Source of the DNA: a virus
Virus record (IMG/VR): IMGVR_UViG_3300022752_000021
Length of the DNA: 64,000 bases
Direction: 5' to 3' (one strand)
Shown one piece after another: positions 1-64,000 of this stretch. Each line of letters starts with the position of its first letter. The stretch's first letter is position 1. Both the position numbers and the translations under genes were made by a program. The notes under the pieces were generated by a model. That model saw only the letters and a list, made by a program, of their open reading frames with translations. It did not search any database and had not been told where the DNA came from.

Positions 1-2192
1 TTCACAATGTTTGGTGCAAAAACATTGACCCCAAAGTTTGCCTCTATATTGCTGATGCTGAATAGATTTGTGCCAGTATTATCAACTCCGTTGTATATTG
101 TAAAAACACCAATATTGTTCTCAAGGTAAGTATTGGTTGCTGTCGTTCCACTTCTGCCTAGTCTTATACCACCAACTCTACTCGCACCACCAGATGCTGC
201 CTGTGCAATGCGTAAACCTGCTCCATCGGTGGAAGCAATGATATCCACCGTGTTTGTCGTTGATGTGGCAGCAATCGTTGAATCGAATGTCGCACCGCTT
301 GTCACATACAGATTCGAAGCAGTCAAACCACCATCAATAACAACAACAGAATTTGCTGGATCTAGTATTATAGATCCATCACCAGTTGCTATCGTTGCAT
401 TCGATGTATCGTGGTTAATTCTAACATAGTCATTAGCAGTGCTGCCACCAGCATAAATGTATAAAGTTGGATGTGCATGATCTGTTGTTGGTATTCTATT
501 AGAACTTGTTCTTTGATTATTTTGAACTAAAACCAAAGAACCACTTGATGATGAATTTTGATCCCCTGTCAATAGACCAATGGACAAACATTGTTGTCCG
601 CCACTACTTCTCTGTGAAAGTGTGTAATATGATGATGCACCAAAAGTAAAATCTTTGCCGTCGCTAATATTACAATTGGTATCATATAAAAAACTACCAG
701 CATTTAGTGTGCCATCGGAAGATCTAACAGTTCCTAATTTTACACCATATGTCCATGTTGTCGTATCAATATACATTCCATAAGCACTAGCACTGGTCGG
801 TGCTGGCATGATGTCAACTCTACCATTTGTTGAATTTTGTATATACTCATCATTTGGTAGTATCAAAGTTCCAGTAGTTAAATCCACATTTCCGCTAACG
901 ATTACTGAATCAGATGGATTGGATAAAAATAGTTGATTGGAACCATCATTAACAAATATGTAAGTGCTATTTCCATCACCATTGTAATCGCCTATGGAAG
1001 TTGTGTTAAATGCATCACCAATGTTTAAATTTGATATTGAAGTCAAATTACCACTGCCATTAAACTTTATCGTTGATCCAGAACTAAATGTTGCACCAGA
1101 AGCAGAAATACCAGCAGAAAAAGATTGTAATTGTGTAAAGGTTTGTGCTATATTTGTTTTCGCAACATTCGTAACAGCACCAGTTGCACCATTGACTGAA
1201 GTAACATAATCCGTTGGAATAGCACCTGTTGCACCTGTGTTGCCTTGAATTCCTTGAGAACCTGTTGCACCTGTTGCACCTGTTGCTCCTTGAGAACCTG
1301 TAGCACCTATTGCACCTGTGGCTCCAGTTGGTCCAAGTTGAGTATACATTACCTGATGAGCAGTAAGAATTACCGATGGGATTGCTGGTCTAGTAGGACT
1401 AGTTCCCGCTGGATCTGCAATAAGTTCTAAACGAGTATCTGATGTTCGCCACATCAATTCAACATAATCGTTAGCACTAACTTGGAGCATATAGTTCCAA
1501 GCAGCAACGGTTTTTGCTGCTAACGCGCTACCAGAAACAGTGACAATAGTATTACTATCTGGAACATCTGTTCCATTTTTACGGAACCATATATCAATAG
1601 TATCTGTGCCAGATCCCGAAACTCTATCTGCCTGTGCAGAAAATTCAATGTTGTATACACCAGCATGACTAAATGTAATTTGTGAGTTAGAAACTATACT
1701 TACACCATTAGAATTTGGATCTGTGTTGTTGTAAGTAATAGGATAAGCAAGTGTAGTTCCTGCTGCCACTTGATCTTGAGTTGACCAAAAACTACCCCAA
1801 TATCCTAATGCTCCTCCTGCACCAGTATTTCCCTGAATTCCTTGCGGACCAGTAGCACCTGTGGCTCCAGTGTTGCCTTGGATTCCTTGAGAACCTGTAG
1901 CACCTGTGGCTCCAGTGTTGCCTTGGATTCCTTGAGAACCTGTAGCACCCGTAGCACCTGTTGCACCTTGAGAACCTGTAGCACCTGTAGCACCTGTATT
2001 TCCTTGAGAACCTGTAGCACCTGTCGCTCCAGAACCACCGCCACCACCAACAATCTGTATTGTTTCTCCAGTTGTACCACCAACATACAAAATGGCATCA
2101 GTCACATTGACGGCAAGTTCGCCGTATGTGAGTCCAGAGGGAACAACCCCCGCAGTTAAGCCTCTCTTGATCTTGATGGTAGTATCTGCCAT
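1..2192 (-). CDS. Collagen-repeat tail fibre / surface fibre protein, 3' end beyond the window
   Basis: Not in the ORF track (no stop inside the window). ATG at 2192 reads [32 protein letters not shown] (fibre N-terminal motif), then GATGSQG collagen blocks, a C1q/BclA-like beta domain ([16 protein letters not shown]...WFRKNG...NDYVELMW) and [11 protein letters not shown] fibre repeats. The frame is still open at the left edge. Confidence 0.75.
1852..1941. repeat. Two identical 45-bp tandem repeats inside the collagen block
   Basis: gtagcacctgtggctccagtgttgccttggattccttgagaacct at 1852-1896 and 1897-1941. Confidence 0.9.
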
Positions 2193-2222
2193 TTTTATCC
2201 TTTATTTACATATTTATTTCTT

Positions 2223-3401
2223 CTAGAAGACACCGCCATCAAGAACATTTGGTATTGATCCAGTAGCACCAGTGATGTTGACAACAACACCACCACCAGC
2301 CTGTGTAACACTAACACCACTTCCACGGAAGTCTATGTCGTTGATGGTGGATCGAATGTACTTGCCATTCAACTTTACGCCGACACCACCACCCGAAGCA
2401 GCAAGCCAGTCAAGTTTGGAGATATCGAAGTTCTTGTTTGCAAGAGGAGCAAAGATCTTCTCCATCTTGTCTAAAAGGTTCTTGCTGTCGAGCGTGACTA
2501 TCTTCTTGGTCTTGTCATAGACGAGTGGATACTGAACATCAATGATGGCATCCTCACCAGCATCTCCTTTGTCACCCTTGTCGCCCTTTGGACCTTGGAT
2601 TCCCTGTTCACCGCGACTACCTACCTCGCCCCTCTCGCCTTTCTCGCCCTTTGAACCTTGGAGTCCCTGCGGACCGCGTTCACCTTTTTGACCTTTGATT
2701 CCGCGTTCGCCTTGGATTCCTTGTTCTCCGCGCTCTCCTTGGATTCCTTGGATTCCCTGCGGTCCTTGGTCGCCTTTTTCACCGCGTTCACCTTTTTCAC
2801 CTTTTTCACCACGTTCGCCTTTTTCGCCGCGTTCGCCTTGGATTCCTTGCTCCCCACGCTCTCCTTGGATTCCTTGCTCGCCCCGTTCACCTCTTTGACC
2901 AGGTTCGCCAGTATCTCCCTTTTCGCCTTTCTCGCCGCGTTCGCCCTTCTCCCCTTGCTGTCCCTGCGCCCCAACTGGACCTCTTTCTCCAGGAAAGCCA
3001 GTATAGCCTCGCTCTCCGCGCTCACCTTTTTCCCCTTTTGGACCCTGTATTCCACCAACTGCTTTACTTTGTTCCGTAATCGCTTTAGGCTTTTCTTTCC
3101 GAGTCTTCTCAAGGGGTATCTCCTTTGGAATGCATCTCTCCACAAGTGAGAACATCATGTCTATCTTGAGGGGATCTCCCACAAGAACAACATGTCCGAC
3201 ATCTTCATTGAAGAGACAGATTCTGTGATTGCCTTCACCTTTTCGGTAGACGAATGGGTGTACGGCTTCTGATTCAGAAACTACGTTGAAGTTTATTCCA
3301 CGGGGGATATCCTTTAGGTTTGACTTCAACGAGAAAACATCGCCAAGGTTTCCCTTGGAGATGCTTCCTGAGCCAATGAAGCCGCTAAAGTTGTCAACCA
3401 T
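2223..3401 (-). CDS. Collagen-like triple-helix repeat protein
   Basis: About 55 consecutive Gly-X-Y triplets (GEKGERGEQGIQ...). C-terminus ends VLDGGVF, a typical phage fibre terminus. Late-type CCTAAATA lies upstream. Confidence 0.85.
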   Translation of the reverse strand: MVDNFSGFIGSGSISKGNLGDVFSLKSNLKDIPRGINFNVVSESEAVHPFVYRKGEGNHRICLFNEDVGHVVLVGDPLKIDMMFSLVERCIPKEIPLEKTRKEKPKAITEQSKAVGGIQGPKGEKGERGERGYTGFPGERGPVGAQGQQGEKGERGEKGEKGDTGEPGQRGERGEQGIQGERGEQGIQGERGEKGERGEKGEKGERGEKGDQGPQGIQGIQGERGEQGIQGERGIKGQKGERGPQGLQGSKGEKGERGEVGSRGEQGIQGPKGDKGDKGDAGEDAIIDVQYPLVYDKTKKIVTLDSKNLLDKMEKIFAPLANKNFDISKLDWLAASGGGVGVKLNGKYIRSTINDIDFRGSGVSVTQAGGGVVVNITGATGSIPNVLDGGVF

Positions 3402-3440
3402 CCTGTGAAATCCTCATCTACAATACACCTGTATTTAGGT

Positions 3441-4139
3441 TTACTTGTAGATTGCCTTCCACGAATATGGGAATAGTGGTTCAATGAGTTTAGCAATGGC
3501 TGCTGCATATTCCCTAACTTCCCATTGTGCATGATCATCAGATCGTAGCGAACAAACTCTTGCATATCCCGCAAGAGAACCAGTCCACCACCATTCGGTG
3601 TACATGGATTGAGGAAGAGCAAATCTAGCCTGTTCTGGTGCTACACCAGCGGCTAGGAGTTCCTTGTAGGTGTCAAGAGCATCATCACAGAGATTCTTGT
3701 ACGATTCGTCCTGCATCGTGGTACCAGTCATAAATTCTGAACTACCTTGCTTGGCTCCATTGGTTGGCGCACCACGCCAGAACGGAGTGTAGTACTCAGG
3801 TTCTTCTTTGACATAGCGACGAGAAACCTCATTCTCGACAAATCCAACCTTATGCTTGAACAATTGTGTTCGAATGGAAATTGGTGCTTTGATATGCAAG
3901 CAAATTTGTGGGTGTGCGAATGGAGTCCAATGTTTATTGTTTGCAAGGTACTTGATCAGATTTCCATCTTCCTTTTCGCGGAATTTAGAAACTTCTTTTG
4001 CAAAAGACACACGGGCAGCATTGACCACCATGAGATCGTTTCCCATGTGATCGATGTATCTGACGAAACCCTTGTCGAGTACATTTATCTTTTGCGGATC
4101 ACTAGGCTTGTTCTGCTGTATTCCCTGAAAGATCAACAT
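3441..4139 (-). CDS. thyX: Flavin-dependent thymidylate synthase
   Basis: VVNAARVSF, HWTPFAH, RTQLFKH..ENEVSRRYV, PEQARFALP, HAQWEVR motifs. Confidence 0.93.
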   Translation of the reverse strand: MLIFQGIQQNKPSDPQKINVLDKGFVRYIDHMGNDLMVVNAARVSFAKEVSKFREKEDGNLIKYLANNKHWTPFAHPQICLHIKAPISIRTQLFKHKVGFVENEVSRRYVKEEPEYYTPFWRGAPTNGAKQGSSEFMTGTTMQDESYKNLCDDALDTYKELLAAGVAPEQARFALPQSMYTEWWWTGSLAGYARVCSLRSDDHAQWEVREYAAAIAKLIEPLFPYSWKAIYK

Positions 4140-4320
4140 ATGTAAACTCCACTCCTTCTATATCCGTAAATGTTTTTGCGTAGTCAACGGCTCTTTTCCA
4201 AAGTTCAGGATTTACTTCTTTGATGTATTCCTGAAAATGATGTGTGAATTCAAGAAATGCCTGTGTCAACTTTTCGGCTTCTTCTCGTTCATCGTCGTTT
4301 AGATCGTCACTTTCTTCCAT
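4102..4320 (-). CDS. Small acidic hypothetical protein
   Basis: Fills the gap between primase and thyX. Probable start MEESDD at 4320, with GAGG upstream. Confidence 0.6.
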   Translation of the reverse strand: MEESDDLNDDEREEAEKLTQAFLEFTHHFQEYIKEVNPELWKRAVDYAKTFTDIEGVEFTYVDLSGNTAEQA

Positions 4321-5357
4321 CGGGCAAACCTCAACTTTGCTTCTGCGCCACTGCATATACAGTTCTTCATGGCTTTTTGTATACTAGCGACGCTCATACC
4401 AGCAACAACCATGTCATTGATATCTTTTTGTGTGATTCCACTATCCCACACCACAACTTCATGCCCAAGGTCGATGTGCTTCTTCAACTGAGAAACAACG
4501 GCAATGTTTCTAGGCTCATTATCTAGTGCGAATATCAATCGTCTTCCCAACAAAGGCTTTGGAATATTTGAACCATCATTGATTCCAATCATTGCAACTG
4601 CATTTGGAATGAAGAGTGAGTCCAATGGACCTTCGAAGACATAGACATCTCCATCTGAATCCAATCGTTCCATTCCATACCACAACTTCTCAATGGTCTT
4701 GTCTCCCTTGAGAGTAATGTATCGTGCAGTTCTTCGTGCATTTCGATCATCCACAATCGACAATGCCCTTCCCTGAGCAGCGACCATGCTGCCATGCTTG
4801 TCGAAGATTGGAATGACAAGTCTTGGAGTGGATTCAACTGCTGCCTCTGGATCAACAAGTTTTGCCCACTTTGCAAAATCACTTGAATAGTAGAGTATGT
4901 CCCAATGCTTTCTTGGTATCTGCCTCAACTCCACAAACTGCCTACAGACATGATTATCTGGAAGATCAGAAACCTTCTTCAGTTTGTCGAGTGGTGTGCC
5001 TTCTTTTGCTTCAAAAGGCTTTTTGAAAAGCCCGAACATCTCTTCCTCCTTTGGTTTGGTGTAGTTTGAATGCCCCATCTCACCGTTTCTCCACCGTTCA
5101 AGGGAGTACTCCTTGCACATTGCTGGTGCAAAGAGTTCAAGAAACTTATACATCGTGTGGCTTGCACCGCAGTTATGACATCTGAAAAACATGTCATTTT
5201 GCTTTTGGTAGAAATATCCACGCGCCTTTGCCTTATTCTTCTTTGAGTCCCCACAAAGAGGACATCGAAAGTTGGCGAGATCCTGCTTCTTCCAAGCGAA
5301 TCTATCAAGACGCGGTGAGAGAAGATTTATGTACTTCTTGTCGATGAAAAGTGACAT
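4299..5357 (-). CDS. gp61: DNA primase (T4 gp61-like)
   Basis: Zn ribbon NFRCPLCGDS...RCHNC; TOPRIM VFEGPLDSLF, DNEPRN, KDINDM. Confidence 0.95.
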   Translation of the reverse strand: MSLFIDKKYINLLSPRLDRFAWKKQDLANFRCPLCGDSKKNKAKARGYFYQKQNDMFFRCHNCGASHTMYKFLELFAPAMCKEYSLERWRNGEMGHSNYTKPKEEEMFGLFKKPFEAKEGTPLDKLKKVSDLPDNHVCRQFVELRQIPRKHWDILYYSSDFAKWAKLVDPEAAVESTPRLVIPIFDKHGSMVAAQGRALSIVDDRNARRTARYITLKGDKTIEKLWYGMERLDSDGDVYVFEGPLDSLFIPNAVAMIGINDGSNIPKPLLGRRLIFALDNEPRNIAVVSQLKKHIDLGHEVVVWDSGITQKDINDMVVAGMSVASIQKAMKNCICSGAEAKLRFARWKKVTI

Positions 5358-6751
5358 TAGTCGAAGTTCCAGTCATCGTATTTATCGTTTGCGGAAGGTA
5401 CTCCGTTTCCCTTTCCGTTGTTCTTAACACCATCTTCACTCTTCCCAAAACCCTCGTCCCCGACGATTGGGCTGTCCACATCAAGCAACTTCATTTTAGA
5501 TCTGTCAATTCCAACCACAAACTTCTTGTTACGGGAGACATCATTGTAGCGATTCTTCAATTGCTTGACCATGACCTGACCCTGCTCCTCAAGTTCCTCC
5601 GTAGAGATCAGAGCAAACATGAGATCGGCAGTCGCAGGAAGTCCAAATGATTCCGATGTATTCTCAAGCCCCACATCGGTATTGTTGAACCCACCTCGGT
5701 TGACCTGAGTTGCTGAGAAGATAGGAACATCGAACTCCACCGCAAGACCACGAAGTTCCTCTGCGATTGCCTTGACGAATGTGTAGGAATTCACACTTGC
5801 ATTCATCTTCAGTCGAGCAGAAGCACAGATGTTCAGATAGTCGATGAAGATGATGTCTGGCTCAAAGTTCTTCTTCATCTTCAAGTCATTCAGCAATGCA
5901 CGAAAATGATTCGCATTTGCAGTTGCCGTTGGATACTCCTTGATGATGAGCCTACCCGTGTACTTCTTCCGAATCTGCTGCATCTTCTTGTTGTATAGAT
6001 CGGCAGGAAGTTTCTTTAGATCCTCCATCGGAAGATCCATAAGATTGGCATCTATGCGCTCTGCAATTCGTTCTTCTGCCATCTCACAGGTGATGTAGAG
6101 GACATCAAGGTTCTGTGTCAGACAAGCCGATGCATGGTGACACATGAACAGGGACTTGCCCACGCCCGTACCAGCCATGATGATGTTGAGAGTCTTGCGA
6201 GGAACACCACCATTCGTGATGGTGTTGAACTGCTCAATGTCAAATGGAATCTTATTCTCTACTCTGTGGTAGAACTCGTATCGCTTTCCATAGTCTTCGA
6301 TGTAATCGTGACCGATGTTTGTATCGAAGGAGACTGCCAAGGCATCGGAAAGCATCTTTGGTAAAAATCCAACATCTTTGTCCTTGGACTTTCCATCAAT
6401 GATATGAATCGACTCAAGGATGGCATTGTAGATTGCCTTATCCTTGCAGAACTTTTCTGTGTGGTCAACAAGCCACTCAAGATCGGGACTCTTGCTGTCA
6501 TCGAACATCTTGTCGAGATTCTGAATACATTGCTTCATTACCTCTGGTTCGACATTCGTCTTGGCATCAAGAATGATTTCTAATGCCCCGCGAGTAGGCA
6601 TGGAGTTGTACTTGTCGAGATAGTCAGACACCATTCTGAAGATAATCTTGGTGTCCCTATCAGCGAAATAGTCCTCCTTGAGAAAGGGGAGGACTTTTCG
6701 GAAGTACTGGTCGTTGCGTGTTAGTTCACGCAGGATGGTCAGTTCGATCAT
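5357..6751 (-). CDS. gp41: Replicative DnaB-like helicase (T4 gp41-like)
   Basis: Walker A AGTGVGKS, ERIAERIDAN, IIKEYPT, IDYLNIC, SESFGLPATAD, QLKNRY. Confidence 0.97.
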   Translation of the reverse strand: MIELTILRELTRNDQYFRKVLPFLKEDYFADRDTKIIFRMVSDYLDKYNSMPTRGALEIILDAKTNVEPEVMKQCIQNLDKMFDDSKSPDLEWLVDHTEKFCKDKAIYNAILESIHIIDGKSKDKDVGFLPKMLSDALAVSFDTNIGHDYIEDYGKRYEFYHRVENKIPFDIEQFNTITNGGVPRKTLNIIMAGTGVGKSLFMCHHASACLTQNLDVLYITCEMAEERIAERIDANLMDLPMEDLKKLPADLYNKKMQQIRKKYTGRLIIKEYPTATANANHFRALLNDLKMKKNFEPDIIFIDYLNICASARLKMNASVNSYTFVKAIAEELRGLAVEFDVPIFSATQVNRGGFNNTDVGLENTSESFGLPATADLMFALISTEELEEQGQVMVKQLKNRYNDVSRNKKFVVGIDRSKMKLLDVDSPIVGDEGFGKSEDGVKNNGKGNGVPSANDKYDDWNFD

Positions 6752-6758
6752 GTAGGTA

Positions 6759-6786
6759 AGTATAGTGTCGGATCAGGTGATGTCAA
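6759..6786 (-). promoter_or_regulatory. Sigma70-type promoter, probably giving a leaderless gp41 mRNA
   Basis: TTGACA-N16-TATACT-N7-ATG on the minus strand; no SD. Confidence 0.7.
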
Positions 6787-7693
6787 GGTTGCTTATCCAA
6801 TCATCGACAGATATTTTAGGTTCCCATTTCAACTTGTCTTTTATTCTTTGAATGTTTGCCTGTGTTATCATTGCCTCTCCTTGTCGAGCAGGAAGAAACT
6901 CAAATGGAAGTTTACTATCCCACCTATCACGCATCAGTTCGGCAATCATTTTGATTGTTATGCTCTTTCCAGTTCCCACATTGTAAATGCACCCACATTG
7001 CAGATCAGAAGATTCTGCACCAGCAATCAATGCCCGACAGACATCATCAACATGGACGAAATCCCTACTTTGATTGCCATTTCCAGTTATGGTCAAAGCC
7101 TTACCTTCTCGTAATAACCGTTGAAAGATTCCAAGAACAAGTGCATACTGTCCTTTCTTTGGCATCCTGTTTCCATAGATGTTGAACCCACGAAAACATG
7201 CTGTATCCAAGCCATAGTTGGTAGAATACATCTTGCAAAGATTCTCACCAAAAAACTTAGAATAAGAGTAGGCATTTAGACAATCTTGAACATCCCATTC
7301 TAGATTCGGAGGCTCGCGCATTCCGTAGATTGCGGATGTACTCATGAAGATGAATCTATTAGCAGAATGCTTCTTGGCAAGAGAAAGCATGGTTTCCGTG
7401 CCAAGAACATTTGTCTCCATGCACTTACCAGGATCATTTATGCAGTTCTGAATACGAGCCTCTGCTGCTAAATGAAACACCACATCTGGTCTGTGTCGCC
7501 CAAAAACATCAGAACACATCACATAATCGGTGATGTTGTATTGATAGTAGGTTGCCCTGTCGTTGTAGTAAAAGTGGTCGTGAGCATCGGAAGATAGGTT
7601 GTCGATGCCTACTACAGTATGTCCTTGCGATACGAGCATATCAACAAGGTTTGACCCGATAAATCCACAAGAACCTGTTATCAAACATTTCAC
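6773..7693 (-). CDS. NAD-dependent nucleotide-sugar epimerase/dehydratase (extended SDR)
   Basis: GSCGFIGS NAD-binding motif, HLAA, STSAIYG, YSYSK catalytic YxxxK, FNIYG, RDFVHVDDV. Confidence 0.92.
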   Translation of the reverse strand: MKCLITGSCGFIGSNLVDMLVSQGHTVVGIDNLSSDAHDHFYYNDRATYYQYNITDYVMCSDVFGRHRPDVVFHLAAEARIQNCINDPGKCMETNVLGTETMLSLAKKHSANRFIFMSTSAIYGMREPPNLEWDVQDCLNAYSYSKFFGENLCKMYSTNYGLDTACFRGFNIYGNRMPKKGQYALVLGIFQRLLREGKALTITGNGNQSRDFVHVDDVCRALIAGAESSDLQCGCIYNVGTGKSITIKMIAELMRDRWDSKLPFEFLPARQGEAMITQANIQRIKDKLKWEPKISVDDWISNLDIT

Positions 7694-8394
7694 GATATAA
7701 AGTCCTTATTTGGGTCGGTATCTGGATGAGGGGAATAATCAACCACACCATTAAACATTTTTTCTTTTAATAGTTTTACTGAAGAAAATTTATTAAGTTT
7801 ATATTTCCAAACAGATCTACATCTGAAAGACCATTCTATGTCTTCACCCTCTCCCCACCCACGCCTCTCATCAAGAGGATGTGTTTGCATAAAATATTTT
7901 TTTGCACACCAATATGTTCCAGAAATATACATTTGATCAGTTTTTTTATTTTCTTCGTATGAAATGAATTCTGGTCCGCCCCACCAATTAGTAGAAATAA
8001 TCCAATCTCTAAATCTTCTACCATCAATTCGTCTAATTGGATTCATACACACATCCCAATCAGAACCAAAGTTTTGATATCCCTTGTACCAACCTTTGCA
8101 TAAACTAACATAATCATGCATGTAGCAGATATTTTCATGTAGAGCAACATGTGTTATTATATTTTTCTTTCGTGTTATCCATGCTGGTTTTTGACTTTCA
8201 TCAAAGTCAACAAATACAATTCGTACACCCATGTTCGCTTTATCTTGTAAGATGTCTATGACTTCTTTATTTCGCTGTCCGACCAATAACAATTCGTAGT
8301 CGGAAACTGCCATGTCATCTTGATTGCAAATTGAATCCACAAGTGATTTCAAATAAGTGGCAGATCCCAAGCATATCCCGAATGTCCACTTCAT
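7690..8394 (-). CDS. Putative GT-A fold glycosyltransferase
   Basis: MKWTFGIC start, WITRKKN, YMHDYV, WGEGEDIEWS (GT2-like ED motif); operon context. Confidence 0.55.
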   Translation of the reverse strand: MKWTFGICLGSATYLKSLVDSICNQDDMAVSDYELLLVGQRNKEVIDILQDKANMGVRIVFVDFDESQKPAWITRKKNIITHVALHENICYMHDYVSLCKGWYKGYQNFGSDWDVCMNPIRRIDGRRFRDWIISTNWWGGPEFISYEENKKTDQMYISGTYWCAKKYFMQTHPLDERRGWGEGEDIEWSFRCRSVWKYKLNKFSSVKLLKEKMFNGVVDYSPHPDTDPNKDFIS

Positions 8395-8825
8395 TTATTT
8401 CTCCAAAGATTTGGATAATCTGTACATATACCCCAAACAGTTGGTATAGTTTTTGGTTCACCCAATTCCACAGTTACCGCTTTATGGTTATAGTTACCAG
8501 GATACATCCATAAAATTCCGCCACTTGTTAGTGTCATCTTGTCTGTTTCATGCCAAAAACAAATCACACCATCCATGAGTAGTAGTTGTTCCATCGCTTC
8601 GATATTCTTGGCATGACACCACAATGCAGCAGCGCGAACTAAGATCCAACTAGAATCTACATGATATGTCGGCGCGTCATGTCCTAAGAAGAACTCACCA
8701 TCGACAAACCAAACATCAATTTCAACATCAAAACCAAGATCCAATGCCTGTTGAATGTATGTTGGATTGTTCTCGCAGTCGGGCTTTCTACCATCAATAT
8801 TGCCTCGGTGAGATATGATTTTCAT
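8391..8825 (-). CDS. GDPD/PLC-like phosphodiesterase-family protein
   Basis: IISHRGN...ENN...ALDLGFDVEIDV...LGHD...GICTDY. Confidence 0.75.
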   Translation of the reverse strand: MKIISHRGNIDGRKPDCENNPTYIQQALDLGFDVEIDVWFVDGEFFLGHDAPTYHVDSSWILVRAAALWCHAKNIEAMEQLLLMDGVICFWHETDKMTLTSGGILWMYPGNYNHKAVTVELGEPKTIPTVWGICTDYPNLWRNK

Positions 8826-9541
8826 CTATACTTCCTGTTCGTATAGGCATTAAGGTCTTCGGGCGTTCCTATCCCATGCATTTTATCAACAAAGAACGGA
8901 ATTAGGGTTCCACCCCAACCAATCAATTCGTTGTAGACAGGAGCAATGTAGAACTCATTGTTCACACGGATGTTCTTTTCAATCATCTGTTCTGCTGCCT
9001 TCACAAAGTCAGACCCCCTGCGATACCAATAGATGCCACAAGTGGCAATATCGGATATGGGATTCTTTTCAGCAACCTCCGTAATAACCCCGCGAGCATT
9101 CGTCTTCACAAACGACCACTTTGGGTGTACTGCACGGAAGCAGAATACCAAGGCATCAACAGTGGAGAAGTTCTTGATGTACTGGAAGTTCTCTGGACTA
9201 TATTCGATGATCTGATCTGAGTTAGCAATCAAAAGATCATCGTCGTTATTGATATGATCTTTGGCAAGCAGTGCGGTGCAAGCAGCACCCTCAGTCAAAC
9301 CATCAACCTCCACCACCTTGTACTTGCCATTGGTGATTCGATCTAGGGTGGATTGTAGACCAGCATACTTGTCGAGGTGTTCCTTGCGAACAAGAAAGAT
9401 GTATGTCGCATCAAAATCTAGGTTCTCGACGACACGCTGAATCATTGGCTTGCCTTCAACATCAATCAGAGGCTTGGGGAAAGTATAGCCTTCCTTTGCA
9501 AACCTGCTTCCCTCCCCTGCCATTGGTATCAGAATCTTCAT
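8822..9541 (-). CDS. Sugar-phosphate nucleotidyltransferase (NTP_transferase family)
   Basis: IPMAGEGSRF..GY..PKPLI, TEGAACT, ANSDQ, EVAEKNPIS, NNEFYIAP, GTPEDL. Confidence 0.88.
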   Translation of the reverse strand: MKILIPMAGEGSRFAKEGYTFPKPLIDVEGKPMIQRVVENLDFDATYIFLVRKEHLDKYAGLQSTLDRITNGKYKVVEVDGLTEGAACTALLAKDHINNDDDLLIANSDQIIEYSPENFQYIKNFSTVDALVFCFRAVHPKWSFVKTNARGVITEVAEKNPISDIATCGIYWYRRGSDFVKAAEQMIEKNIRVNNEFYIAPVYNELIGWGGTLIPFFVDKMHGIGTPEDLNAYTNRKYR

Positions 9542-10179
9542 AGTTCGTTCTCCATAAACCTCAAGTATCCATCAAGAGTCACCTTCCTGTGATCGGTCAC
9601 AGCCCAAAGATGCCCTGCCACGCTGTTCACCACTGCCATGATTCCCTTCGGGGAGTCTTCCACGCATAGACATGAGATCGGATTCACCCCAAGTTTGGCA
9701 ATCGCCAGGTTGTAGCAATCAGGATGGGGTTTGTTACTCTTCACCATCTCGTTGGTCACAAGTAAGTCGATGTATTCCATCTGTCCCGTTGCCGTGAGCA
9801 TTTTCCTAGCCGTCTCCTCTATGGAGTTGGTCACACAGGCTATCTTGATTCCCCGCTCCCTGAGATACCTGTGAAGTTCGATCTTCTCAGGCATGATCTT
9901 AGCCGACTTCCATATGATGTCAAGGGTGTGCCTCTGCTTTTGCTCGTTGATCCTAGATGCTGCATCGTCGGGAATGCCCAGCATCTGCAACTTTACCCGA
10001 GTGGGAAGCCCATTGTATGTGGAGAGATGCGACTCGCGGTTGATTGCCTTGTACCCAGCCTCGACCAATGCCGAGTTCAGGGCATCGTAGTGCCAATCAC
10101 ATGCATCGACAAGCACCCCATCCAGATCGAAGAGAACTGCACTAATGTATGGCGGTAATATCTTGATAGTTTTCACCAT
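9538..10179 (-). CDS. HAD-superfamily phosphatase
   Basis: FDLDGVLVD motif I, VTNS, KPHPD, VEDSPKG. Confidence 0.9.
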   Translation of the reverse strand: MVKTIKILPPYISAVLFDLDGVLVDACDWHYDALNSALVEAGYKAINRESHLSTYNGLPTRVKLQMLGIPDDAASRINEQKQRHTLDIIWKSAKIMPEKIELHRYLRERGIKIACVTNSIEETARKMLTATGQMEYIDLLVTNEMVKSNKPHPDCYNLAIAKLGVNPISCLCVEDSPKGIMAVVNSVAGHLWAVTDHRKVTLDGYLRFMENEL

Positions 10180-10181
10180 TG

Positions 10182-10823
10182 TTAATCTTTGTGAGATAGT
10201 CTGTAGAAGTGATTTTTGTCTACCTTCTGTTCATCATGTGAAACAATTTTTACATTGTGTTCACCGACCAGAAGTTTCACCTGATGAAACAGACCATGCA
10301 ATCCGTATACAGACGAGCCTGTATACGGCTTGACCCGTTTCCAATTTTCGAGTGACGAGATTACCGCATTCAACATAGAATATGGAAACACGAAGATGTT
10401 ATCATCTGTGAACTCATATGCCTTCCACCCACTTTCTTCAAAAAGGACATTGAATTTGTCATAATCAAACCCGATGGTACTAACCTTTTTTTTGAAGAGA
10501 ATGTCGAATCTAGTACTCACTACCAAGTCAAGATCCTCGCCTCGTAAAAGCATCAAAGACTCCAGGTATGTGTCTAACTGATTCGTTCCGACAATTGGTT
10601 TGATGGAAGCCTTTGTGGGCTTGTAAAAGCCGACAACTTCATCTATACCTTTATGGTCGTATGTGCTGATATATGTCTTCAGTTTGCCTTCTTCTACGAG
10701 AGGATCAATGAGCATCTCTTGGTTGTTTTTCGCGCATTCGTGGCATCTTCTTTTCTTTCCATCAAATGGATCGTAATCATGGGATATACCAACAATAGAC
10801 AGACCGATTTTCACATTCACCAA
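10182..10823 (-). CDS. Hypothetical glycan-locus protein
   Basis: 213-aa ORF in the operon. Carries VVSTRFD and DDNIF, similar to proteins of polysaccharide loci; function not assigned. Confidence 0.55.
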   Translation of the reverse strand: MVNVKIGLSIVGISHDYDPFDGKKRRCHECAKNNQEMLIDPLVEEGKLKTYISTYDHKGIDEVVGFYKPTKASIKPIVGTNQLDTYLESLMLLRGEDLDLVVSTRFDILFKKKVSTIGFDYDKFNVLFEESGWKAYEFTDDNIFVFPYSMLNAVISSLENWKRVKPYTGSSVYGLHGLFHQVKLLVGEHNVKIVSHDEQKVDKNHFYRLSHKD

Positions 10824-11437
10824 CCTTTCTTCAATGAGGTAATCATCAATTCCATCGGCATCAAGTTCAAGATATATTTTCTATTGCTGTTGAATGTGTT
10901 CCAGTCGCTGCCGTTTAGCGGAACTACACTTCTACTTGACTTTTTCACCACACAACATCCCTCGTCTTCAAAAGAAGTCATCCATTGATATTCGGTGCTG
11001 TGCTGATACAACTCCATGATTAGGCGATATCCACCATCTCCATTCCATGCTTCACCATTTATGAATTGCGAGATCGGTCTGCATCTCCACTCATTGGGGG
11101 GATTGCAGTCATGCAGGATAACATATCCTCCCTCATTTATTGAGTTCATGGCGTTGAAGAAGTCTCTACGAACATAATCATATTCGTGGTGTCCATCTAT
11201 GAACACCACATCAAATGTTTTCTTGTTTTGTGCAAAGAAATCATCACTGCTCAACAACACACAATTCTTGTTTGCATGAAACCGTTCAGCACATTGCGAC
11301 CAAGGAGATGGATCACAACAGGTTTTATCTATTGCATTTGCTCCATCAAACACATGTCCCTCACCGTATCCAATTTCAAGATATGATGGATTTGTCTTAG
11401 TTGCTAACAGTTCGTTGATCATTATTAGTCTATTCAT
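10817..11437 (-). CDS. Class I SAM-dependent methyltransferase (possibly sugar O-methyltransferase)
   Basis: YLEIG...G, SDDFF, FDVVFIDGHH.Y..V..D, GGYVILHDCNP, WNGD. Confidence 0.85.
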   Translation of the reverse strand: MNRLIMINELLATKTNPSYLEIGYGEGHVFDGANAIDKTCCDPSPWSQCAERFHANKNCVLLSSDDFFAQNKKTFDVVFIDGHHEYDYVRRDFFNAMNSINEGGYVILHDCNPPNEWRCRPISQFINGEAWNGDGGYRLIMELYQHSTEYQWMTSFEDEGCCVVKKSSRSVVPLNGSDWNTFNSNRKYILNLMPMELMITSLKKGW

Positions 11438-11455
11438 AGTTCAGTCCTTTTTTAC

Positions 11456-12148
11456 TTAGATTGTTATGTAGTTTCCCGACGAATACAAATTGGAGTAATG
11501 ACCCGCTTCCCCAAAATTAGAGCAATGTATTTCCTTTGCCTTGGTGACTGGGTTGGATCCAATCCAGAATTCTTTGTTTAGTACATTTATCAGAGGAGAC
11601 AAATTGGGTTGATTTTCTAGATACGAGTTGTCTAGCGTATTGATATGCCGCGCAGTCGCCCACCAGAAATTTCCGGAGAAATGAGGTTTCCTTCCGACGA
11701 ATGTATCGGTCAACCAGTTGACTCCAACACAATCATATTCTCTTAGATACTCTACACAATCTTTCCATCTATGAATTGTGAAATACTCCATCATTAGCCT
11801 CCAGTGTCTGGATGCTAAGTTGATGATATCCTTCAGTCCTTTTTGGTGAATATAAAGTATATTGAAGTCCTGCGATTCTTCTTTGGAGCAGAAGTCACGA
11901 ATAGCCTTCAGCGTAGCAGTTTCTCCCATAGACCATTCTGATCTTGGGTGAAGAACAACATTAGCCTTTGGAGTCCACTCAGGAACAACTTCTCCATTTA
12001 TTCCAATGTGGATGAACTCACACACACCCAACAAACCAGATATAGCCAACGACCTCATTTGATCTTCATACATCATGTGCCAATACTCTATTGGAATGTT
12101 GGGATGATTGTTTAGTTGATAGTTGTGGTAAAATATCGCAATTTTCAT
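11456..12148 (-). CDS. Hypothetical glycosyltransferase-like protein
   Basis: Probable start MKIAIFYH; E.ATL, ILYIHQKG, WR.MMEY, HFSGNFWWA, EFWIG. Placement in the glycan operon. Confidence 0.5.
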   Translation of the reverse strand: MKIAIFYHNYQLNNHPNIPIEYWHMMYEDQMRSLAISGLLGVCEFIHIGINGEVVPEWTPKANVVLHPRSEWSMGETATLKAIRDFCSKEESQDFNILYIHQKGLKDIINLASRHWRLMMEYFTIHRWKDCVEYLREYDCVGVNWLTDTFVGRKPHFSGNFWWATARHINTLDNSYLENQPNLSPLINVLNKEFWIGSNPVTKAKEIHCSNFGEAGHYSNLYSSGNYITI

Positions 12149-12160
12149 AGAGATCTCCAA

Positions 12161-12838
12161 TCAGTTACAATTCACTTCACCATGAACGGCGATTCTTCCA
12201 CACACACCGATTCTATCTAGGTTTTGGATTTTCAACTCTCCTTGGTGTGATGCCAAAAAGTTGTATAACACATGTTCTGCTGAGATGAAGGGATACTTAT
12301 CAAACAACAATTTACCATGTGCGATATATCTGCGAAAGATGTCTTTGCTCGCCATTCTATAGAATGTGGTTAAACATACATTGTTTGCATGAGAAAAGCC
12401 TCTAGCCTTGCAGTTGATATCCGCAGTCTTATCCAAGATATTGAAGTCAAATGTAGGATCCAGATAGTATCTTCCACTTATCTTGTAGATGTCCGATTCA
12501 AAATTTCCATTCTCAATCATCCAATCAAGCATGTATAGTTCACCCGCCCCTTTGTTGGGGGAGGATACGATGTCAGCAACCGACAAAACTTCTCTAATGT
12601 CATGGAATTGATCTGATGCAGACAACAAATTCTTTATCGGAGATAAATCGGGCAGTTCTCCATGACTACAATCAACCAACAATATCCGCGTGGCATCTCC
12701 CAAAAGGCTGCGAATAGACTTTATGGTATCTACCGTCTGCATTATCCGCTGTGATGGATCGAATACAGATCTGATTGGGGAATAGTCCAGAGGAGTGGAG
12801 GTGGGAGAAATAACGGATGTGATTATTATAGATGTCAT
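12161..12838 (-). CDS. Hypothetical glycosyltransferase-like protein
   Basis: Probable start MTSIIITSVI at 12838; NKGAGE and IYKISGRY motifs. Confidence 0.5.
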   Translation of the reverse strand: MTSIIITSVISPTSTPLDYSPIRSVFDPSQRIMQTVDTIKSIRSLLGDATRILLVDCSHGELPDLSPIKNLLSASDQFHDIREVLSVADIVSSPNKGAGELYMLDWMIENGNFESDIYKISGRYYLDPTFDFNILDKTADINCKARGFSHANNVCLTTFYRMASKDIFRRYIAHGKLLFDKYPFISAEHVLYNFLASHQGELKIQNLDRIGVCGRIAVHGEVNCN

Positions 12839-12846
12839 AGTTTTAA

Positions 12847-13581
12847 TCAATAATATTTTTTGTAGTGATGAAGTATTGAATGCTTCTCTCGCAATGCATC
12901 CTCTATACCATCGTAGTTCCTGCCTCGGTGATCCTGACCCCATATCCCCAATTCATGCAACTGCGGATTTACCTTATGAATCTTACCAGCAGCCATCATT
13001 GAAAGAGATATGATGCAATCTGTCCACCCCATAGAAGGGTAGATGTTATGCATCACTTTGAAGTTCTCTTCTATAAACCCACGAAATGATGGATATACAT
13101 CTAAGAAAGTGGCTCTCCTGAAAATACTACCACCACCCATACCATAATGATTATCAATCTGTGAGTTTCCTGAAATCTGCCTAAACACATCTAGTATCTG
13201 TGGGTGTATAAAATTCTGTAGACAATTTGCGGTGACGAGCATTTCGTCGCTATCACAAACATCTATATTGTTTATCACATGCACATCATCCTCCATCACC
13301 ATGACATGGGATGACTTACAAAGAGAAACTGCCGCACCAAATCTACGCAGATATTCCATCATTGCATCGTATTCAAACCCTCTGTTACCCTGTGGGTATC
13401 CTATGCGAATTGGACTATGAATGTAAATGCAGTTATACTTTTTACACACATCAGAAAAATCTTCTCCACCATCACAAATGACCACATAAGTGGTATCGGG
13501 ATTATAGCATCTAAAACTACCTATCGCTGCATCAGTAGCAACTTTGTTTGCATACACAAAATGTAATGCATCGACTGCCAT
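12847..13581 (-). CDS. Putative GT-A glycosyltransferase
   Basis: VICDGG, VMEDDV (acidic metal-binding motif), GMGGGSIF, WTD. TGATG coupling to the upstream gene. Confidence 0.6.
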   Translation of the reverse strand: MAVDALHFVYANKVATDAAIGSFRCYNPDTTYVVICDGGEDFSDVCKKYNCIYIHSPIRIGYPQGNRGFEYDAMMEYLRRFGAAVSLCKSSHVMVMEDDVHVINNIDVCDSDEMLVTANCLQNFIHPQILDVFRQISGNSQIDNHYGMGGGSIFRRATFLDVYPSFRGFIEENFKVMHNIYPSMGWTDCIISLSMMAAGKIHKVNPQLHELGIWGQDHRGRNYDGIEDALREKHSILHHYKKYY

Positions 13582-14360
13582 CAGAATCTCCACTTACTAG
13601 TATCAATACGATCATATTGATGAATGATTGGAATGACCTGTCCATTTACACTGGGCAATCCCACCTCATCCCATGTTGGCTTCTCTACTAATTTGTCACG
13701 AAACTGCTGTACACCGACCGTGCCAAGATGCACCATCAATCCATCTGAAGGACGAACCATGCGTATCGACTTACGCCCAAACTCTGTTCCCATCAGGATA
13801 TTGAATGAAGACTGATCAGAAACACTCGCAGGATTGTGAAAGCACATCGTGAAGATCATGAGACAAAGTTGAGCCACTGCCTCTGTTTTACCACACAGAA
13901 CTCCAACATTGCATATCTCTTGCTTCTTGTATTCATCATAGACATAACCAAAGCCTTCCATCAGGTTGCCATTTCCCCAATGCTCATCTTCGTAGGCAAT
14001 ACACTCACTGCCACACACAATGTCCTTATCATCAAGGAGTTCGATCAGACGAGGAAATGGGTCAGAATGAAAATAGACATCCCTGCTGTCTGTGAGAACA
14101 ACATGTGAATAGACATCCTTAACTGACATGAGATACTTGTATTGAAGAAGAAATCGTAGATTGTGTGGTGGCTTGTTGTTCTGTTGTAGGCTATATCCCA
14201 CAACAGAAACTTCATGCTCGTTGCACGAATCAACAAGTTCCTTAGTTGGATTTATGAGTAGATTGCAGACATCATGACCTGTCTTCTTGGCAGACAAATT
14301 CCATGTCTTTACTTGATCCCACTTGTAACCCGATGATGATGACAAAAATAGTTTTTTCAC
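13581..14360 (-). CDS. Putative GT-A glycosyltransferase (DxxD type)
   Basis: VVLTDSRDVYF, ICNVGVLCG, SDQSSFN, IIHQYDR. Confidence 0.65.
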   Translation of the reverse strand: MKKLFLSSSSGYKWDQVKTWNLSAKKTGHDVCNLLINPTKELVDSCNEHEVSVVGYSLQQNNKPPHNLRFLLQYKYLMSVKDVYSHVVLTDSRDVYFHSDPFPRLIELLDDKDIVCGSECIAYEDEHWGNGNLMEGFGYVYDEYKKQEICNVGVLCGKTEAVAQLCLMIFTMCFHNPASVSDQSSFNILMGTEFGRKSIRMVRPSDGLMVHLGTVGVQQFRDKLVEKPTWDEVGLPSVNGQVIPIIHQYDRIDTSKWRF

Positions 14361-15259
14361 TTGGTATCCAATACGCTCATAATAAAGTTCTTTAGGATGT
14401 TCTTCCCATCCCTGATGTATCTCTCGGAACGGAATCCGCTAATGGGATCTACTTTCGACATACTATTTATTCGCTCTTCATCGGATAGAAGCGACAAGAT
14501 ATTCATGAATGATTTATTTGCTGATTCATTGCTACTTGCATCAAACACGATGTAGGAGTCGGGATTGAATTCTTCTGCAATATCTTCTGCCCCCCAATAG
14601 ACAGGCACAGCATTTACCACAAATGCTTCGTATATCTTCTCGGTGATGTAAGACTTTCGCGAAAGATTCTCAAATGCTAAAGCAACCCCATATTCCGAAG
14701 TGAACTTCAACTTATCTTCAACTTCTCCAACATTATTGTGAACTCTGCCGCCCGACATGCAAAGCCCATGTCGAACCAAATGTTCAATCAAAGATGTTCG
14801 CAAACCATTACTTGGATTTGAAACAACTGCCGACACCTTTGGTTTTTTTTGGCTCTTGTATCTCGCACGAAGTTCTTCAAACGACGAACAGCCATGTTTG
14901 TCCATATAGTCTTGGTGATAAAGTGCATAGAGAGGATAACGCAAAGACATGACATCAGTGGGCATGTCTTGCTCAAGATCAAATCCTATGTAAGCCTTAC
15001 AACCAGGTGTTGTGGAAACAATGTCATAACTCTCACCAGTGAAACAAATAGTATTTCCCTTCACAGTCCTCATATCTGCAAAATATGGATTTCCAGCCAT
15101 TGGTCTGTAGAGAGAAATTATCAAATCAACACTAGAATCTAAACCAAGTTGTATCTCACACTTCGAATCAATCTCACGAAGAAGTTTGCTTATATAAAAT
15201 CCATTTGTAGCAAAATCTATATCAAATCCACCCCATGGATTTACATAAGCGATCTTCAT
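14357..15259 (-). CDS. Alpha-1,3/4-fucosyltransferase-like protein (GT10)
   Basis: KLKFTSEYGVALAFEN....YITEKIYEAF....VPVYWGA matches the GT10 signature; also FTGES and SAVVSN. Confidence 0.85.
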   Translation of the reverse strand: MKIAYVNPWGGFDIDFATNGFYISKLLREIDSKCEIQLGLDSSVDLIISLYRPMAGNPYFADMRTVKGNTICFTGESYDIVSTTPGCKAYIGFDLEQDMPTDVMSLRYPLYALYHQDYMDKHGCSSFEELRARYKSQKKPKVSAVVSNPSNGLRTSLIEHLVRHGLCMSGGRVHNNVGEVEDKLKFTSEYGVALAFENLSRKSYITEKIYEAFVVNAVPVYWGAEDIAEEFNPDSYIVFDASSNESANKSFMNILSLLSDEERINSMSKVDPISGFRSERYIRDGKNILKNFIMSVLDTK

Positions 15260-15921
15260 ATGCTCACCTTTATCATGATTCTTTCTGGTGTTTCATTTCT
15301 ATCCACGACGCTATACTTGCAGGAGTTCAAACCTTCGTTCTCCCAATCCAACTTCTTTGACCACATCTCACGAATGCGTTCGATGTTCTTCTTATAGTCC
15401 TGCTCGTCTATCTGTCTATCGTGATTCAATGACTTCAGGATACCTGGTGTTTGTCTCTGCACCTTTACTTCAGCCAAATGGCAGCGATAGAGAACATCGT
15501 CATCTTCAGCACCCCATCCCCAATACTCATTGGAGTAGCCATTTATCTTGTTCATTGCCCAACGACTGAACATCGTCACACCACCGAAGTATCCATCATA
15601 CGGAAGAGCAAAATTGAACTGACTTGCTGCTGCTGCGAGATGCGTTGGTAGATCCTGATAGTTGTAGTCAACATTCTGTGGCAACATGTCAACATCATGA
15701 AACACGAAGTAGTCGCAGTCTGTATCTGCCTCAAGAAAGCCAATGTTGAGCAACTTGGCTCTGTTGAAAGGCTTTCCCACCTCTTGCTCAATGATGTAGA
15801 TGTTGTGAACAATATTTTGCTTCTCAAGATATGCCTTCATGTGTGGAAGGAACTGCTTGAGATGCTCTGCTCTGTCCCGATATGGAACAACGACTGCCAA
15901 CTTATGAACTTGCTGTTCCAT
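15256..15921 (-). CDS. Beta-1,4-galactosyltransferase-like protein (GT7)
   Basis: [51 protein letters not shown]. Probable start MEQQ at 15921. Confidence 0.92.
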
Positions 15922-16927
15922 ACTTGAACTCCTTTCCAACCGCTTCCTCAAGACGCTTCATCACCTCTGCGGTGAAGTACTTCTCGGGATTCTCGTTGAT
16001 GTTCTTCTCAAATGCTGTGGTGCCATCTGGAAGTTCGATGCGAGTCGATACCTTCTTGAAGATACCATGATTCAATGCGATATCTGTAAGACCATAGTAA
16101 CGATTCAAACCACTGTCGTAGTTCAACTGAACATCGACCATTTGATTTTCTTTAGTCAAACGAGACTTGTACAACTTGCAATGAATGATGTTTCCAATGA
16201 CATCTCCATCCGCATTCTTCTCCTTCTTCTTTGAAAGGTAGACGATGGTGGATGCGGCATACTTCAGACCGCTACCACCACCCATCTCCTTTGTTGGGAC
16301 ATACGCGCCCACGACATCATATGTGTGGTTCGTCATGACAAGAGGAATTCTTGCCTTGCCCAACTTCATCGTGAGGACTCTGAATGTTGCCTTCACTCCC
16401 TGCGCCCGTGTCATATCCCTAACATTCTTGCCCTCTGCTGAATCGTTCATTTCCTTCTCTGTTGACAACATTCCAAGAGAATCAAGAACGATCATCATAG
16501 GCTTGCGCTCTGACTCGTCCATCTCAAGAATCTTGTCAACAATCGACACACATTGAGTCTTGAACTCCTCAATGGTGGCAACAGGAAACACAGCAACTCT
16601 CTTGGAGTCAACACCACGACCTTCGAACATGTCGGATGTGACCGCTTGCTCTGAGTCGAAGTAAAGAACCATGCCCTCGGGATTGTTCTTGAGGAACTGC
16701 GCGACAATCCCAAGGGTAAAGTAGGTCTTTCCCGTGGCAGATTCACCCGCAAGGGCAATGATCTTGTTGTCCGCTACTCCTCCGTACAATGAACCAGAAA
16801 GAAGCGCATTGAAAGCATACGAACCAGTATCGACAAATCCTGCGACATCTGCTCCGTCGATTCCATCCTCAACTATGCTGGCAAACTTGTTGCCAGACTC
16901 TTTCACAATCTGCTTTAGGAAATTCAA
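15902..16927 (-). CDS. uvsX: RecA-like recombinase
   Basis: [50 protein letters not shown]. Confidence 0.96.
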
Positions 16928-16930
16928 GGT

Positions 16931-17236
16931 TTATTCTCCAGAGAGTTTGAGCGAAACGGGCTTCACGCCACCAGTTGGCATGACAAGACCTGAACCAAAG
17001 CCTGTGCTGTATTCGTTTGCTGTATTGTCTTCTGGATCGACGCAATACAGAACCTTGTCTGTTGCAATCGTAACGCTTTCTTCCTTAGCAAATGGAATCC
17101 AAGGAACAAGACCGACTTCTCCCTTGTTGATCATCACAATCATCGCTGGCTTCTTCAGCGTGAGTGTGCTTCCGTTATCCGTGACATTTGCGAGAAGATT
17201 TTCACCCGTAACCAATCTAACCAATTTTGTAGCCAT
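16931..17236 (-). CDS. Conserved T4-like small protein (possible Sm-like fold)
   Basis: KLVRLVTGENLLA...LVPWIPF...Y...FGSGLV; SD AAGGAG. Confidence 0.7.
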   Translation of the reverse strand: MATKLVRLVTGENLLANVTDNGSTLTLKKPAMIVMINKGEVGLVPWIPFAKEESVTIATDKVLYCVDPEDNTANEYSTGFGSGLVMPTGGVKPVSLKLSGE

Positions 17237-17265
17237 GATATTCTCCTTATGTTAGGCTTCACTTC

Positions 17266-17293
17266 ATTGTACTATAGGTATACACTATGTCAA
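17266..17293 (-). promoter_or_regulatory. Sigma70-type promoter upstream of the uvsX / glycan operon
   Basis: TTGACA-N16-TACAAT on the minus strand. Confidence 0.7.
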
Positions 17294-17967
17294 CACTCTT
17301 CGTCATTATTTGTATCGTAGATAAAATTTGTTGCACCCGACGCACTCCACCGATCTTGGTTCTCACAGAACCATTTGCGCGTGGAAAATTTGAAGTATGG
17401 AATCTTGAGATCGGATGATGGAGTTTGTGATTGATGCCTCCATATGATTCTGTTGTTGGGTTGTGCTGCAAATTGACCATTATCCAACTTTATGATGTTG
17501 AAAGATTTATGTTCATTCGGTGTCTCTGACCACCCAACATCAACTTCATTTGGATCAGATGCACATGGATCGACGGTGAACAGATAGTAACCAGGTGCGC
17601 GAGACTTGTCTTTCATTACAACTTCACATCTTGCGTTTCTCAAACGCTCCTTGCGAATTACAGAAATGTTGTATGACATGCAATCCCAAAGTTGCAACCA
17701 ATCTAGCGGATATAGTTTTTTTGGATCAACATCTTTTCTCCACACAAAGGCATGAAGTGGTAACTTGTCGTATACAGCACCATAATCATGAATCAATGAT
17801 TCAAAATAAAGTGCCTGATTGGGGATCGACTTGGCGGTTAGCCAATGTGCCGATTCGTATTCTCCATCTCCAAGTAGTTTGCCAGTTTTGTCTGTAAGAA
17901 AATCGTACAGAAATTCCTTACGAACAAAAACCTCAATCGGGGGTATGTTTGCTATCAGATAAGCCAT
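17290..17967 (-). CDS. Conserved hypothetical phage protein
   Basis: Start MAYLIANIPP overlaps the gp43 stop (TAATG); LQLWDC, P.EHKS, NGQFAAQPNNRI. Confidence 0.75.
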   Translation of the reverse strand: MAYLIANIPPIEVFVRKEFLYDFLTDKTGKLLGDGEYESAHWLTAKSIPNQALYFESLIHDYGAVYDKLPLHAFVWRKDVDPKKLYPLDWLQLWDCMSYNISVIRKERLRNARCEVVMKDKSRAPGYYLFTVDPCASDPNEVDVGWSETPNEHKSFNIIKLDNGQFAAQPNNRIIWRHQSQTPSSDLKIPYFKFSTRKWFCENQDRWSASGATNFIYDTNNDEEC

Positions 17968-20504
17968 TATCCGAACAATCCTTCCAATGTATGCACTACT
18001 TCTTCCTTCCATCCAAGAACGCCAAGAATGTTTCTCATCGGCTCAAGGAATGTCTTCTCAAACTGCAAATCGTAATCCACAAACCCATCAAGATTGAACT
18101 CATCTGGAATCTTTGATGTGAATGCAATCACCTTTTCGCACAATGGATTCGGTGTCTTGAGATAAAGAAACTTTATCTTGTCGCCTTCACGAATCTCCTG
18201 ATACTTCCCACCCAACTTGTTCTTTTTGATGTTGTAGTTGAACAACAAGGAACCCTTTGTTGCGATTGGTGTTCCTTTCTTGTAGATCATAGTTGGATCA
18301 CCATACTCCTTCAGCCCATTGCAACTTCTTGGGAATGCAATCTTCTCTGGCGGAAGGCTCTTGAATACATTCCTAAAGGTCGAAACGAACTGCTGCACAT
18401 GAGTCTCGTCCTTGTTCATGACGATTGAGATGGCTTCCTTGAGGGCATTACGGACAACCTCTGGTGTGGAGGAACGCGCAGTCTCAATGCCCATGATCTT
18501 GAGTTCTGGAACCTTTAGATAAACATTCTCTTCACCCATGCGAACATTCAACATGTATCGCTTCTTCGCAGTCCAAATGCCCGATGACGCAATCGACTCG
18601 CGCTTCATACGCATCTTATTGTCATACGCATTCATATATTCAGCAAGACGATCATAAGACTTATTGATCACCTTCTGAATTGCTTCGTTGGATGCCTTGT
18701 CAATGAACTGCGTGATCTTCTGCTCATCCTTCTCATTTGGCATCACCTTGGAAACAAGAGGACCAAGGTTCAGATAGACGGAGTCTGTGTCGATTGCAAT
18801 CACATAATCGACACCTTCTGTGCTGTTTGCTTTGTTGAGATACTGATTCAGATCTTTCTCAACCCATTGCACCGACAACTGACCAGACAAGGTTATAGCC
18901 TCAGCAATTGCCTCATCGTAGTAACGAAACCATTCGTTTCCAACGGCACCGAAGGCGGAATTGAGTTGAATCTTGCGGACGAGTTGGAAGTTGTGAAACT
19001 TCGAAATGGCGAGTCGTAGATTCTCTCTATCTTCTTCAGTCGCGTCCACAGGTAGTTGTTTGAGAGCAGCCTTGGCTTCAAGCATGAGCCTCTTGTAGTT
19101 CTTACGCTCCTCATACATCCGTTCCATGAGTTCAGGAAGAAATCCCCGAACATCCCTTCGATAAGTCGTACCATTGGCAGCAAGGCACACTCCTCTGCGG
19201 ACGGCTTTCTCTCGTTCGGATAATGCAAGAGGTGAAGCCTTGATGAACGACTGAGGCGTAACCACTCGTCTGATCCCGTCTTCTGTCTTAGTTTCCGGCG
19301 ACAGATTGTATTGCATGATGAGGTGGGGATATAGTGAGTCGAGGTCAAAGGATACGACCCACTTATGATGTCCCGCTTGCGGATCCTTGACATACGCACC
19401 TTCAAATGAGGCATCTTTCTTTCCTTTCTTCTTTGGGGGAATGACTATGTTCTTACTATGCAAATGATGATAGATGATCTGCTCCCATGTTCTTACTTGA
19501 GAGAAGACATCGTTGAGATTCACCTTTGCAGAGTAAGCCAATGAAACTGCAAGTTCAAGAAGCCTGAGTTTTGCCTCAAGTTTCTGAACAAGAATGGTAT
19601 CCTGAATGTTGTATTGAACGAACTTGGTGAAATCGTTCTTGTAGAAATCAGAAAAGTTGTCGTACTCCACATACGCAACCTTTGTCTCTCCAAGTTCGAC
19701 AGAAGTGATGTGACCCAACTTGTAGGATTCTCGCGTCACATAAGTGAACTTCCTATAGAGGTCAAAGTAGTCGAGCGTGTTGATACCCACGATCTCATAG
19801 GCAATGCTCTCCTTGCCCATCATCTCCACCTTGCGTTCCTTGAGTTTGCCCCAAGGAGAAAACTTCTTGGCAAACTTCTCACCAAACAAACGAGTCATTC
19901 TATTGACGAGATATGGAATGTCGAAGAACTGAACATTCCATCCCGTGATGATGTCGATTCCAAGAGTCTGCCATGTGAGCATGAAGTCGCCAAGCATCTG
20001 CTCTTCGTTGTCATACACATTCACATGGAAATCATTTGGCATCTTTGATACATCAATATTGCCCAATGTGTATGTGTATTTCTTCTCACCAACGATTAGC
20101 GTGATGACATTGATGCGCTCGTTTGCAGTCTCAATGTTTGGAAAGCCTTCTTCCGATTCCGTTTCAATGTCGATATAGGCAATCCGCATCAACTTCATGT
20201 CATAGTTGATCTCATACTTGTATTCATCACCGATGAACTGATAGAGATAGTCCGTGTTCCCGTAGATGGGATATGCATGGACATCCCTGTACTTCTCCAC
20301 AAACTCCCGTGCTGAGTCGATGTCATCGAACACTATAGGCTCAACGCTTTTGCCATCAAGCGTGTGCCATGCAGATCCCTTCTTTCCTAATACAAACAAA
20401 GTTGGTTGAAAAGACTGCTCCTCGGCAAAGGCAACTCCATTCTCATAGCCGCGATGCAGAATGCGATTGCCGCGAATGGCAACATTCGTGTAGAACTTCT
20501 TCAT
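17967..20504 (-). CDS. gp43: Family B DNA polymerase (T4 gp43-like)
   Basis: Exonuclease DIETE, TGWNV.FFDIPY; polymerase FDLDSLYP, KIQLNSAFG, DTDS, KKRY. Confidence 0.98.
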   Translation of the reverse strand: MKKFYTNVAIRGNRILHRGYENGVAFAEEQSFQPTLFVLGKKGSAWHTLDGKSVEPIVFDDIDSAREFVEKYRDVHAYPIYGNTDYLYQFIGDEYKYEINYDMKLMRIAYIDIETESEEGFPNIETANERINVITLIVGEKKYTYTLGNIDVSKMPNDFHVNVYDNEEQMLGDFMLTWQTLGIDIITGWNVQFFDIPYLVNRMTRLFGEKFAKKFSPWGKLKERKVEMMGKESIAYEIVGINTLDYFDLYRKFTYVTRESYKLGHITSVELGETKVAYVEYDNFSDFYKNDFTKFVQYNIQDTILVQKLEAKLRLLELAVSLAYSAKVNLNDVFSQVRTWEQIIYHHLHSKNIVIPPKKKGKKDASFEGAYVKDPQAGHHKWVVSFDLDSLYPHLIMQYNLSPETKTEDGIRRVVTPQSFIKASPLALSEREKAVRRGVCLAANGTTYRRDVRGFLPELMERMYEERKNYKRLMLEAKAALKQLPVDATEEDRENLRLAISKFHNFQLVRKIQLNSAFGAVGNEWFRYYDEAIAEAITLSGQLSVQWVEKDLNQYLNKANSTEGVDYVIAIDTDSVYLNLGPLVSKVMPNEKDEQKITQFIDKASNEAIQKVINKSYDRLAEYMNAYDNKMRMKRESIASSGIWTAKKRYMLNVRMGEENVYLKVPELKIMGIETARSSTPEVVRNALKEAISIVMNKDETHVQQFVSTFRNVFKSLPPEKIAFPRSCNGLKEYGDPTMIYKKGTPIATKGSLLFNYNIKKNKLGGKYQEIREGDKIKFLYLKTPNPLCEKVIAFTSKIPDEFNLDGFVDYDLQFEKTFLEPMRNILGVLGWKEEVVHTLEGLFG

Positions 20505-20511
20505 AGAGGTA

Positions 20512-20539
20512 AGTATATCTCATTGCATCACAGATGCAA
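20512..20539 (-). promoter_or_regulatory. Sigma70-type promoter, probably giving a leaderless gp43 mRNA
   Basis: TTGCAT-N16-TATACT-N7-ATG. Confidence 0.65.
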
Positions 20540-21389
20540 GAGTTGATGGGATTTCTTCTTTGATTCTATTCTCTGCCACCTGAATGTATTCGGGATTCAG
20601 TTCAGTTCCCACAAAGTTTCTATTGTTCTCAAGAGCAACAACTGCTGTGGTTCCCGATCCCGTGAATGGATCAAGCACTGTGCCACCTTCAGGACATCCT
20701 GCAAGAATGCAGGGAAGAATAAGATTCTTTGGATAAACCGCGAAGTGCGCTCCCTTATATCCCTTGGTATTCACAGTCCACACAGAACGCTTGTTCTTCA
20801 TGGGATTTTCTTCATCGACAGCACCACCCAACCCATGATGCTTCAACTTTGGATCGGTTGTGCCACCTCGCATGTTGGAACGGTCGCGAGGTCCCCAGTT
20901 CTGTGCTGGCTCCTTGATTGCCTCATGGTCATAGTAGTAATGAGCCTTCTTGGAGAGAAGGAAGATGTACTCATGACTCTTTGTACAACGATCCGTGACA
21001 GATTCAGGCATAGGGTTTGGCTTTGACCAAATGATGTCCTGACGCAGCCACCAACCATCTGCTTGGAGAGCGAAGGCTACACGCCAGGGGATGCCGATGA
21101 GATCCTTGTGCTTCAGACCCTTCTGTTCCCTGCGATTACCAGGAATGACTGTGGGCATGTCTCGCTGTCCTCCGATTGTTTGTGGTGGAGGAGCAACATT
21201 CTTCTGTGCCATGTATGAATCACCAAGATTCAACCATAGAGTGCCATCAGGACGCAGACAGCGGCGAACTTCACGAAAGACATCAACGAGTGCTTGGACA
21301 TATTCGTTGACTTCCTGTTCGGATCCGATCTCAGCAGGTTCAAAATATTGTTGTAGTTCATTTGGGATGTCTTCTTTGTTGTATATCAT
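20520..21389 (-). CDS. N4C/N6A DNA methyltransferase (beta class), C-terminal fragment
   Basis: VFREVRRCLRPDGTLWLNLGDSY, IIWSKPNPMPES, HEYIFL, HFAVYP, SAM-binding VLDPFTGSGTT. Lacks SPPY. ATG at 21389 overlaps the HNH stop (ATGA). Confidence 0.9.
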   Translation of the reverse strand: MIYNKEDIPNELQQYFEPAEIGSEQEVNEYVQALVDVFREVRRCLRPDGTLWLNLGDSYMAQKNVAPPPQTIGGQRDMPTVIPGNRREQKGLKHKDLIGIPWRVAFALQADGWWLRQDIIWSKPNPMPESVTDRCTKSHEYIFLLSKKAHYYYDHEAIKEPAQNWGPRDRSNMRGGTTDPKLKHHGLGGAVDEENPMKNKRSVWTVNTKGYKGAHFAVYPKNLILPCILAGCPEGGTVLDPFTGSGTTAVVALENNRNFVGTELNPEYIQVAENRIKEEIPSTLASVMQ

Positions 21390-21946
21390 TTTAGGTATTC
21401 TTGATCCACATTTTTCTTGGAGTGTATCCAATGATGGCAGATTGAACACACCAATAACAGATTATCAATATCAGCACGCAACTCAACAGACTCACTAAAC
21501 GATTTTATATGATGTATGTGAAATGGAACAGATTTATCTTCGACATGGTTCAAACCACACCTCCTACAGATAGCAGCATCTCGTTTCCAAACAGCCTTCA
21601 CTGCGTCTTTCCATTCCCGAGACTCATAAAAACTCTGTCGTTCTGGCGTTGACCCATCTTTCCAGTTTGGAGAAAGTTCTCCGCGCTTGTTCCACATAGG
21701 ATTGTCTTCCCCATATGCCCCCCAGTGTTTCACCTTCCTTGCTTCAGAAACATTTCTACTTTGAATCCCATGTTTGCGTATCCAATGTCTTACGGCTGGC
21801 TCACTAACAGAAAAGTCTGCGGCTATATCCGCCATACTTCTTTTTTTCACCAAGTATTCAGTCTCTAACCAACCCTTGTCCCACAATAGAGAAGGTTCTC
21901 TCCAATGTGTACCTTTTTCAAATCTTCCCAATTGATCTCGTTCCAT
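21386..21946 (-). mobile_element. Free-standing HNH homing endonuclease inserted in the methyltransferase gene
   Basis: HTH-like N-terminal segment and CRRC...HIHHIK.F......DIDNLLLVCSICHHWIH HNH core; SD GGAGG before ATG 21946. Confidence 0.88.
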
Positions 21947-21952
21947 AGAATA

Positions 21953-21973
21953 CCTCCATACTATGTATATGGA
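21953..21973 (-). promoter_or_regulatory. Late-type promoter within an RBS-sequestering hairpin for the HNH gene
   Basis: TCCATAT-ACATA-GTATGGA stem overlaps GGAGG; TATACATA lies inside it. Confidence 0.65.
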
Positions 21974-21996
21974 AAAATATTCCAAAGTACGGACAA

Positions 21997-22206
21997 TCAG
22001 CAGATAGGTTTTATCCCAAGGCGGTTGAGTTCAGATAATATCATCGTTACCTGTTCTTCGGTTAGATTTGGTTTCATTCGAACCCCCGTTTCAAAATATG
22101 ATCTTAAGCCGAAGTAAGGCGGCGATGTGACGCAAGTATGAACAGAATCTGCATCAATTTGCTTGAGTGCTTCACGACAATCGCCTTGTATGATCTTGTA
22201 GTTCAT
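21997..22206 (-). CDS. N4C/N6A DNA methyltransferase, N-terminal fragment
   Basis: IIQGDCREALKQ..DSVHTCVTSPPYFGLR (catalytic SPPY), followed by a 30-aa non-MTase tail. Confidence 0.88.
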   Translation of the reverse strand: MNYKIIQGDCREALKQIDADSVHTCVTSPPYFGLRSYFETGVRMKPNLTEEQVTMILSELNRLGIKPIC

Positions 22207-22208
22207 AT

Positions 22209-22586
22209 TCAGTAGCCTTTGCCACGAACGAAATAGTTTTCCTCAAAAGAAGCGAAACCGAAACATTCCCGCGCATAGTCGAGAATGATATTTTTGTCGA
22301 ACTTGTTACAGGAATAAACATCTAGCGTGATGAAGTGGGTGGGTTCGATTGAGTGGATTTGAATGCCACTTTCAATCAGAGGAACCCACCCACTTACACC
22401 AGCCTTTGCTGGATAGAGTTCCCTGCCAAGGTGAGTTGGTCCATGAATGACGATTGGTTGGCTCATTCGGGTCATCCCGATCTTGTCAACCACTCGCTCC
22501 AAAAATCTGTATGTAAGTTCCATGTCATCTGCTGCACCAGTCTTGCAGTTGTACATGTCTAGGTAATATGAATATCCAAACGGCAT
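22209..22586 (-). CDS. speD: Pyruvoyl-dependent S-adenosylmethionine decarboxylase-family proenzyme
   Basis: LDMYNC, GVSG..LIESGIQIHS (E-S autocleavage site), LDVYSC..FD, terminal VRG. Confidence 0.8.
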   Translation of the reverse strand: MPFGYSYYLDMYNCKTGAADDMELTYRFLERVVDKIGMTRMSQPIVIHGPTHLGRELYPAKAGVSGWVPLIESGIQIHSIEPTHFITLDVYSCNKFDKNIILDYARECFGFASFEENYFVRGKGY

Positions 22587-22853
22587 TTACTCGCGCTCCA
22601 CCATGTAGATGTGGTCTTGATGAATAAGATCAAACTCTTTGAAATGATTTCCTTTGATCTTGGTGATATCCCAAAGAGCCTTGTCGCCAACCTTGATGTC
22701 TTCGGTGACACCATCACCAACAGCAACAACTCTTGACCAAACCAACCGCGAGTTCACCTTCTCTGTGTAGATGATACCAGCATCAGTAGTCTTCTGACCA
22801 CCAAACTCTGCCTTCAGAGCAACAAACTTTCCAACGGGACGAAACCCACTCAT
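22587..22853 (-). CDS. groES: GroES/Cpn10-like co-chaperonin
   Basis: FRPVG..V, TTDAGII, VVAVGDG...IKVGDK. Confidence 0.75.
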   Translation of the reverse strand: MSGFRPVGKFVALKAEFGGQKTTDAGIIYTEKVNSRLVWSRVVAVGDGVTEDIKVGDKALWDITKIKGNHFKEFDLIHQDHIYMVERE

Positions 22854-23218
22854 GAGAGTTCCCTTGTGGTGCAGTTAAACAAAGAGTCGCCATACTGAGC
22901 CTTGAGTCTCTTCTCTTGACGATATGCGGAGAGGAGAACAATATAGTTGATGACATCAACCATTGTGTCCTCAAACGATTCATCCTTTACATGTTGCTTA
23001 CCCGATGCGAGAATGGAAGACAAGCGACTCATCTTGTCTGTGAGACGAACCATGAAACCCTGTTCCGTAGAACAGATGCCCATTGCCTCAACTCGGGTGA
23101 AGTTTGCGAATGGCTCCTTGCCATCATTGCCAGCATAGTCTCGGTTCTTCTTGTCCATGAGTTCCCGTGCTTGCTTGCAGAGAACTTCGTGGTGCTTCAA
23201 CAGTTCTTCGCGTGTCAT
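22850..23218 (-). CDS. DUF1599-like (nucleotide-modification-associated) helical protein
   Basis: KKNRDYA..PFANF...G..VRLTDKMSRL.....DESFEDT..D..NY; SD GGAGGTG before MTREE. Confidence 0.7.
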   Translation of the reverse strand: MTREELLKHHEVLCKQARELMDKKNRDYAGNDGKEPFANFTRVEAMGICSTEQGFMVRLTDKMSRLSSILASGKQHVKDESFEDTMVDVINYIVLLSAYRQEKRLKAQYGDSLFNCTTRELS

Positions 23219-23232
23219 GTCACCTCCGTACA

Positions 23233-23730
23233 TTATTTGACTCCTGTGCTTCCAAATCCACCATCTCTTGAGGTCTTCTTGCTAGGTCTTTCACCACATT
23301 CAACGAGAATGTAGTCAAGGTTACAAACCATTTCTGCCTGAGCAATACGCATTCCATGCTCAATCGTGATTCTTGAAAGAGAATCGTTCTTGAGCATGAC
23401 GAAGCATTCCTCCACATAGTCTGCATCGATTATACCTTCTGCATTCTGTGTGACAAGCCCATTCTTAAAAGAAAGACCAGATCGTGGGTGAACACGAACA
23501 GAATGATTTTCAGGAATATCGAATATTAATCCTGTGGGGATAAGAACACGAAACTCTGCTGGAATTTCAACTTTATCTGTGCAATAAAGTTCCATAGGCT
23601 CATTCATACGAGTATAAGCCTTTACCTTTTCTACCCCCATGAGACAGGCAGTTAGATCAAAACATGCAGATTGCTCAGTCGCAAAAGATGGAACGATAGC
23701 GTTCGGGTTCACTTTGAACACTTTCAGCAT
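23233..23730 (-). CDS. dut: Trimeric dUTPase
   Basis: SACFDL, LIPTGL, PRSGLS, GIIDADY, RIAQ, RDGGFGSTG. Confidence 0.95.
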   Translation of the reverse strand: MLKVFKVNPNAIVPSFATEQSACFDLTACLMGVEKVKAYTRMNEPMELYCTDKVEIPAEFRVLIPTGLIFDIPENHSVRVHPRSGLSFKNGLVTQNAEGIIDADYVEECFVMLKNDSLSRITIEHGMRIAQAEMVCNLDYILVECGERPSKKTSRDGGFGSTGVK

Positions 23731-23748
23731 AATATAAATCTCCCTTGT

Positions 23749-25029
23749 TTATCGTCGGGTTTTGAACTTTTTCTTGTTCTTATTGCGATCAAGAAGCATT
23801 TCAAGCCGCTTACGCTTTGCAATTTCCTCGTCCTGTTGCTTTAGCATAGTTTCTGTGGGGCTTGGTACTGCGACCGGCTTTTGTCCTTCCATATCTCGCA
23901 TGGCTTGAAGAACACCGCCCATTTCTTGCATCTTTGTCTTGTAGTTTGCAAGATTTGCTTCCATACGAGGACGCTCTGTATCGGGGAAGGTTGGATTCTT
24001 CAACAAGGATTCACATGCAGCAATACCCTCATCATACTTGTGGAGATAGAAAGAAGTTGCTGCAATCTCATCATCACATTGCCAACGATAGACATCCTCA
24101 TCAATGAATAGAATATCAAACTTCGGATAAGGCATTGTTTTTGCCATGGACGCATACAGATATGCAAGCCTTGGTTGATTTACCAACCGATACATCTTTG
24201 CAATTTGGTAGAGGGGTTCTGCGCGAATGGGGCGATAGTTCCATGCCATGAGGAACTTCTCCTTGATCTCACCAAATGTCTTGTTAGTAATTGCCGCAAT
24301 CATTGCAATTCGGTAAAGAGAATAGAAGACTTCTTCTTCCCAACCACCCATCTCTACACGCCTACGATATGCTTCATCGGACTTTTCCCACTGCTGTGAA
24401 TCGAAATATGATTGTGCAAGGTAGAACTGATGTCGAGTATTCGTTGGATCCTCAAGCATTGCCTTCTCAAGGACTTCGGCATCTCTACTATACTTCTCAA
24501 TAGGAGAGATACCAACATTTCTTGCTCCACCCATGGTACGGGCGCAGATGTTGTAGTTACCTTCCAACTTGATGATCTTCGCATTCTGCTTTTCACAAGC
24601 CGCATATTCGTGCAGAACACCCTTGTATTCCCACTTGGAATCCAACTTGAATACTTGATTGCGCCACCAGAAGAACGATCCACGCTTGATGCGAAGAGCA
24701 TAACTATCGATCTCTGTTGTGGGCGGAAGAATTAGTTCACCCTCAAGGTAATCGTCTGCATCGATCACCCATGCGTAGTCTGCCTTGCCCTCAGCAGCCT
24801 TGAACGCAAGGGTTCTGTTGTGACCGAAGTCCTTCCATTCGTGGTCATGAATCTCACCAGGAATACCCTTCTCCTTGAAGAAGTTGATGATGATCTCCTT
24901 GGTATTGTCGGTGGAACCTGTGTCGCAGATGACCCAATAGTCAATGTACTTGTATACTGAGTTGAGGCACTCAAGTATGATATGCGACTCGTTTTTCACA
25001 ATCATGCACAGCGTAAGCATGGGCTTCAT
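23749..25029 (-). CDS. GT2 glycosyltransferase with TPR repeats
   Basis: LCMIVKNE..I..CL.SV, DTGSTDNT, DFGHNR, WVIDADD, YKGVLHE, then helical repeats (RHQFYLAQSYFD, PIRAEPLY). Confidence 0.88.
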   Translation of the reverse strand: MKPMLTLCMIVKNESHIILECLNSVYKYIDYWVICDTGSTDNTKEIIINFFKEKGIPGEIHDHEWKDFGHNRTLAFKAAEGKADYAWVIDADDYLEGELILPPTTEIDSYALRIKRGSFFWWRNQVFKLDSKWEYKGVLHEYAACEKQNAKIIKLEGNYNICARTMGGARNVGISPIEKYSRDAEVLEKAMLEDPTNTRHQFYLAQSYFDSQQWEKSDEAYRRRVEMGGWEEEVFYSLYRIAMIAAITNKTFGEIKEKFLMAWNYRPIRAEPLYQIAKMYRLVNQPRLAYLYASMAKTMPYPKFDILFIDEDVYRWQCDDEIAATSFYLHKYDEGIAACESLLKNPTFPDTERPRMEANLANYKTKMQEMGGVLQAMRDMEGQKPVAVPSPTETMLKQQDEEIAKRKRLEMLLDRNKNKKKFKTRR

Positions 25030-25048
25030 AATAAAGACTCCTTGATGT

Positions 25049-25465
25049 TCAGTTCTTCTTCTTACCTATATGGTATTTAGGTACTAGTTCCCAGTTCTGT
25101 TTATCTTTATGGGGGATTATTTTCATCTGAGCAAGAGAAACAATTGGATCTCCTGCCTTCTTCTTGTCAACTATGTCAACAAGACCCCATTCCTCAAGGA
25201 GGTTTGCGATTGTGTTCCTGCGACCGATGTCCGTATCATCAATGTCCGTAGGTAGACCATCAAGGGCAAATAGTTCCTTAAAATGTACTATGTAGAACTT
25301 GCCACGTTTGTGTAGTATATGGCAACTCTGATACAACTTGTTTTCTTTCTTAGAGGAAACTCCTATTCTCGTAAGAGTTTCCCGCACCTTAAGAAAGTCG
25401 TCGTCTGCTTTCAATGTTACCTCAAGTAAATCTTCTGCCTTGAGGCTTAATGTCCTTTTTTCCAT
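25049..25465 (-). CDS. regA: Translational repressor RegA
   Basis: DDFLKVRETLTRIGV...KLYQSCHILHKRGKFYIVHFKELFALDG...RRNTIA.LL.EWGL...LVPKY.IG. Confidence 0.96.
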   Translation of the reverse strand: MEKRTLSLKAEDLLEVTLKADDDFLKVRETLTRIGVSSKKENKLYQSCHILHKRGKFYIVHFKELFALDGLPTDIDDTDIGRRNTIANLLEEWGLVDIVDKKKAGDPIVSLAQMKIIPHKDKQNWELVPKYHIGKKKN

Positions 25466-25518
25466 ATCGACCTCGCCAATCAATCAAACATTTGCGAATA
25501 TCGATAATATTTAGCATT

Positions 25519-25908
25519 TCAAACTCCTCCACGCATCTCAGATTCACGCTTGACGATCTTGGCAATGGTCTTCTTGTCCAAGGTTGCCTTGATCTCCTCT
25601 GCCTTACGCACAGAACACCCGAAGATGTCCACGATCTTCTGTGTGACCTCGGCATCTTCCTTCTTTGCCCACTTCCCAACCCGCTTGCGCGGTCTAATGC
25701 TATGGAGCAAGAACTCATACTGCATCTGCTTGTCGAGATGACCACGCATATTCATCTCATTTGAGTGCATTATGCTGTCTGGAAATTGTGAAAGACCTCT
25801 ATTCATGAGATAGGGGGCATACTCAGATGCCCCTCTACCTTCCTCACGAATAAGATTCTTCTTGGTGAGATTGATACTGTTTAGAAAGTCAAATGGTGAA
25901 TCATTCAT
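25519..25908 (-). CDS. gp62: Clamp loader small subunit
   Basis: PFDFLNSIN..K, Y.PY..NR.LS.F.D, NEMN, QY.FL..SIR.RKR..KW; syntenic position. Confidence 0.9.
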   Translation of the reverse strand: MNDSPFDFLNSINLTKKNLIREEGRGASEYAPYLMNRGLSQFPDSIMHSNEMNMRGHLDKQMQYEFLLHSIRPRKRVGKWAKKEDAEVTQKIVDIFGCSVRKAEEIKATLDKKTIAKIVKRESEMRGGV

Positions 25909-26852
25909 TTCTTGAACTCACAAGAAACCATCAGTTCGCTGAGGCAAGCCATCGTATTGATTTCTTGATCTGCGACAAAGGCAGACTTGTATTGGTAATC
26001 TGCAAGAGTGAGGATAGCCTGAGGAATAGACTGAGGCTCAAGGATTTCATAGATCGAATCATAGATGCTGCGGAACAATCCGACATGGTCGTTGTCAATA
26101 TTACTGGCAACCCACTTTCGAATGGATCCAAACTCCTTCTTCTTCATATATCCGACTAGGTCATTTACCTTATCCGTGGCAGTAGTGCCAAGAATACCAA
26201 CGTCAATCTTCCCACCAAGGGCGTACTTCTGAAGATCATTGATGAGTCTTCGGAAGTCAGGAAAACGCCTCATGACCAATTCAGCAATGACTTTCTGATC
26301 ATACTGAATCTCCTCCGAATCAAGAATAGCACACACCCTCTTCATCATCTGCTTTGCCATCTTCGGCTTTTCGGTCGAAGGAATGCGGAAGTCGATGATT
26401 GTGCATCGGGAATGAAGAGGCTGAATGATTCTATTCTTGTAGTTGCAAGTCAGAATAAACCGACAGTTCTTTGAGAACTCCTCCATGAAGCCACGAAGTG
26501 CTGGCTGCATGGATTGTGGATTGGAATAATCGAACTCGTCTAGGATGACTACCTTGGCACCACCACTAAAAGAAACAGAACTTGCAAAGTCCCGAATCCT
26601 AGTCCTCAGGGTGTCAATGTTTCCATCTTCGGAGCAGTTGATCAAAATCCAATCGCACCCAAGTTCATCACACAGAGCCTTTGCAACCGTGGTCTTTCCA
26701 ACACCAGGACCACCAGCAAGGAGCATATTTTGAATCTGACCACGATCTATCGTTTCTTCAAATGTCTTGAGAATGTCTTGCGGAAGGACGCAATCTGCAA
26801 TACGGGTGGGACGGTATTTTTCCGACCACAGATATTCGTCTGTAGCGAGCAT
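25905..26852 (-). CDS. gp44: Clamp loader large subunit (AAA+)
   Basis: LWSEKYRP, GPGVGKTT, DEFD, QPALRGFME, PLHSRC, FPDFRR. Confidence 0.96.
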   Translation of the reverse strand: MLATDEYLWSEKYRPTRIADCVLPQDILKTFEETIDRGQIQNMLLAGGPGVGKTTVAKALCDELGCDWILINCSEDGNIDTLRTRIRDFASSVSFSGGAKVVILDEFDYSNPQSMQPALRGFMEEFSKNCRFILTCNYKNRIIQPLHSRCTIIDFRIPSTEKPKMAKQMMKRVCAILDSEEIQYDQKVIAELVMRRFPDFRRLINDLQKYALGGKIDVGILGTTATDKVNDLVGYMKKKEFGSIRKWVASNIDNDHVGLFRSIYDSIYEILEPQSIPQAILTLADYQYKSAFVADQEINTMACLSELMVSCEFKK

Positions 26853-26864
26853 TATTCACTCCAT

Positions 26865-27539
26865 TCACTTAGTTTCGGGACGAAGAGCAATCCAATAGGT
26901 AACGCCATTCTTTGTGCCAGTGAACTTAGCCACAGCACTACCACCGATCTCCACAACATAATCATCGGTGAGCATCTTGAGCAGTTCAATATCGATGTAT
27001 ACAGAACCACTTGTATTCACAGACTTGGCTTTGATAGGAACCTTGTATGTGTTCGACGCACTGTTGAGTCCAATCTTCCTGTCAAATGCAACAATCTCAA
27101 TACCACTAGCAGCATTTGGCTTGATGCAAAGTGTATCAAGTTGCAGTACAGAAGCAGCCTTCTGAACCTCTGCAATTTGATTAGACGATAGTTCAAACTC
27201 AGCACTGAGTTCTGGCATCTTGATAGTACGGGTTGCCTTCTCAATCAACTTCTCATCTGCATAGAAGTATTGGATCTCTCCACCCTTCTGTGAGTTGACA
27301 ACCACACACTTGTCATCGAAGTTGTAGTCTGCTTCCGAAAACAGACTTGTGGTGGCAATGAACTTTCCAAGATCGAAAATCGCGAATGGCTTGGGGAAGT
27401 TCTCATCCACCTTGGCTTCTGCCATGATGTTCTTTGCTGTTGACACGGTGCGAATCACACTACCCTTGTCAACATAGATTGATGAACGAATGCCAGAAAA
27501 GTTTTTAAGGATGTCAAATGTCTTCTTACTGATCTTCAT
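26865..27539 (-). CDS. gp45: Sliding clamp
   Basis: MKISKKT..ILKNFS.I, FAIFDL..F, YWIAL; syntenic position. Confidence 0.92.
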   Translation of the reverse strand: MKISKKTFDILKNFSGIRSSIYVDKGSVIRTVSTAKNIMAEAKVDENFPKPFAIFDLGKFIATTSLFSEADYNFDDKCVVVNSQKGGEIQYFYADEKLIEKATRTIKMPELSAEFELSSNQIAEVQKAASVLQLDTLCIKPNAASGIEIVAFDRKIGLNSASNTYKVPIKAKSVNTSGSVYIDIELLKMLTDDYVVEIGGSAVAKFTGTKNGVTYWIALRPETK

Positions 27540-27542
27540 AAT

Positions 27543-27737
27543 TTAGTCCTCCTCCTCAAGGTTATCCATGAGGTCTTCGTCAATTTCTTCGCCGCCATTT
27601 ACCATGTCCTTGAGATCTCTCAAGTGGTGTTTGCTTTCGTGTCGATGTCCTCTACGTTCATGCTTCCGTCCGCGAGAAGATGAATGTCCCTTATCGAAGG
27701 GATCTGATCCACCAACATCTTTCCAGTTCTTGCTCAC
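27543..27737 (-). CDS. Small hypothetical protein (basic/His-rich core, acidic tail)
   Basis: 64-aa ORF coupled by GTGA to the upstream gene, with GGAG upstream. Confidence 0.6.
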   Translation of the reverse strand: MSKNWKDVGGSDPFDKGHSSSRGRKHERRGHRHESKHHLRDLKDMVNGGEEIDEDLMDNLEEED

Positions 27738-28171
27738 TTCTCTGTCTCCTTCTTCTCTACTAAGAGTTGAGATAGGTAATCTATACCAAATGTGTCCTCA
27801 ATCAACTTCTTTCTCATATTATTCTCTGATATTGTCAAAGGAATGTAATTGCTGAACCCTGGCATATTCTTGGGACAATGAACGCGAGGATAATCCAACT
27901 TAGAATAATGATTCTCATCAAGATTTGTGAGTTGGGTGTGTGAAAAGTCCCCGCAGTTGCAAGCCTCGCAAATGAATGAATTTGGATGCTTCTTGCTTTC
28001 CAATCTGCTCTCACATGGAGCAAGACCTAAAGTTTCTGAACCGTGACACGATATGTCTCGCATATCACGAATTTCTTCAGAGACTTTAGCACCAACCAAA
28101 CCGCGAGATGCAAGAGAGTCTGCCACTTGCCATGCTTTTGCAAATCTGCTTCTGAGAAAATAGTTTTTCAT
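27734..28171 (-). CDS. Cys-rich hypothetical protein
   Basis: C.G......PC......F.CEACNCG...KLDYP...CP; ATGA coupling to gp46. Confidence 0.65.
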   Translation of the reverse strand: MKNYFLRSRFAKAWQVADSLASRGLVGAKVSEEIRDMRDISCHGSETLGLAPCESRLESKKHPNSFICEACNCGDFSHTQLTNLDENHYSKLDYPRVHCPKNMPGFSNYIPLTISENNMRKKLIEDTFGIDYLSQLLVEKKETEK

Positions 28172-29895
28172 CGATTGATCCTACTAAAATTGTTTTTCTT
28201 ACTGAACGTGAGAACTTCTTGAAACTTATCTGTGAGTTGATCTGTCTTGTGTGAGATGACGAATATGTTGCATCTCTTGCCAAGACTCTTGATAAGTTTC
28301 ATAAACTCATCCATCCCTGTTGAGTCAAGGCTTGAATCAAATACCTCATCAAGAACTAAAAGGTTGCAGTTGGTACTGTTCTTCAGCCTTGCAACCTCTC
28401 TCCATGCAAGCAATAGTGCCAAATCAATACGCATCTTCTCACCTTCACTGAAGGAAGCGTATGTGAACTCATCACGATGCCTCGACTTAATCGTCTCTCC
28501 AAAGTTTTCATCAAGATTGAACTGCACGAAGAAGTCCATACACGCAAGGTAGTGATTTATCAACTTATTCATGATAGGAAGATAGTGCTTGATGATCCGT
28601 GTCTTGATTCCACTATCCTTCAAGACTGTCTGTGCGGAGGAAAGAAGTTTCTGTTCTTCTTGTTTCTCATCATAATGCTTTTTACTGTCTTCCCACTTTT
28701 GTTCAAGTTCATCAAGAATATCTTGTTCGGTCGTAAGGCTTTGCTGCGACTTCTTGATTTTTTCTATATCAGCATTGAGTCGCTCAATCATCTTCTCTGC
28801 AACGGCTAGTTTTTGTCTGTGTTCATTTAGAACAGACAGAAACTTTTCATATTCATTCTCGACGTTATCCAACTTGTTATCTGTGATGAACTTTCTTTCA
28901 GAAGCAATACGAGATTCTACATCAAGAAGTGCCTTTCGAATCTCCTCTGTCTTTTCCTTCTTGACCACAATCTCTTTCTGACGATGTTCTTCTGTGAGAG
29001 ACTGTCCGCAGGATGGACAGGGAACATCTTTTGTAGTCACAAGAATAGATGTTTCTTCAACAAGAATATTGAACTTATTTTCAAGAGTGTTTTTGATCTT
29101 GGTCATGTCGCTGATGGCTTGTTCCTTCTTGCGACGAAGATCTCGGTTCTTTCCAAGCACAGACAATACATTTCCACCCTTGGCGACAATCGCTGAAAGC
29201 GAATCCCGAACCTTTTCGTTATTTCGGATCTCTTCTTCAAGACCCTCAAGTGAAGATCGACTCTTCTCCTCAAGTACTTCAAGATACTTTCTCTGCGTCT
29301 CTTTCTTGTTCTCAAGGATTTCGACAGATGTCTCACATGTACGCAAATCATCCTTGTTGGATGAAATCCTATCCTTCAAAACAACATTCATCGAAGAAAA
29401 CACACCGATGTCCAATAGTGATTCGACAATGGCTCGTCTATCTGCCGCTGGTAATCTCATGAAAGGAACATAGTTTGTTGAGCCAAGAATCACAACTTGG
29501 CAGAAAGCCTTGTAGGACATCTTGAGGATTTGTTCCTCAAACATTTTCTGATAGTCCTTTGACTTCGAATCTTGATCCAAAAGTTTGTCGTCTTTATGGA
29601 TCTCAAATATCTTTGGGTTCAAACCACGACGAACAAGATATTTGGTATTGCCAACATGGAACTCACACTCAACAAGACAATCCTTGTTGTTGATGCTGTT
29701 TGGCAGTTGTGGGATGTTTATGTTGCGAAACGGCTTACCGAATAAACAAAAGGTAAGTGCGTCGAGGAATGTGGTCTTACCCGCGCCGTTCTCACCACAG
29801 ATCAGAGTCATCTCTGTTTTGGCGAGGTTCAACTGCGTGAAGTAATTGCCGTATGAAAGAAAGTTTTTCCAACGAATGCTATCAAAGACTAACAT
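28168..29895 (-). CDS. gp46: Rad50/SbcC-like recombination ATPase
   Basis: WKNFLSYGN, GENGAGKTT, Zn hook CPSC, FSEGEKMRID, LDEVFDSSLD, ISHK. Confidence 0.97.
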   Translation of the reverse strand: MLVFDSIRWKNFLSYGNYFTQLNLAKTEMTLICGENGAGKTTFLDALTFCLFGKPFRNINIPQLPNSINNKDCLVECEFHVGNTKYLVRRGLNPKIFEIHKDDKLLDQDSKSKDYQKMFEEQILKMSYKAFCQVVILGSTNYVPFMRLPAADRRAIVESLLDIGVFSSMNVVLKDRISSNKDDLRTCETSVEILENKKETQRKYLEVLEEKSRSSLEGLEEEIRNNEKVRDSLSAIVAKGGNVLSVLGKNRDLRRKKEQAISDMTKIKNTLENKFNILVEETSILVTTKDVPCPSCGQSLTEEHRQKEIVVKKEKTEEIRKALLDVESRIASERKFITDNKLDNVENEYEKFLSVLNEHRQKLAVAEKMIERLNADIEKIKKSQQSLTTEQDILDELEQKWEDSKKHYDEKQEEQKLLSSAQTVLKDSGIKTRIIKHYLPIMNKLINHYLACMDFFVQFNLDENFGETIKSRHRDEFTYASFSEGEKMRIDLALLLAWREVARLKNSTNCNLLVLDEVFDSSLDSTGMDEFMKLIKSLGKRCNIFVISHKTDQLTDKFQEVLTFSKKNNFSRINR

Positions 29896-29910
29896 TGCTC
29901 ACTCCATCTG

Positions 29911-29918
29911 TATTTATA
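29911..29918 (-). promoter_or_regulatory. T4 late promoter consensus TATAAATA upstream of gp46
   Basis: Exact TATAAATA followed by GGAG SD. Related NNTA(A/C)ATA boxes precede gp18, gp19, gp22, gp3, uvsW, regA, 39770, 3401 and 2192. Confidence 0.65.
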
Positions 29919-30435
29919 CAGCCACTTCAAGACCAATCATCGGATTTTTTTGTTCAAACCAAGCAGGAACATTTCCAAACTTCCACTTGGCAAATCTAGC
30001 CTTCTCACCAAGGTAATATTGGCGATAAGCAACAACAGCATCCTCATGCTTGTACTGATCAGGCATTGCCTGTGCAAATGGAGTCAGTTTGTTGTTGTGA
30101 ATGATGTTTGTAGGAACGTGTTTACAGAACCAACAAGTCATCTCAAATGCCTTGTGGGTCTTTTTGTATCGGTTTGTGTATTCACAAGAAAGTGCATGTG
30201 TATGATGTGCAAGCCACATGTAGTTTTCAACTGAATGTCTTGCCCACACCGTGCATGGGTGATTCATGAATGACATTTTATAGAGATCGACGGGAGCGTA
30301 AACAACATGACTCCCTGCCATGCGGTGGATTGTAGAGAGCATCTGACAACCCTCTACAATCATCTTGACTACATGTTTGTCGCACATATTAATTGCTGCG
30401 AGCAGTGGATCACGATTCAATACGAAGATGTTCAT
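29914..30435 (-). CDS. Pyrimidine-dimer DNA glycosylase (DenV-like family)
   Basis: MNIFVL..DP..AA...CDKHVVKMIVE..QMLST, NHPCT.W, EY..RY.K.H, FAQAMP..YK..D.V.AYR.YY. Confidence 0.82.
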   Translation of the reverse strand: MNIFVLNRDPLLAAINMCDKHVVKMIVEGCQMLSTIHRMAGSHVVYAPVDLYKMSFMNHPCTVWARHSVENYMWLAHHTHALSCEYTNRYKKTHKAFEMTCWFCKHVPTNIIHNNKLTPFAQAMPDQYKHEDAVVAYRQYYLGEKARFAKWKFGNVPAWFEQKNPMIGLEVAV

Positions 30436-30441
30436 ACTGAA

Positions 30442-30470
30442 AATGTACTACAATATAACCACGCTGTCAA
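30442..30470 (-). promoter_or_regulatory. Sigma70-type promoter, probably leaderless
   Basis: TTGACA-N17-TACATT-N6-ATG. Confidence 0.6.
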
Positions 30471-30473
30471 GAT

Positions 30474-33400
30474 TTATGATGGAGAAATTTTAAATCTTAC
30501 ATCAGCGTGCATTCCTATATTATTCACATAAACTTTCCAACGATCAGATACAGAATCGTATCTGAACGCAATGTGTTCAGCATTCAAACCATCAGCCTCT
30601 GATGCTATTGGAGTTGTTGCTATTTCCTCATGAGCAAGATCATTTGGTTCATTTTCTTGATCGATGTAGAACTTGTGTGCCGATTCAATTTTGAACGTGG
30701 ATGGAAGTTCTATAGACAACATGCAAGACCAGTATCTTCCATTATAGCCACCAACCAAAGGCTTGCCCCAATAAAATTCTCTTTCAGGATAGAACATACT
30801 GGCAGTAGCACCAGTTGCACCACCAAGGGGCCAGGGAACGCCGCTGTTTGGATCTGGATTGCTTGGCAATGCATTGTATTCGGATCTCCAGTTTGGTCCA
30901 TATCCCCAAAGATCAATATCCAACACACCATTCAATTTTGGATTTGTGCTTTGTAGATTTGGAACTGTAGTTGGATCAAGTTCATTAAATCTTTTTGAGT
31001 AATTAGCACCTTGCCCACCAATACCATTCTTTCTGTCATCCAGCCAATTCATATCATTGAGTAAATGAACCCCTATAACAAACGAATCGTTTTTATCAAC
31101 ATTAGAATAACGCCACCACGACGAGCATTTTGCTTTGGTCAAGTCAAACGTAGGCTTTTCCGCTGGATTATTTGCATCATATTCATAACTTGTTATGGTT
31201 CCAAACGCAGGAGGTATTCCACCAACTTCTAATATCTTATTAAGCAACTTTTGCTTTTCAGAATCTCGCGAATCTAAATCATAAAACCGACCCTTCAATC
31301 TTGGATCATCCGCATCATATTGAGCGGTTCCTCCAAATACTTCGTCCATATACAGTACCTTACCACCCGATGCTTCAAACTCAGCAAGTTTTGTTGCAAG
31401 ACTTTCTGTTATAAATTCTCGGTGAGGAATAACAATTATACCTAGACCCGTCAACTCATTATTTTCTAGTTGAATATTTTGCAATAATGAGTATGGAATC
31501 ATATTACTCTCACACACCTCAACACAACCAGCGATGGGGTGATAGTATTGACCAAAATTTTGACCAATGCTGTTTGTTTTATAGGTGTAATTACTGCCAG
31601 CCCCATTAGTTAATTCTGGTTCTAAATGCTGTTTGATATATCTAAATCCAGCATCAGCAAAATTACCCATGTAATTAGTTGTGGGTAATATAGTTCCTCT
31701 TGGCGGCATGTGTATACCAAGCCAACAGTATGGTTTCTTAAACTCAAACGGCAGTTGGCTATTTTGTATAATTTCCTTATACTTTCTATGGTGATACATC
31801 ATTTTTCTATACCAACTATAGTTTGGTCGTGGAACCTGACCACCTCCAATACGAACTGGATTATAGTATGCGTCACCTGTTGTCCCTGCATCATTTCTGC
31901 TTACATCCCCCAGCCATCCAATACTTGATAACGCGAATGTGGTAAATGAATTACCAACCACTAAATTCTTTTGATACTTACCCCTCAAATATCCAACAAT
32001 ACAATCTTCGCGTCCCCATCCTGATGTGAGGAAGAAGTATCCACCACTTGGATATTTGAGATAATCTAGAGTATTGAATGTTTCAGCATCATTGACAGCA
32101 CCCGTACTCCCAACAGGAAGTTGGTTTATAAAAGCAGAAGTCATTTCATGCCAACTATAAGATGCCTTAAAATCAGCCATGTAGTCTGTTTTATACTGAA
32201 TATTAAACATAGTGTTTGCATCTGGCACATTTATATCAGCATATGCCTTCTCCGCATCTTTAGTTCCTGCAAGAACACTTATTGGTGGATTGTTCCCTTG
32301 ATTTGCACCAGGTAAAGTCATGTCAAGATATTCTTGTGGACTGTAAAACGAACTTCGTGGACGAAGCCTATTCAAACTTCTAGGCTCAACCATATGTTCA
32401 GTTTTCTTACCCTGAGCGTAACGACCCAAAATTTCGTGTTGTGTTATTTGCGCTCTGTGTATTTGCAAATCGTTTGCTGGTAAGAACACACCATTGCCGT
32501 AACTTGCTGTCTCAACTGCCAATGCCAATTCTTTTATGATGTTATTATATTCTTCTATAAGCACATCATTATATTCAAGAATGTTATTCTTTTGTGTGTC
32601 CGTAATATTTGGGTTGTTCATAAGATCAAATGTGGCAGTTCCTTCTTGATCACCATATCGATACATCCAAGTAGTTCCACGAAGAACACCCATTGTAAGA
32701 CCAGAATCTGGGAATGGGAAATTATTTTCCGTGAATGCCCATGTGATGTAAGCGGCATCTGTGCGACCAGCATAACCTTTATGCTTTGCCCAAATGTCTA
32801 TGGCATAATCAGAAAAATCTATAGCCTCATCATGAACAAAATTATAATCCCATTGCAATGCATCAATACCAAGACCACCCTCGCTTTGAGGTCTTACAGT
32901 TTCTTCCATAACCTCTTTCAGCACCCTCTTATATTCAGGATTAAAAATTGTTCTCGGAACAATGTTATTGATATAGTATCTTTGTGGGTATCCCGTTATT
33001 GCCTTTGCTTCGGGATAGAATGTTCTATTTAAACCAAGGAACATTGGTTTAAAATACGCCAACACCTTTATGCCACGTTCATGTGCGAGATTGACAGTTG
33101 GTCTTACCAAATCAAGATTTGGACAACGATCAAGCATAACAGTATGACCAATTGCTGTCATACCAGAAGGAGTCATAATTTGAACATTCGATCTCCACAA
33201 AAGCGGTTGCTCTAAAACTTCAAACAAAGAAAATTCTAGTATGTCTGGTTTGTATTTTGCATAAACATCATACTTTCTAGTACTAGCAAAATATTTGTTG
33301 AATGCTGCAATAACACGTTGTTCTTCTGTAGCACCGTTTTCTCTATAGTAACTATTTGCTGGTCTATATTTAAATTCAGCGAGATCACTGACATATGTTA

Positions 33401-36400
33401 TTCCAGGAGAGAAGTTAAACGGTCTTGAACCAGTAACAGTTCGTGGATTATTTGGTGGGTCGAGTGGGTAATCTTGGAACATGGTTGTTTCATAGAATAC
33501 TTCCGAAGTATTACCCAAATTTGCTTCGTAAATATTTTTCATCTGCCTATAGTCACCATCAATACCCATTCCGAATGTAGATTTATTGAACCATGTTGGT
33601 TGGTTTATAATTGCTGGACTACTAAATTCATTGCCAAAGAAGAAAGACTGTACTACGCCAGATTCATATTGTGGTTTACCATATGATGCTGGTGCCTCAA
33701 GCCAAACCCCACGACTTCCATTTGGAATCAAAATAGTTTGAGGAAGTTCGCTTTGTTCATCACTTGTTCTAGTAATATAATTTCTAAATGGTGGGACAGT
33801 TATTCTCCAAAGCCGTTTATTCGGATCATTGGTGTATGCTCCACTTATTACTAGATTTCGCCCAGCCTGATATAGATCTATACGATCAACCGTTCCACCT
33901 GTTGCTCCTGTGTAATCACATGGGGTGCCAACAACATTTCCGCTAATATTTTTCCACTCAACCAAAGCATCATTTACAACACCCATTTCTCCAGGTTCAG
34001 TTGCTGCGGAATTGAAAACTATGAAGTAGTTAACGCCAGATAGACAACTGTGTAAGATATTTTCTTTGATATATTCTCTTGCATATTCTCCAACATACCT
34101 AGACAGCGAAATATTCGATGCTTCGTTAGGAACGGTTAATACATTGAATCCTTCTTGCGGTGCCGTAGGACGAGATCTCAATATACCACGAATAACTTTT
34201 TGATCTGCGATGAATGCTTGATATGCATGGTTGCCAAATGTTATACCACCATTATGCCAACCAAGATCTTTACCATATCTCTCCGCATCTGTTTTTGGTT
34301 CTGTTGGCGGATATCCGTAATCATCCACCAAATAATCTTCAAGTCGCCCATATGCGGTGTGTGAATGACCGTTATATTTTAACTTATATGGTTTGATTAC
34401 CATAAATCCACCAGAATCCACAGCATAGCGAGCCTCATTTGTGTTCAAAACATGTGATTCTGAAGAAGTTACTTTTGTGTTTTCAAAACCAGGAGTGGTC
34501 TTTAACGTCTCTCCAATTATTTTGCCTTTCAAATCACCAAGGCAGAAAGTGTAATTAGTGGCATTCCATGCATGGAATGTCCTTATGGTATCCGCATTGC
34601 TATATGGATTCTTAAAATCATTTCGATCCGAAACATCCGTGTAATACGAAAGTATTTGTTCTGCACTTGCCCCACAAGCACCAAATCCTTCCAACACCAT
34701 CAATTCATTATAAATGTCCTTGAAATCTTGCGCCCAAGTTTTAGAATTCGTTTCGTTAGTAATTCCATTAAATCTAGAATCAGAAACGATTGCGGGTGTT
34801 GAGCGAGCATCGGGAATAAATTTAAAACTGTTACTACCACTTGCAAAATTTGTTAAGGCTGTGTCAGCAGCAGCACCTGTTCCAAAACTAGTCAAAAAAC
34901 TAGAGGTCAAACTGAAATTGTCCACTGAAGTTTCATTGTCATCATGAAGATACTTAAATTGTACTCCATTATACAAGCACTGTGTCAAAAAATTACTAAA
35001 CGAATCTTTAGCAACACTTCTATTTTCATATGCCCACGGTGTCATGTATCTAAGCGGATTTGTGTCACCATATTGCCACGTCCCACCATAATCTGTGCTA
35101 AGGAATGTTATACCAGTTGCGTTTCCTGTATAGGTAGTGCCATCAGCAAGACGCTTGAAATAATAGTGTGGTTCACGATGAGTTCCCGCAGGACCATCCA
35201 ATAGCCAATATCTTGGTAAGACTACTCTCCGCTCCACAGGTATCTCTGCACAAAGGTTTTTAAACCCTTCAAAATGGGTTGCTGTAAGACCAGAAGTATT
35301 TCCTGGACCCCCATTTTCATATCTGAAATAATTTTCGTTTACTGTTGGAGAGGTAAAATTGTTTGGGTGAATGAGGGGAACGATTGATGGGTATAAAGAT
35401 TGACCGTCAGCACCAGTATTAGCATGACTCCATGATGCAGCAAACACCGCGAAGTCTAATGCTCTGAAGAATCCCGTTCTTGACGTATCTGGTGGATCAA
35501 TCAACCCGTTGACAAGTTCATCATGGAGTTCGTTGAAATACAACGAGTCAAGACCTTCTGTTATTCCACCCTTCATGCAAGCATAAAGAAGTTCGAACTC
35601 AGATGTACGAGCAATTCCAGTCCAGAAATTTTGTGGTGGTTTTGTTGGGGTTCTACGATTTGGATAGGGGAAGTTTGAAACAACTGCTCCTCTGTTATTC
35701 GCCTCCATATCTGGCTCAAACAAAACGCTTAAAGTTTTATCGTACCAACCAGATCGATTCAAGTGATTGTAATAACCAACGCCATCGTGGAAATGATCCA
35801 AGATACTCATATTCAATGCCAACATTGTTGGATAGAGATAGAATAAACGGAATCGTCTGTCGTGTATCCATGGAACACCCTCATTGATATTATTGTTGAA
35901 TACAGTTCCAGGAACTCTCTTCCACTTTATATCTCCATCGTTTTCAACTTCAATGAATGTATTATAGAAGCATGAGAATGCACTCATTGCAGACTTGTTA
36001 GTATCCGCAAGTTCTTGTGGAGTGCATGATGCAAATATCTCACCTAGTTGACTGCTTCCACAAACACCCATACCCCATATGGAGTTTGAATATGTCGTAC
36101 CCCATTTTCTCTGCCCCAGCAACATGTCGTGTGCGGAAGTGAAAAGATCATTTGCTTTGTCAGAGTCCAAACACCAGTGTCTTGGATTTACATCGTCTAT
36201 AGATCTTCGTTGATCATTTCTATTGGGATCATTTAGCCCAACATCGTCCTTAAACATGTATTGTGCAAATCGCTCAACACCAAGAACAACCCCCTTGTCG
36301 GCATTAGTGGAGTTTCCAAAGGTGTAATTGTATTGATCTCTTGCCCATTCAACTGGAATATTTTCAGCGTAACTAATACCATTCGTTAAATTTGTCCACA

Positions 36401-37850
36401 GAGTGTATCCAGGGTCTTGCCACTTGTGATATGTCCTCTCTATGACCGCACTTGCATCCATAACAACCCGAGCAAAGCCGTCGAATGGAGACTTGAATTT
36501 TTCCTTCCAGTGAGAGACAGATGCATCAAGTCTCCACTTAAAGTAGTTCTTATTTCCAACAAGTGTTGGGTCTTTGTATAGAGCAAATGGAATACGCATC
36601 TCAAAACCTGTTCCGTAAGGAAGGCATCCAAGATATGCAATGAATTCCATAGAGTTGCCCCATGTCTCTGAAAGTTGATTCAGAGATTCAAGAAGCCGTT
36701 CTCCGTATCCATAAGAAATTCCCGCCACATCTGTCATTGGCGATTTTGCAACAAGTTCCGAAAGGTTTTGTGGATCAGACGGGAATGTATCACCATTGAA
36801 CATGATAAGACTATCATAGTGGAAGCAAAGTCCAGCCCGTTCATTTGCATTTCCCCACCACGACGAAAATGTGAGTGCATTTGGGAATCTGATCCAAGGC
36901 GATCCAACTAACACTCTGTCAGCAGAGTAACCTCCACCAGTTCTTCCGTAATCATTGAATGGCACTATTGATATTGTACCAGCATCAAAGCAAATGCCTC
37001 TATAGAGGGTATTCAAATGAATGTCTGTAATCCCATCTACAACTACACCAAGTTCAGCAGTTCGACCAACCGTATGATCCGAAAGAAGATCTCTTACTGT
37101 TGTATTTTCTCGCAACATAAGATACATGTCGAACTGAAATGATTCTGCTGTATATCTGTCACTCAACCATGGATATCGTCTCCAATTTCCAGCGAGACTA
37201 TTCATTGGTCCATTGAAGTTTCCATATGGACTATGCAGTAAAGAACGACGAATGCAATTGTCGTAGTTTGCACTAAACCCCATGTGGATTTGATAGGGCA
37301 AGGAATTGCCAGGATACCAATCAAACTTTGGGTGATATCCAAAGAAAGCATTTCCACCATTGAATAAAAAATCCTGAGCGTAAATACCATTCAGATTGTA
37401 CTGAACAAATTTGTTTGATGCTCTCTGTGGGCTTCTTGCCCGTTCAAACTTCTTGTATGCAGAACGAACAGCAGACGCAAAATCCTTTGGGTGTGTCAGC
37501 GGATCAAACCAACCTTCATCCCCATTGGTTGTATAATTGAAGGCAGTTTCAACCGTTCCACCCAAAGTTAGTGGATTTAGACCACTTGAAATCCCAAGCA
37601 GTTGCATTGTGGCGACTTTACCTAAATTTGCAGTAGCAGCAGACCAACCAGGTTCATATCTGTTTATAAGATAATTAAAAACTCTATTGAATTTTTCTTG
37701 AAACTCTATAGTTGGACCTTGTGTGATAATAATTGGAGTTCTAGTTCCTTGTTCAAATATAGAACTCTGCGAGGAGTTTACTCCTGTCAGTTTAGCGTTT
37801 GTCAACTTAACCTTGTAGTTATTCAGAACTCGTATATTCGTTATCTTCAT
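30474..37850 (-). CDS. 2458-aa multidomain protein, probably virion-associated, with a C-terminal glycoside-hydrolase-like module
   Basis: Uninterrupted ORF. LAHERGIKVLAYF...GIDALQWD...DFS (TIM-barrel GH-like), then IPYSLL...IIVIP......LAEF..SGGKVLY (GH42 trimerisation-like). The ORF is certain; the function is tentative. Confidence 0.6.
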   Translation of the reverse strand: MKITNIRVLNNYKVKLTNAKLTGVNSSQSSIFEQGTRTPIIITQGPTIEFQEKFNRVFNYLINRYEPGWSAATANLGKVATMQLLGISSGLNPLTLGGTVETAFNYTTNGDEGWFDPLTHPKDFASAVRSAYKKFERARSPQRASNKFVQYNLNGIYAQDFLFNGGNAFFGYHPKFDWYPGNSLPYQIHMGFSANYDNCIRRSLLHSPYGNFNGPMNSLAGNWRRYPWLSDRYTAESFQFDMYLMLRENTTVRDLLSDHTVGRTAELGVVVDGITDIHLNTLYRGICFDAGTISIVPFNDYGRTGGGYSADRVLVGSPWIRFPNALTFSSWWGNANERAGLCFHYDSLIMFNGDTFPSDPQNLSELVAKSPMTDVAGISYGYGERLLESLNQLSETWGNSMEFIAYLGCLPYGTGFEMRIPFALYKDPTLVGNKNYFKWRLDASVSHWKEKFKSPFDGFARVVMDASAVIERTYHKWQDPGYTLWTNLTNGISYAENIPVEWARDQYNYTFGNSTNADKGVVLGVERFAQYMFKDDVGLNDPNRNDQRRSIDDVNPRHWCLDSDKANDLFTSAHDMLLGQRKWGTTYSNSIWGMGVCGSSQLGEIFASCTPQELADTNKSAMSAFSCFYNTFIEVENDGDIKWKRVPGTVFNNNINEGVPWIHDRRFRLFYLYPTMLALNMSILDHFHDGVGYYNHLNRSGWYDKTLSVLFEPDMEANNRGAVVSNFPYPNRRTPTKPPQNFWTGIARTSEFELLYACMKGGITEGLDSLYFNELHDELVNGLIDPPDTSRTGFFRALDFAVFAASWSHANTGADGQSLYPSIVPLIHPNNFTSPTVNENYFRYENGGPGNTSGLTATHFEGFKNLCAEIPVERRVVLPRYWLLDGPAGTHREPHYYFKRLADGTTYTGNATGITFLSTDYGGTWQYGDTNPLRYMTPWAYENRSVAKDSFSNFLTQCLYNGVQFKYLHDDNETSVDNFSLTSSFLTSFGTGAAADTALTNFASGSNSFKFIPDARSTPAIVSDSRFNGITNETNSKTWAQDFKDIYNELMVLEGFGACGASAEQILSYYTDVSDRNDFKNPYSNADTIRTFHAWNATNYTFCLGDLKGKIIGETLKTTPGFENTKVTSSESHVLNTNEARYAVDSGGFMVIKPYKLKYNGHSHTAYGRLEDYLVDDYGYPPTEPKTDAERYGKDLGWHNGGITFGNHAYQAFIADQKVIRGILRSRPTAPQEGFNVLTVPNEASNISLSRYVGEYAREYIKENILHSCLSGVNYFIVFNSAATEPGEMGVVNDALVEWKNISGNVVGTPCDYTGATGGTVDRIDLYQAGRNLVISGAYTNDPNKRLWRITVPPFRNYITRTSDEQSELPQTILIPNGSRGVWLEAPASYGKPQYESGVVQSFFFGNEFSSPAIINQPTWFNKSTFGMGIDGDYRQMKNIYEANLGNTSEVFYETTMFQDYPLDPPNNPRTVTGSRPFNFSPGITYVSDLAEFKYRPANSYYRENGATEEQRVIAAFNKYFASTRKYDVYAKYKPDILEFSLFEVLEQPLLWRSNVQIMTPSGMTAIGHTVMLDRCPNLDLVRPTVNLAHERGIKVLAYFKPMFLGLNRTFYPEAKAITGYPQRYYINNIVPRTIFNPEYKRVLKEVMEETVRPQSEGGLGIDALQWDYNFVHDEAIDFSDYAIDIWAKHKGYAGRTDAAYITWAFTENNFPFPDSGLTMGVLRGTTWMYRYGDQEGTATFDLMNNPNITDTQKNNILEYNDVLIEEYNNIIKELALAVETASYGNGVFLPANDLQIHRAQITQHEILGRYAQGKKTEHMVEPRSLNRLRPRSSFYSPQEYLDMTLPGANQGNNPPISVLAGTKDAEKAYADINVPDANTMFNIQYKTDYMADFKASYSWHEMTSAFINQLPVGSTGAVNDAETFNTLDYLKYPSGGYFFLTSGWGREDCIVGYLRGKYQKNLVVGNSFTTFALSSIGWLGDVSRNDAGTTGDAYYNPVRIGGGQVPRPNYSWYRKMMYHHRKYKEIIQNSQLPFEFKKPYCWLGIHMPPRGTILPTTNYMGNFADAGFRYIKQHLEPELTNGAGSNYTYKTNSIGQNFGQYYHPIAGCVEVCESNMIPYSLLQNIQLENNELTGLGIIVIPHREFITESLATKLAEFEASGGKVLYMDEVFGGTAQYDADDPRLKGRFYDLDSRDSEKQKLLNKILEVGGIPPAFGTITSYEYDANNPAEKPTFDLTKAKCSSWWRYSNVDKNDSFVIGVHLLNDMNWLDDRKNGIGGQGANYSKRFNELDPTTVPNLQSTNPKLNGVLDIDLWGYGPNWRSEYNALPSNPDPNSGVPWPLGGATGATASMFYPEREFYWGKPLVGGYNGRYWSCMLSIELPSTFKIESAHKFYIDQENEPNDLAHEEIATTPIASEADGLNAEHIAFRYDSVSDRWKVYVNNIGMHADVRFKISPS

Positions 37851-38296
37851 CTCGTTGACTCCGCTTCAACTTCCATTTTTCCTGAAAGTAATTTGCTTAC
37901 TATTTCCCCACCACTCACATTTTGAACAAGTTCCATATCATAGAAATATCTACCAATTTTGAATTCAGATGTGGTGTCTGCTGTTAGAACAAGTCGCATG
38001 AATCCAGTTGCACCACCAAGGAAGAAAACTCCATCCTGCACAAATCCCTGAGTACTACCTGGTTGAAATGCATAGGTCATCGTTGTTCCAATTGTAAATA
38101 GAATCGGATCACGGTACTTGGACTTTCGAATCTTCATTCGAATCTTGTAGTCATCAACAGAATAAACCATTGTTCCAAACTCGTTTATCTCTGATGTCAG
38201 AAGAGACAACGATTGAAGTTCATCATTGAACACTTGAAACTCAAGCACAAATGTTGATCCTTGTTCAACGGATAGATCAGTATGCAGTGCTGGCAT
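37847..38296 (-). CDS. Virion structural/adaptor protein (Ig-like), paralog 2
   Basis: L.VEQGSTF.L.F...RMKIRK.KY...G.Y.YD.E.V......K.LSGKME.EAE.T, shared with the adjacent gene. Confidence 0.7.
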   Translation of the reverse strand: MPALHTDLSVEQGSTFVLEFQVFNDELQSLSLLTSEINEFGTMVYSVDDYKIRMKIRKSKYRDPILFTIGTTMTYAFQPGSTQGFVQDGVFFLGGATGFMRLVLTADTTSEFKIGRYFYDMELVQNVSGGEIVSKLLSGKMEVEAESTR

Positions 38297-38739
38297 TAGT
38301 TTGTTGCCTCCGCTTCGATTTCCATTTTACCAGACAAAGCCTTAGTGACTTCCGTGCCGCTTCCTTTGGTCTGCACCACTTCAATATCATAGAAATACTT
38401 GCCATATTTCAAAGAAGCAGTTGTATTGGAAGATATGACGAATTTCACTCTACCTTGATTTTCGGAATCAAAGTAGAATCCATCAACAGTGTTACCTTGA
38501 GTGCTTTCGGCGTTACTCTGCAAAACTGCGTTGTATGTTATGCCAAGTATGGGTGTATTTGTTCCATACTTTGTCTTTCTGACTTTCATTCTCATACTCA
38601 CATCTGTTACAGATGCAGTTGTCGTATACTGATTGGTCTGAGTTGTAGTCAATGCAGTATCATCATCTTTCTTCAGATCAAACTGAAGAATGAATGTAGA
38701 ACCCTGCTCAACCAAAAAATCTTGCTCAACTAAAGCCAT
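38296..38739 (-). CDS. Virion structural/adaptor protein (Ig-like), paralog 1
   Basis: Same motifs as 37847-38296; TAATG coupling. Confidence 0.7.
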   Translation of the reverse strand: MALVEQDFLVEQGSTFILQFDLKKDDDTALTTTQTNQYTTTASVTDVSMRMKVRKTKYGTNTPILGITYNAVLQSNAESTQGNTVDGFYFDSENQGRVKFVISSNTTASLKYGKYFYDIEVVQTKGSGTEVTKALSGKMEIEAEATN

Positions 38740-39770
38740 TATTCCCCCTGTGTGAGATCAGTCACGCTCTTGTCTTTACGCCACATCTGACACGACCAAT
38801 ATTTTGGTGTGTCTCTTGCAATTCCACCTTTGTCGCAACCGTGTCTCGCTCGGAAGTTCTTCAATCTACCTGGTTGATCGCGCTTGATCGAAAGACCAGG
38901 ATCACCGAAGCGGACAATCTTGTTGTCTACGCAAACGGCAAATTTCTTCTTCTCACCTGGAGTCCTCCATGGTTTTCCAGATTGTCTACCTTCACATTCA
39001 TTTGCTTCTGCAAGACTCTTTCCTGTAATAGCCTTCATAAATGAGTTTGCGGCATTCTCATCATCGAACATGAACTCGGTAGTTTCCTTCTGTGACTTTG
39101 TCTTAGCACCAAACTTCTTTGCATAAGAACGAAGTTGATCTGCCCCAACACCCGACTTCAAATTGTCTTGAACAACATATTTCTCCACAACAACTGCTGC
39201 GGTTCTGCCAATGACCTCACCGAAAGTATTCATCTCCGACAAGATTGCCTTCTTGTCTATGAATGAGGAGAATGCATGTAGGGATTCGTCCACAGACTTC
39301 CACTTTCCACCCTTGCTCTTATACCACTTTGCAGCCCAACCATTAGCATAGGCTGAAGGATAAACATCGAACTTTGCCTTTGCCGCTGCCTTTGCTTGCG
39401 ACCAAAGTTCGGGATTCGTGGGGGCGTTCTTTTCCAACAGAACATCCAAGGATTCGAATATTTTATCCGTTGGATCTAGATCGTATTCCTCGCTTATCTT
39501 CCCCTTGCCAAAATTGGATACCATGATTGGCTCACCCTTTCGTTCTGGATTTGGATCGTGCTTCCTCTTTGTACGAACAGCCGATGCTCTCTCGCTCTTG
39601 GAAAGCATGGCTCTTTTTTCGTTGGACATGCACTTGGGCTTTGGTTCGCCAGGCTCTCTAGCACAGGGACCAATCGCTTCACCTTTGGAATTGATACGCT
39701 TCCACCCACCCTCTGGATGGGTTTTGCTGAACCAATTTCTCAAATCTTCAGAAGTAAGAACTCTACCCAT
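38739..39770 (-). CDS. Modular basic protein, possibly an internal head protein
   Basis: Three basic modules (LRNWF..GPCARE..PKC; PTNPELWSQAK..YPSAYANGW; VRFGDP..NFRARHGC..YWSC) joined by hydrophobic-x-E linkers. Late-type CCTAAATA upstream. Confidence 0.7.
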   Translation of the reverse strand: MGRVLTSEDLRNWFSKTHPEGGWKRINSKGEAIGPCAREPGEPKPKCMSNEKRAMLSKSERASAVRTKRKHDPNPERKGEPIMVSNFGKGKISEEYDLDPTDKIFESLDVLLEKNAPTNPELWSQAKAAAKAKFDVYPSAYANGWAAKWYKSKGGKWKSVDESLHAFSSFIDKKAILSEMNTFGEVIGRTAAVVVEKYVVQDNLKSGVGADQLRSYAKKFGAKTKSQKETTEFMFDDENAANSFMKAITGKSLAEANECEGRQSGKPWRTPGEKKKFAVCVDNKIVRFGDPGLSIKRDQPGRLKNFRARHGCDKGGIARDTPKYWSCQMWRKDKSVTDLTQGE

Positions 39771-39803
39771 TTCATGTCTCCTAGTTGCCTATTATTTAGG
39801 AAA

Positions 39804-40857
39804 CTAGAGAGACAAACTTTCAGTATAAAGTTCTCGCATCAGGGACTTCAGGGATGAGCCATCATCGACCTTCAGTTCGTCAATATACCCATCAATAAGT
39901 TCGATGGTGTTCTTGGAAAGTTCCTTTTCAGACACAAACTCATCATCAACTTGTTCCTCTTCCTCAAGTTTCTCCACGATCTGAAGATCATAGATTCCCG
40001 AATCGAAGAGTTTGTCACAGAACATATCGAACTTGGTGGGGTTCTTCTTTGACGAAACCACCAACTTCACAAACGATTCCCTGTACAAAGAGAAGTTGAA
40101 GTTGCCGTGACCAAGGTTGTCTAGATTCTCGTTGTAGGATATCTTCTTGTACAACTTTCGTGGGTTTTCAATAAACTCCAACGAGCCATCTTCTGTGTCC
40201 AAAACATGGAATCCCTTGGTTTCTGTTGCCTCGGAGTAGAACATTTCATAGGCAGTGCCAAGGTAATAAACATTTCCACTCTGCTGCTTGCAATGGAAGT
40301 GACCCGAATAAACTTGCTTGAAGCGAGAAAGCACCGATGGATTCAACCCACCTTCATGCTTTACACCGCGAACAACCTCATATCCCGTGAGTTCAAAGTG
40401 TCCAAAAAGAACATCGGCATTGCTGGTCTTGATATACTCATATATCTCCCTAGCATTATCCTTCGCGATCCATGGAACAAATCCGCAGATCATCCCGTCC
40501 AACACAACATCGGTGGGCTTCTCGTAGACCTTGAATGTGTCTCCAAATATCTCGACAACAGAGTTCACCTGATTGGTGTTCTTCCAATAGCAGTCATGAT
40601 TTCCAATGACACAATGAACTTCAACCCCATTCTTGGAGAACCATTCGGTGAATCTCCGTCGAACATTATGTAACGTGTTGAAGTTTATATACTGTTCGAC
40701 GATCAAGCACATCACCCATATGAATGACGGTCTTGATGTCATTCTTGAGCAAATAGGGGAAAACCTGTTCCTCAAAGTAGGAAAGATATGCCTCAAGGAA
40801 GATTGGGTCATCATTTTTTACACCAAAATGGGTATCTGTTATCACAGCCACATGCAT
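39804..40857 (-). CDS. gp47: Mre11/SbcD-like nuclease with a +1 frameshift near 40694
   Basis: MHVAVITDTHFG...HMGDVLDRR in one frame; QYINF...IGNHD...GHFEL...SGHFH in the next frame. Removing one base gives about 350 aa. Confidence 0.9.
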
Positions 40858-41444
40858 TATTCTTGCTCCTTCAAATATAATAGGGCTTTCTCTATATGGT
40901 GTATATTGTCTTTGAACAGACCCAATCCTGTGTTGCAATTCTGGCACAAGAGTCCACGGATTTTGTTTGATTTGTGGTCGTGATCAACCGCAAGACTTCT
41001 ACCAGAAGGACACTTATCAACGCCGCATATGGCACATTTATGATTTTGTTTTTCAAGCAGCAACGAATACTCCCCAAGAGTTATGTCGTATAAATTTACT
41101 AAACTCCTATTTCGAATACTATCTTTATTGTCTTGATAATACCTTGCTGCTGCCTCTTTTGATGATGGTTTGGAATCATATCTTTTTTGGATTCGTTTCC
41201 GTTTATCGTTATTTTCTCTCAGCCACTTTTGTTTCTTTTCTTTGGTGCGATATTTCGCCATCATCTCATTATCTTGCAGTTTCTTCTTACCTTTACGAAC
41301 CGAACAAGGTCTACAACCATTACTAGAGACATACTTTTCACAAGAGTTACAAACAGGACATGGTGTCTCACTTTCATAGTATTTTACACCATCCTCTATT
41401 GCCTTACATCTATTGATGTATGATTTGGAATGCTGGTTTGGCAT
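40857..41444 (-). mobile_element. Free-standing endonuclease VII-family homing endonuclease
   Basis: N-terminal CPVC...CRPC; C-terminal Y.ITL.EY..LL.KQ..KCAIC...LAVDHDH....RGLLC..CN.GLG.FKD. Sits between gp55 and gp47. Confidence 0.85.
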
Positions 41445-41453
41445 ATGCATTAT

Positions 41454-41479
41454 CCTCCGATATATGTATCATTTCGGAG
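41454..41479 (-). promoter_or_regulatory. Late-type promoter within an RBS-sequestering hairpin for the EndoVII gene
   Basis: CTCCGA-N13-TCGGAG stem overlaps GGAGG; GATACATA lies in the loop. Confidence 0.65.
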
Positions 41480-41537
41480 CGCATTTAGGAGCGAAATACA
41501 AACAATCATACTTAGAACCCAAATACACTATAAATCT

Positions 41538-42110
41538 TCATTTCTTCTTGCTCTTCTTTACTGCCTTCTTTGCGGCTTTCTTGGCAGGACTCTTGATTTC
41601 TACCTTGGTTTCCTTCTTTGGAGAAGTCTCAAAGTTCTTCAAGTCAGTATCAGATAGAGCAAGAGACTTGAAGAACTCTTGAACTTTATTTTCATCAAAG
41701 CAAACATTCTTCAGCCAGTTCGGAATCTTTCCATTCAACTGTGCTACTTCTATGCTCTTGAACTTGATGTAGTTCTGCTTCTTTTCCTTCTGTATTCTAC
41801 GAACAAAAGCATAGTAGATTATCTGTGTGAAATAAGAGAATGGATTCTTTGACTTCGTTGGATCAAAGTTTGCCGCATACATCAAGCAGTTTTCTATCCC
41901 ATCTCCAACCATCTCTTCTCTATACGGATAGTTTATGAAGTTTGGTCTGTAGGATAGTCTCTCTGCAATGGCAAGGAAACACTTGCCTATGTACTCGGTT
42001 ACTGGTGGCTGTGGAAGTTTCTTTCTTTTTGCTTTATTGCATTCTTTCTTCCACTTCACCATCTCTTCGTAGAATGTTTTGTTGTCTATGTAGTGACCTT
42101 GTTCGTTCAT
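41538..42110 (-). CDS. gp55: Late-transcription sigma factor
   Basis: HYIDNK.F, YIGKCFL.IA..LS.RPNF.NY.YREEMV.DGIENC, NFDP.KS.NPFSYFTQI..YAF.RRI.KEKKQ. Confidence 0.96.
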   Translation of the reverse strand: MNEQGHYIDNKTFYEEMVKWKKECNKAKRKKLPQPPVTEYIGKCFLAIAERLSYRPNFINYPYREEMVGDGIENCLMYAANFDPTKSKNPFSYFTQIIYYAFVRRIQKEKKQNYIKFKSIEVAQLNGKIPNWLKNVCFDENKVQEFFKSLALSDTDLKNFETSPKKETKVEIKSPAKKAAKKAVKKSKKK

Positions 42111-42135
42111 GATGTATACCTTTCATAGTGCCGTA

Positions 42136-42163
42136 ATCATACACCAGTTATCAACATAAGCAA
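42136..42163 (-). promoter_or_regulatory. Sigma70-type promoter for gp55
   Basis: TTGCTT-N16-TATGAT. Confidence 0.55.
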
Positions 42164-42192
42164 GCATGGTAATTGATTTCTTTGGAAAGGTC

Positions 42193-42221
42193 TTGACAGT
42201 TGAAATCGAAGTATGTAACTT
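42193..42221 (+). promoter_or_regulatory. Divergent (antisense) sigma70-type promoter
   Basis: TTGACA-N17-TAACTT on the plus strand; no credible plus-strand gene follows. Confidence 0.45.
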
Positions 42222-42251
42222 GACTGTGTCGTGTTTGATCAAGAAGTGTTC

Positions 42252-42995
42252 TTACAGATAGTCTCTTGGATCTGGACTCCAGTCTCTAAGACTATTACCC
42301 CAGTTAGTATCTTCTGTATCCTTGATACCTTGATCATCCTTCAGTTTACGAGTTGATGGATCAACATCATCCTCAAGATCATCATCTTCGTCATCAACAT
42401 TCATGCCAGCAGTCATCAAATCTTCGATGAACCCTTCTTCAACAAGAGTGCGGAATATCTTGGCAGGAATCATGAAGTTGACCACAATGACTTCTTTGCC
42501 AGCAGGATCTTTTGGATTGAGTTGTGAATTGATGGTTGCATCAAAGTTGGACATGTCTTGCATCGGAGGGAAGATGCCAGCATCAGCAGACATCTCTTTC
42601 ATCAGTCGAGTGACTTCCTTCTCATACTCTTCCATTTCCTTTTTCTTTTCTTCATCAACTTCTTCACGCAAGGTCTTTGGCTGTTCCTTTATTGGAGGAA
42701 GAGATGGGTTGTCTTCCCGTTCCTTGTATTTTTCATACGCATCTATGATCTCTTGGTTGGGAGACATCTTGACACCAACCCAACTATTCGGAATGCTGAT
42801 CTCGTTCTCATTCGTTCTTCCGATCCAGTTCTCCATCACTGATGCTGCTTTGAGCGAACCATTAGTGTGATCCATAAAAGGGATCTGTCTAATGATCATT
42901 GGGCGAGAAACTTTCATGCTAGTACGGTTCTTGGACAGAACACTAGCGATTATTTCTTCACCTGATCTCAACTTGATCAAGATGTATTCGCTCAT
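42252..42995 (-). CDS. Conserved T4-like protein downstream of uvsW (possible Sm-like N-domain, acidic C-terminus)
   Basis: Start MSEYILIKLRSGEEIIA overlaps the uvsW stop (ATGA). Confidence 0.75.
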   Translation of the reverse strand: MSEYILIKLRSGEEIIASVLSKNRTSMKVSRPMIIRQIPFMDHTNGSLKAASVMENWIGRTNENEISIPNSWVGVKMSPNQEIIDAYEKYKEREDNPSLPPIKEQPKTLREEVDEEKKKEMEEYEKEVTRLMKEMSADAGIFPPMQDMSNFDATINSQLNPKDPAGKEVIVVNFMIPAKIFRTLVEEGFIEDLMTAGMNVDDEDDDLEDDVDPSTRKLKDDQGIKDTEDTNWGNSLRDWSPDPRDYL

Positions 42996-44479
42996 GGTAG
43001 ATTCTCCATCTTTAGTAGCACTGGTCTGAAGTCGAAGTTTTCTGACCGATAGATCTTTATTCGTTCCGCAAAATGTCGAAGTGTGTGGTTCTTTTTGCTC
43101 TTCCATGACAAATCATCCCCAATATCGTAAAGTTTTGCGTATTCTTTATGTTCCGAAACACGAAGTTGTCTTCCAATAGATTGCAACACCCTGACTCTTG
43201 ACTTGCTTGGTGATGCAAATATGATGTTATGAAGTCTCTTGATTGATATGCCTGTTGAGAATGTTCCATATGAAGCAACTACTATGCAGGAATCATTTTC
43301 TTCAAGTATCTTTCTTACCTTCTCTCTATCCTCTGCCTCTGTGCCTCCATGCACGAAGAATGTCTTTCTATCGGTTTGTGAAGTTAGGTGGTGAAGATAT
43401 TTACCATGTTTCTCGACAAACTGAAATAGTATGAGTGTATTTCCCTTCAAACGAGATGCTAGATCCACGATAAATCTGTTTCTCTTATCGTGGTGTATCA
43501 ACCACAACATCTCGTCACTATAGGTATATTTGCTAACGGATCGACGTTCGTCGTCTCCGTATTGTAACATGATCGTATCTATCTTCAAACGAGACAGGAT
43601 ATTCTTGTCGATGAGTTTTTTGGTTGATGTCACATGATATGAAGGACCAAACAGACCTTCGATTATCAACTTATGACATTGCATTCCATCCAAAGTTCCA
43701 GTTGTTCCTATTCTATATTCGCAGTTGGTTAGTTTTTCCATGATCCCCGATAGGGATTTTGCTTTGAACATATGGCATTCATCTCCGAATGCAACGGTGA
43801 ACTGTTCAAAGTATGATTTTGGTTGCTTGAACACGGACTGCCATGTGGTGACTACAACACGCTTACTGGTTTCTTTATCTTGTCCTGCGTAGATTCCGTG
43901 GCAGTTCTTGGAAACTTTCCAATCGGTTCCCTTTGAGTAGATTTCAAAGTCGCTCATCATTTGAGTGACCAATCCTATGGTCGGTACAACGATGAGTATC
44001 TTACCTTCCGTTTGCTCAAGCAGATGCCTCACCAGCATGTAGATGATCATCGACTTGCCACTTCCCGTTGGAGATACGAGAAGGATTCTGGAGGTTTCTG
44101 ATGCCTTTACAATGGCTTCTCGTTGGTGATCATGAAGCGATGGGATTCCCGATGCCTTACCAACATATCTGTCGAATAGCATATCGGTTTCTGTTGCCGT
44201 CAAGGGCTTGCTAGGACTTGACTTTAGTTGGTTGTCGAGATGGTAGCCACGATCCGATGCGAACTTTGTGACGTAGTTCTTTAGACCCTTATAGATCGTG
44301 GCTTTACCTATATTGTAAAGTTTGATGTCTCCAGCCCATCGCGACTTGCGAAAGCGAGACATATATTTGTGGTTCGGAACCTTGAAGGAGAAGCAATCGC
44401 TCAACTCCTTTGCGGTACCGCGCTCACATCTTACGCGAATGAATACTGAATCAACATCTTCTAGAACCAATGTATCCAT
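42992..44479 (-). CDS. uvsW: SF2 helicase UvsW
   Basis: SPTGSGKS, TTWQS, DECH, GTTGT, YGTFSTGI, LQSIGR.LR, NHTL.HF.ER..IY. Confidence 0.96.
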   Translation of the reverse strand: MDTLVLEDVDSVFIRVRCERGTAKELSDCFSFKVPNHKYMSRFRKSRWAGDIKLYNIGKATIYKGLKNYVTKFASDRGYHLDNQLKSSPSKPLTATETDMLFDRYVGKASGIPSLHDHQREAIVKASETSRILLVSPTGSGKSMIIYMLVRHLLEQTEGKILIVVPTIGLVTQMMSDFEIYSKGTDWKVSKNCHGIYAGQDKETSKRVVVTTWQSVFKQPKSYFEQFTVAFGDECHMFKAKSLSGIMEKLTNCEYRIGTTGTLDGMQCHKLIIEGLFGPSYHVTSTKKLIDKNILSRLKIDTIMLQYGDDERRSVSKYTYSDEMLWLIHHDKRNRFIVDLASRLKGNTLILFQFVEKHGKYLHHLTSQTDRKTFFVHGGTEAEDREKVRKILEENDSCIVVASYGTFSTGISIKRLHNIIFASPSKSRVRVLQSIGRQLRVSEHKEYAKLYDIGDDLSWKSKKNHTLRHFAERIKIYRSENFDFRPVLLKMENLP

Positions 44480-44487
44480 ACAGATAT

Positions 44488-44988
44488 TTATGGTTCGATA
44501 GATTCTCCGTTGAATCGAATCTTGAACTCGCCATCGTTTAGTACTTTGCCGTCATAGAGCAGGACTTCTACTCCTGCGGACTCAAGGATATTGACTCCGA
44601 TGTTGCATTTTTCTCGCCACCTATCAGGAATGATATCCCATATGGTCTTGTGTCCAACGACTCGGCGTATTCCCGACAAGACAATGGCTCTCGCACAATC
44701 AGGACAACTGATGAAAGGACAATACATGTGGGTGTTGAGAGTTGTAAGACCCTTGCTCACACACCGATAGATGACTGTCCTCTCTGCGTGTTCGATGTAA
44801 TCATATTTCAACTGACCATCAGGTTCCTTCATTGAAGGATATCTGTTTGCATCTGCTGATATGATTCCCGATGAAGGAAATACAATCAATGCGCCAACTT
44901 GTGTGTTGGTGTCTTGGCTCTTTGCTTGAGCATGGATATATGCTTGGCGAAGATATACCCTGTGAATTCCTTCAGTAACTATTTTCAT
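44488..44988 (-). CDS. dCMP deaminase-family protein
   Basis: S.D..TQVGA, HAE and CPDCA zinc-deaminase motifs; ATGA coupling to uvsY. Confidence 0.85.
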   Translation of the reverse strand: MKIVTEGIHRVYLRQAYIHAQAKSQDTNTQVGALIVFPSSGIISADANRYPSMKEPDGQLKYDYIEHAERTVIYRCVSKGLTTLNTHMYCPFISCPDCARAIVLSGIRRVVGHKTIWDIIPDRWREKCNIGVNILESAGVEVLLYDGKVLNDGEFKIRFNGESIEP

Positions 44989-45419
44989 GCGCCACTCATG
45001 AACTTCTTCCATTCTATTGCAGACTTGATATCCCACCCACGTCTTCCAATAGATTGGAGAACAGATTCGATATATTTCACCTTTTCCTTAAGGTAGTGAA
45101 TACGAGCCTCCATGCGGAGGAGATCTTTGTCTGACTCAAGGTAAACGTCTATGTCTGTCCGAAGAATCTTGAGTCCAAATGGTTGCCACCCTTTCTCGTC
45201 AAGAGTTTCTTGATCGATTTTACCAAGGTAGTATTCCCATTTGAGACGGCGAAGTTCCTTCTGTTCTATAGTTGCCTTGTGTAGAGACAGGGACTCGTCA
45301 TGTAGCAAGTTGAGATACTTGCTGTGTAGTTGTGGGGTTTTGAGGGATTCTAGGTCTAGATTCAGGTCATCGATTTTCATGTCCTGATCTACCATCTTCT
45401 TGATTGTTTCAATGTCCAT
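44985..45419 (-). CDS. uvsY: Recombination mediator UvsY
   Basis: D.KID...LD.ESL..P.LHSKY, KWEYY.GK, Y.ESD, R.W.IK.AIEW.KF..G. Confidence 0.93.
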   Translation of the reverse strand: MDIETIKKMVDQDMKIDDLNLDLESLKTPQLHSKYLNLLHDESLSLHKATIEQKELRRLKWEYYLGKIDQETLDEKGWQPFGLKILRTDIDVYLESDKDLLRMEARIHYLKEKVKYIESVLQSIGRRGWDIKSAIEWKKFMSGA

Positions 45420-45426
45420 GATGAAT

Positions 45427-45454
45427 AAGATAGCACTAGAAACTAGCGTGTCAA
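45427..45454 (-). promoter_or_regulatory. Sigma70-type promoter, probably giving a leaderless uvsY mRNA
   Basis: TTGACA-N16-TATCTT-N7-ATG, with TG just upstream of the -10. Confidence 0.65.
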
Positions 45455-46017
45455 GTTACAGACTCAAGTTCAAATGATTCAAATGTAAATGTTGCACTGA
45501 CTTGAACTGGTTCTGGTTCATTTAGAGCAACATTGAGATCGAAGCCATCTATACTGATTGGGAAGAGATTTTTGAAAACAAATCTCTTGTGTGGATTCTT
45601 TGCACTGTTCAGACAATGAATAGTTGCTTCTGAATAGTAGTTATTTTCATTTGTATACAACTCACTAAAGTTTTCGAATGGAACTATTCCACGCATCCAT
45701 CGGTGTATTTCATACCAATTTGCAAAATCTTCATCAACCTCAAAAGTTACTCTCAACTGATCGAACTGAACTGATGAGCCTGGTACATGGTGTGTGAGCA
45801 ATCTATTGGGTATTGATATTTCACCCACAGATATGGATGGTATGTTGATTGATGTACACCAAAATGTGACATTCGGTATGCGTGTGAATGTCAACTTGAA
45901 ATTGGTGCTTTGAAACGCATTGACATTTGCTGGTTGTCTCAACAATGCATTGTAACTTGTGCCTTCATCGTTGATGGCAGCAGCATTGACTTGTGATAAA
46001 TCGTATTCTTCGCTCAT
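45451..46017 (-). CDS. gp3: Tail tube terminator / tail completion protein
   Basis: F.L...RIPNV.F.C..INIP, L.V.F.VDED..NW.EI..WM, F...FP.SI; position after gp23. Confidence 0.88.
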   Translation of the reverse strand: MSEEYDLSQVNAAAINDEGTSYNALLRQPANVNAFQSTNFKLTFTRIPNVTFWCTSINIPSISVGEISIPNRLLTHHVPGSSVQFDQLRVTFEVDEDFANWYEIHRWMRGIVPFENFSELYTNENNYYSEATIHCLNSAKNPHKRFVFKNLFPISIDGFDLNVALNEPEPVQVSATFTFESFELESVT

Positions 46018-46034
46018 GTCAATATGTATTCCCT

Positions 46035-46066
46035 AAAAAGAACATCGGGGGGATTTCTCCCCCCGA
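46035..46066 (-). terminator. Rho-independent terminator after gp23
   Basis: TCGGGGGGA-GAAA-TCCCCCCGA followed by TGTTCTTTTT. Confidence 0.9.
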
Positions 46067-46094
46067 CTTCTGTTATCTGTCTGTCAGTCAACTA

Positions 46095-47552
46095 TCAGAT
46101 TGGGGTTACTGCATTTACGCCGTGGAGGTTATCCACGCGGAAGATGCGGTAGTACTGATTTGCGCGGTAGTTCATTGCATTTGATGGGTCAACATTGGTT
46201 GTGTTGACGAATGGATTCAATGCCATGCCGTAACGGGTCTTGAAACCGATCTTTGGCTGGAAGGTCGCGTCATTGATTGCACGAACCATTTGAAGTGGGA
46301 TGTATGGGCAGTAGAAGAGTCCTGCGTCATATGGCGAGGTTCCCTTGTATCCGACGCAGACGAAATCGCGAGCGTTGGCGTTGACACCAACCGATGAATA
46401 AGGATCGACATAGACTTTGATCTTACCATTCAGAACACCAACGAAGGTGTTGCCAGTATCATCAACATCAAGGTTGACATTGAGTGCTGGACTGATATTG
46501 AGGAAGCCGCCCATTGCGAGGGCAGATGCAACATCGGCAGAGCAGATGATGAAGTTGCCCTTTCCACGGCGAGTATCCTTAGCAATCACATTGGCTTCAC
46601 GTTCAATTTGGAACATGAGTCCGCGGAACTTCTCAGCAGACCAACGACCATCAGAGTCGCGGATGAGATCGTAGACGCCACCTGGACTTGCTATTGGATT
46701 TAAAGTTGCACCAGGAGCAAACGAATAAGTATTACCCTTATAGTAGAGATCGCTGTGTTGTGCGCCAAGTTTAGCAGTTGTATAGATCGAACGAACGACT
46801 TCGCGGTTGATTTCAGCAAGGATTTCGGTGCTGAGAATGTTTGCGAGTTCTGTCTCTGCATCAAGTCCATGGATTGCCTTGAGATCTTGTGCGAGTTCGA
46901 TTGTGTACTCTGCCTTGAGAGCGCGAGTCTTTGCAGTGACTGATGCACGATCAATGGTGAATGCCATGGTGTTGAAATCACCGTTTGATCCACCCTCTCC
47001 AAGACCTTCACCAGTTTCGCGGCTCATACCGCCGTATGGTTGCCATCCAGATGCACCAGCGATACCAGCAGACGTACCCGCTACAATACCATAAAGAGGA
47101 TCGCCAATAAATGTGGATTCAAGAGTTCCACCACCAGCAGAGGTTGCTGATCCCGAAACACCAGAGAATCTTGTAAACGCTTCGTTGAAGAGTGCTTCTG
47201 TACCAGAACGACCGTTATAAGTTGACTTCATTGCGAAGATCAAACCCGTTGGTGAGGTCATTGGCTGAACCGATGCAACATCATACGCCATGAGATTTGG
47301 CATTGAGCGACGGACGAGCGAGATGAGGATTGGATCATATCCTGCAAGACCAGATCCTGTTGCATAATCAAGACCCGCTGCTCCGATTGAGTTGGCTGGT
47401 GCTGCTGCTTCGCGGAGTGCTTGCTCTTGGTTCTCAAGAAGGATTGCAGTGACTGCGCGACGATAGTTATCCTTGATTGGTGAGAGGCTGTTATGTTCCA
47501 TAACAGGTTCCCACTTACGCTCAAGTTGTTCGACTAGTGTGAAAGTTCCCAT
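46095..47552 (-). CDS. gp23: Major capsid protein
   Basis: DPILISLVRRSMPNL.AYD..VQPM..PTGLIFA, RALKAEYT.ELAQDLKAIHGLDAETEL.NIL, FQPKIGFKTRYG. Confidence 0.99.
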   Translation of the reverse strand: MGTFTLVEQLERKWEPVMEHNSLSPIKDNYRRAVTAILLENQEQALREAAAPANSIGAAGLDYATGSGLAGYDPILISLVRRSMPNLMAYDVASVQPMTSPTGLIFAMKSTYNGRSGTEALFNEAFTRFSGVSGSATSAGGGTLESTFIGDPLYGIVAGTSAGIAGASGWQPYGGMSRETGEGLGEGGSNGDFNTMAFTIDRASVTAKTRALKAEYTIELAQDLKAIHGLDAETELANILSTEILAEINREVVRSIYTTAKLGAQHSDLYYKGNTYSFAPGATLNPIASPGGVYDLIRDSDGRWSAEKFRGLMFQIEREANVIAKDTRRGKGNFIICSADVASALAMGGFLNISPALNVNLDVDDTGNTFVGVLNGKIKVYVDPYSSVGVNANARDFVCVGYKGTSPYDAGLFYCPYIPLQMVRAINDATFQPKIGFKTRYGMALNPFVNTTNVDPSNAMNYRANQYYRIFRVDNLHGVNAVTPI

Positions 47553-47581
47553 TTCTATTTCTCCTATTAATTTCTACAGGA

Positions 47582-48715
47582 TTACCTGTTCTTTAGACCT
47601 TTTCTTGCCAATGCAGATGTGTAGTGCTGCATGATTGGATTTACTGTTGTTTCTTCTGCGATTTCTTGTTCATCATCGCCTGAGTCAAGAATGACTTCTT
47701 CGATGAGGTTTTCAGTGACTGGTGCTGGTGCCTTGACGCGACGAGCATTTCCGAAGTATGATTCCTTGAGAACTGCTAACTTCTCTTCGAAGAGTTCTTC
47801 TGAATCAAACTCAATGCCTTCAGCAAGAGTGCGAAGTTTTTCGACTTGAGTATCTGCTAAACCATCGCAGTATGATTCAAAGATGTCGTCGCAGCGAAGT
47901 GCAAGGATTTCCTTACGGAGTTCCATGTTTTCTGCAACTTGCTCATTGACTTCGTCGCGAAGTTCTTCGTTCTCATCAGAGAGTTCGTCCATGAGGTCGA
48001 TCTTCTCTTCTGGAACTTGGATGAAGTTTTGCTCAAAGAGTCCCTTCATTCCATTGAGGAAGTTCTCTGCGATCTCAACCTTGAGTTCACTCTCAAGGAC
48101 AAGGCGGTTTTCCTTGACCCATTCTTCAGCGATGTATGAGATGTAATCGTTGACGCGACCAGAGAGTTCATCAAGAATCTTCTCGGTGTTCTCTGCAATG
48201 GTCTGCTCATAGGCTTCTTCAAGACTATCAACGATTGCGTCGTAACGCTCGTTGATTGCTGCCTCAAAGATTGCGATTGCCTTGTTCTTGAAGTCCTCTG
48301 AGAGTTCTTCGCCATCGAACATAGCAACAAGGTGTTCCTTCATAGTGAAGTCAGTCTTATCTGGAATCTTTGCCTTGCCCTTGAAGCCTTCCTTCGAAGC
48401 GATGGTTGCCTTGTTCTTACCCGACTTGTCTTCTGGTTCAGGGAACTTCTTGATCTTCCCACCACCAAAGTCAGTATTGGTATCGCTAGTTGCAACAACT
48501 TCGTATTCTTCGGAGACATCTTCCTCTTCGGAATCGTCATCTTCAAAGTCTTCGTCATCGTCAATCTCGTCTTCATCATCGAAGTCTTCTTCGTCTTCGT
48601 CAAGGAGTTCCTCCTCAACTGGCTCGTCTTCGTCAATGGTATCTTCCTCGTCAACCTCGTTATCGATGTCTTCAAGGATCTCTTCTTCTTCGTAGAACTC
48701 TTCTGGCTGAGGCAT
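47582..48715 (-). CDS. gp22: Prohead core scaffold protein
   Basis: ELSEDFK.KA..IFEAA, Y..Y..EEW..EN, GL..TQ.EKL..LAE, LKESYF; long acidic N-terminus. Confidence 0.93.
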   Translation of the reverse strand: MPQPEEFYEEEEILEDIDNEVDEEDTIDEDEPVEEELLDEDEEDFDDEDEIDDDEDFEDDDSEEEDVSEEYEVVATSDTNTDFGGGKIKKFPEPEDKSGKNKATIASKEGFKGKAKIPDKTDFTMKEHLVAMFDGEELSEDFKNKAIAIFEAAINERYDAIVDSLEEAYEQTIAENTEKILDELSGRVNDYISYIAEEWVKENRLVLESELKVEIAENFLNGMKGLFEQNFIQVPEEKIDLMDELSDENEELRDEVNEQVAENMELRKEILALRCDDIFESYCDGLADTQVEKLRTLAEGIEFDSEELFEEKLAVLKESYFGNARRVKAPAPVTENLIEEVILDSGDDEQEIAEETTVNPIMQHYTSALARKGLKNR

Positions 48716-48749
48716 TAGAAATCTCCTTTATCTTCCCTATGTATAATAT

Positions 48750-49397
48750 TTAGAGTTTTGATATGAAGTCCTTGAAGACTTCTAACTTTGCTTCTTCTAG
48801 TTCTCTTGAACTAGCCTTCTTTATAACTTTTTGGTAGGAGGAAATAGTTTTCTCCTGTAGGATTCCGTTGTTCCAAACCCATTCCTTACCTTCCATGATG
48901 CCATTTACAAAGGCATTTGGTGCAGATGGATCTGCAACGATATCGACTGTGGCAAGGCTGAAATCATCCTGAACTTCATTGATTCCGTTCACTTGCTTGA
49001 GTGAACCCATACCACGGGATGAAACTCCAAGACGAACTCCTTCATCAATAAGATTCTTCACGATATTTCCAAATGGAGTGTCAAGGATTTTTGCCTTACC
49101 GTAAACAACTGTGCCATCCATGTTCATTTCCTTGATGATGTGTGAAACACGATCAAGGTTCAGAGATGGACCCTGTGGGTGTCCTAGTTCACCAAGAGAA
49201 CGACTGCTCTTGATGTAGTTTTCGTTATATTTCTCAACCTCACGCTCCATGATGGATTGTGGGTAGACGCGACCATTCTTGTTCACTTGCTCGGATTCCA
49301 TGAACACACCACGGATGTAGTAGTTCTTCTTTCCGTTGCCAGCATCTTCAGCAATGGTCTGAATGTTTGTCTCGTTGTGTTCTGTGATCAGTAGCAT
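48750..49397 (-). CDS. gp21: Prohead protease
   Basis: N.NGRVYP, LGELGHP, DRVSH, ILDTP.G, GVSSRGMGS, DIVADPSAP.AFV.GIME. Confidence 0.97.
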   Translation of the reverse strand: MLLITEHNETNIQTIAEDAGNGKKNYYIRGVFMESEQVNKNGRVYPQSIMEREVEKYNENYIKSSRSLGELGHPQGPSLNLDRVSHIIKEMNMDGTVVYGKAKILDTPFGNIVKNLIDEGVRLGVSSRGMGSLKQVNGINEVQDDFSLATVDIVADPSAPNAFVNGIMEGKEWVWNNGILQEKTISSYQKVIKKASSRELEEAKLEVFKDFISKL

Positions 49398-49406
49398 GAA
49401 AACTCC

Positions 49407-49898
49407 TTAGCGGTACTTACCTTTATTCTTGGTCTTTGCGGCTTGAGCAGGAGTCAACTTGCCAGCCTTTACAGCAGCATTGATTCGTGAACCAAGGACT
49501 TCATCCTTTGGAGCCTCAACTGTGCCGTCTTGATCATAGTCTTTACCTTCTTCCACAGAACCCCATCCAGTTTTTGCACGAATAGCAAACTGAAGTTCCT
49601 TCATATTTCCATATTCAGGAGAGCCTTTCTTGTGTGGACCAGAAGACTTAAGTGCGGATAATTGCTTCTTTAGTTCTGCAACTGATTTCTTTGTGTGTTC
49701 TCCCTTTTCTGATGGAGAAACAACAGTACTTGTGTCCCACTTTTCATCAATATCGCCATAAATGCTTTGTCCCACTTCAGCGCGAACATCATCGATGTTG
49801 TCTGCAACAGTGGAGAAAAGAAGGCTGTTTGTAAGTTCCTTGGCAGAGACGAAGTCTTCGTCCATGATTGCTCTGATTAGATCTCTTGAGTCGGACAT
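49407..49898 (-). CDS. Prohead core / internal protein at the gp67-68 position
   Basis: Lies between gp20 and gp21; helical N-terminal segment followed by basic modules. Confidence 0.65.
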   Translation of the reverse strand: MSDSRDLIRAIMDEDFVSAKELTNSLLFSTVADNIDDVRAEVGQSIYGDIDEKWDTSTVVSPSEKGEHTKKSVAELKKQLSALKSSGPHKKGSPEYGNMKELQFAIRAKTGWGSVEEGKDYDQDGTVEAPKDEVLGSRINAAVKAGKLTPAQAAKTKNKGKYR

Positions 49899-49921
49899 TT
49901 TATTCTCCTAGATTCTATTAT

Positions 49922-51601
49922 CTATTGTTTCTTATTACTCTGTGTTTGTTCGCCACCACCCATTTGTGCTTGCAACTGTGCCTGAGCCTGTTGCTGTTGC
50001 AACTGTTGCTGCATCTGAATATCGCCAGTCATTTGTTGTGTGGTAGCCTGAGTTGCAATCTGTGTTGGGATGGCAGTGTTAGGATCTTGCTGCTTCTCCT
50101 GTTCAACCTGTGCAGCAATATCTGCCATATCTTCATCAGTCATTCTCAGGATATTCTTCTGAATGTATGACTTGGAGAAGTACTTGCCGAGATATGGATC
50201 CGCAGAGTTCACAAGGTTTAGGCGATTCGTCATAATCTCGTTTTCCTTGGCTTCCGTGAAATAGGAGTCCTTGCGGAAATCAAAGCGAATCATTGGGTGA
50301 ATGTAGTCCCAATCTTCCTTCGTGATCACTCCCTTGAGCAGCAACTGAGTCTTCAGTGCATCAAGGAAAAGTTCTGCAAACTTCTTTCTGAGTCTTTCAA
50401 TAAAGCGGAAGAACTTGAGTTCGTCTCGCGTGATCTCCGCTTGGCGACCCATGTTGAATCCGTTTTGATCTGTCTCAAGACGGGACATCGGAACATTGAG
50501 AGACTTATACAACTTCTTTTGAAAGTATAGAACATCGTCCATCTGTCCGAGGTTCTGACCACCTGGTAGAGTGCTGACTTCTGTTCCCTTGCCACCTTCG
50601 CGGCGGGGCATCCAGAAGTCTTCAAGCATGGTCATGTGCCGTCGTTCGTCCTTCAGTTCTCCTGTTGATGCATCATAGACCAACTTGTTTCGGTAGCGGT
50701 TCATGATGTCCTTGAGATACTGCTCTGCCTTATTCTTTGGAAGATTTCCAACGTCGATGTAGAACACTCTACGCTCAGGTGCGCGTGATAGACGATAGAT
50801 GACAACTGCATCCTCTACCATCTTGAGTTGGTTGAGTGGCTTCAATGCCTTGTGTACATACGACAAGACTCTCTTCTTACCTGAGTCAAACAACCCACTG
50901 TGAATGTAGCAGATCGAATCTGTGGCAATCTTCACACCCTTTGTTGGTGTGGCAGGAGTGAATGCAGCGGTGGTTGTGGATGTTTCCTCGCGCTCGCTGT
51001 AGACAAAGAACTCATCGACCTTGGTGACAAGATCGGCATTGGTTGCCTTGTCCTTCTTCTTCTGAACATTTCGGACTTTTCTGATGTGAGTTGATTCAAT
51101 TGGACGTAGTTCGACAAGACCCTTCTTTGGATTTTCCTTGTCGATGATCTTGTGATAATAGAGTCTTCCATCTATGTACCACTTGCGGAATATCTCATAC
51201 CCCTTGTCCTGAAACTTAAGGAGTCTGAGTACTTCATCAAACTCCTCTTCGATCTTTCCCTTTATCTTTGGGGAAAGTTTTCTATTGTCGATCACTATCT
51301 CAACAGGACGCTTTGTGTCATCATAGACAACTGCTTCATTGCAGATGTCATCGATAGCCATCTCTACTTCTGGATAGAGAGCCATCTCTCTATACTTGCG
51401 AATCATGTCTGCTGTTGACTTGATTCCACCATCGAAATCCATGTACGAACTAAAATAGACACCTGAAGAAATGGGCATAGCCCCGTCATCAAGTTCAGGA
51501 GGGGCGAACGATGCGTTCGTCTTGATATCCTCCTGCTCAAGTTTCGGGGCTATTCTTTCACCCGCTCTTCCGAGCGACCAACCAAAAAGTTCAAAAGCCA
51601 T
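49922..51601 (-). CDS. gp20: Portal vertex protein
   Basis: YREMA..PE...AI..I.NE, WYIDGR, NQL.M.EDA.VIYR.SRAPERR.FYIDVGNLPK.KAEQY, MLEDFW.PRREGG.GTE; Gln-rich tail. Confidence 0.98.
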   Translation of the reverse strand: MAFELFGWSLGRAGERIAPKLEQEDIKTNASFAPPELDDGAMPISSGVYFSSYMDFDGGIKSTADMIRKYREMALYPEVEMAIDDICNEAVVYDDTKRPVEIVIDNRKLSPKIKGKIEEEFDEVLRLLKFQDKGYEIFRKWYIDGRLYYHKIIDKENPKKGLVELRPIESTHIRKVRNVQKKKDKATNADLVTKVDEFFVYSEREETSTTTAAFTPATPTKGVKIATDSICYIHSGLFDSGKKRVLSYVHKALKPLNQLKMVEDAVVIYRLSRAPERRVFYIDVGNLPKNKAEQYLKDIMNRYRNKLVYDASTGELKDERRHMTMLEDFWMPRREGGKGTEVSTLPGGQNLGQMDDVLYFQKKLYKSLNVPMSRLETDQNGFNMGRQAEITRDELKFFRFIERLRKKFAELFLDALKTQLLLKGVITKEDWDYIHPMIRFDFRKDSYFTEAKENEIMTNRLNLVNSADPYLGKYFSKSYIQKNILRMTDEDMADIAAQVEQEKQQDPNTAIPTQIATQATTQQMTGDIQMQQQLQQQQAQAQLQAQMGGGEQTQSNKKQ

Positions 51602-51619
51602 TCATTTCTCCAAATAAAA

Positions 51620-52189
51620 TTACACTGTTGGCGTGAAGTTGCTCAAGCCAGGAAGCGGTGATGCGTCTGGCGTACCGATATTTGACGTGAAGTATGAGTA
51701 AGCAAGAGTCACACTAAACTCTTCAATCTGATCAGTTGCTTCATATGAGAGGTCGATTGATGAGATATCTGTTGGGAAACAACCAATCAACTTATATGCC
51801 TTGACTGGCTGACCAGTGCGGTCAAGTTGATTTACTTGCCAATCTTGGAACACTGGTCCTGCAAGGTTTGAAAACTCTGATGCAGCAACATTTCGTTCCA
51901 TTGCCTGAATATTGTTGACCCAAAGTTCAAACAAGTTACGCAACTGAAACTTATTGTCGTTGATGATTGTGATAGACCAATCACCAAATGTTCTGTCGCC
52001 AGGAACTTTAATTCGTCTGCCGCGATATGGGATTTCGATTGTTCCCAACGCGGTTCCTGGTAATGATGCAGACTTTACAAGGAATGGGGTAAGAGAACTT
52101 TGGCTCGTACCGATGTTTCCTTGAACTTCAAAGAGCGATGGCTTGACACCGGCTCCCTGCATTGCATTTGCAAATCTCTTGATGTTCAT
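51620..52189 (-). CDS. gp19: Tail tube protein
   Basis: ASLPG..G.IE.PYRGR..K..GDRTF..W..T..ND..F..R..FE.W, V.QLDR.G, FPT.IS.IDL......IEEF.V. Confidence 0.96.
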   Translation of the reverse strand: MNIKRFANAMQGAGVKPSLFEVQGNIGTSQSSLTPFLVKSASLPGTALGTIEIPYRGRRIKVPGDRTFGDWSITIINDNKFQLRNLFELWVNNIQAMERNVAASEFSNLAGPVFQDWQVNQLDRTGQPVKAYKLIGCFPTDISSIDLSYEATDQIEEFSVTLAYSYFTSNIGTPDASPLPGLSNFTPTV

Positions 52190-52213
52190 TCTTTGTTACT
52201 CCCTATGGTCTAT

Positions 52214-55213
52214 TTATTCGATGGTGGTTAGGTTGAAGTCACTTCTCACAGCAACGAAGTTCAACTGAACGAAGTTGATGGACTTCAATGGCTTGATATA
52301 AATGTCTGCAACAAACTGATTGCTGTCGATTACTTGCGATGTATTGTTCGTTTCATCACAAACAACCTTGAAATCAGCAATACCGCGCTGTGCTTGAACA
52401 CTAGAAAGGAATGGTGTTACAAGATTGCGGAATTGGGAGCGAGTAAACTCGTCATTGAATTCAAAGAGAGAATACTTGGCTGCTTTAGCAATAGCCTTCT
52501 CAAGAGCAATAAACACTCTACGAACATTGATGCGGTCAAATGCACTTGGCTTCGTCAACATGGTCTTATCGCTGAAAAGAACGGTTCCTGAACCATCGTT
52601 GAACTGAACAAAGAAGTTGATTCCATTCTTGTAGAGTTCATCGCGATCTGCCTTGCTGAAATTAGTTTCCAACTTCACAGCATTTCGGATAAAGCCTCTT
52701 GAGAACCCTGCGGGAGATTCCCAAGGAATCTCTTGAGCGCATAGAATTCCAGCAACATCCGACGAGAGAGGCATCTTCCTCAATTGGTTGTTGAAGGTAT
52801 CAAAGAAAATCTTGCGTCCAGCAACAAGAACCGTGTATGAGTTTGATGGAATCGTTAGTTTAGTTTTTCTGAATTGAATCGCGTTATTTGTTGTTATTGC
52901 TGAGTTTTGATTTGCCGATCCTGGGTTTTCTGTTGGTAAAACCAAAATCGTGTCTTTTCTCTTGGAAATAATATTGTCATACACATACGATTCAAGCGTA
53001 GTCTCACTTGAGTTATCTGCAATATGCATGTAAAGTTCTGGTATAAACAGAACATCAACTGCATTATCATCATCAGCAAACATTGCATAGGCTTTTGAAT
53101 ATTCTGATATCGTTGCAGCAGATACTCCAGATTCTCCATAATTAAGTGTTGTCTCATAGTTGGAGTTTTTAGTATATGTGACGCCATCTGCACCAATGTA
53201 TTGATATGTTATTTCGCCAAAGGTAGAATCAGCCTTTGACGCATAATTTGCATTTCCGCCAACAAGATCAAACGCCCTAGTCATATACACATATTTTGAA
53301 TTGTTGTTGATGAAATCTTTATAGTAGATGGATTGGTTATCCGCATTTTTTCCGTCAACCGCTTTTGATAGAAGTTCGAATCGTTCCAAAACACTATTTT
53401 TAGCACCAAATTTTCCACCAGCATCAACAATGACAATATTGATTTCATCGTTTGATCCACCAAGTGATGCTGCGTATGGAGATGTACCTGGTTGTTTTTC
53501 AAAAACAAAATTGCTTTCAGAACCACCGCCACTAGATTCTCCATTGCTAGTTTGTATAGTACCAGTGACATCTGCTTTTTCACCAATTTGAATAATCCCA
53601 TATTTGAAATTATCCCTTATTCCTGTAACTCCACCCACATTACCGAAGTCAACAGTTTTTTCAACCACGGAATCCGAATCAAAAAGTGTTGAATAAGTTC
53701 TGACATTATGTGTTCCCGTCAAACCTATAAGTGTTGCTAAACCTTTTACAGTTGTTGGTGGCGGATATGTGTTATCTCCAGTTATAAAAGGATATACGAG
53801 ATGGGCAAAATCAAAAGATCGCTGTATTGGGGTATTTCTGGCATTATATTTTTTTGCATCTGTTTGTATTTCAGTTACTATGTCACCTGTAAACAATGAG
53901 TTAATACCAGTTGTAGTTGTATATTGGGAAAAGAAAATTCTAGGTGTTGATTCTTGTGTTGTTGCAAAATGGCTCGGAACTCCACTGGACGCAATCACGT
54001 CTGTAAAAATAATTTTTCTACCATTACCGTCAAAGTTTGGTTGCTCTGGATTGCCATTATTAGGAGCCTGCCATTCTTGTGGTGCATTATATCTGTCATT
54101 AACACCAATTGATTGCTTATCAAAATTCATAAAAATCATATCAACAAAGGCTGCATTACTTGGGTTGATACGCATTAATACTTTTGGACTCCAACCGACA
54201 GTGCCCAGATTACCACCAAAATCATAAGGAGTAAATGGGGTGATTGGCTTTGCCTGATTTACATTATCAATCCCACCGTGATATCCAAGTGGAAATGTAT
54301 TTTGAACATTTCCATCTGGATTAATACCATTGCCAGTTAGATTGTAATTCGCGGTTGTTGTTCCCGATGCATATAAGAAATTAAATCTTTCATAGAAGTT
54401 GGATGCTAAGTGGGGAGAATCGGATAAACCAATAAAGTTTGTTGGTGTTACGTCTTCTGGTGGTTCAAATGTTACAATATAATATGGAATATTAATGAAT
54501 GTAATGCCACCCGTATTACCACCAGTAGAACCAATCACGGTTCTTGATAAATTACCCTGTCCATCATTAATTATCTCTTCAACAAAAGATTGAAGAGTTA
54601 ATCCACAAATTCCTGAAGTAACACCTTGAATCATGGATCCTTGATATCCACCTTTAAGTGTGAAATCATTGTATGACCCAGAATAATTTATTTGAGTTCC
54701 TGTAGGTGTGGTACCCGTTGTATTTCCATCACTCACATAAACCTTGAGCGAGTCACCAAAATTTCCAGGATATCTTGCTCTAAAGTGTGCTAGTGGTTCT
54801 ATTCCCTGAGAGTCCGATGAGAATCCGCCAAGTTTCTTAAACTCTTCAAAACTTGAAATTGATCGGTATTGACAACTGTTTATATTGGTTATTCCTGCTT
54901 CATCACTGGTAGAGTTTGAATCTGTTGATTTCAATACACGAATTACATTAAGATTATTCGAATACTTCAAGAAATTAGCAGCAGAGAGAAAATCTGTATT
55001 TCCAACAACATCAGATTGGTCTAGAGTTGGTTTACCGTATAGTTCAGCCAACTGACTTTCTGTACTTACCCGATTCTTTTCATAACCAGGACCCCAATTG
55101 AATATCCCAACCATACCACCACTATTCAATGATTCTGGTTGGACAAATTGTGAAAGATCAATCTCCGATACATTTACACCTGGACTTAGTTGTGTTGGGA
55201 TTGGACTAGCCAT
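52214..55213 (-). CDS. gp18: Tail sheath protein, second copy with a ~400-aa insertion
   Basis: QLSPGV..SEIDL, F.WGP, AANFL.Y, A.YPG..G, W.SPAG..RG, SAFDRINVRR.FI.LEK, FVADIYIKP..SINF.QLNF. Confidence 0.92.
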   Translation of the reverse strand: MASPIPTQLSPGVNVSEIDLSQFVQPESLNSGGMVGIFNWGPGYEKNRVSTESQLAELYGKPTLDQSDVVGNTDFLSAANFLKYSNNLNVIRVLKSTDSNSTSDEAGITNINSCQYRSISSFEEFKKLGGFSSDSQGIEPLAHFRARYPGNFGDSLKVYVSDGNTTGTTPTGTQINYSGSYNDFTLKGGYQGSMIQGVTSGICGLTLQSFVEEIINDGQGNLSRTVIGSTGGNTGGITFINIPYYIVTFEPPEDVTPTNFIGLSDSPHLASNFYERFNFLYASGTTTANYNLTGNGINPDGNVQNTFPLGYHGGIDNVNQAKPITPFTPYDFGGNLGTVGWSPKVLMRINPSNAAFVDMIFMNFDKQSIGVNDRYNAPQEWQAPNNGNPEQPNFDGNGRKIIFTDVIASSGVPSHFATTQESTPRIFFSQYTTTTGINSLFTGDIVTEIQTDAKKYNARNTPIQRSFDFAHLVYPFITGDNTYPPPTTVKGLATLIGLTGTHNVRTYSTLFDSDSVVEKTVDFGNVGGVTGIRDNFKYGIIQIGEKADVTGTIQTSNGESSGGGSESNFVFEKQPGTSPYAASLGGSNDEINIVIVDAGGKFGAKNSVLERFELLSKAVDGKNADNQSIYYKDFINNNSKYVYMTRAFDLVGGNANYASKADSTFGEITYQYIGADGVTYTKNSNYETTLNYGESGVSAATISEYSKAYAMFADDDNAVDVLFIPELYMHIADNSSETTLESYVYDNIISKRKDTILVLPTENPGSANQNSAITTNNAIQFRKTKLTIPSNSYTVLVAGRKIFFDTFNNQLRKMPLSSDVAGILCAQEIPWESPAGFSRGFIRNAVKLETNFSKADRDELYKNGINFFVQFNDGSGTVLFSDKTMLTKPSAFDRINVRRVFIALEKAIAKAAKYSLFEFNDEFTRSQFRNLVTPFLSSVQAQRGIADFKVVCDETNNTSQVIDSNQFVADIYIKPLKSINFVQLNFVAVRSDFNLTTIE

Positions 55214-55224
55214 TTTCTCTCCTA

Positions 55225-57126
55225 TTAGATGATCTCAGTGAAGGTGCTATCTGTTCTCGTTGCGATGAAGTTCAACTGAATGAAGTTAATCGACCTTGCT
55301 GGCTTGATGTAAATGTCTGCCACGAACTGATTGTTGTCAATCACTTGACCAGTATTATTTGTTTCATCACAAATAACTCTAAAGTCCGTAATTCCTCTTT
55401 GTGCTTGAACATTTCTGAGATATGGAATGACTAGATTGCGGAATTGAGAACGGGTGAACTCATCGTTTACTTCAAACAATGAATATTTAGCAGCAGTTGC
55501 GATGGTCTTTTCAAGAGTGATGAACAACCTACGAACATTGATACGATCAAAAGCACTAGGCTTTCTCAACATTGTTTTGTCGCCAAAGAGAATTGTTCCT
55601 TCTCCACTAAATGTTGCTACAGGATTTATGGTGTTTACATATAACAAATCTCTTGAAGACTGATCTGGGTTGAATGCTAGTTTGATAGTATTTCTTATAG
55701 TTCCACGATTGAGTCCTGCTGGTGAGAACCAAGCCTGTGTTGCAGATTCACTCCTCGCACAAATTCCAGCAATATCAGAGTTCAATGGAATATAACGGAA
55801 CATATCGTTGTACTTGTCGTAAATGTACTTCCATCCACTATCCATCACAACATACGATGAATTTATTGCATAAACATTATTTCTTGTATTGATAATGTTT
55901 GAGGTTGCTATAGTTTGAGTTTTGTTCAAAACATCATTAAGTGCTGGTGACACAAACAATACGCAATCTTTGCGCTCATTGACAAGATCTGCAAGAAGTT
56001 TGACTGTTGTTGCATTTGATCTACCTGATATGAGTAGAGAGATATCAACATTATCACGATCAAGGAACTTACTATATCCCTTGGTAAAGATATTTGCTGT
56101 GGTGGAAGACGCACCAGTTCCTCCGCTTAGGCTATAACGAGAAACCTTTGCAGCAGCATAGCCTCCACTGATATCACTGAAGGTTGTTGTGAGATCTTTA
56201 GCAACGGTTTCGCCCCATAGTTGCTCAAGATTTCCTGCCCAAATGTAGTTTGATTCCGAATTGATTACAGATGTGACATAATTTGGTTGTCCATCATTGT
56301 CGCGAGCATCGTATGCTTTCGAAACATTCTGGAATGTTTCTAGGATTGTTCCTCTAGTACCAGTGAATAATCCATCTTCATCAATAACTACAACATTGAG
56401 TTCATCATTTGAGCCACCCTTGGCAGCGGCTTGTGTGCTTGTCTCGGCGGTGAGTTGGAATAGATCAGCATACTTACTGCGGAACTTCATACTTGCACTA
56501 AGACCGATTGTGCTAGCAATATATGTCTTGGTTGTAACAGTATTTCCTGCGGCAGAATCAACAAGGAAAGTTTGTGAAAACTGATTTGTTTGGTAAATCA
56601 ATTTATCGTTTTCTTCAAGCGTTCCACCCAGAACTGTTGAGAATCTGATGGTATTTACTCCGATTGATGCCGTTGCTCCAACGGTGAGTGTTGCTTCGCC
56701 ATCACCATCAATAACAACAACTTTCAACGAATTTCCTAATACTCCTGGATATTTGGCATAGAACGCAGCAGTTAGTCCAAAACTTCCACCAAGAACATCT
56801 TCATTGGCATACTGTAATCCAGTAAAACCAGAAGAGTTTGCGTTGGTTTCGTCGTTACCTATAGCACGAACAACCCGAAGATCTCGACCATACTGAAGAA
56901 AATTTGCTGCACAGTGGAAATCTATTCCGTTATCATCACGGAGAGGTTTTCCAAAAACTCTTACCAAATCGTCTTCTGATGTGATCGTGACTATTTTTTC
57001 TGCTGGACCCCATTGAAATACTCCAGCGATTGCCGCTGTGGTACTTGCAATATTTGGTGTGACATTTGTGAGGTCAATTTCCGAATAATTCACACCTGGG
57101 CTAAGTTGTACGGGGATTCTGCTCAT
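55225..57126 (-). CDS. gp18: Tail sheath protein, canonical size
   Basis: Same sheath motifs, 633 aa, directly after gp17. Confidence 0.96.
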   Translation of the reverse strand: MSRIPVQLSPGVNYSEIDLTNVTPNIASTTAAIAGVFQWGPAEKIVTITSEDDLVRVFGKPLRDDNGIDFHCAANFLQYGRDLRVVRAIGNDETNANSSGFTGLQYANEDVLGGSFGLTAAFYAKYPGVLGNSLKVVVIDGDGEATLTVGATASIGVNTIRFSTVLGGTLEENDKLIYQTNQFSQTFLVDSAAGNTVTTKTYIASTIGLSASMKFRSKYADLFQLTAETSTQAAAKGGSNDELNVVVIDEDGLFTGTRGTILETFQNVSKAYDARDNDGQPNYVTSVINSESNYIWAGNLEQLWGETVAKDLTTTFSDISGGYAAAKVSRYSLSGGTGASSTTANIFTKGYSKFLDRDNVDISLLISGRSNATTVKLLADLVNERKDCVLFVSPALNDVLNKTQTIATSNIINTRNNVYAINSSYVVMDSGWKYIYDKYNDMFRYIPLNSDIAGICARSESATQAWFSPAGLNRGTIRNTIKLAFNPDQSSRDLLYVNTINPVATFSGEGTILFGDKTMLRKPSAFDRINVRRLFITLEKTIATAAKYSLFEVNDEFTRSQFRNLVIPYLRNVQAQRGITDFRVICDETNNTGQVIDNNQFVADIYIKPARSINFIQLNFIATRTDSTFTEII

Positions 57127-57177
57127 TTTGTTCTCCAGATGATTCTATCATGTATGTAGTAAATTTTAGTATTTCAC

Positions 57178-58833
57178 TCAATACCATGAGTTCATGTTGG
57201 AATCTCTTTCCCTGAACCACAGAGAACCATCTTCTCCCTTTTCAGGCACAGAATCCTCTACACCATCATCGATGAAACCGAAAGGAGTCATCTCTTCCTC
57301 AAGTTTATCAATCGTATCCTTATAGATGTCTCTTCTGATGTCTAGGGATGACAAGTCCTTGAAGTATGGTTGGGTTGATAGCCACCCAAACAGCACCAAG
57401 GTCATCACAAGGTCATCGTTATATCCAACCTCTGCCTCAAAGGAGTTTTTCTTGGAGATGAACGCAAATAGTTCCTTGATCACGTCAAAATCCTGAATGA
57501 TCATCCTATCCGATTCGATTAGCGATTTCAGAATGGAGCAACCAGTCCTCTTGACAACTTCGGTTGTCCTCACTCCAAACTGACTCGTTCCAGATCCGAA
57601 CCCACCGTCAAGGACTTGTCCTTTTCTCCCACGCATTGTGGAAGAGAGAAGATTTTCATATTCCATCTCGGCATGGAGTATGTCTGCAACCTGACCACCC
57701 ATGTCGTTGATTTCGACAAGAACATGGGCATTGTTATATTGCTTTGCTGCCACATGGATGGCATTCGGAAATACCATCGGGGACATATTGTTGTTCTTGA
57801 AGGTGGCAACAAGCCTATATGGAGCCACCGTGATGTCCATGATGGTGAATGCCGAATAGTCCTGTCCAGTTCCTCTAGAGACATCCACGCACATGACATA
57901 TGTGTGCTTCTCCTCGGGCTTGGCATAGACTTTGAATCCTTCTCCATTCTTGAACACAGGATCAACATACGCCAAGGTCTTGAGTTTGGATGGAGATATC
58001 AGAGTATGAATAGACCCCACGAAGTCGCAGTCAAACTCCGTCCTGAACTGTTCCTCGGAGGTGTTTGCAATCGTCTCCTGCTTCCACTTCTCATCTCGAC
58101 CAGGAACATCGGACCAGTGGACATCAATAGGAATGTACGAGTTTCTTCCGTTCGTTGCATCTGTCCATAACTTGTAGTACAGATTCATTCCGTGGGGAGT
58201 GGAGACTATGAATACCTTTGTCTCTTGACCCGATGAAATCGTCGGATACACGGAGGAGAAAAACTCCTCTGCTACATTCTGTGGAACATACGCAAACTCG
58301 TCTAGGAAGATCATGTTGAAAGATCCACCACGGACTGCGCTAGACGAGGTTGCCGATGCTAGAACCTTCGATCCATTCTCAAGTTGAATAGATCCCTTGT
58401 TCCATTCCACAACACCCTGCTGAAGCCACTTTGGAAGATACTCATATGCCAGTTTGAGTCTAGATAGAAGTTCTCTTGCCGTACTCAACTTGTTTGCAAG
58501 TATGGCAACATTCACACTTTGGTTGAATAGGACATAGTGAAGAATATATGCCGTGACTGTGGTTGACTTTCCACTCTGTCGGGGGAGTTTGGCAATGACG
58601 AACCTGTTCTGGTGAACAGTCCGAACCATCTCTTCCTGAAAGTCGTATAGTTCAAATGGAACAAGACCTTTGTCGAGGCTGATGATCTTCACATAGTTTT
58701 GTATGAAGTAGATCGGATCGCGAGCGCACTTGGCATATTCCTCAAGTTGCTCCTTCGTCCAATCGTGCTTTACATCGGAAGCCTTTAGATTTGGATTGCC
58801 AAGATAGTTCTTGCTATTCTTAGTATCAGCCAT
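57178..58833 (-). CDS. gp17: Terminase large subunit
   Basis: YLGNPNLK, PRQSGKST, ILANK, RGGSFN..FLDEFA, VSTP.G.N, DVSRG.G.DYS, DDLVM. Confidence 0.98.
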   Translation of the reverse strand: MADTKNSKNYLGNPNLKASDVKHDWTKEQLEEYAKCARDPIYFIQNYVKIISLDKGLVPFELYDFQEEMVRTVHQNRFVIAKLPRQSGKSTTVTAYILHYVLFNQSVNVAILANKLSTARELLSRLKLAYEYLPKWLQQGVVEWNKGSIQLENGSKVLASATSSSAVRGGSFNMIFLDEFAYVPQNVAEEFFSSVYPTISSGQETKVFIVSTPHGMNLYYKLWTDATNGRNSYIPIDVHWSDVPGRDEKWKQETIANTSEEQFRTEFDCDFVGSIHTLISPSKLKTLAYVDPVFKNGEGFKVYAKPEEKHTYVMCVDVSRGTGQDYSAFTIMDITVAPYRLVATFKNNNMSPMVFPNAIHVAAKQYNNAHVLVEINDMGGQVADILHAEMEYENLLSSTMRGRKGQVLDGGFGSGTSQFGVRTTEVVKRTGCSILKSLIESDRMIIQDFDVIKELFAFISKKNSFEAEVGYNDDLVMTLVLFGWLSTQPYFKDLSSLDIRRDIYKDTIDKLEEEMTPFGFIDDGVEDSVPEKGEDGSLWFRERDSNMNSWY

Positions 58834-59305
58834 TTTCTATGATCTTCTTTGAGGAATCAATAATCGCATCGGTATCTTTGATAGCCTTTGCGAAACTTCT
58901 CTTTGGATTTATGAGTTCTTGTAGTTCTTTCGTAGAACCCAAGAATATGGCATTGGTGGTGTTGTTCACCGTCTTCTGCTCATACTTGTTTTCTTTGATG
59001 GTCTTCATTCGTTGGTGAAGTTCGACAAGATCTTTATTTGTATCTGCGACCGCTTTGATCATCTGTGCAACGACTTCATAGGCTCGCGGAGAATCTCCCT
59101 CGCTTGCCACCTTCAATACCCCATCGATGGCTTGAAACCCCAAATTGACGAGTTCCTTGAGGTTTTCCCTTGCTCGCTGAAAGTCTTTATCCACGTCATC
59201 CATAGCCACGGTGACTTCTTTTGGCTCAGGTGGTTTTGCGACAATAGATTTTGGCTCGGGTTCTATGTTCAGAATCTCCGATAGATTCTCGTCCATCTTA
59301 CTCAT
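58826..59305 (-). CDS. gp16: Terminase small subunit
   Basis: DF..AR.NL..L...G..A, PRAYEV....IK...D.N..L..L, NNAIF.GST.ELQ. Confidence 0.93.
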   Translation of the reverse strand: MSKMDENLSEILNIEPEPKSIVAKPPEPKEVTVAMDDVDKDFQRARENLKELVNLGFQAIDGVLKVASEGDSPRAYEVVAQMIKAVADTNKDLVELHQRMKTIKENKYEQKTVNNTTNAIFLGSTKELQELINPKRSFAKAIKDTDAIIDSSKKIIENG

Positions 59306-59311
59306 GATATA

Positions 59312-61774
59312 TCACCTTCCTACGAACTGATCCGACGATCTATACTCCACAAGAGTAGTTATATTGTTGTCTGTAAAATATTCGATTGCAGCGGCAAGTT
59401 GTTCCTTTGAGAGTTCAAAATATGCATCTCTCATGATTTTATAAGCAGTGATAATGTTATCATTGGCTATGCTTTGCCACCTATCACGCAGAGATGTGTT
59501 TTTATACATTATTGATTCTTGATTCAATGGTACTTGATACCATCTAAATGTCCCATTGAAACCATATGGAATCATGGTGTTGCCACCTGTTAGTCCAGTA
59601 TTTGATTCATATACTCTAAAATCACTAAATCGACCAGATCTAAATGTGGTGAGATAATTGGCATGATTCGCTTCTGCCGCAGTAAGTCCAAGATCTGGTA
59701 GACTTTCTCCAAACGACAACTCATATTGCAATTGTTGTAGATTAAAGAAATACGTTTCAAGCCCTCGGATAAATGCTGTAGTTGGGTCTGATCCAGATAT
59801 ACCACGTTTAGTTACAACCTTCGTATATTCAGCAGCACCTCTTGCAATATTTCCAAGATAGAATCCATTCAATAGTAGTTGATCAACATCGTTCTTAAGA
59901 ACAAACCCATTTGCTGAAACGTCTCCATTGAACATGGGTTTAATAAGATACTCAACAAAATCTTCAGGCTTATATGGAACAGAACCACCCCTTGTTAAGT
60001 CATAATCTTCATTTCTTCCCGATACCAATGGAACTATTCTATAGTTAAATTTTCCTCGCTCATCAAGCAACAACTTCCACATTTTAAGTGATGAGTGTAT
60101 AGTTGCTTTCATAGACTCTTTGAGGTTAAACAATCTTTCGGCAGTATTTCCACCCATATCTTGGTGGATCGTACAATCTCGTCTTGATGCGAAATTGTTC
60201 GCAAGATTATACGAACCCTTTACTTGCACTGGTATGAACGGATTGAATCTTGGAACAAACTCCATCGCAAAGAAGTTCATGTCCTTATATCCGCCGTATT
60301 CCAACTGCTCTTGATAGATGTCATAGTAATATGAATCAAGGAAGTTCATGGTGGTTCCAAGCGGACCTCTAGGACCAGCGTTGTCAACAAACAACTTCAG
60401 AATATTTGCAGGAAGTAATCTTGAAGCCTGATATGTGTTAGATGCTGCTGATGTTGATGTTGCACCACCAAGCATGAAATATTCGTTATAGAATGAAGAA
60501 TCGCCAGTGAGAGACTTGTGATAACTATTCCAACCAGAGGAACCACCAGATCCACCAAAGGAAGTTGCTCCTGTTGAACCAAGATAGTTGTAAGTATTTG
60601 GTGGTGGATAGAAAGTTATACCAGCAATCCTGTTTAGGAAATATGATGCTCCAGAACTACCAAATGGACCTGTGCCGTCTCTTGCTGTACCTGGAGTTGG
60701 TATTGATGGAATCCATCCAAATACTGATGTGGTATATGGATATGAGTATTGTCCTAGATTTGCACCAACGGATGGGATTGCTTTATATCTTCTTGGATAT
60801 GTCTTGAACTCACTGAAGAATCTCTCGTTGAAACTCTTACTGAGATTGAAGCCATCAAGATTAATATAGTTTCCAGTTTTACCAGAACTACGAATGAGTT
60901 CTGTAGACCATGCTGGATTCGCTGAGTTTCCAACATACTGGGATATCATCCCCGTTTCACCACGCATAAAAGCATTGTCTGAATACTTTATGAATGAGTA
61001 GTATGGTTCAAATGAAGATACTAGACCAGAGAATGTCATGCCTCTATCTGCTAGAATAGAAAAGTTTCTTCTTGTGGAGAAATGAATATCTGGTGTGAAG
61101 TATATTGATCGTACTGAAGCACTCAAACCAGTATTTGCAGACAGACCGAAGTATAGGGGAGAGTCTAATGTTGCTGTTGGTAAACCATTGCTATGTGTAA
61201 GACCAAGAACAGATGGATTTTCTAGTAATTGAAATGGAGCAAGAACTCCACCAAAATTCACTATTGTATATGTTCCAGCAGACGAACCCTTCGCAGTAAC
61301 TCCCGTGAATGCAGTTATTCCAATGGGTTGATTTGCACCCGTAATGCTATAAAACTGTGGATACTGTAGAAGAATATTTGAGTTGTCATACAAGGCTTTG
61401 AAAGCCCCATACGAAGTTGAATATCCTATAGTGCAAAACTCTGCTTGTCTTAGTTGATCTGTATCATAAAGAACTTCATGTCCCAAACTCTGAAGATATG
61501 TCATACCAGCAAAGAATCTACCATGTTCATACGTCAATCCATCTGCTGCACCAGTTAAGGAACTTATAAATGGGTTGAAATTTTCTGTTGGAGCAAAATA
61601 TGGAATAATGCTTCTGCTGAAAAAAATCTCGGGTGTGATTTCTTTCTGTTCAACTGTGATCTTTATTTTCTTTATTGTATTTGCAGTAGTCAAATCGGCA
61701 GTTTCAGTAGCAGTCGTAAGAATGCGATACTGACTCAAAAATCCATCTAGATTTCTTTCTGCTGTTGATGACAT
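59312..61774 (-). CDS. 820-aa hypothetical protein inserted between gp15 and gp16, probably structural
   Basis: Long ORF abutting gp15; Gly/Thr/Ser/aromatic-rich; no family recognised. Confidence 0.7.
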   Translation of the reverse strand: MSSTAERNLDGFLSQYRILTTATETADLTTANTIKKIKITVEQKEITPEIFFSRSIIPYFAPTENFNPFISSLTGAADGLTYEHGRFFAGMTYLQSLGHEVLYDTDQLRQAEFCTIGYSTSYGAFKALYDNSNILLQYPQFYSITGANQPIGITAFTGVTAKGSSAGTYTIVNFGGVLAPFQLLENPSVLGLTHSNGLPTATLDSPLYFGLSANTGLSASVRSIYFTPDIHFSTRRNFSILADRGMTFSGLVSSFEPYYSFIKYSDNAFMRGETGMISQYVGNSANPAWSTELIRSSGKTGNYINLDGFNLSKSFNERFFSEFKTYPRRYKAIPSVGANLGQYSYPYTTSVFGWIPSIPTPGTARDGTGPFGSSGASYFLNRIAGITFYPPPNTYNYLGSTGATSFGGSGGSSGWNSYHKSLTGDSSFYNEYFMLGGATSTSAASNTYQASRLLPANILKLFVDNAGPRGPLGTTMNFLDSYYYDIYQEQLEYGGYKDMNFFAMEFVPRFNPFIPVQVKGSYNLANNFASRRDCTIHQDMGGNTAERLFNLKESMKATIHSSLKMWKLLLDERGKFNYRIVPLVSGRNEDYDLTRGGSVPYKPEDFVEYLIKPMFNGDVSANGFVLKNDVDQLLLNGFYLGNIARGAAEYTKVVTKRGISGSDPTTAFIRGLETYFFNLQQLQYELSFGESLPDLGLTAAEANHANYLTTFRSGRFSDFRVYESNTGLTGGNTMIPYGFNGTFRWYQVPLNQESIMYKNTSLRDRWQSIANDNIITAYKIMRDAYFELSKEQLAAAIEYFTDNNITTLVEYRSSDQFVGR

Positions 61775-62437
61775 TTACTCGTCCGTTAGTTCTCTAAAGG
61801 TTAGATCAATTTCGCGAATAAGACCAGAAGTTCGCACTGGTCCAAAAATATAAGATTTCGTTTGAAAGATTAGTGAGTGTGTAATCAGTCTTCGTTCGTT
61901 CAAATCACCCTCGTAATCCTCAACACTGCTGATAGAAGAAAGAATGATTGGCACATCCACTTTTCTATCTAGTTCTGTGAAGTTCATGCTTATCGTAAAG
62001 TCTGGTGTGAAATACGGTAGTATCTGCTCTATGATTTGATACCCATCATCGATATTGCGATTCATTATGTTGAGAGTGAACTCTATGTTGTATGGAACTT
62101 CACTATAAGCATATGATATGGTGCTATCGTTTTCGTCTCGTACAGAATACACCTTATTCAAACTATTGAGTTTTCTGTTGTTGTCGTAAACCATCGAAGA
62201 GATTTCAAATGACATTCTTGGGAGAATGTTTTCGAAACTCTTTCTTGCGGGGTCTGCTTCATCCAGTTCCCTGATTTTACGGACAAACTTTTCTTTTGGA
62301 CCGTATGAGATAGGAACCTTTATTTTCTTTTGTTCTGTTCCATCTGCCTCTTTGCGAGAGATGTATATCTCGTTGAACAGAGAGCCAAACGCAACAACTA
62401 ACTTTCGAATGCTTCCGTGATAGAAATAGCGAAACAT
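61775..62437 (-). CDS. gp15: Tail sheath stabiliser / terminator
   Basis: YFYH..IRK..VAFG.LFN, KVPI.YGPKEKF, LPRMSFE, VPYN, QI.EQILPYF.P. Confidence 0.95.
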   Translation of the reverse strand: MFRYFYHGSIRKLVVAFGSLFNEIYISRKEADGTEQKKIKVPISYGPKEKFVRKIRELDEADPARKSFENILPRMSFEISSMVYDNNRKLNSLNKVYSVRDENDSTISYAYSEVPYNIEFTLNIMNRNIDDGYQIIEQILPYFTPDFTISMNFTELDRKVDVPIILSSISSVEDYEGDLNERRLITHSLIFQTKSYIFGPVRTSGLIREIDLTFRELTDE

Positions 62438-63291
62438 CAGTAGTTCGCCTCACTGAAAGGATCTTTATCGGTAAAGTCGATTATATCCAACTTTGCGCGT
62501 TCCTTTTCGATATCCCCACCATCATCAAGATTAGCATTGATGAATTTCTTCTCGGTGGTGGTGATGGTTTCATAATCAGCAGAGGCACTAGATTGTTCTC
62601 CGCGCAATCTTGTCAGCGAAGATGGTGTGCCAGTTTCAGTATGCACCTGTATAGTATTGACAAGAGGGTTGAAGTTGAGAACGGTGGCAGACCAAGATGC
62701 TGCACCAAAGCACAAACCTTGATATATCTTTTCACCTTCGTAGAATGAGCCACAAACACCGCTTATTGTAAACTCTCTAATATTGGTGAGGATTTGAGTT
62801 TCGATATCATCGACTTCCTTGATCTCGGTGTCGATCTGCTCGCCAGAGTATCGGAAGAGTTCACATGATATTTCGTAGGCAAAGAATGAGTTTCTGCTTC
62901 CGACATACTTTACTTCGTACAACCCACCATATTCGGGAAAATAGATGAGATCCCCCTCTTGTGGGCTTGTGTCTGTTCCATACCTTGCAGCCTCCTCGGA
63001 AAACCTCTTCTTGGAAACCATGAGGGTGACAGAATCTTGAAGATTGATTCCGAACTTGTCCATCATCTTGTTCTGAGATTCGAAGAACTCGTAGTTGGCT
63101 ACGAACATTTCCACCTGAAAACTCTTGTTGAACTTGGATACAGGATCCTCTCCAAAGAGATTATCCAAGTTCTGAAACTTGCGGAAGATGTAATGGACAT
63201 CAAAGCCATAGATCTTGATCTGCTCAACAACAAGTTGTTCAAAGAGATCTGATTCGCGAGAAGAGACTTTGAAGTAGTTGTTCCGTGCCAT
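62437..63291 (-). CDS. gp14: Neck protein (head completion)
   Basis: E..L...L..E.IK..G, LFGED..SKF, KFG....D, P.EGDLIY.P, CELF.YS.E, IIDF...PF. Confidence 0.94.
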   Translation of the reverse strand: MARNNYFKVSSRESDLFEQLVVEQIKIYGFDVHYIFRKFQNLDNLFGEDPVSKFNKSFQVEMFVANYEFFESQNKMMDKFGINLQDSVTLMVSKKRFSEEAARYGTDTSPQEGDLIYFPEYGGLYEVKYVGSRNSFFAYEISCELFRYSGEQIDTEIKEVDDIETQILTNIREFTISGVCGSFYEGEKIYQGLCFGAASWSATVLNFNPLVNTIQVHTETGTPSSLTRLRGEQSSASADYETITTTEKKFINANLDDGGDIEKERAKLDIIDFTDKDPFSEANY

Positions 63292-64000
63292 CAGCCCACC
63301 ATGAAATCTGTTGGTAGTTCGTACTTGCTTTGCACGGTGTCCTCAATCTTTGTGAGTTCCACCATCGCATCGTTGTACATGTCTCGGGCATCAAACTGCA
63401 TACCACCAGGCAATGCTATGTTTGAGAATTTGCTTAGATTTGATGCCCATTGTCTCTTGATAAGAGCGGTAACATACTGCTTCAGAAGAATATCATTGTA
63501 TATCTCAGGATAAGTTTCTGGATTTAGGGCAACATATGCCTGAACAAGTATCTTGTCACCAACCCGAAGTGACTCAGACCAATCTGTGTTTATCTTGAGT
63601 TTATTGGTGACTCTGCTGAAACTTATAGTCTTCTCTGGACTCAAGTACTGCTGTAATAGAGATAGGTACTGTTTGGTTGTGTCATAGTATGAAAGATTCG
63701 ATGTACCGGTGAGGAATCCGTTGAAGTAATCGTTCAACATCAACTGATACTGAACACTGAACATTCCGCTCTGAACGGCTTGATCAACAATGAAAATCTT
63801 TGTAATACTGATGATGTTACCACCGCTTGATCCCGTGGAGATGCTGTTCGTGTCGATGTATTTGTTGTTTAGATCCGTTTGTGTGATAATATATGGAACA
63901 TAAACTTCTTCAACGCCATCAAAATGATATTCGGAGAAGAACTGAATAGCATCATCAATGCGATCTTCAACTTGGGCATCGTCAACATTTATTTCGATGA
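63291..64000 (-). CDS. gp13: Neck protein, 5' end beyond the window
   Basis: Frame open to the right edge: IEINVDDAQVEDRIDDAIQFF.EYHFDG...LK.Y.TALIK.QW..NL.KF....LPGG...YELP..MVG. Confidence 0.95.
   Translation of the reverse strand, partial: IEINVDDAQVEDRIDDAIQFFSEYHFDGVEEVYVPYIITQTDLNNKYIDTNSISTGSSGGNIISITKIFIVDQAVQSGMFSVQYQLMLNDYFNGFLTGTSNLSYYDTTKQYLSLLQQYLSPEKTISFSRVTNKLKINTDWSESLRVGDKILVQAYVALNPETYPEIYNDILLKQYVTALIKRQWASNLSKFSNIALPGGMQFDARDMYNDAMVELTKIEDTVQSKYELPTDFMVG

Follow-up and report, generated by a model that had tools for sequence, protein, structure and literature searches.

The locus described here is probably a phage DNA methyltransferase gene interrupted by a homing-endonuclease cassette equipped with assembly peptides of its own, such that the enzyme would be formed from two polypeptides without splicing, excision or ribosome bypassing. 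According to this model, a free-standing HNH homing-endonuclease gene would have entered the surface loop that follows the catalytic SPPY motif of a T4-like phage methyltransferase, as part of a mobile unit of ~776 nt in which the HNH gene is flanked on one side by the codons of a 32-aa tail and on the other by those of a 14-aa leader (plus a FEPA loop). Three proteins would be translated from tightly packed ORFs, and the 69-aa fragment, source of the catalytic loop and of the central beta-4 strand, would fit into the sheet that the 289-aa fragment provides, the tail and the leader being placed in the interface, where they may aid assembly or activity. Such two-polypeptide assembly would in turn allow the cassette to home into uninterrupted alleles without destroying the methyltransferase.

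Organization of the interrupted gene

The window, a stretch of 64,000 nucleotides from the IMG/VR virus record IMGVR_UViG_3300022752_000021, encodes the locus on its minus strand, with the following features:

22206..21997, minus strand: N-half methyltransferase gene, 69 aa, with SPPY at residues 28-31 (from the ORF list)
22108..21333 (21333..22108), minus strand: mobile cassette, ~776 nt, comprising the last GLRSY codons, tail, spacer, HNH gene, leader and FEPA codons
22090..22099, minus strand: left copy of a direct repeat, ATATTTTGAA, N-half codons Y37-F38-E39
22000..22095, minus strand: tail coding region, 32 codons, FETGVRMKPN...GIKPIC
21935..21994, minus strand: RNA hairpin in the 50-nt spacer, pairing the HNH Shine-Dalgarno sequence (GGAGG) and AUG
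21946..21386, minus strand: HNH endonuclease gene, 186 aa (PF01844, E 1.9e-8; phrog_8446, E 3.4e-22)
21389..20520, minus strand: C-half methyltransferase gene, 289 aa (PF01555, E 2.8e-49, residues 20-273)
21348..21389, minus strand: leader-encoding region of 14 codons, MIYNKEDIPNELQQ, with a start codon that overlaps the HNH stop (ATGA)
21339..21348, minus strand: right copy of the direct repeat, ATATTTTGAA, C-half codons Y15-F16-E17

The ORFs, motifs, HNH gene and repeat reported in a preliminary description of this DNA were all recovered at these positions. The host gene is an SPPY-type methyltransferase that is cut after motif IV into ORFs of 69 and 289 aa, which lie in different frames and have their own start and stop codons. 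Motif IV near the N-terminus, motif I near the C-terminus and the PF01555 match place it with the beta-class N6-adenine/N4-cytosine methyltransferases, and its solved relatives include CcrM, M.MboIIA, M.RsrI, M.PvuII and N4C enzymes. Residues 1-37 of the N-half are native and encompass an N-terminal helix, the beta-4 strand, motif IV SPPY and GLRSY; Y37 is the last residue homologous to uninterrupted relatives, and residues 38-69 constitute the cassette-borne tail. The C-half proceeds from the leader through helix alpha-D, strand beta-5 and the target-recognition region to the motif I sequence DPFTGSGTT. Between the two halves, the HNH protein consists of an N-terminal helix-turn-helix region and a C-terminal HNH/zinc motif. 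Its nuclease domain is present, and the catalytic H and N as well as the metal-binding Cys columns are invariant in the alignment of HNH homologs.

Little of the locus is non-coding. In line with the first description, the stretch between the N-half stop and the HNH ATG measures 50 nt, and the C-half ATG overlaps the HNH TGA, an arrangement that had been read as translational coupling of the leader to the HNH stop. The spacer hairpin has a minimum free energy of -20.3 kcal/mol (z -2.8 versus shuffles), and its sequence is almost identical in L010, a contig carrying a close relative of the cassette. By analogy with I-TevI and mobE, this hairpin may limit HNH translation. There is no obvious Shine-Dalgarno sequence at the C-half start in the window, and if C-half translation depends upon the hairpin-guarded HNH ORF, the amount of C-half would be unexplained.

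Boundaries, mobility and distribution of the cassette

Comparison with related contigs defines sharp limits for the cassette. Four sister contigs (L001-L004) carry an uninterrupted gene with flanks that are 90-93% identical in nucleotides, and the empty allele of L001 has 28 nt in place of window positions 22108..21333, the cassette having replaced the native GGGEG loop codons. When the window is compared to L010, the block 22110..21331 matches at 57-60 of every 60 nt (59-60 in all but one of the 60-nt windows), and both flanks fall to 41-55 of 60; in percentages, the cassette is 98-100% identical versus 68-92% for the flanks. Synonymous divergence from L010 follows the same pattern, at 0.045 for the HNH gene versus 0.24 for the N-half and 0.48 for the C-half. 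The cassette has recently been transferred laterally, and the locus exhibits what is expected of intronless homing, i.e. a presence/absence polymorphism at one site and an element less diverged than its flanks. In this reading, the HNH would cut the uninterrupted gene. A further syntenic locus, L168, has another version of the cassette in this position: its HNH (57% identity), tail (42%) and leader (54%) are divergent while the methyltransferase core is 91-97% identical. Across the family, tail and leader distances track those of the HNH (Spearman 0.38, partial 0.37) and not those of the methyltransferase core (0.12, partial 0.08), although these correlations, like the family-wide and close-pair substitution ratios of the peptides below, derive from non-independent pairs and are descriptive only.

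The family is large and known so far from metagenomes only. HNH homologs of 51-68% identity were detected at 80 metagenome loci, and 56 of the 63 loci that were assessable on both sides exhibit the order N-half with tail, HNH, leader with C-half. The two peptides, initially suggested as search targets beside endonucleases in other split genes, recur at these loci in the same methyltransferase split. Additional members exist among IMG/VR and Logan contigs, and ~35 short N-half homologs bear the same tail. The gap between the N-half stop and the HNH ATG is mostly -4 to +18 nt across the family, and the C-half start is found within the HNH gene, 1-38 nt short of its 3' end. Thirty-four distinct downstream ORFs are stop-closed within their locus, 33 of them being 260-513 aa in length and one being cut short at 95 aa, and 49 columns are invariant over 27 split-family C-halves. 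The C-half of one relative, L083, contains a second insert that is ShiLan-like. Among the isolated phages of INPHARED, no close HNH homolog was found (the best matches are 25-38% identical, most of them partial), and the best full-length N-half matches in isolated phages, from Microcystis phage Mae-JY04 and P-HM1, are intact genes. Likewise, a literature search for split N6/N4 methyltransferases with an HNH yielded no account of the present family.

Proposed function of the tail and leader peptides

Both cassette-end peptides are under protein-level selection. Among 60 unique members, the tail conforms to the pattern Y-L/F-P-D-G-V-K/R-L-K/R-x-D-L...E-L-x-x-L-G-I-x-P and is predicted to form a short strand, a helix (residues 50-63) and a second short strand. 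The leader consensus is (M/V)-N-I-Y-R-K-S-D-I-P-E-H-L-Q-K-Y-F-E-P-A-E-I-G, in which the IP, F and E-G columns owe their apparent invariance to the regular expressions by which members were collected. Synonymous sites are saturated across the family (pS 0.76-0.88), and pN is 0.44 for the tail, compared with 0.30 for the leader and 0.29 for the adjacent native helix. The resulting pN/pS values, again descriptive, are 0.34 for the leader, 0.36 for the native helix and 0.58 for the tail, which is the least constrained part; among close pairs, the native region has a dN/dS of 0.19, whereas the leader has 0.33 and the tail 0.44. The preliminary description had allowed that intact homologs might contain both peptides as a native loop, but they are absent from contiguous homologs. 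Loop counts were taken from 151 such genes, mostly intact bacterial ones, collected by scanning genome contigs with the N-half alignment, of which only the motif IV pattern was used, and their loop is 5-6 residues long. Sharp cassette boundaries, conservation of the peptides throughout the family and their absence from contiguous homologs all favor the original proposal of a mobile element that neutralizes its own insertion without splicing.

Several origins of the peptides were considered. Derivation of the tail from a diverged duplicate of the native segment following motif IV was rejected, as 37 tails compared to 113 native segments gave a profile-profile probability of <1%. Other homologs contain 45-60-aa Cys-rich inserts in the same loop, which would seem to be a permissive site given these inserts. 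Derivation of tail and leader from two halves of such an insert was rejected as well: the tail is dissimilar, and the leader aligns in its native EIGLE part only. By hhalign, no similarity was detected between the tail and either the native segment or the Cys-rich inserts. By eye, the short leader may conceivably be a diverged copy of SPPYFGLRSY. Both tblastn and PHROG profile matches extend on through the tail.

When the two halves were modeled as a complex, the prediction reached a score of 0.87 versus 0.13 for the best of three controls. The score mark is passed by 58 of 80 solved complexes and by 2 of 110 mismatched pairs, although these counts are only a rough guide because custom alignments were used. 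Separate runs shared at least 92% of contacts, with a partner pLDDT of at least 82. The model inserts the N-half beta-4 strand into the C-half sheet, with N-half residues 23-27 packed between C-half residues 50-54 and 237-240, and it places both the tail (residues 38-45, 48, 52, 56, 59-60, 63, 65 and 67-69) and the leader (residues 1-9, 12 and 15-20) in the confident interface. Modeling of the halves had been suggested at the outset. Because intact enzymes of this fold have been solved, the pass of the core may reflect those structures, and for the core the prediction indicates likeness rather than binding. The conserved cassette-end peptides probably let the halves reassemble. In this reading, the halves would assemble and methylate DNA and would need the peptides to do so.

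It is conceivable, albeit unlikely, that the enzyme does consist of two polypeptides while the tail and leader serve the cassette rather than the enzyme, whether in translational coupling, stoichiometry, binding or restraint of the HNH, or immunity to self-targeting. Coupling is plausible, since almost every member has its three ORFs abutting or overlapping, and the covariation of the peptides with the HNH instead of the methyltransferase, the dispensability of the Aeh1 tails (discussed below) for fragment binding, and the prospect that loss of the native GGGEG codons would itself destroy a target site there all fit such a role. However, coupling and immunity require nucleotides, not ~45 residues maintained across a family of 24-63% GC with saturated synonymous sites. 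Furthermore, each peptide belongs to the confidently predicted contact surface between the halves, and the tail helix has a block-mean pLDDT of 88-94.

A dead methyltransferase, i.e. a dispensable gene that was inactivated and whose fragments persist only through recency, appears highly improbable. Phage orphan methyltransferases are often dispensable, and close relatives of the present gene do have uninterrupted alleles. Even so, 33 diverged members encode a full-length C-half with every catalytic and SAM motif retained, and the split family is deep, as reflected by its HNH divergence and synonymous saturation. Moreover, the N-half and C-half have a dN/dS of 0.07 relative to L010, a constraint at odds with the simple pseudogene that had been raised as the case against a functional split.

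Rejoining at the DNA, RNA or ribosome level, whether by excision at ATATTTTGAA, as a cryptic group I intron, through RNA joining or by long-range bypassing, seems extremely improbable. The two copies of the repeat (family D9) are 751 nt apart, and a hypothetical join between them would restore the frame as originally reported, yielding a 39 + 272 = 311 aa protein with five residues between Y and IG. Such a join is legal in length, since five-residue spacing is found in 90 of the 151 contiguous homologs; the GLRxY-x5-IG spacing initially attributed to intact enzymes holds for these, but the other 61 have six, as do the closest uninterrupted relatives, L001-L004 (YGGGEGEIG). It is, however, only the position of the repeat that is notable, because exact 10-nt repeats are not rare in this 2-kb stretch, families D4 and D10 being two more. 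The repeat is not a working part of the system: it is confined to the window and L010, with the other 58 of 60 unique members sharing only 4-9 nt, and the FEPAE loop expected from excision occurs in 0 of the 151 contiguous genes. The repeat was accordingly rejected as a rejoining mechanism and is incidental. Although the spacer contains a stable hairpin, an Rfam scan of positions 20400-22400 at E values up to 10 gave four chance-level matches and no intron family, and the locus has neither a catalytic core nor a U/G splice-site arrangement compatible with the reading frame. ORF overlap in most members leaves no non-coding core, in agreement with the early remark that the locus has no room for an intron core and no intein motifs. 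Bypassing would have to cross a 751-nt gap holding a whole conserved gene, versus 50 nt in T4 gene 60, with the matching 10-mer present in 2 of 60 members. The abutting or overlapping ORFs exclude intron, intein and bypass alike. Despite a half gene/free-standing endonuclease/half gene layout that is the architecture of fractured genes (Dassa et al. 2009, PMC2677866), it is scarcely conceivable that tail and leader form a split intein ligating the halves by protein trans-splicing, as their 32 + 14 = 46 aa are far short of a HINT fold (roughly 130 aa or more), the tail begins with L/F/M and not C/S/A, the leader has no terminal HN and no C/S/T nucleophile after it, and Pfam detects no intein family.

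Relation to other invaded genes and implications

The closest parallel to an enzyme reassembled from two cassette-equipped polypeptides is the "genes-in-pieces" ribonucleotide reductase of Aeromonas phage Aeh1, nrdA-a/mobE/nrdA-b (Crona et al. 2011, PMC3045599; Friedrich et al. 2007). Both loci consist of an enzyme gene split at its active site by a free-standing HNH gene, with the downstream half overlapping the endonuclease gene, a unique tail on each half that is missing in contiguous homologs, an RNA hairpin over the endonuclease ribosome-binding site, and neither RNA nor protein splicing. The mobE-derived tails that NrdA-a and NrdA-b carry are indispensable for activity but are required only for higher-order assembly and not for heterodimer formation, and peptide rescue was proposed as a perhaps general phenomenon that is hard to detect (Crona et al. 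2011, PMC3045599). The idea of peptide rescue is consequently not new. A role of the peptides in "re-zipping" the enzyme is something we can only infer: they do occupy the predicted interface, but because the Aeh1 tails are dispensable for fragment-fragment binding, zipping may be the wrong picture. The two systems also differ in several respects. Besides the host gene being a DNA methyltransferase rather than NrdA, Aeh1 is a single genome, and its arrangement was attributed to a one-off transposition, whereas the present cassette is bounded, moves between alleles and has dozens of diverged members. By residue count, the window tail is net neutral and the leader slightly acidic, so the two lack a clear opposite-charge pattern, unlike those of Aeh1. 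Enzyme function has been shown for Aeh1, whereas here it is a prediction from sequence and a modeled complex.

Other elements share parts of this arrangement. The mobA cassette of T4, as reportedly described by Bonocora et al. in 2011, splits the topoisomerase genes 39 and 60. Like the cassette described here, it comprises an endonuclease traveling with sequence that neutralizes the insertion damage, and its flanking gene is in two pieces with tail-like extensions. In T4, however, a 50-nt ribosomal bypass element is part of the cassette, whereas bypass features are lacking here and two peptides would be the neutralizing agents. Actinophage DNA methylases with a ShiLan domain or "hidden HNH" insertion (Gosselin et al. 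2023, PMC9957025; Arsenault et al. 2025, PMC11855218) similarly have an HNH gene within the methylase gene and neither intron nor intein, and the ShiLan HNH is actively homing in a methylase presumed to be functional. There, the host frame remains open through the insert and the HNH occupies another frame, resulting in a single polypeptide that has gained a loop; in the present gene, the interruption breaks the frame, and each of the two encoded polypeptides has a dedicated end. Fractured genes (Dassa et al. 2009, PMC2677866), whose free-standing endonuclease gene lies between split inteins, share the three-gene layout, an origin in phage-derived metagenomic DNA and an endonuclease with its own control elements, but their recognizable split-intein halves ligate the protein, whereas the peptides here have no intein features.

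A principle proven once before, for the Aeh1 ribonucleotide reductase, would here be extended to a large family, in which the peptide-rescue idea can be examined both comparatively and experimentally. Methyltransferases that are nearly identical have at least two versions of the peptides at one and the same site, and sister alleles have no peptides. Together with the sharp cassette boundaries and the conservation of the peptides in dozens of diverged copies, this favors rescue peptides that are part of the mobile element over a chance product of a single insertion. Two-polypeptide assembly would also explain how an HNH gene could settle in a catalytic loop with neither intron nor intein, and the peptide pair is a small natural candidate for a protein-complementation device. 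A bolder and tentative possibility is that tail, HNH and leader together comprise a portable "cut and re-assemble" module with a matched docking pair, such that newly invaded, diverged methyltransferase alleles would retain their activity from the outset. In that case, the peptide pair would amount to a fragment-complementation tag of natural origin that can be transferred, and the family, with several cassette versions at one site, to a ready-made system for studying how mobile elements acquire antidotes to gene fragmentation. As for annotation, 64-79-aa "methyltransferase fragments" that neighbor HNH genes in metagenomic phage DNA should not be labeled as pseudogenes.

Organization of the split gene and mobility of its insert

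The preliminary description of a methyltransferase gene split by an HNH gene was accurate in every particular, as the reading frames, coordinates and repeat positions were all re-found in the window sequence. All genes of the locus lie on the minus strand:

22206..21997, minus: N-half ORF, 69 aa, SPPY at residues 28-31
21946..21386, minus: HNH ORF, 186 aa, PF01844 (E 1.9e-8)
21389..20520, minus: C-half ORF, 289 aa, N6/N4 DNA methylase family PF01555 (E 2.8e-49), with DPFTGSGTT
22090-22099 and 21339-21348, minus: direct repeat 10-mer ATATTTTGAA, copies 751 nt apart

The two halves occupy different reading frames, the HNH stop overlaps the C-half ATG (ATGA), and a 50-nt spacer follows the N-half stop before the HNH ATG. 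In the window, a hairpin at 21935-21994 (-20.3 kcal/mol, z -2.8), with an ATACATA box in its loop, includes the HNH Shine-Dalgarno sequence and AUG in its paired region. Hairpins of this kind have been described for mobE and I-TevI, and by this analogy we infer that it regulates the HNH gene. Since other exact 10-mers occur by chance in the same 2-kb stretch (repeat families D4 and D10), only the placement of the ATATTTTGAA copies is remarkable.

Comparison with related contigs shows that the inserted segment is a discrete cassette that has moved recently. In four IMG/VR sisters of the same T4-like lineage (L001-L004), flank identity to the window is 90-93% and the methyltransferase gene is uninterrupted, reading ...GLRDYGGGEGEIGSEQ..., with 28 nt in place of window 22108..21333. 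Contig L010 carries the same insert: within the block 22110..21331, 57-60 positions of each 60-nt interval are identical (59-60 in all except one), falling to 41-55/60 in the flanks on both sides. Synonymous divergence between these two is 0.045 for the HNH gene, versus 0.24 for the N-half and 0.48 for the C-half. The block boundaries are those of the segment absent from the empty allele, and the block holds the N-half tail (residues 38-69), spacer, HNH gene, C-half leader (first 14 aa) and FEPA codons. L168 is syntenic with the window (dUTPase, Cpn10 and AdoMet decarboxylase upstream, DNA polymerase downstream) and is 91-97% identical to it in the methyltransferase core, versus 57% in the HNH protein, 42% in the tail and 54% in the leader. 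Thus, a single phage lineage exhibits an empty site as well as two cassette versions.

The HNH protein of the L168 version (2745-3503) has a duplicated N-terminal helix-turn-helix module (WL...Y...K...S...IA...GV...W...H.I), which brings it to 252 aa. Separately, the AdoMet-decarboxylase-like gene (22209-22586, minus) contains an imperfect inverted repeat at 22333-22395 (23-nt arms, 83% complementary, 17-nt loop), which produces a reverse self-match in all five relatives compared (L001, L008, L031, L168, L010) and adjoins an interval 60/60 identical to L010 (22406-22347), its neighbors being 41-55/60.

A metagenomic family and candidate routes to a rejoined product

A search with the N-half protein returned 68 proteins, approximately 35 of which are 64-79 aa long with the same tail architecture, at identities down to 46%. 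The contigs of three such proteins all have the order N-half, HNH, C-half, and two of the three are high-GC with an unrelated gene context. A metagenome scan using the HNH alignment yielded 80 loci (51-68% identity). The preliminary description had proposed looking for both peptides beside endonucleases in other split genes, and N-half with tail and leader with C-half are indeed both present in 56 of the 63 loci assessable on both sides. The tail-side consensus is SPPY(F/W)GLRSY-LPDGVKLKxDL...EL...LGIxP, then a stop, and the leader-side consensus is (M/V)NIYRKSDIPEHLQKYFEPAEIGLE. Among 34 distinct downstream ORFs closed by a stop inside the locus, 33 span 260-513 aa and the remaining one is truncated at 95 aa; 27 of them share 49 invariant columns. 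No close homologue was found among isolated phages (INPHARED set).

Some loci depart from the standard layout. The HNH gene is free-standing directly upstream of an intact methyltransferase in L217, L233, L086 and L087, interrupts the gene a few codons earlier, with no tails, in L204 and L085, and is fused in frame to a methyltransferase N-core (...SPPYW...), which replaces the N-half and tail, in L084 (2324-3064) and L252 (3-713). Such loci probably show the origin of the family. In L083, the C-half (3030-4568; 513 aa when read from its ATG and 528 aa when read from an upstream GTG) contains a second HNH-like ORF in another frame (3469-3972) while the host frame stays open, so that the "hidden HNH" arrangement of ShiLan type is added to the split. 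L198 (289-570) carries a typical tail (...GVKLRGDINPEELASVLKELERLGV...) joined to the N-terminal end of a triosephosphate-isomerase-like ORF; a phosphoglycerate-kinase-like end lies upstream, and HNH and a normal leader and C-half follow. This arrangement reflects either chimeric assembly or illegitimate recombination at shared GVKL codons.

Repeat-mediated excision, RNA joining and long-range bypass, which the preliminary description had kept as alternatives, are highly unlikely: the window and L010 alone contain the repeated ATATTTTGAA, the remaining 58 unique members share 4-9 nt, and none of 151 contiguous homologues carries an excision footprint. The repeated 10-mer follows from the coding of the two junctions, each of which specifies a conserved Tyr and then a hydrophobic residue; in this lineage the tail coincidentally reads YFE, as the leader side does. 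A group I intron had already been discounted, and rightly so, as the locus has no Rfam intron match at E 10 and no frame-compatible U...G junction, and the ORFs of most members abut or overlap (the N-half stop and the HNH ATG are mostly spaced by -4 to +18 nt; the C-half starts 1-38 nt inside the HNH gene). The same is true of a split intein, given that the tail and leader total 46 aa and the junction residues are absent.

Selection on the tail and leader and their predicted assembly

Family members range from 24 to 63% GC, and synonymous sites are saturated over all member pairs (pS 0.76-0.88), with non-synonymous differences of 0.30 (leader), 0.44 (tail) and 0.29 (adjoining native helix). 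Closer pairs give dN/dS values of 0.33, 0.44 and, for the native region, 0.19; as pairs are non-independent, all of these figures are descriptive, although their direction is clear. They indicate that the tail and leader are translated and selected. Disguised native sequence is ruled out by the 151 contiguous homologues, whose loops comprise 5 or 6 residues and in no case contain FEPAE, together with profile comparisons, in which the tail did not match the native segment and neither the tail nor the leader extension matched the Cys-rich inserts that some homologues carry in the loop.

The gene is interrupted within the loop that follows motif IV, where other homologues tolerate 45-60-aa inserts. 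Cys-rich, zinc-ribbon-like inserts of this length (CxH...CxxC) occur exactly at the cassette loop in L022, L023, L070, L085, L098, L120, L124, L129, L154 and L233, marking it as a permissive site. Six otherwise uninterrupted loci (L045, L047-L050, L052; ~3640-3900 of each) exhibit a second tblastn gap of ~190-240 nt near C-half residues 224-238, directly before motif I, which suggests another insertion hot spot.

The complex model of the two halves called for by the preliminary description, built with family alignments as input, scored 0.87 versus 0.13 for the best control and placed the tail and leader in the predicted interface. Of 80 solved complexes, 58 pass the applicable mark, as do 2 of 110 mismatched pairs; these counts apply only roughly here, because the model was run on alignments made for this analysis. 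Between runs, at least 92% of contacts recur, with partner pLDDT of at least 82. N-half residues 23-27 are predicted to lie between C-half 50-54 and 237-240, the normal position of strand beta-4 between beta-5 and beta-1, while the confident interface includes tail residues 38-45 plus a helical stripe (48, 52, 56, 59-60, 63) and leader residues 1-9, 12 and 15-20. Intact enzymes of the same fold have solved structures, so the core docking may reproduce these structures instead of being inferred from the sequences, and it indicates resemblance rather than binding. On its own, the tail is predicted to fold into a helix (50-63; block-mean pLDDT 88-94) between two short strands, and the leader on its own is poorly defined. 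Based upon this model, a separately made N-half would dock via beta-4 into the C-half sheet, with the tail and leader at the interface.

Relation to other split genes

Fractured genes use split inteins (PMC2677866), whereas the peptides described here lack intein junction residues. In actinophage methylases, the host frame stays open through hidden HNH inserts of the ShiLan type (PMC11855218, PMC9957025), whereas here it is broken. The principle of element-derived tails on a split enzyme was established in the Aeromonas phage Aeh1, in which the tails are essential for activity and act on higher-order assembly rather than fragment-fragment binding, and the authors of that study predicted that tails of this sort might be widespread yet difficult to recognize (Crona et al. 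2011, PMC3045599). Relative to Aeh1, the current system adds a different enzyme, a large family and direct comparative evidence that the tail and leader belong to the mobile unit.

Follow-up and report, generated by a model that had tools for sequence, protein, structure and literature searches.

Large proteins of a T4-like phage genome carry the tripeptide G-x-T at unexpectedly high frequency, and the same genome encodes a glycosyltransferase with a protein-binding repeat arm. The question raised is whether the threonines of the motif are acceptor sites for the phage's own enzyme. The window is the whole analysed stretch of 64,000 nucleotides (IMG/VR record IMGVR_UViG_3300022752_000021), and all features given here with coordinates lie on its minus strand. 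To our knowledge, mycobacteriophages are the only phages documented to glycosylate their virions with enzymes of their own, and we know of no acceptor motif for any tailed phage.

G-x-T excess in proteins of the window

G-x-T counts were compared with 2000 shuffled controls per protein, permuted globally, in 20-residue blocks or in 10-residue blocks. In three proteins none of the 2000 shuffles reached the observed count: an 820-aa orphan between gp15 and the small terminase (59312–61774; 17 against 6.3–7.6 expected), a 2458-aa giant orphan (30474–37850; 33 against 14–16.5) and a collagen-like tail-fibre protein (3–2192; 36 against 15–17). The 820-aa protein is the GxT-richest of the non-collagen proteins, and the first-pass annotation, which had proposed the motif as a glycosylation sequon of virion proteins, had counted correctly both there and in gp43 (3). 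All motif strings quoted in it were found, two of them (RGLTAG and SGLTY) in the fibre at 3–2192 and not within 30474–62762, where the set had been placed. GxT ranked first among 400 gapped residue pairs in the 820-aa protein and likewise in the giant protein, and the GT and GxxT spacings were without excess in both. Because the first rank was obtained in two unrelated proteins of the window, the excess was taken as real and specific. Composition had been credited with part of it; the proteins are indeed rich in Gly and Thr, but the 10- and 20-residue block shuffles leave the excess standing.

The signal did not extend to the capsid and neck proteins for which tagging had been proposed. The major capsid protein gp23 (46095–47552; PHROG_138), which serves as a negative control, had 4 GxT against 3.5–4.1 expected, gp14 had none, and the motif was depleted in the pooled set of gp13–15, tube, portal, protease, scaffold, major capsid protein and TerL (4 against 12.8). 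The two tail sheath paralogues (PHROG_23) displayed a weak excess in the shuffle tests, with 13 against 7.6–8.8 in sheath 2 (999 aa, 52214–55213; p 0.04–0.08) and 8 against 4.6–5.1 in sheath 1 (633 aa, 55225–57126; p 0.08–0.12). In sheath 2, 10 of the 13 motifs were at residues 71–284, mostly in the inserted N-terminal part. Sheaths from phages without the enzyme gave ratios of 6/4, 7/5 and 6/5, similar to sheath 1 of the window, and the sheath was therefore not upheld as a clear target. A slight excess was also seen in two small paralogous T-rich proteins of 149 and 147 aa (37847–38739; both matching phrog_1084; 4 against 1.3 and 3 against 1.2). Slight excesses in non-virion proteins such as gp46 (4 against 1.1) and in shared core orthologues (ratio 1.20) count against an acceptor role of the motif. 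The observation is thus real, yet narrower than had been stated.

The fibre carries (GAT/GNT/GSQ)n runs, with matches to Pfam Collagen (1.8e-14) and PHROG tail-fibre families, and its 3' end lies beyond the window. It is the most probable candidate substrate among the window proteins. The two orphans would be virion proteins as well. No match to the 820-aa protein was found in Pfam, PHROG or cultured phages; 32 homologues have 11–20 GxT apiece and conserved G-[LIVM]-[TS] columns. Within the 820-aa family alone the motif Thr was not significantly better conserved (p 0.27), which counts against its being an acceptor. The AF2 model of the 820-aa protein (pLDDT 64) found nothing in the PDB by Foldseek, and with VIA-align its best matches were GH56 hyaluronidases (Z 10.9 and 10.4), with generic TIM barrels at Z ~8; the protein thus models as a TIM barrel with inserts and not as a fibre. 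The giant protein had no Pfam or PHROG match; its orthologue in G001, the closest relative, had 35 GxT against 16, compared with 33 against 16 in the window. The end of the gp19 tube protein is an S/T/P-rich stretch, with 15 S+T in the last 50 residues, and the T4 late promoter TATAAATA occurs a single time in the window.

Distribution across the T4-like clade and causes rejected

In all sampled GT2-TPR-positive contigs, which belong to a deep-branching, widespread and uncultured T4-like clade, the GxT ratio was 1.31–1.74. Similar proteins of T4 (0.91), cyanophage S-CAM8 (1.00), pelagiphage HTVC008M (1.08) and contig G014 (1.04) were without excess, and the ratio was 1.01–1.02 in the large fibre and baseplate proteins of these four, which rejects a generic trait of T4-like structural or fibre proteins. 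Among proteins of at least 400 aa from five contigs of other subclades, with collagen runs masked, there were 795 GxT against 550 expected (z 11.4, rank 1; next pair z 5.1). The excess was also present in G008 and G012, subclades whose sampled contigs hold few GxT collagen triplets. The 33 GxT-enriched proteins formed 19 unrelated clusters, so that one shared repeat domain was rejected as the cause.

At the DNA level, GGnnnnAC was enriched in codon phase 0 only (1.53, against 0.96 and 0.93 in the other phases). The excess therefore acts at the protein level, and oligonucleotide bias was rejected. Local heterogeneity of composition was rejected by the 10- and 20-residue block shuffles. Collagen triplet register was rejected in two ways: the excess survived the masking of (Gxx) runs with a minimum length of 3 or 4, and for GxT sites lacking Gly at both -3 and +3 the ratio was still 1.34 (z 9.5).

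The Thr of GxT was the best-conserved Thr class between orthologues (within-protein Mantel-Haenszel OR 1.61, z 3.7). Three properties of the motif count against an acceptor role. Its Gly was conserved no better than other Gly (OR 1.07), and GxS was not enriched (552 against 546), although SgtA of Clostridioides difficile takes Ser in vitro. The context looks like that of a beta-strand start, with an aliphatic middle residue, downstream alternation of hydrophobic residues and Thr, and depletion of charged residues, and folded strands are poor glycosylation acceptors.

The co-occurrence of motif and enzyme, which the first-pass annotation had suggested checking, was supported, in that the excess tracks the enzyme across the T4-like clade. 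Since all GT2-TPR-positive T4-like contigs belong to one clade, the two co-vary as a single evolutionary event, and the T4-likes supply one phylogenetic contrast only.

The GT2-TPR glycosyltransferase

The candidate enzyme is a 426-aa protein encoded at 23749–25029. Its residues 7–100 match Pfam PF00535 (E 1.7e-13), forming a GT-A (GT2) domain at the N-terminus that includes the DxD site for metal and nucleotide sugar, and a C-terminal TPR-like helical repeat domain follows in the same chain (TPR matches at positions 179–237, Pfam TPR families in homologues). The motifs DxD (D90-A-D92-D93) and DTGSTD (D36-T-G-S-T-D41) were invariant across 23 homologues. Against PDB sequences the best matches were GmaR (4e-16), SunS (1e-10) and ThuS (2e-8). 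The AF2 model (pLDDT 86.9, helices at 176–413) gave SunS (6e-16, alignment over 399 columns) and ThuS (3e-15) as best full-length Foldseek matches. The earlier assignment as a GT2-TPR enzyme is thereby borne out, its nearest solved relatives by sequence and predicted fold being protein or peptide glycosyltransferases. With the SunS equivalog model TIGR04195 the score was 37.4 bits (E 1.3e-9), far below the cut-off of 350 and confined to the N-terminal 93 residues; the protein shares the superfamily and architecture of SunS but is not a SunS orthologue.

The gene was 50–90% identical in every clade member long enough for testing. It is flanked by regA and dUTPase and lies among early replication genes (regA, gp44/62/45, dUTPase), a position conserved in the clade; the regA–GT2 synteny was confirmed in the short contigs encoding three distant homologues. 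The wider GT2-TPR family comprises 26,607 cluster representatives, both bacterial and viral.

The first-pass annotation had also proposed a glycan elongation island. A variable sugar-gene island (6773–15951) was found to hold, by Pfam matches, an SDR epimerase, a nucleotidyltransferase, a HAD phosphatase, a methyltransferase, GT10, GT7 and unknowns. Of these genes the epimerase alone was found again throughout the clade, and G001 already lacks several of the others. With this variability, the elongation island as proposed is not supported.

Gene linkage in bacteria and other phages

At 18 of 69 bacterial loci, from at least five phyla, a homologue of the enzyme had within 2.5 kb a collagen-like protein in which GxT made up 50% or more of the triplets; among more distant ORFs of these loci, 1 of 524 was of that kind. 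GxT ranked first among 400 pairs over the 687 ORFs neighbouring bacterial homologues, and, beside the bacterial cassette, two large proteins that are not collagen-like were enriched as well (37 against 18 and 38 against 19). At the middle position, the residues of the dispersed phage motif (I, L, A, V) are similar to those found in the bacterial partners (A, V, P, I, N).

In the jumbo phage Tunturi_5 a distance of 4 kb separates a homologue from a tail fibre with (GPT/GAT)n runs. In the huge phage LR756502 a 1937-aa protein with 55 GxT against 30 is encoded 6 kb away from the homologue. No GxT-rich gene was found within 20 kb of the homologue in the huge phages LR756501 and LR745206. Two observations count against the acceptor reading: the dispersed excess of Tunturi_5 is slight once collagen runs are masked (1.08), and in the window the genes for enzyme and fibre are not neighbours but lie 21.5 kb apart (~24 kb in G001).

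Cysteine in the motif context

Modification of Cys in the same context, giving S-linked glycans, had also been suggested, and fared poorly in the window. Among window proteins of at least 400 aa, GxC was not significantly enriched (7 against 5.7). The sheath-1 motif AGICAR corresponds to IAGLCAR in both T4 gp18 and HTVC008M and is therefore an ancestral core motif. In other subclades GxC was 1.35-fold enriched (137 against 102, z 4.0, rank 7 of 400), with an aliphatic middle residue as for GxT; in one fibre protein 5 of 6 Cys are in G-[LV]-C, and the four GxC of the giant protein are kept in G001. That one cytoplasmic GT2-TPR recognises G-[aliphatic]-[Thr or Cys] as a minimal internal sequon in numerous folded virion proteins of unrelated families throughout the clade, placing both O- and S-linked glycans on the particles, would seem decidedly improbable. 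If true, it would be without precedent on two counts, as a defined protein sequon of a tailed phage and as a virion bearing S-linked glycans.

Comparison with known glycosylation systems

GmaR of Listeria monocytogenes, a GT2-TPR of the cytoplasm, transfers O-GlcNAc to Ser/Thr of flagellin, a filament protein, and doubles as an antirepressor. The catalytic N-terminus of the phage enzyme has its best sequence match there, with only ~100 residues aligning to the solved fragment, and the regulatory role of GmaR is without counterpart in the phage. BclA of the Bacillus anthracis exosporium carries O-linked oligosaccharides on the Thr of its collagen-like GxT (mostly GPT) repeats; the repeats are similar to those considered here, but BclA is a spore protein and not a phage protein. 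The glycocin S-glycosyltransferases SunS and ThuS (PDB 7MSN and 7MSK) share the GT2 plus helical-repeat architecture, although identity to the phage enzyme is only 15–20% and the window lacks a significant Cys signal. The gene's immediate neighbours, regA and dUTPase, include no glycocin precursor.

The closest parallel is SgtA of C. difficile, a 358-aa protein with GT-A and four TPRs that attaches beta-O-GlcNAc to Thr in GPT/GAT triplets of BclA3 (PMC7157674). In both cases GT-A is followed by TPR in one chain (~360–430 aa), and the window likewise combines such an enzyme with a (GxT)n collagen-like fibre; bacterial homologues of the phage enzyme display the same layout of enzyme beside substrate. 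Unlike in SgtA–BclA3, the two genes are well separated in the phage, and GxT is also scattered over non-collagen proteins. The likeness rests on the published architecture, with the primer-encoded SgtA N-terminus (MITISLCMI...) set beside MKPMLTLCMIVKNE by eye.

For mycobacteriophages, Freeman et al. 2023, as cited in PMC12619734 and PMC12801897, describe glycosyltransferases that are encoded by the phage and modify structural proteins of the same phage, with glycans at the C-terminal ends of capsid and tail-tube subunits. Going by that account, the present case differs in being a T4-like myovirus with another enzyme class and a proposed short internal motif; its gp23 lacks a GxT signal and has an ordinary C-terminus.

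Proposed mechanism and alternative explanations

We propose that the threonines of the over-represented G-x-T, or more precisely of G-[I/L/V/A]-T, would be O-glycosylated before or during assembly by the cytoplasmic GT2-TPR. The enzyme belongs to the SunS/ThuS/GmaR/SgtA class, in which a TPR arm holds the protein substrate for the GT-A catalytic domain, and the variable sugar island could supply the donor or extend the glycan. The motif excess, its distribution over the clade, the class of the enzyme and the linkage of its family to (GxT)n genes are results; modification of any Thr in this phage, by whatever sugar, and a place of the orphans in the virion are inferred. Judged from sequence, the case for these threonines as acceptor sites of the phage's own enzyme is evenly balanced overall: the fibre is a likely target, the dispersed sites less certain ones. 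The collagen-like (GAT/GNT)n fibre has a good probability of being the primary substrate. It is proposed tentatively, and may well not hold, that selection has placed the same motif in many large, mutually unrelated late proteins of this clade, among them the two orphans (820 and 2458 aa), fibres, proteins of the baseplate region and the inserts of the sheaths.

The enzyme might instead glycosylate the collagen-like (GxT)n fibre alone. The G-[aliphatic]-T scattered over the 820-aa, giant and other large proteins would then stay unmodified and reflect a structural habit of the clade's beta-rich domains in fibres and enzymes, in which a Gly turn is followed by a strand with one Thr-rich face. 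This fits the strand-like context (aliphatic x, hydrophobic/Thr alternation at +3 to +8, depletion of K, R and E), the preference for Thr over Ser, consistent with beta propensity, the lack of special conservation of the motif Gly, the predicted TIM-barrel fold of the 820-aa protein, and linkage mainly to collagen-like proteins in bacteria and Tunturi_5. A structural habit accords poorly with the near-unity ratios in comparable large proteins of T4, S-CAM8, HTVC008M and G014, with the spread of the excess over 19 unrelated families and into G008 and G012 despite their few sampled collagen triplets, with the two enriched non-collagen neighbours of the bacterial cassette, and with the extra constraint on the motif Thr. 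We consider a fibre-only role somewhat unlikely.

Enzyme and motif could also have unrelated causes, the enzyme acting elsewhere, for instance on a protein of the host during takeover, on a polymer of the host surface or on some small peptide, and the GxT excess being a separate clade trait such as receptor-binding threonine ladders or assembly-factor recognition. The clade-conserved position of the gene among early replication genes is in keeping with this, as is the single phylogenetic contrast within the T4-likes, and the substrates of GmaR and SunS are not virion proteins. Coincidence is made unlikely by the tight adjacency to (GxT)n proteins in at least five bacterial phyla and two unrelated phages, and SgtA biochemistry fits the motif (PMC7157674); such a separation is improbable. 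That Gly/Thr-rich composition, collagen triplets, DNA-level bias or chance produced the excess has a practically negligible probability: the proteins are rich in these residues, as the first-pass annotation itself had allowed, but the reading is already refuted by the block shuffles, by the masking and Gly -3/+3 exclusion, by the confinement to codon phase 0 and by z values of 11–16 in independent data sets.

Implications

Returning to glycosylation by the phage's own GT2-TPR, the virions of this phage and its clade are probably sugar-coated, as predicted from their genes. If so, a whole T4-like clade that is abundant in the environment would bear glycans on its fibres, and probably on further large proteins, at three-residue sites that can be read directly, and sequence alone would suffice to predict where glycosylation takes place. 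Consequences would follow for how hosts are recognised, for the ability to withstand proteases and grazers, and for recognition by antibodies or lectins. For the GT2-TPR family as a whole, a likely function would be that of glycosyltransferases of (GxT)n collagen-like surface proteins.

Gene content of the window

The window has the gene layout of a T4-like myovirus, with every gene on the (-) strand. The structural block comprises, in order, gp13, gp14, gp15, an 820-aa orphan (59312–61774), the small and large terminases, two tandem tail-sheath paralogues of 999 and 633 aa (52214–57126, both matching PHROG_23), tube, portal, protease, scaffold and gp23. Beyond it lie uvsW, gp55, gp47, two small paralogues and a giant 2458-aa orphan (30474–37850), then denV, gp46, gp45, gp44, regA, the 426-aa GT2-TPR glycosyltransferase gene (23749–25029), dUTPase, an N6/N4 (Dam-like) DNA methylase ORF whose start is overlapped by an HNH endonuclease ORF (20520–22206), gp43, uvsX, a sugar-gene island (6773–15951; GT7, GT10, methyltransferase, HAD, nucleotidyltransferase and SDR epimerase), gp41, thyX and two collagen-like proteins. 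At the nucleotide level, the window resembled cultured phages only across cyanomyovirus head genes, at about 70 %.

The larger sheath paralogue bears an insert of about 350 residues. The same sheath pair was present in the relative G001 (156 kb), and the BLAST table held a single sheath match in other clade members and controls. The tail-tube protein (51620–52189) has an S/T/P-rich C-terminal end (…NIGTPDASPLPGLSNFTPTV), with 15 serines and threonines in the last 50 residues. It recalls the tube C-termini of mycobacteriophages, which are reportedly glycosylated. The second collagen-like protein (2223–3401) consists of charged GEK/GER/GIQ triplets with hardly any Thr and 3 GxT (Gly-x-Thr), and is kept in G001 and three further related contigs (G006, G008, G012).

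GxT content of the window proteins

The first-pass annotation had proposed a G-x-[T/S/C] sequon on virion proteins, glycosylated by the phage's own enzymes. All the strings it quoted were found in the window; RGLTAG and SGLTY sit outside the interval it named (30474–62762), in the collagen-like fibre at 3–2192. Its tallies for the 820-aa protein (17 GxT) and for gp43 (3) were confirmed.

Observed counts were compared with 2000 shuffles, both global and local (20- and 10-residue blocks). GxT was enriched in the 820-aa protein (17 vs ~7 expected), the giant orphan (33 vs ~16) and the fibre (36 vs ~17), the observed count being attained in 0 of 2000 shuffles in each case. GxT ranked first of the 400 residue pairs separated by one position (i, i+2) in the giant (z 4.8) and the 820-aa protein (z 4.2), and neither adjacent GT nor GxxT was in excess in these two. 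The two sheaths together were marginal (21 vs 13.3, z 2.4), the small paralogue pair was slightly raised, and some replication proteins were also high, such as gp46 (4 vs 1.1). The suggested tagging of capsid and neck was not supported, as gp23 equalled expectation in the shuffle comparison and gp13–15 belong to a pool, with tube, portal, protease, scaffold and TerL, in which GxT was depleted (4 vs 12.8).

An artefactual origin of the excess was rejected by masking, Gly-exclusion and codon-phase tests. The excess persisted once collagen-like (Gxx) runs were masked, and was still 1.34-fold (z 9.5) when sites with Gly three residues to either side were dropped. The DNA pattern GGnnnnAC was enriched in codon phase 0 only (1.53, vs 0.96 and 0.93 in phases 1 and 2), indicating that selection acts on the protein. 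Within the GT2-positive clade, the ACT codon was commoner for Thr in GxT than for other Thr (0.47 vs 0.32).

Distribution among T4-like phages

An excess generic to T4-like phages was rejected on the genome-wide observed/expected GxT ratios of cyanophage S-CAM8 (1.00), pelagiphage HTVC008M (1.08), the metagenomic T4-like contig G014 (1.04) and T4 itself (0.91, from 50 kb of structural genes). Ratios were 1.61 for the window, 1.45 for G001 and 1.31–1.74 for five more T4-like contigs with the same GT2 gene. Motif excess and enzyme co-occurred (1.31–1.74 vs 0.91–1.08) within a single lineage: a tree built from MCP, portal and TerL placed all GT2-positive contigs in a single clade whose sister is the cyanophage/pelagiphage group, so that enzyme and motif excess represent a single evolutionary contrast within the T4-like phages. 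G014 lay outside this clade; G011, a 68-kb fragment that excludes the GT2 region, lay inside it, with a ratio of 1.52.

The five contigs have no homologues of the window's two orphans. Pooling their proteins of at least 400 aa gave 795 GxT vs 550 expected (z 11.4), the top pair of all 400, the next reaching z 5.1; GxS was flat (552 vs 546). The same size class in the four controls gave 465 vs 456, rank 140. Large proteins specific to the clade held most of the excess (1093 vs 741); orthologues in common with the controls had less (262 vs 218), and the controls' own orthologues stood at 1.01. Enriched proteins, among them tail fibres, a sheath, unknowns and proteins of the tail and baseplate region, formed 19 clusters without sequence relationship. 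The middle residue was aliphatic at 42 % of excess sites vs 25 % in controls; the motif was followed by G, A or F and then by hydrophobic/Thr alternation, with charged residues scarce. Between clade orthologues, the Thr of GxT was the best-conserved Thr class (within-protein Mantel-Haenszel OR 1.61, z 3.7), and the Gly showed no special conservation. The GxT signature is real as well as strong, and specific to this lineage.

The Cys variant and S-linked glycans suggested by the first-pass annotation found no footing in the window, where GxC in large proteins was 7 vs 5.7 and the sheath-1 AGICAR has the same core motif as IAGLCAR of T4 gp18 and of the pelagiphage sheath. Across large proteins of the clade (contigs G006–G012), GxC was 1.35-fold enriched (137 vs 102, z 4.0), an excess that, with the aliphatic middle residue it shares with GxT, would keep S-linked glycans alive as a long shot. 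In a 1034-aa tail-spike-like protein of G012 (34225–37329; locus L280:14225–17329), five of the six Cys lie in G-[LV]-C.

The 820-aa family

No match to the 820-aa protein was found among 50,697 phage records. Each of its 32 homologues (50–88 % identical) had 11–20 GxT vs 6–8 expected, many alignment columns being kept as G-[LIVM]-[T/S]. The protein modelled poorly (pLDDT 64), as an apparent TIM barrel interrupted by long inserts of low confidence. The folds closest to it were GH56 hyaluronidases (Z 10.9 and 10.4, just ~2 above generic barrels), by which the orphan may be a glycan-cleaving enzyme instead of a fibre. Eight of its 17 motifs lay in low-pLDDT blocks (10 residues, mean pLDDT of 50 or less; 30 % of the chain), a skew that was not significant.

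The GT2-TPR enzyme and its partners

The 426-aa product contains a GT2 domain, and the first-pass assignment to the GT2-TPR class was correct. A profile of 23 homologues gave its best matches among all PDB chains to GmaR (4e-16), SunS (1e-10) and ThuS (2e-8), and matched TPR proteins at positions 179–237. The AF2 model (pLDDT 86.9) consists of a GT-A domain and, after it, some ten helices, and aligned full-length to SunS (E 6e-16) and ThuS (3e-15), well ahead of other GT2 enzymes (TarS 1e-7). SunS orthology was rejected (37 bits vs a 350-bit cut-off). The gene was 50–90 % identical in each clade contig reaching the region, always beside regA, and was not found in S-CAM8, HTVC008M, KVP40 or P-SSM2. 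The first-pass reading of the sugar island as an elongation module was not supported. The island is hypervariable: several genes lack a counterpart even in G001, whose core proteins are 76–94 % identical, and the SDR epimerase alone is found again in other clade members.

In Clostridioides difficile, SgtA (358 aa; GT-A domain plus four TPR repeats), whose gene adjoins bclA3, puts beta-O-GlcNAc on Thr within the GPT and GAT triplets of BclA3 peptides (PMC7157674). When prokaryotes were scanned at one genome per species, 80 bacterial homologues of the phage enzyme were returned, 36–46 % identical over ~360 residues, from Actinomycetota, Pseudomonadota, Myxococcota, Acidobacteriota, Bacteroidota, Chlamydiota and others. 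A collagen-like partner (10 or more triplets, GxT making up half or more) lay within 2.5 kb in 18 of 69 assessable loci, vs 1 of 524 more distant ORFs of the same loci. These form a two-gene cassette, present in at least five bacterial phyla, of a BclA-like protein with GAT, GVT, GPT or GNT runs directly beside the GT2-TPR gene (e.g. L322:8883–9932, L324:8455–9201 and L331:8233–9234, among loci L294–L373). Over all 687 neighbouring ORFs GxT ranked first of 400 (2156 vs 1590, z 16), and in two large, mainly non-collagen neighbours GxT was also in scattered excess (37 vs 18; 38 vs 19). In the unrelated jumbo phage Tunturi_5, 4 kb separate a homologue (39 % identical) from a tail fibre of 1469 aa whose GPT/GAT runs hold 79 GxT; in huge phage LR756502 the distance from the homologue to a 1937-aa protein (55 vs 30) is 6 kb. 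Two further huge phages had nothing GxT-rich within 20 kb. Independent support comes from bacteria and two other phages, mainly with collagen-like partners.

Most economically, the G-[aliphatic]-T threonines would be explained as acceptor sites of an SgtA/SunS-type GT2-TPR. A structural motif in place of a sequon fits as well, given the strand-like context of the sites, the preference for Thr over Ser and the unremarkable Gly conservation. A literature search returned no report of a phage collagen-like fibre or T4-like virion proteins glycosylated by such an enzyme. On sequence evidence, the threonines of the collagen-like fibre are probable acceptor sites for the GT2-TPR; for the dispersed sites in candidate virion proteins, the actual claim of the first pass, this role is possible and held more tentatively, at slightly less than even chances. 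More broadly, the cassette suggests a function for a GT2-TPR family with 26,607 cluster representatives.
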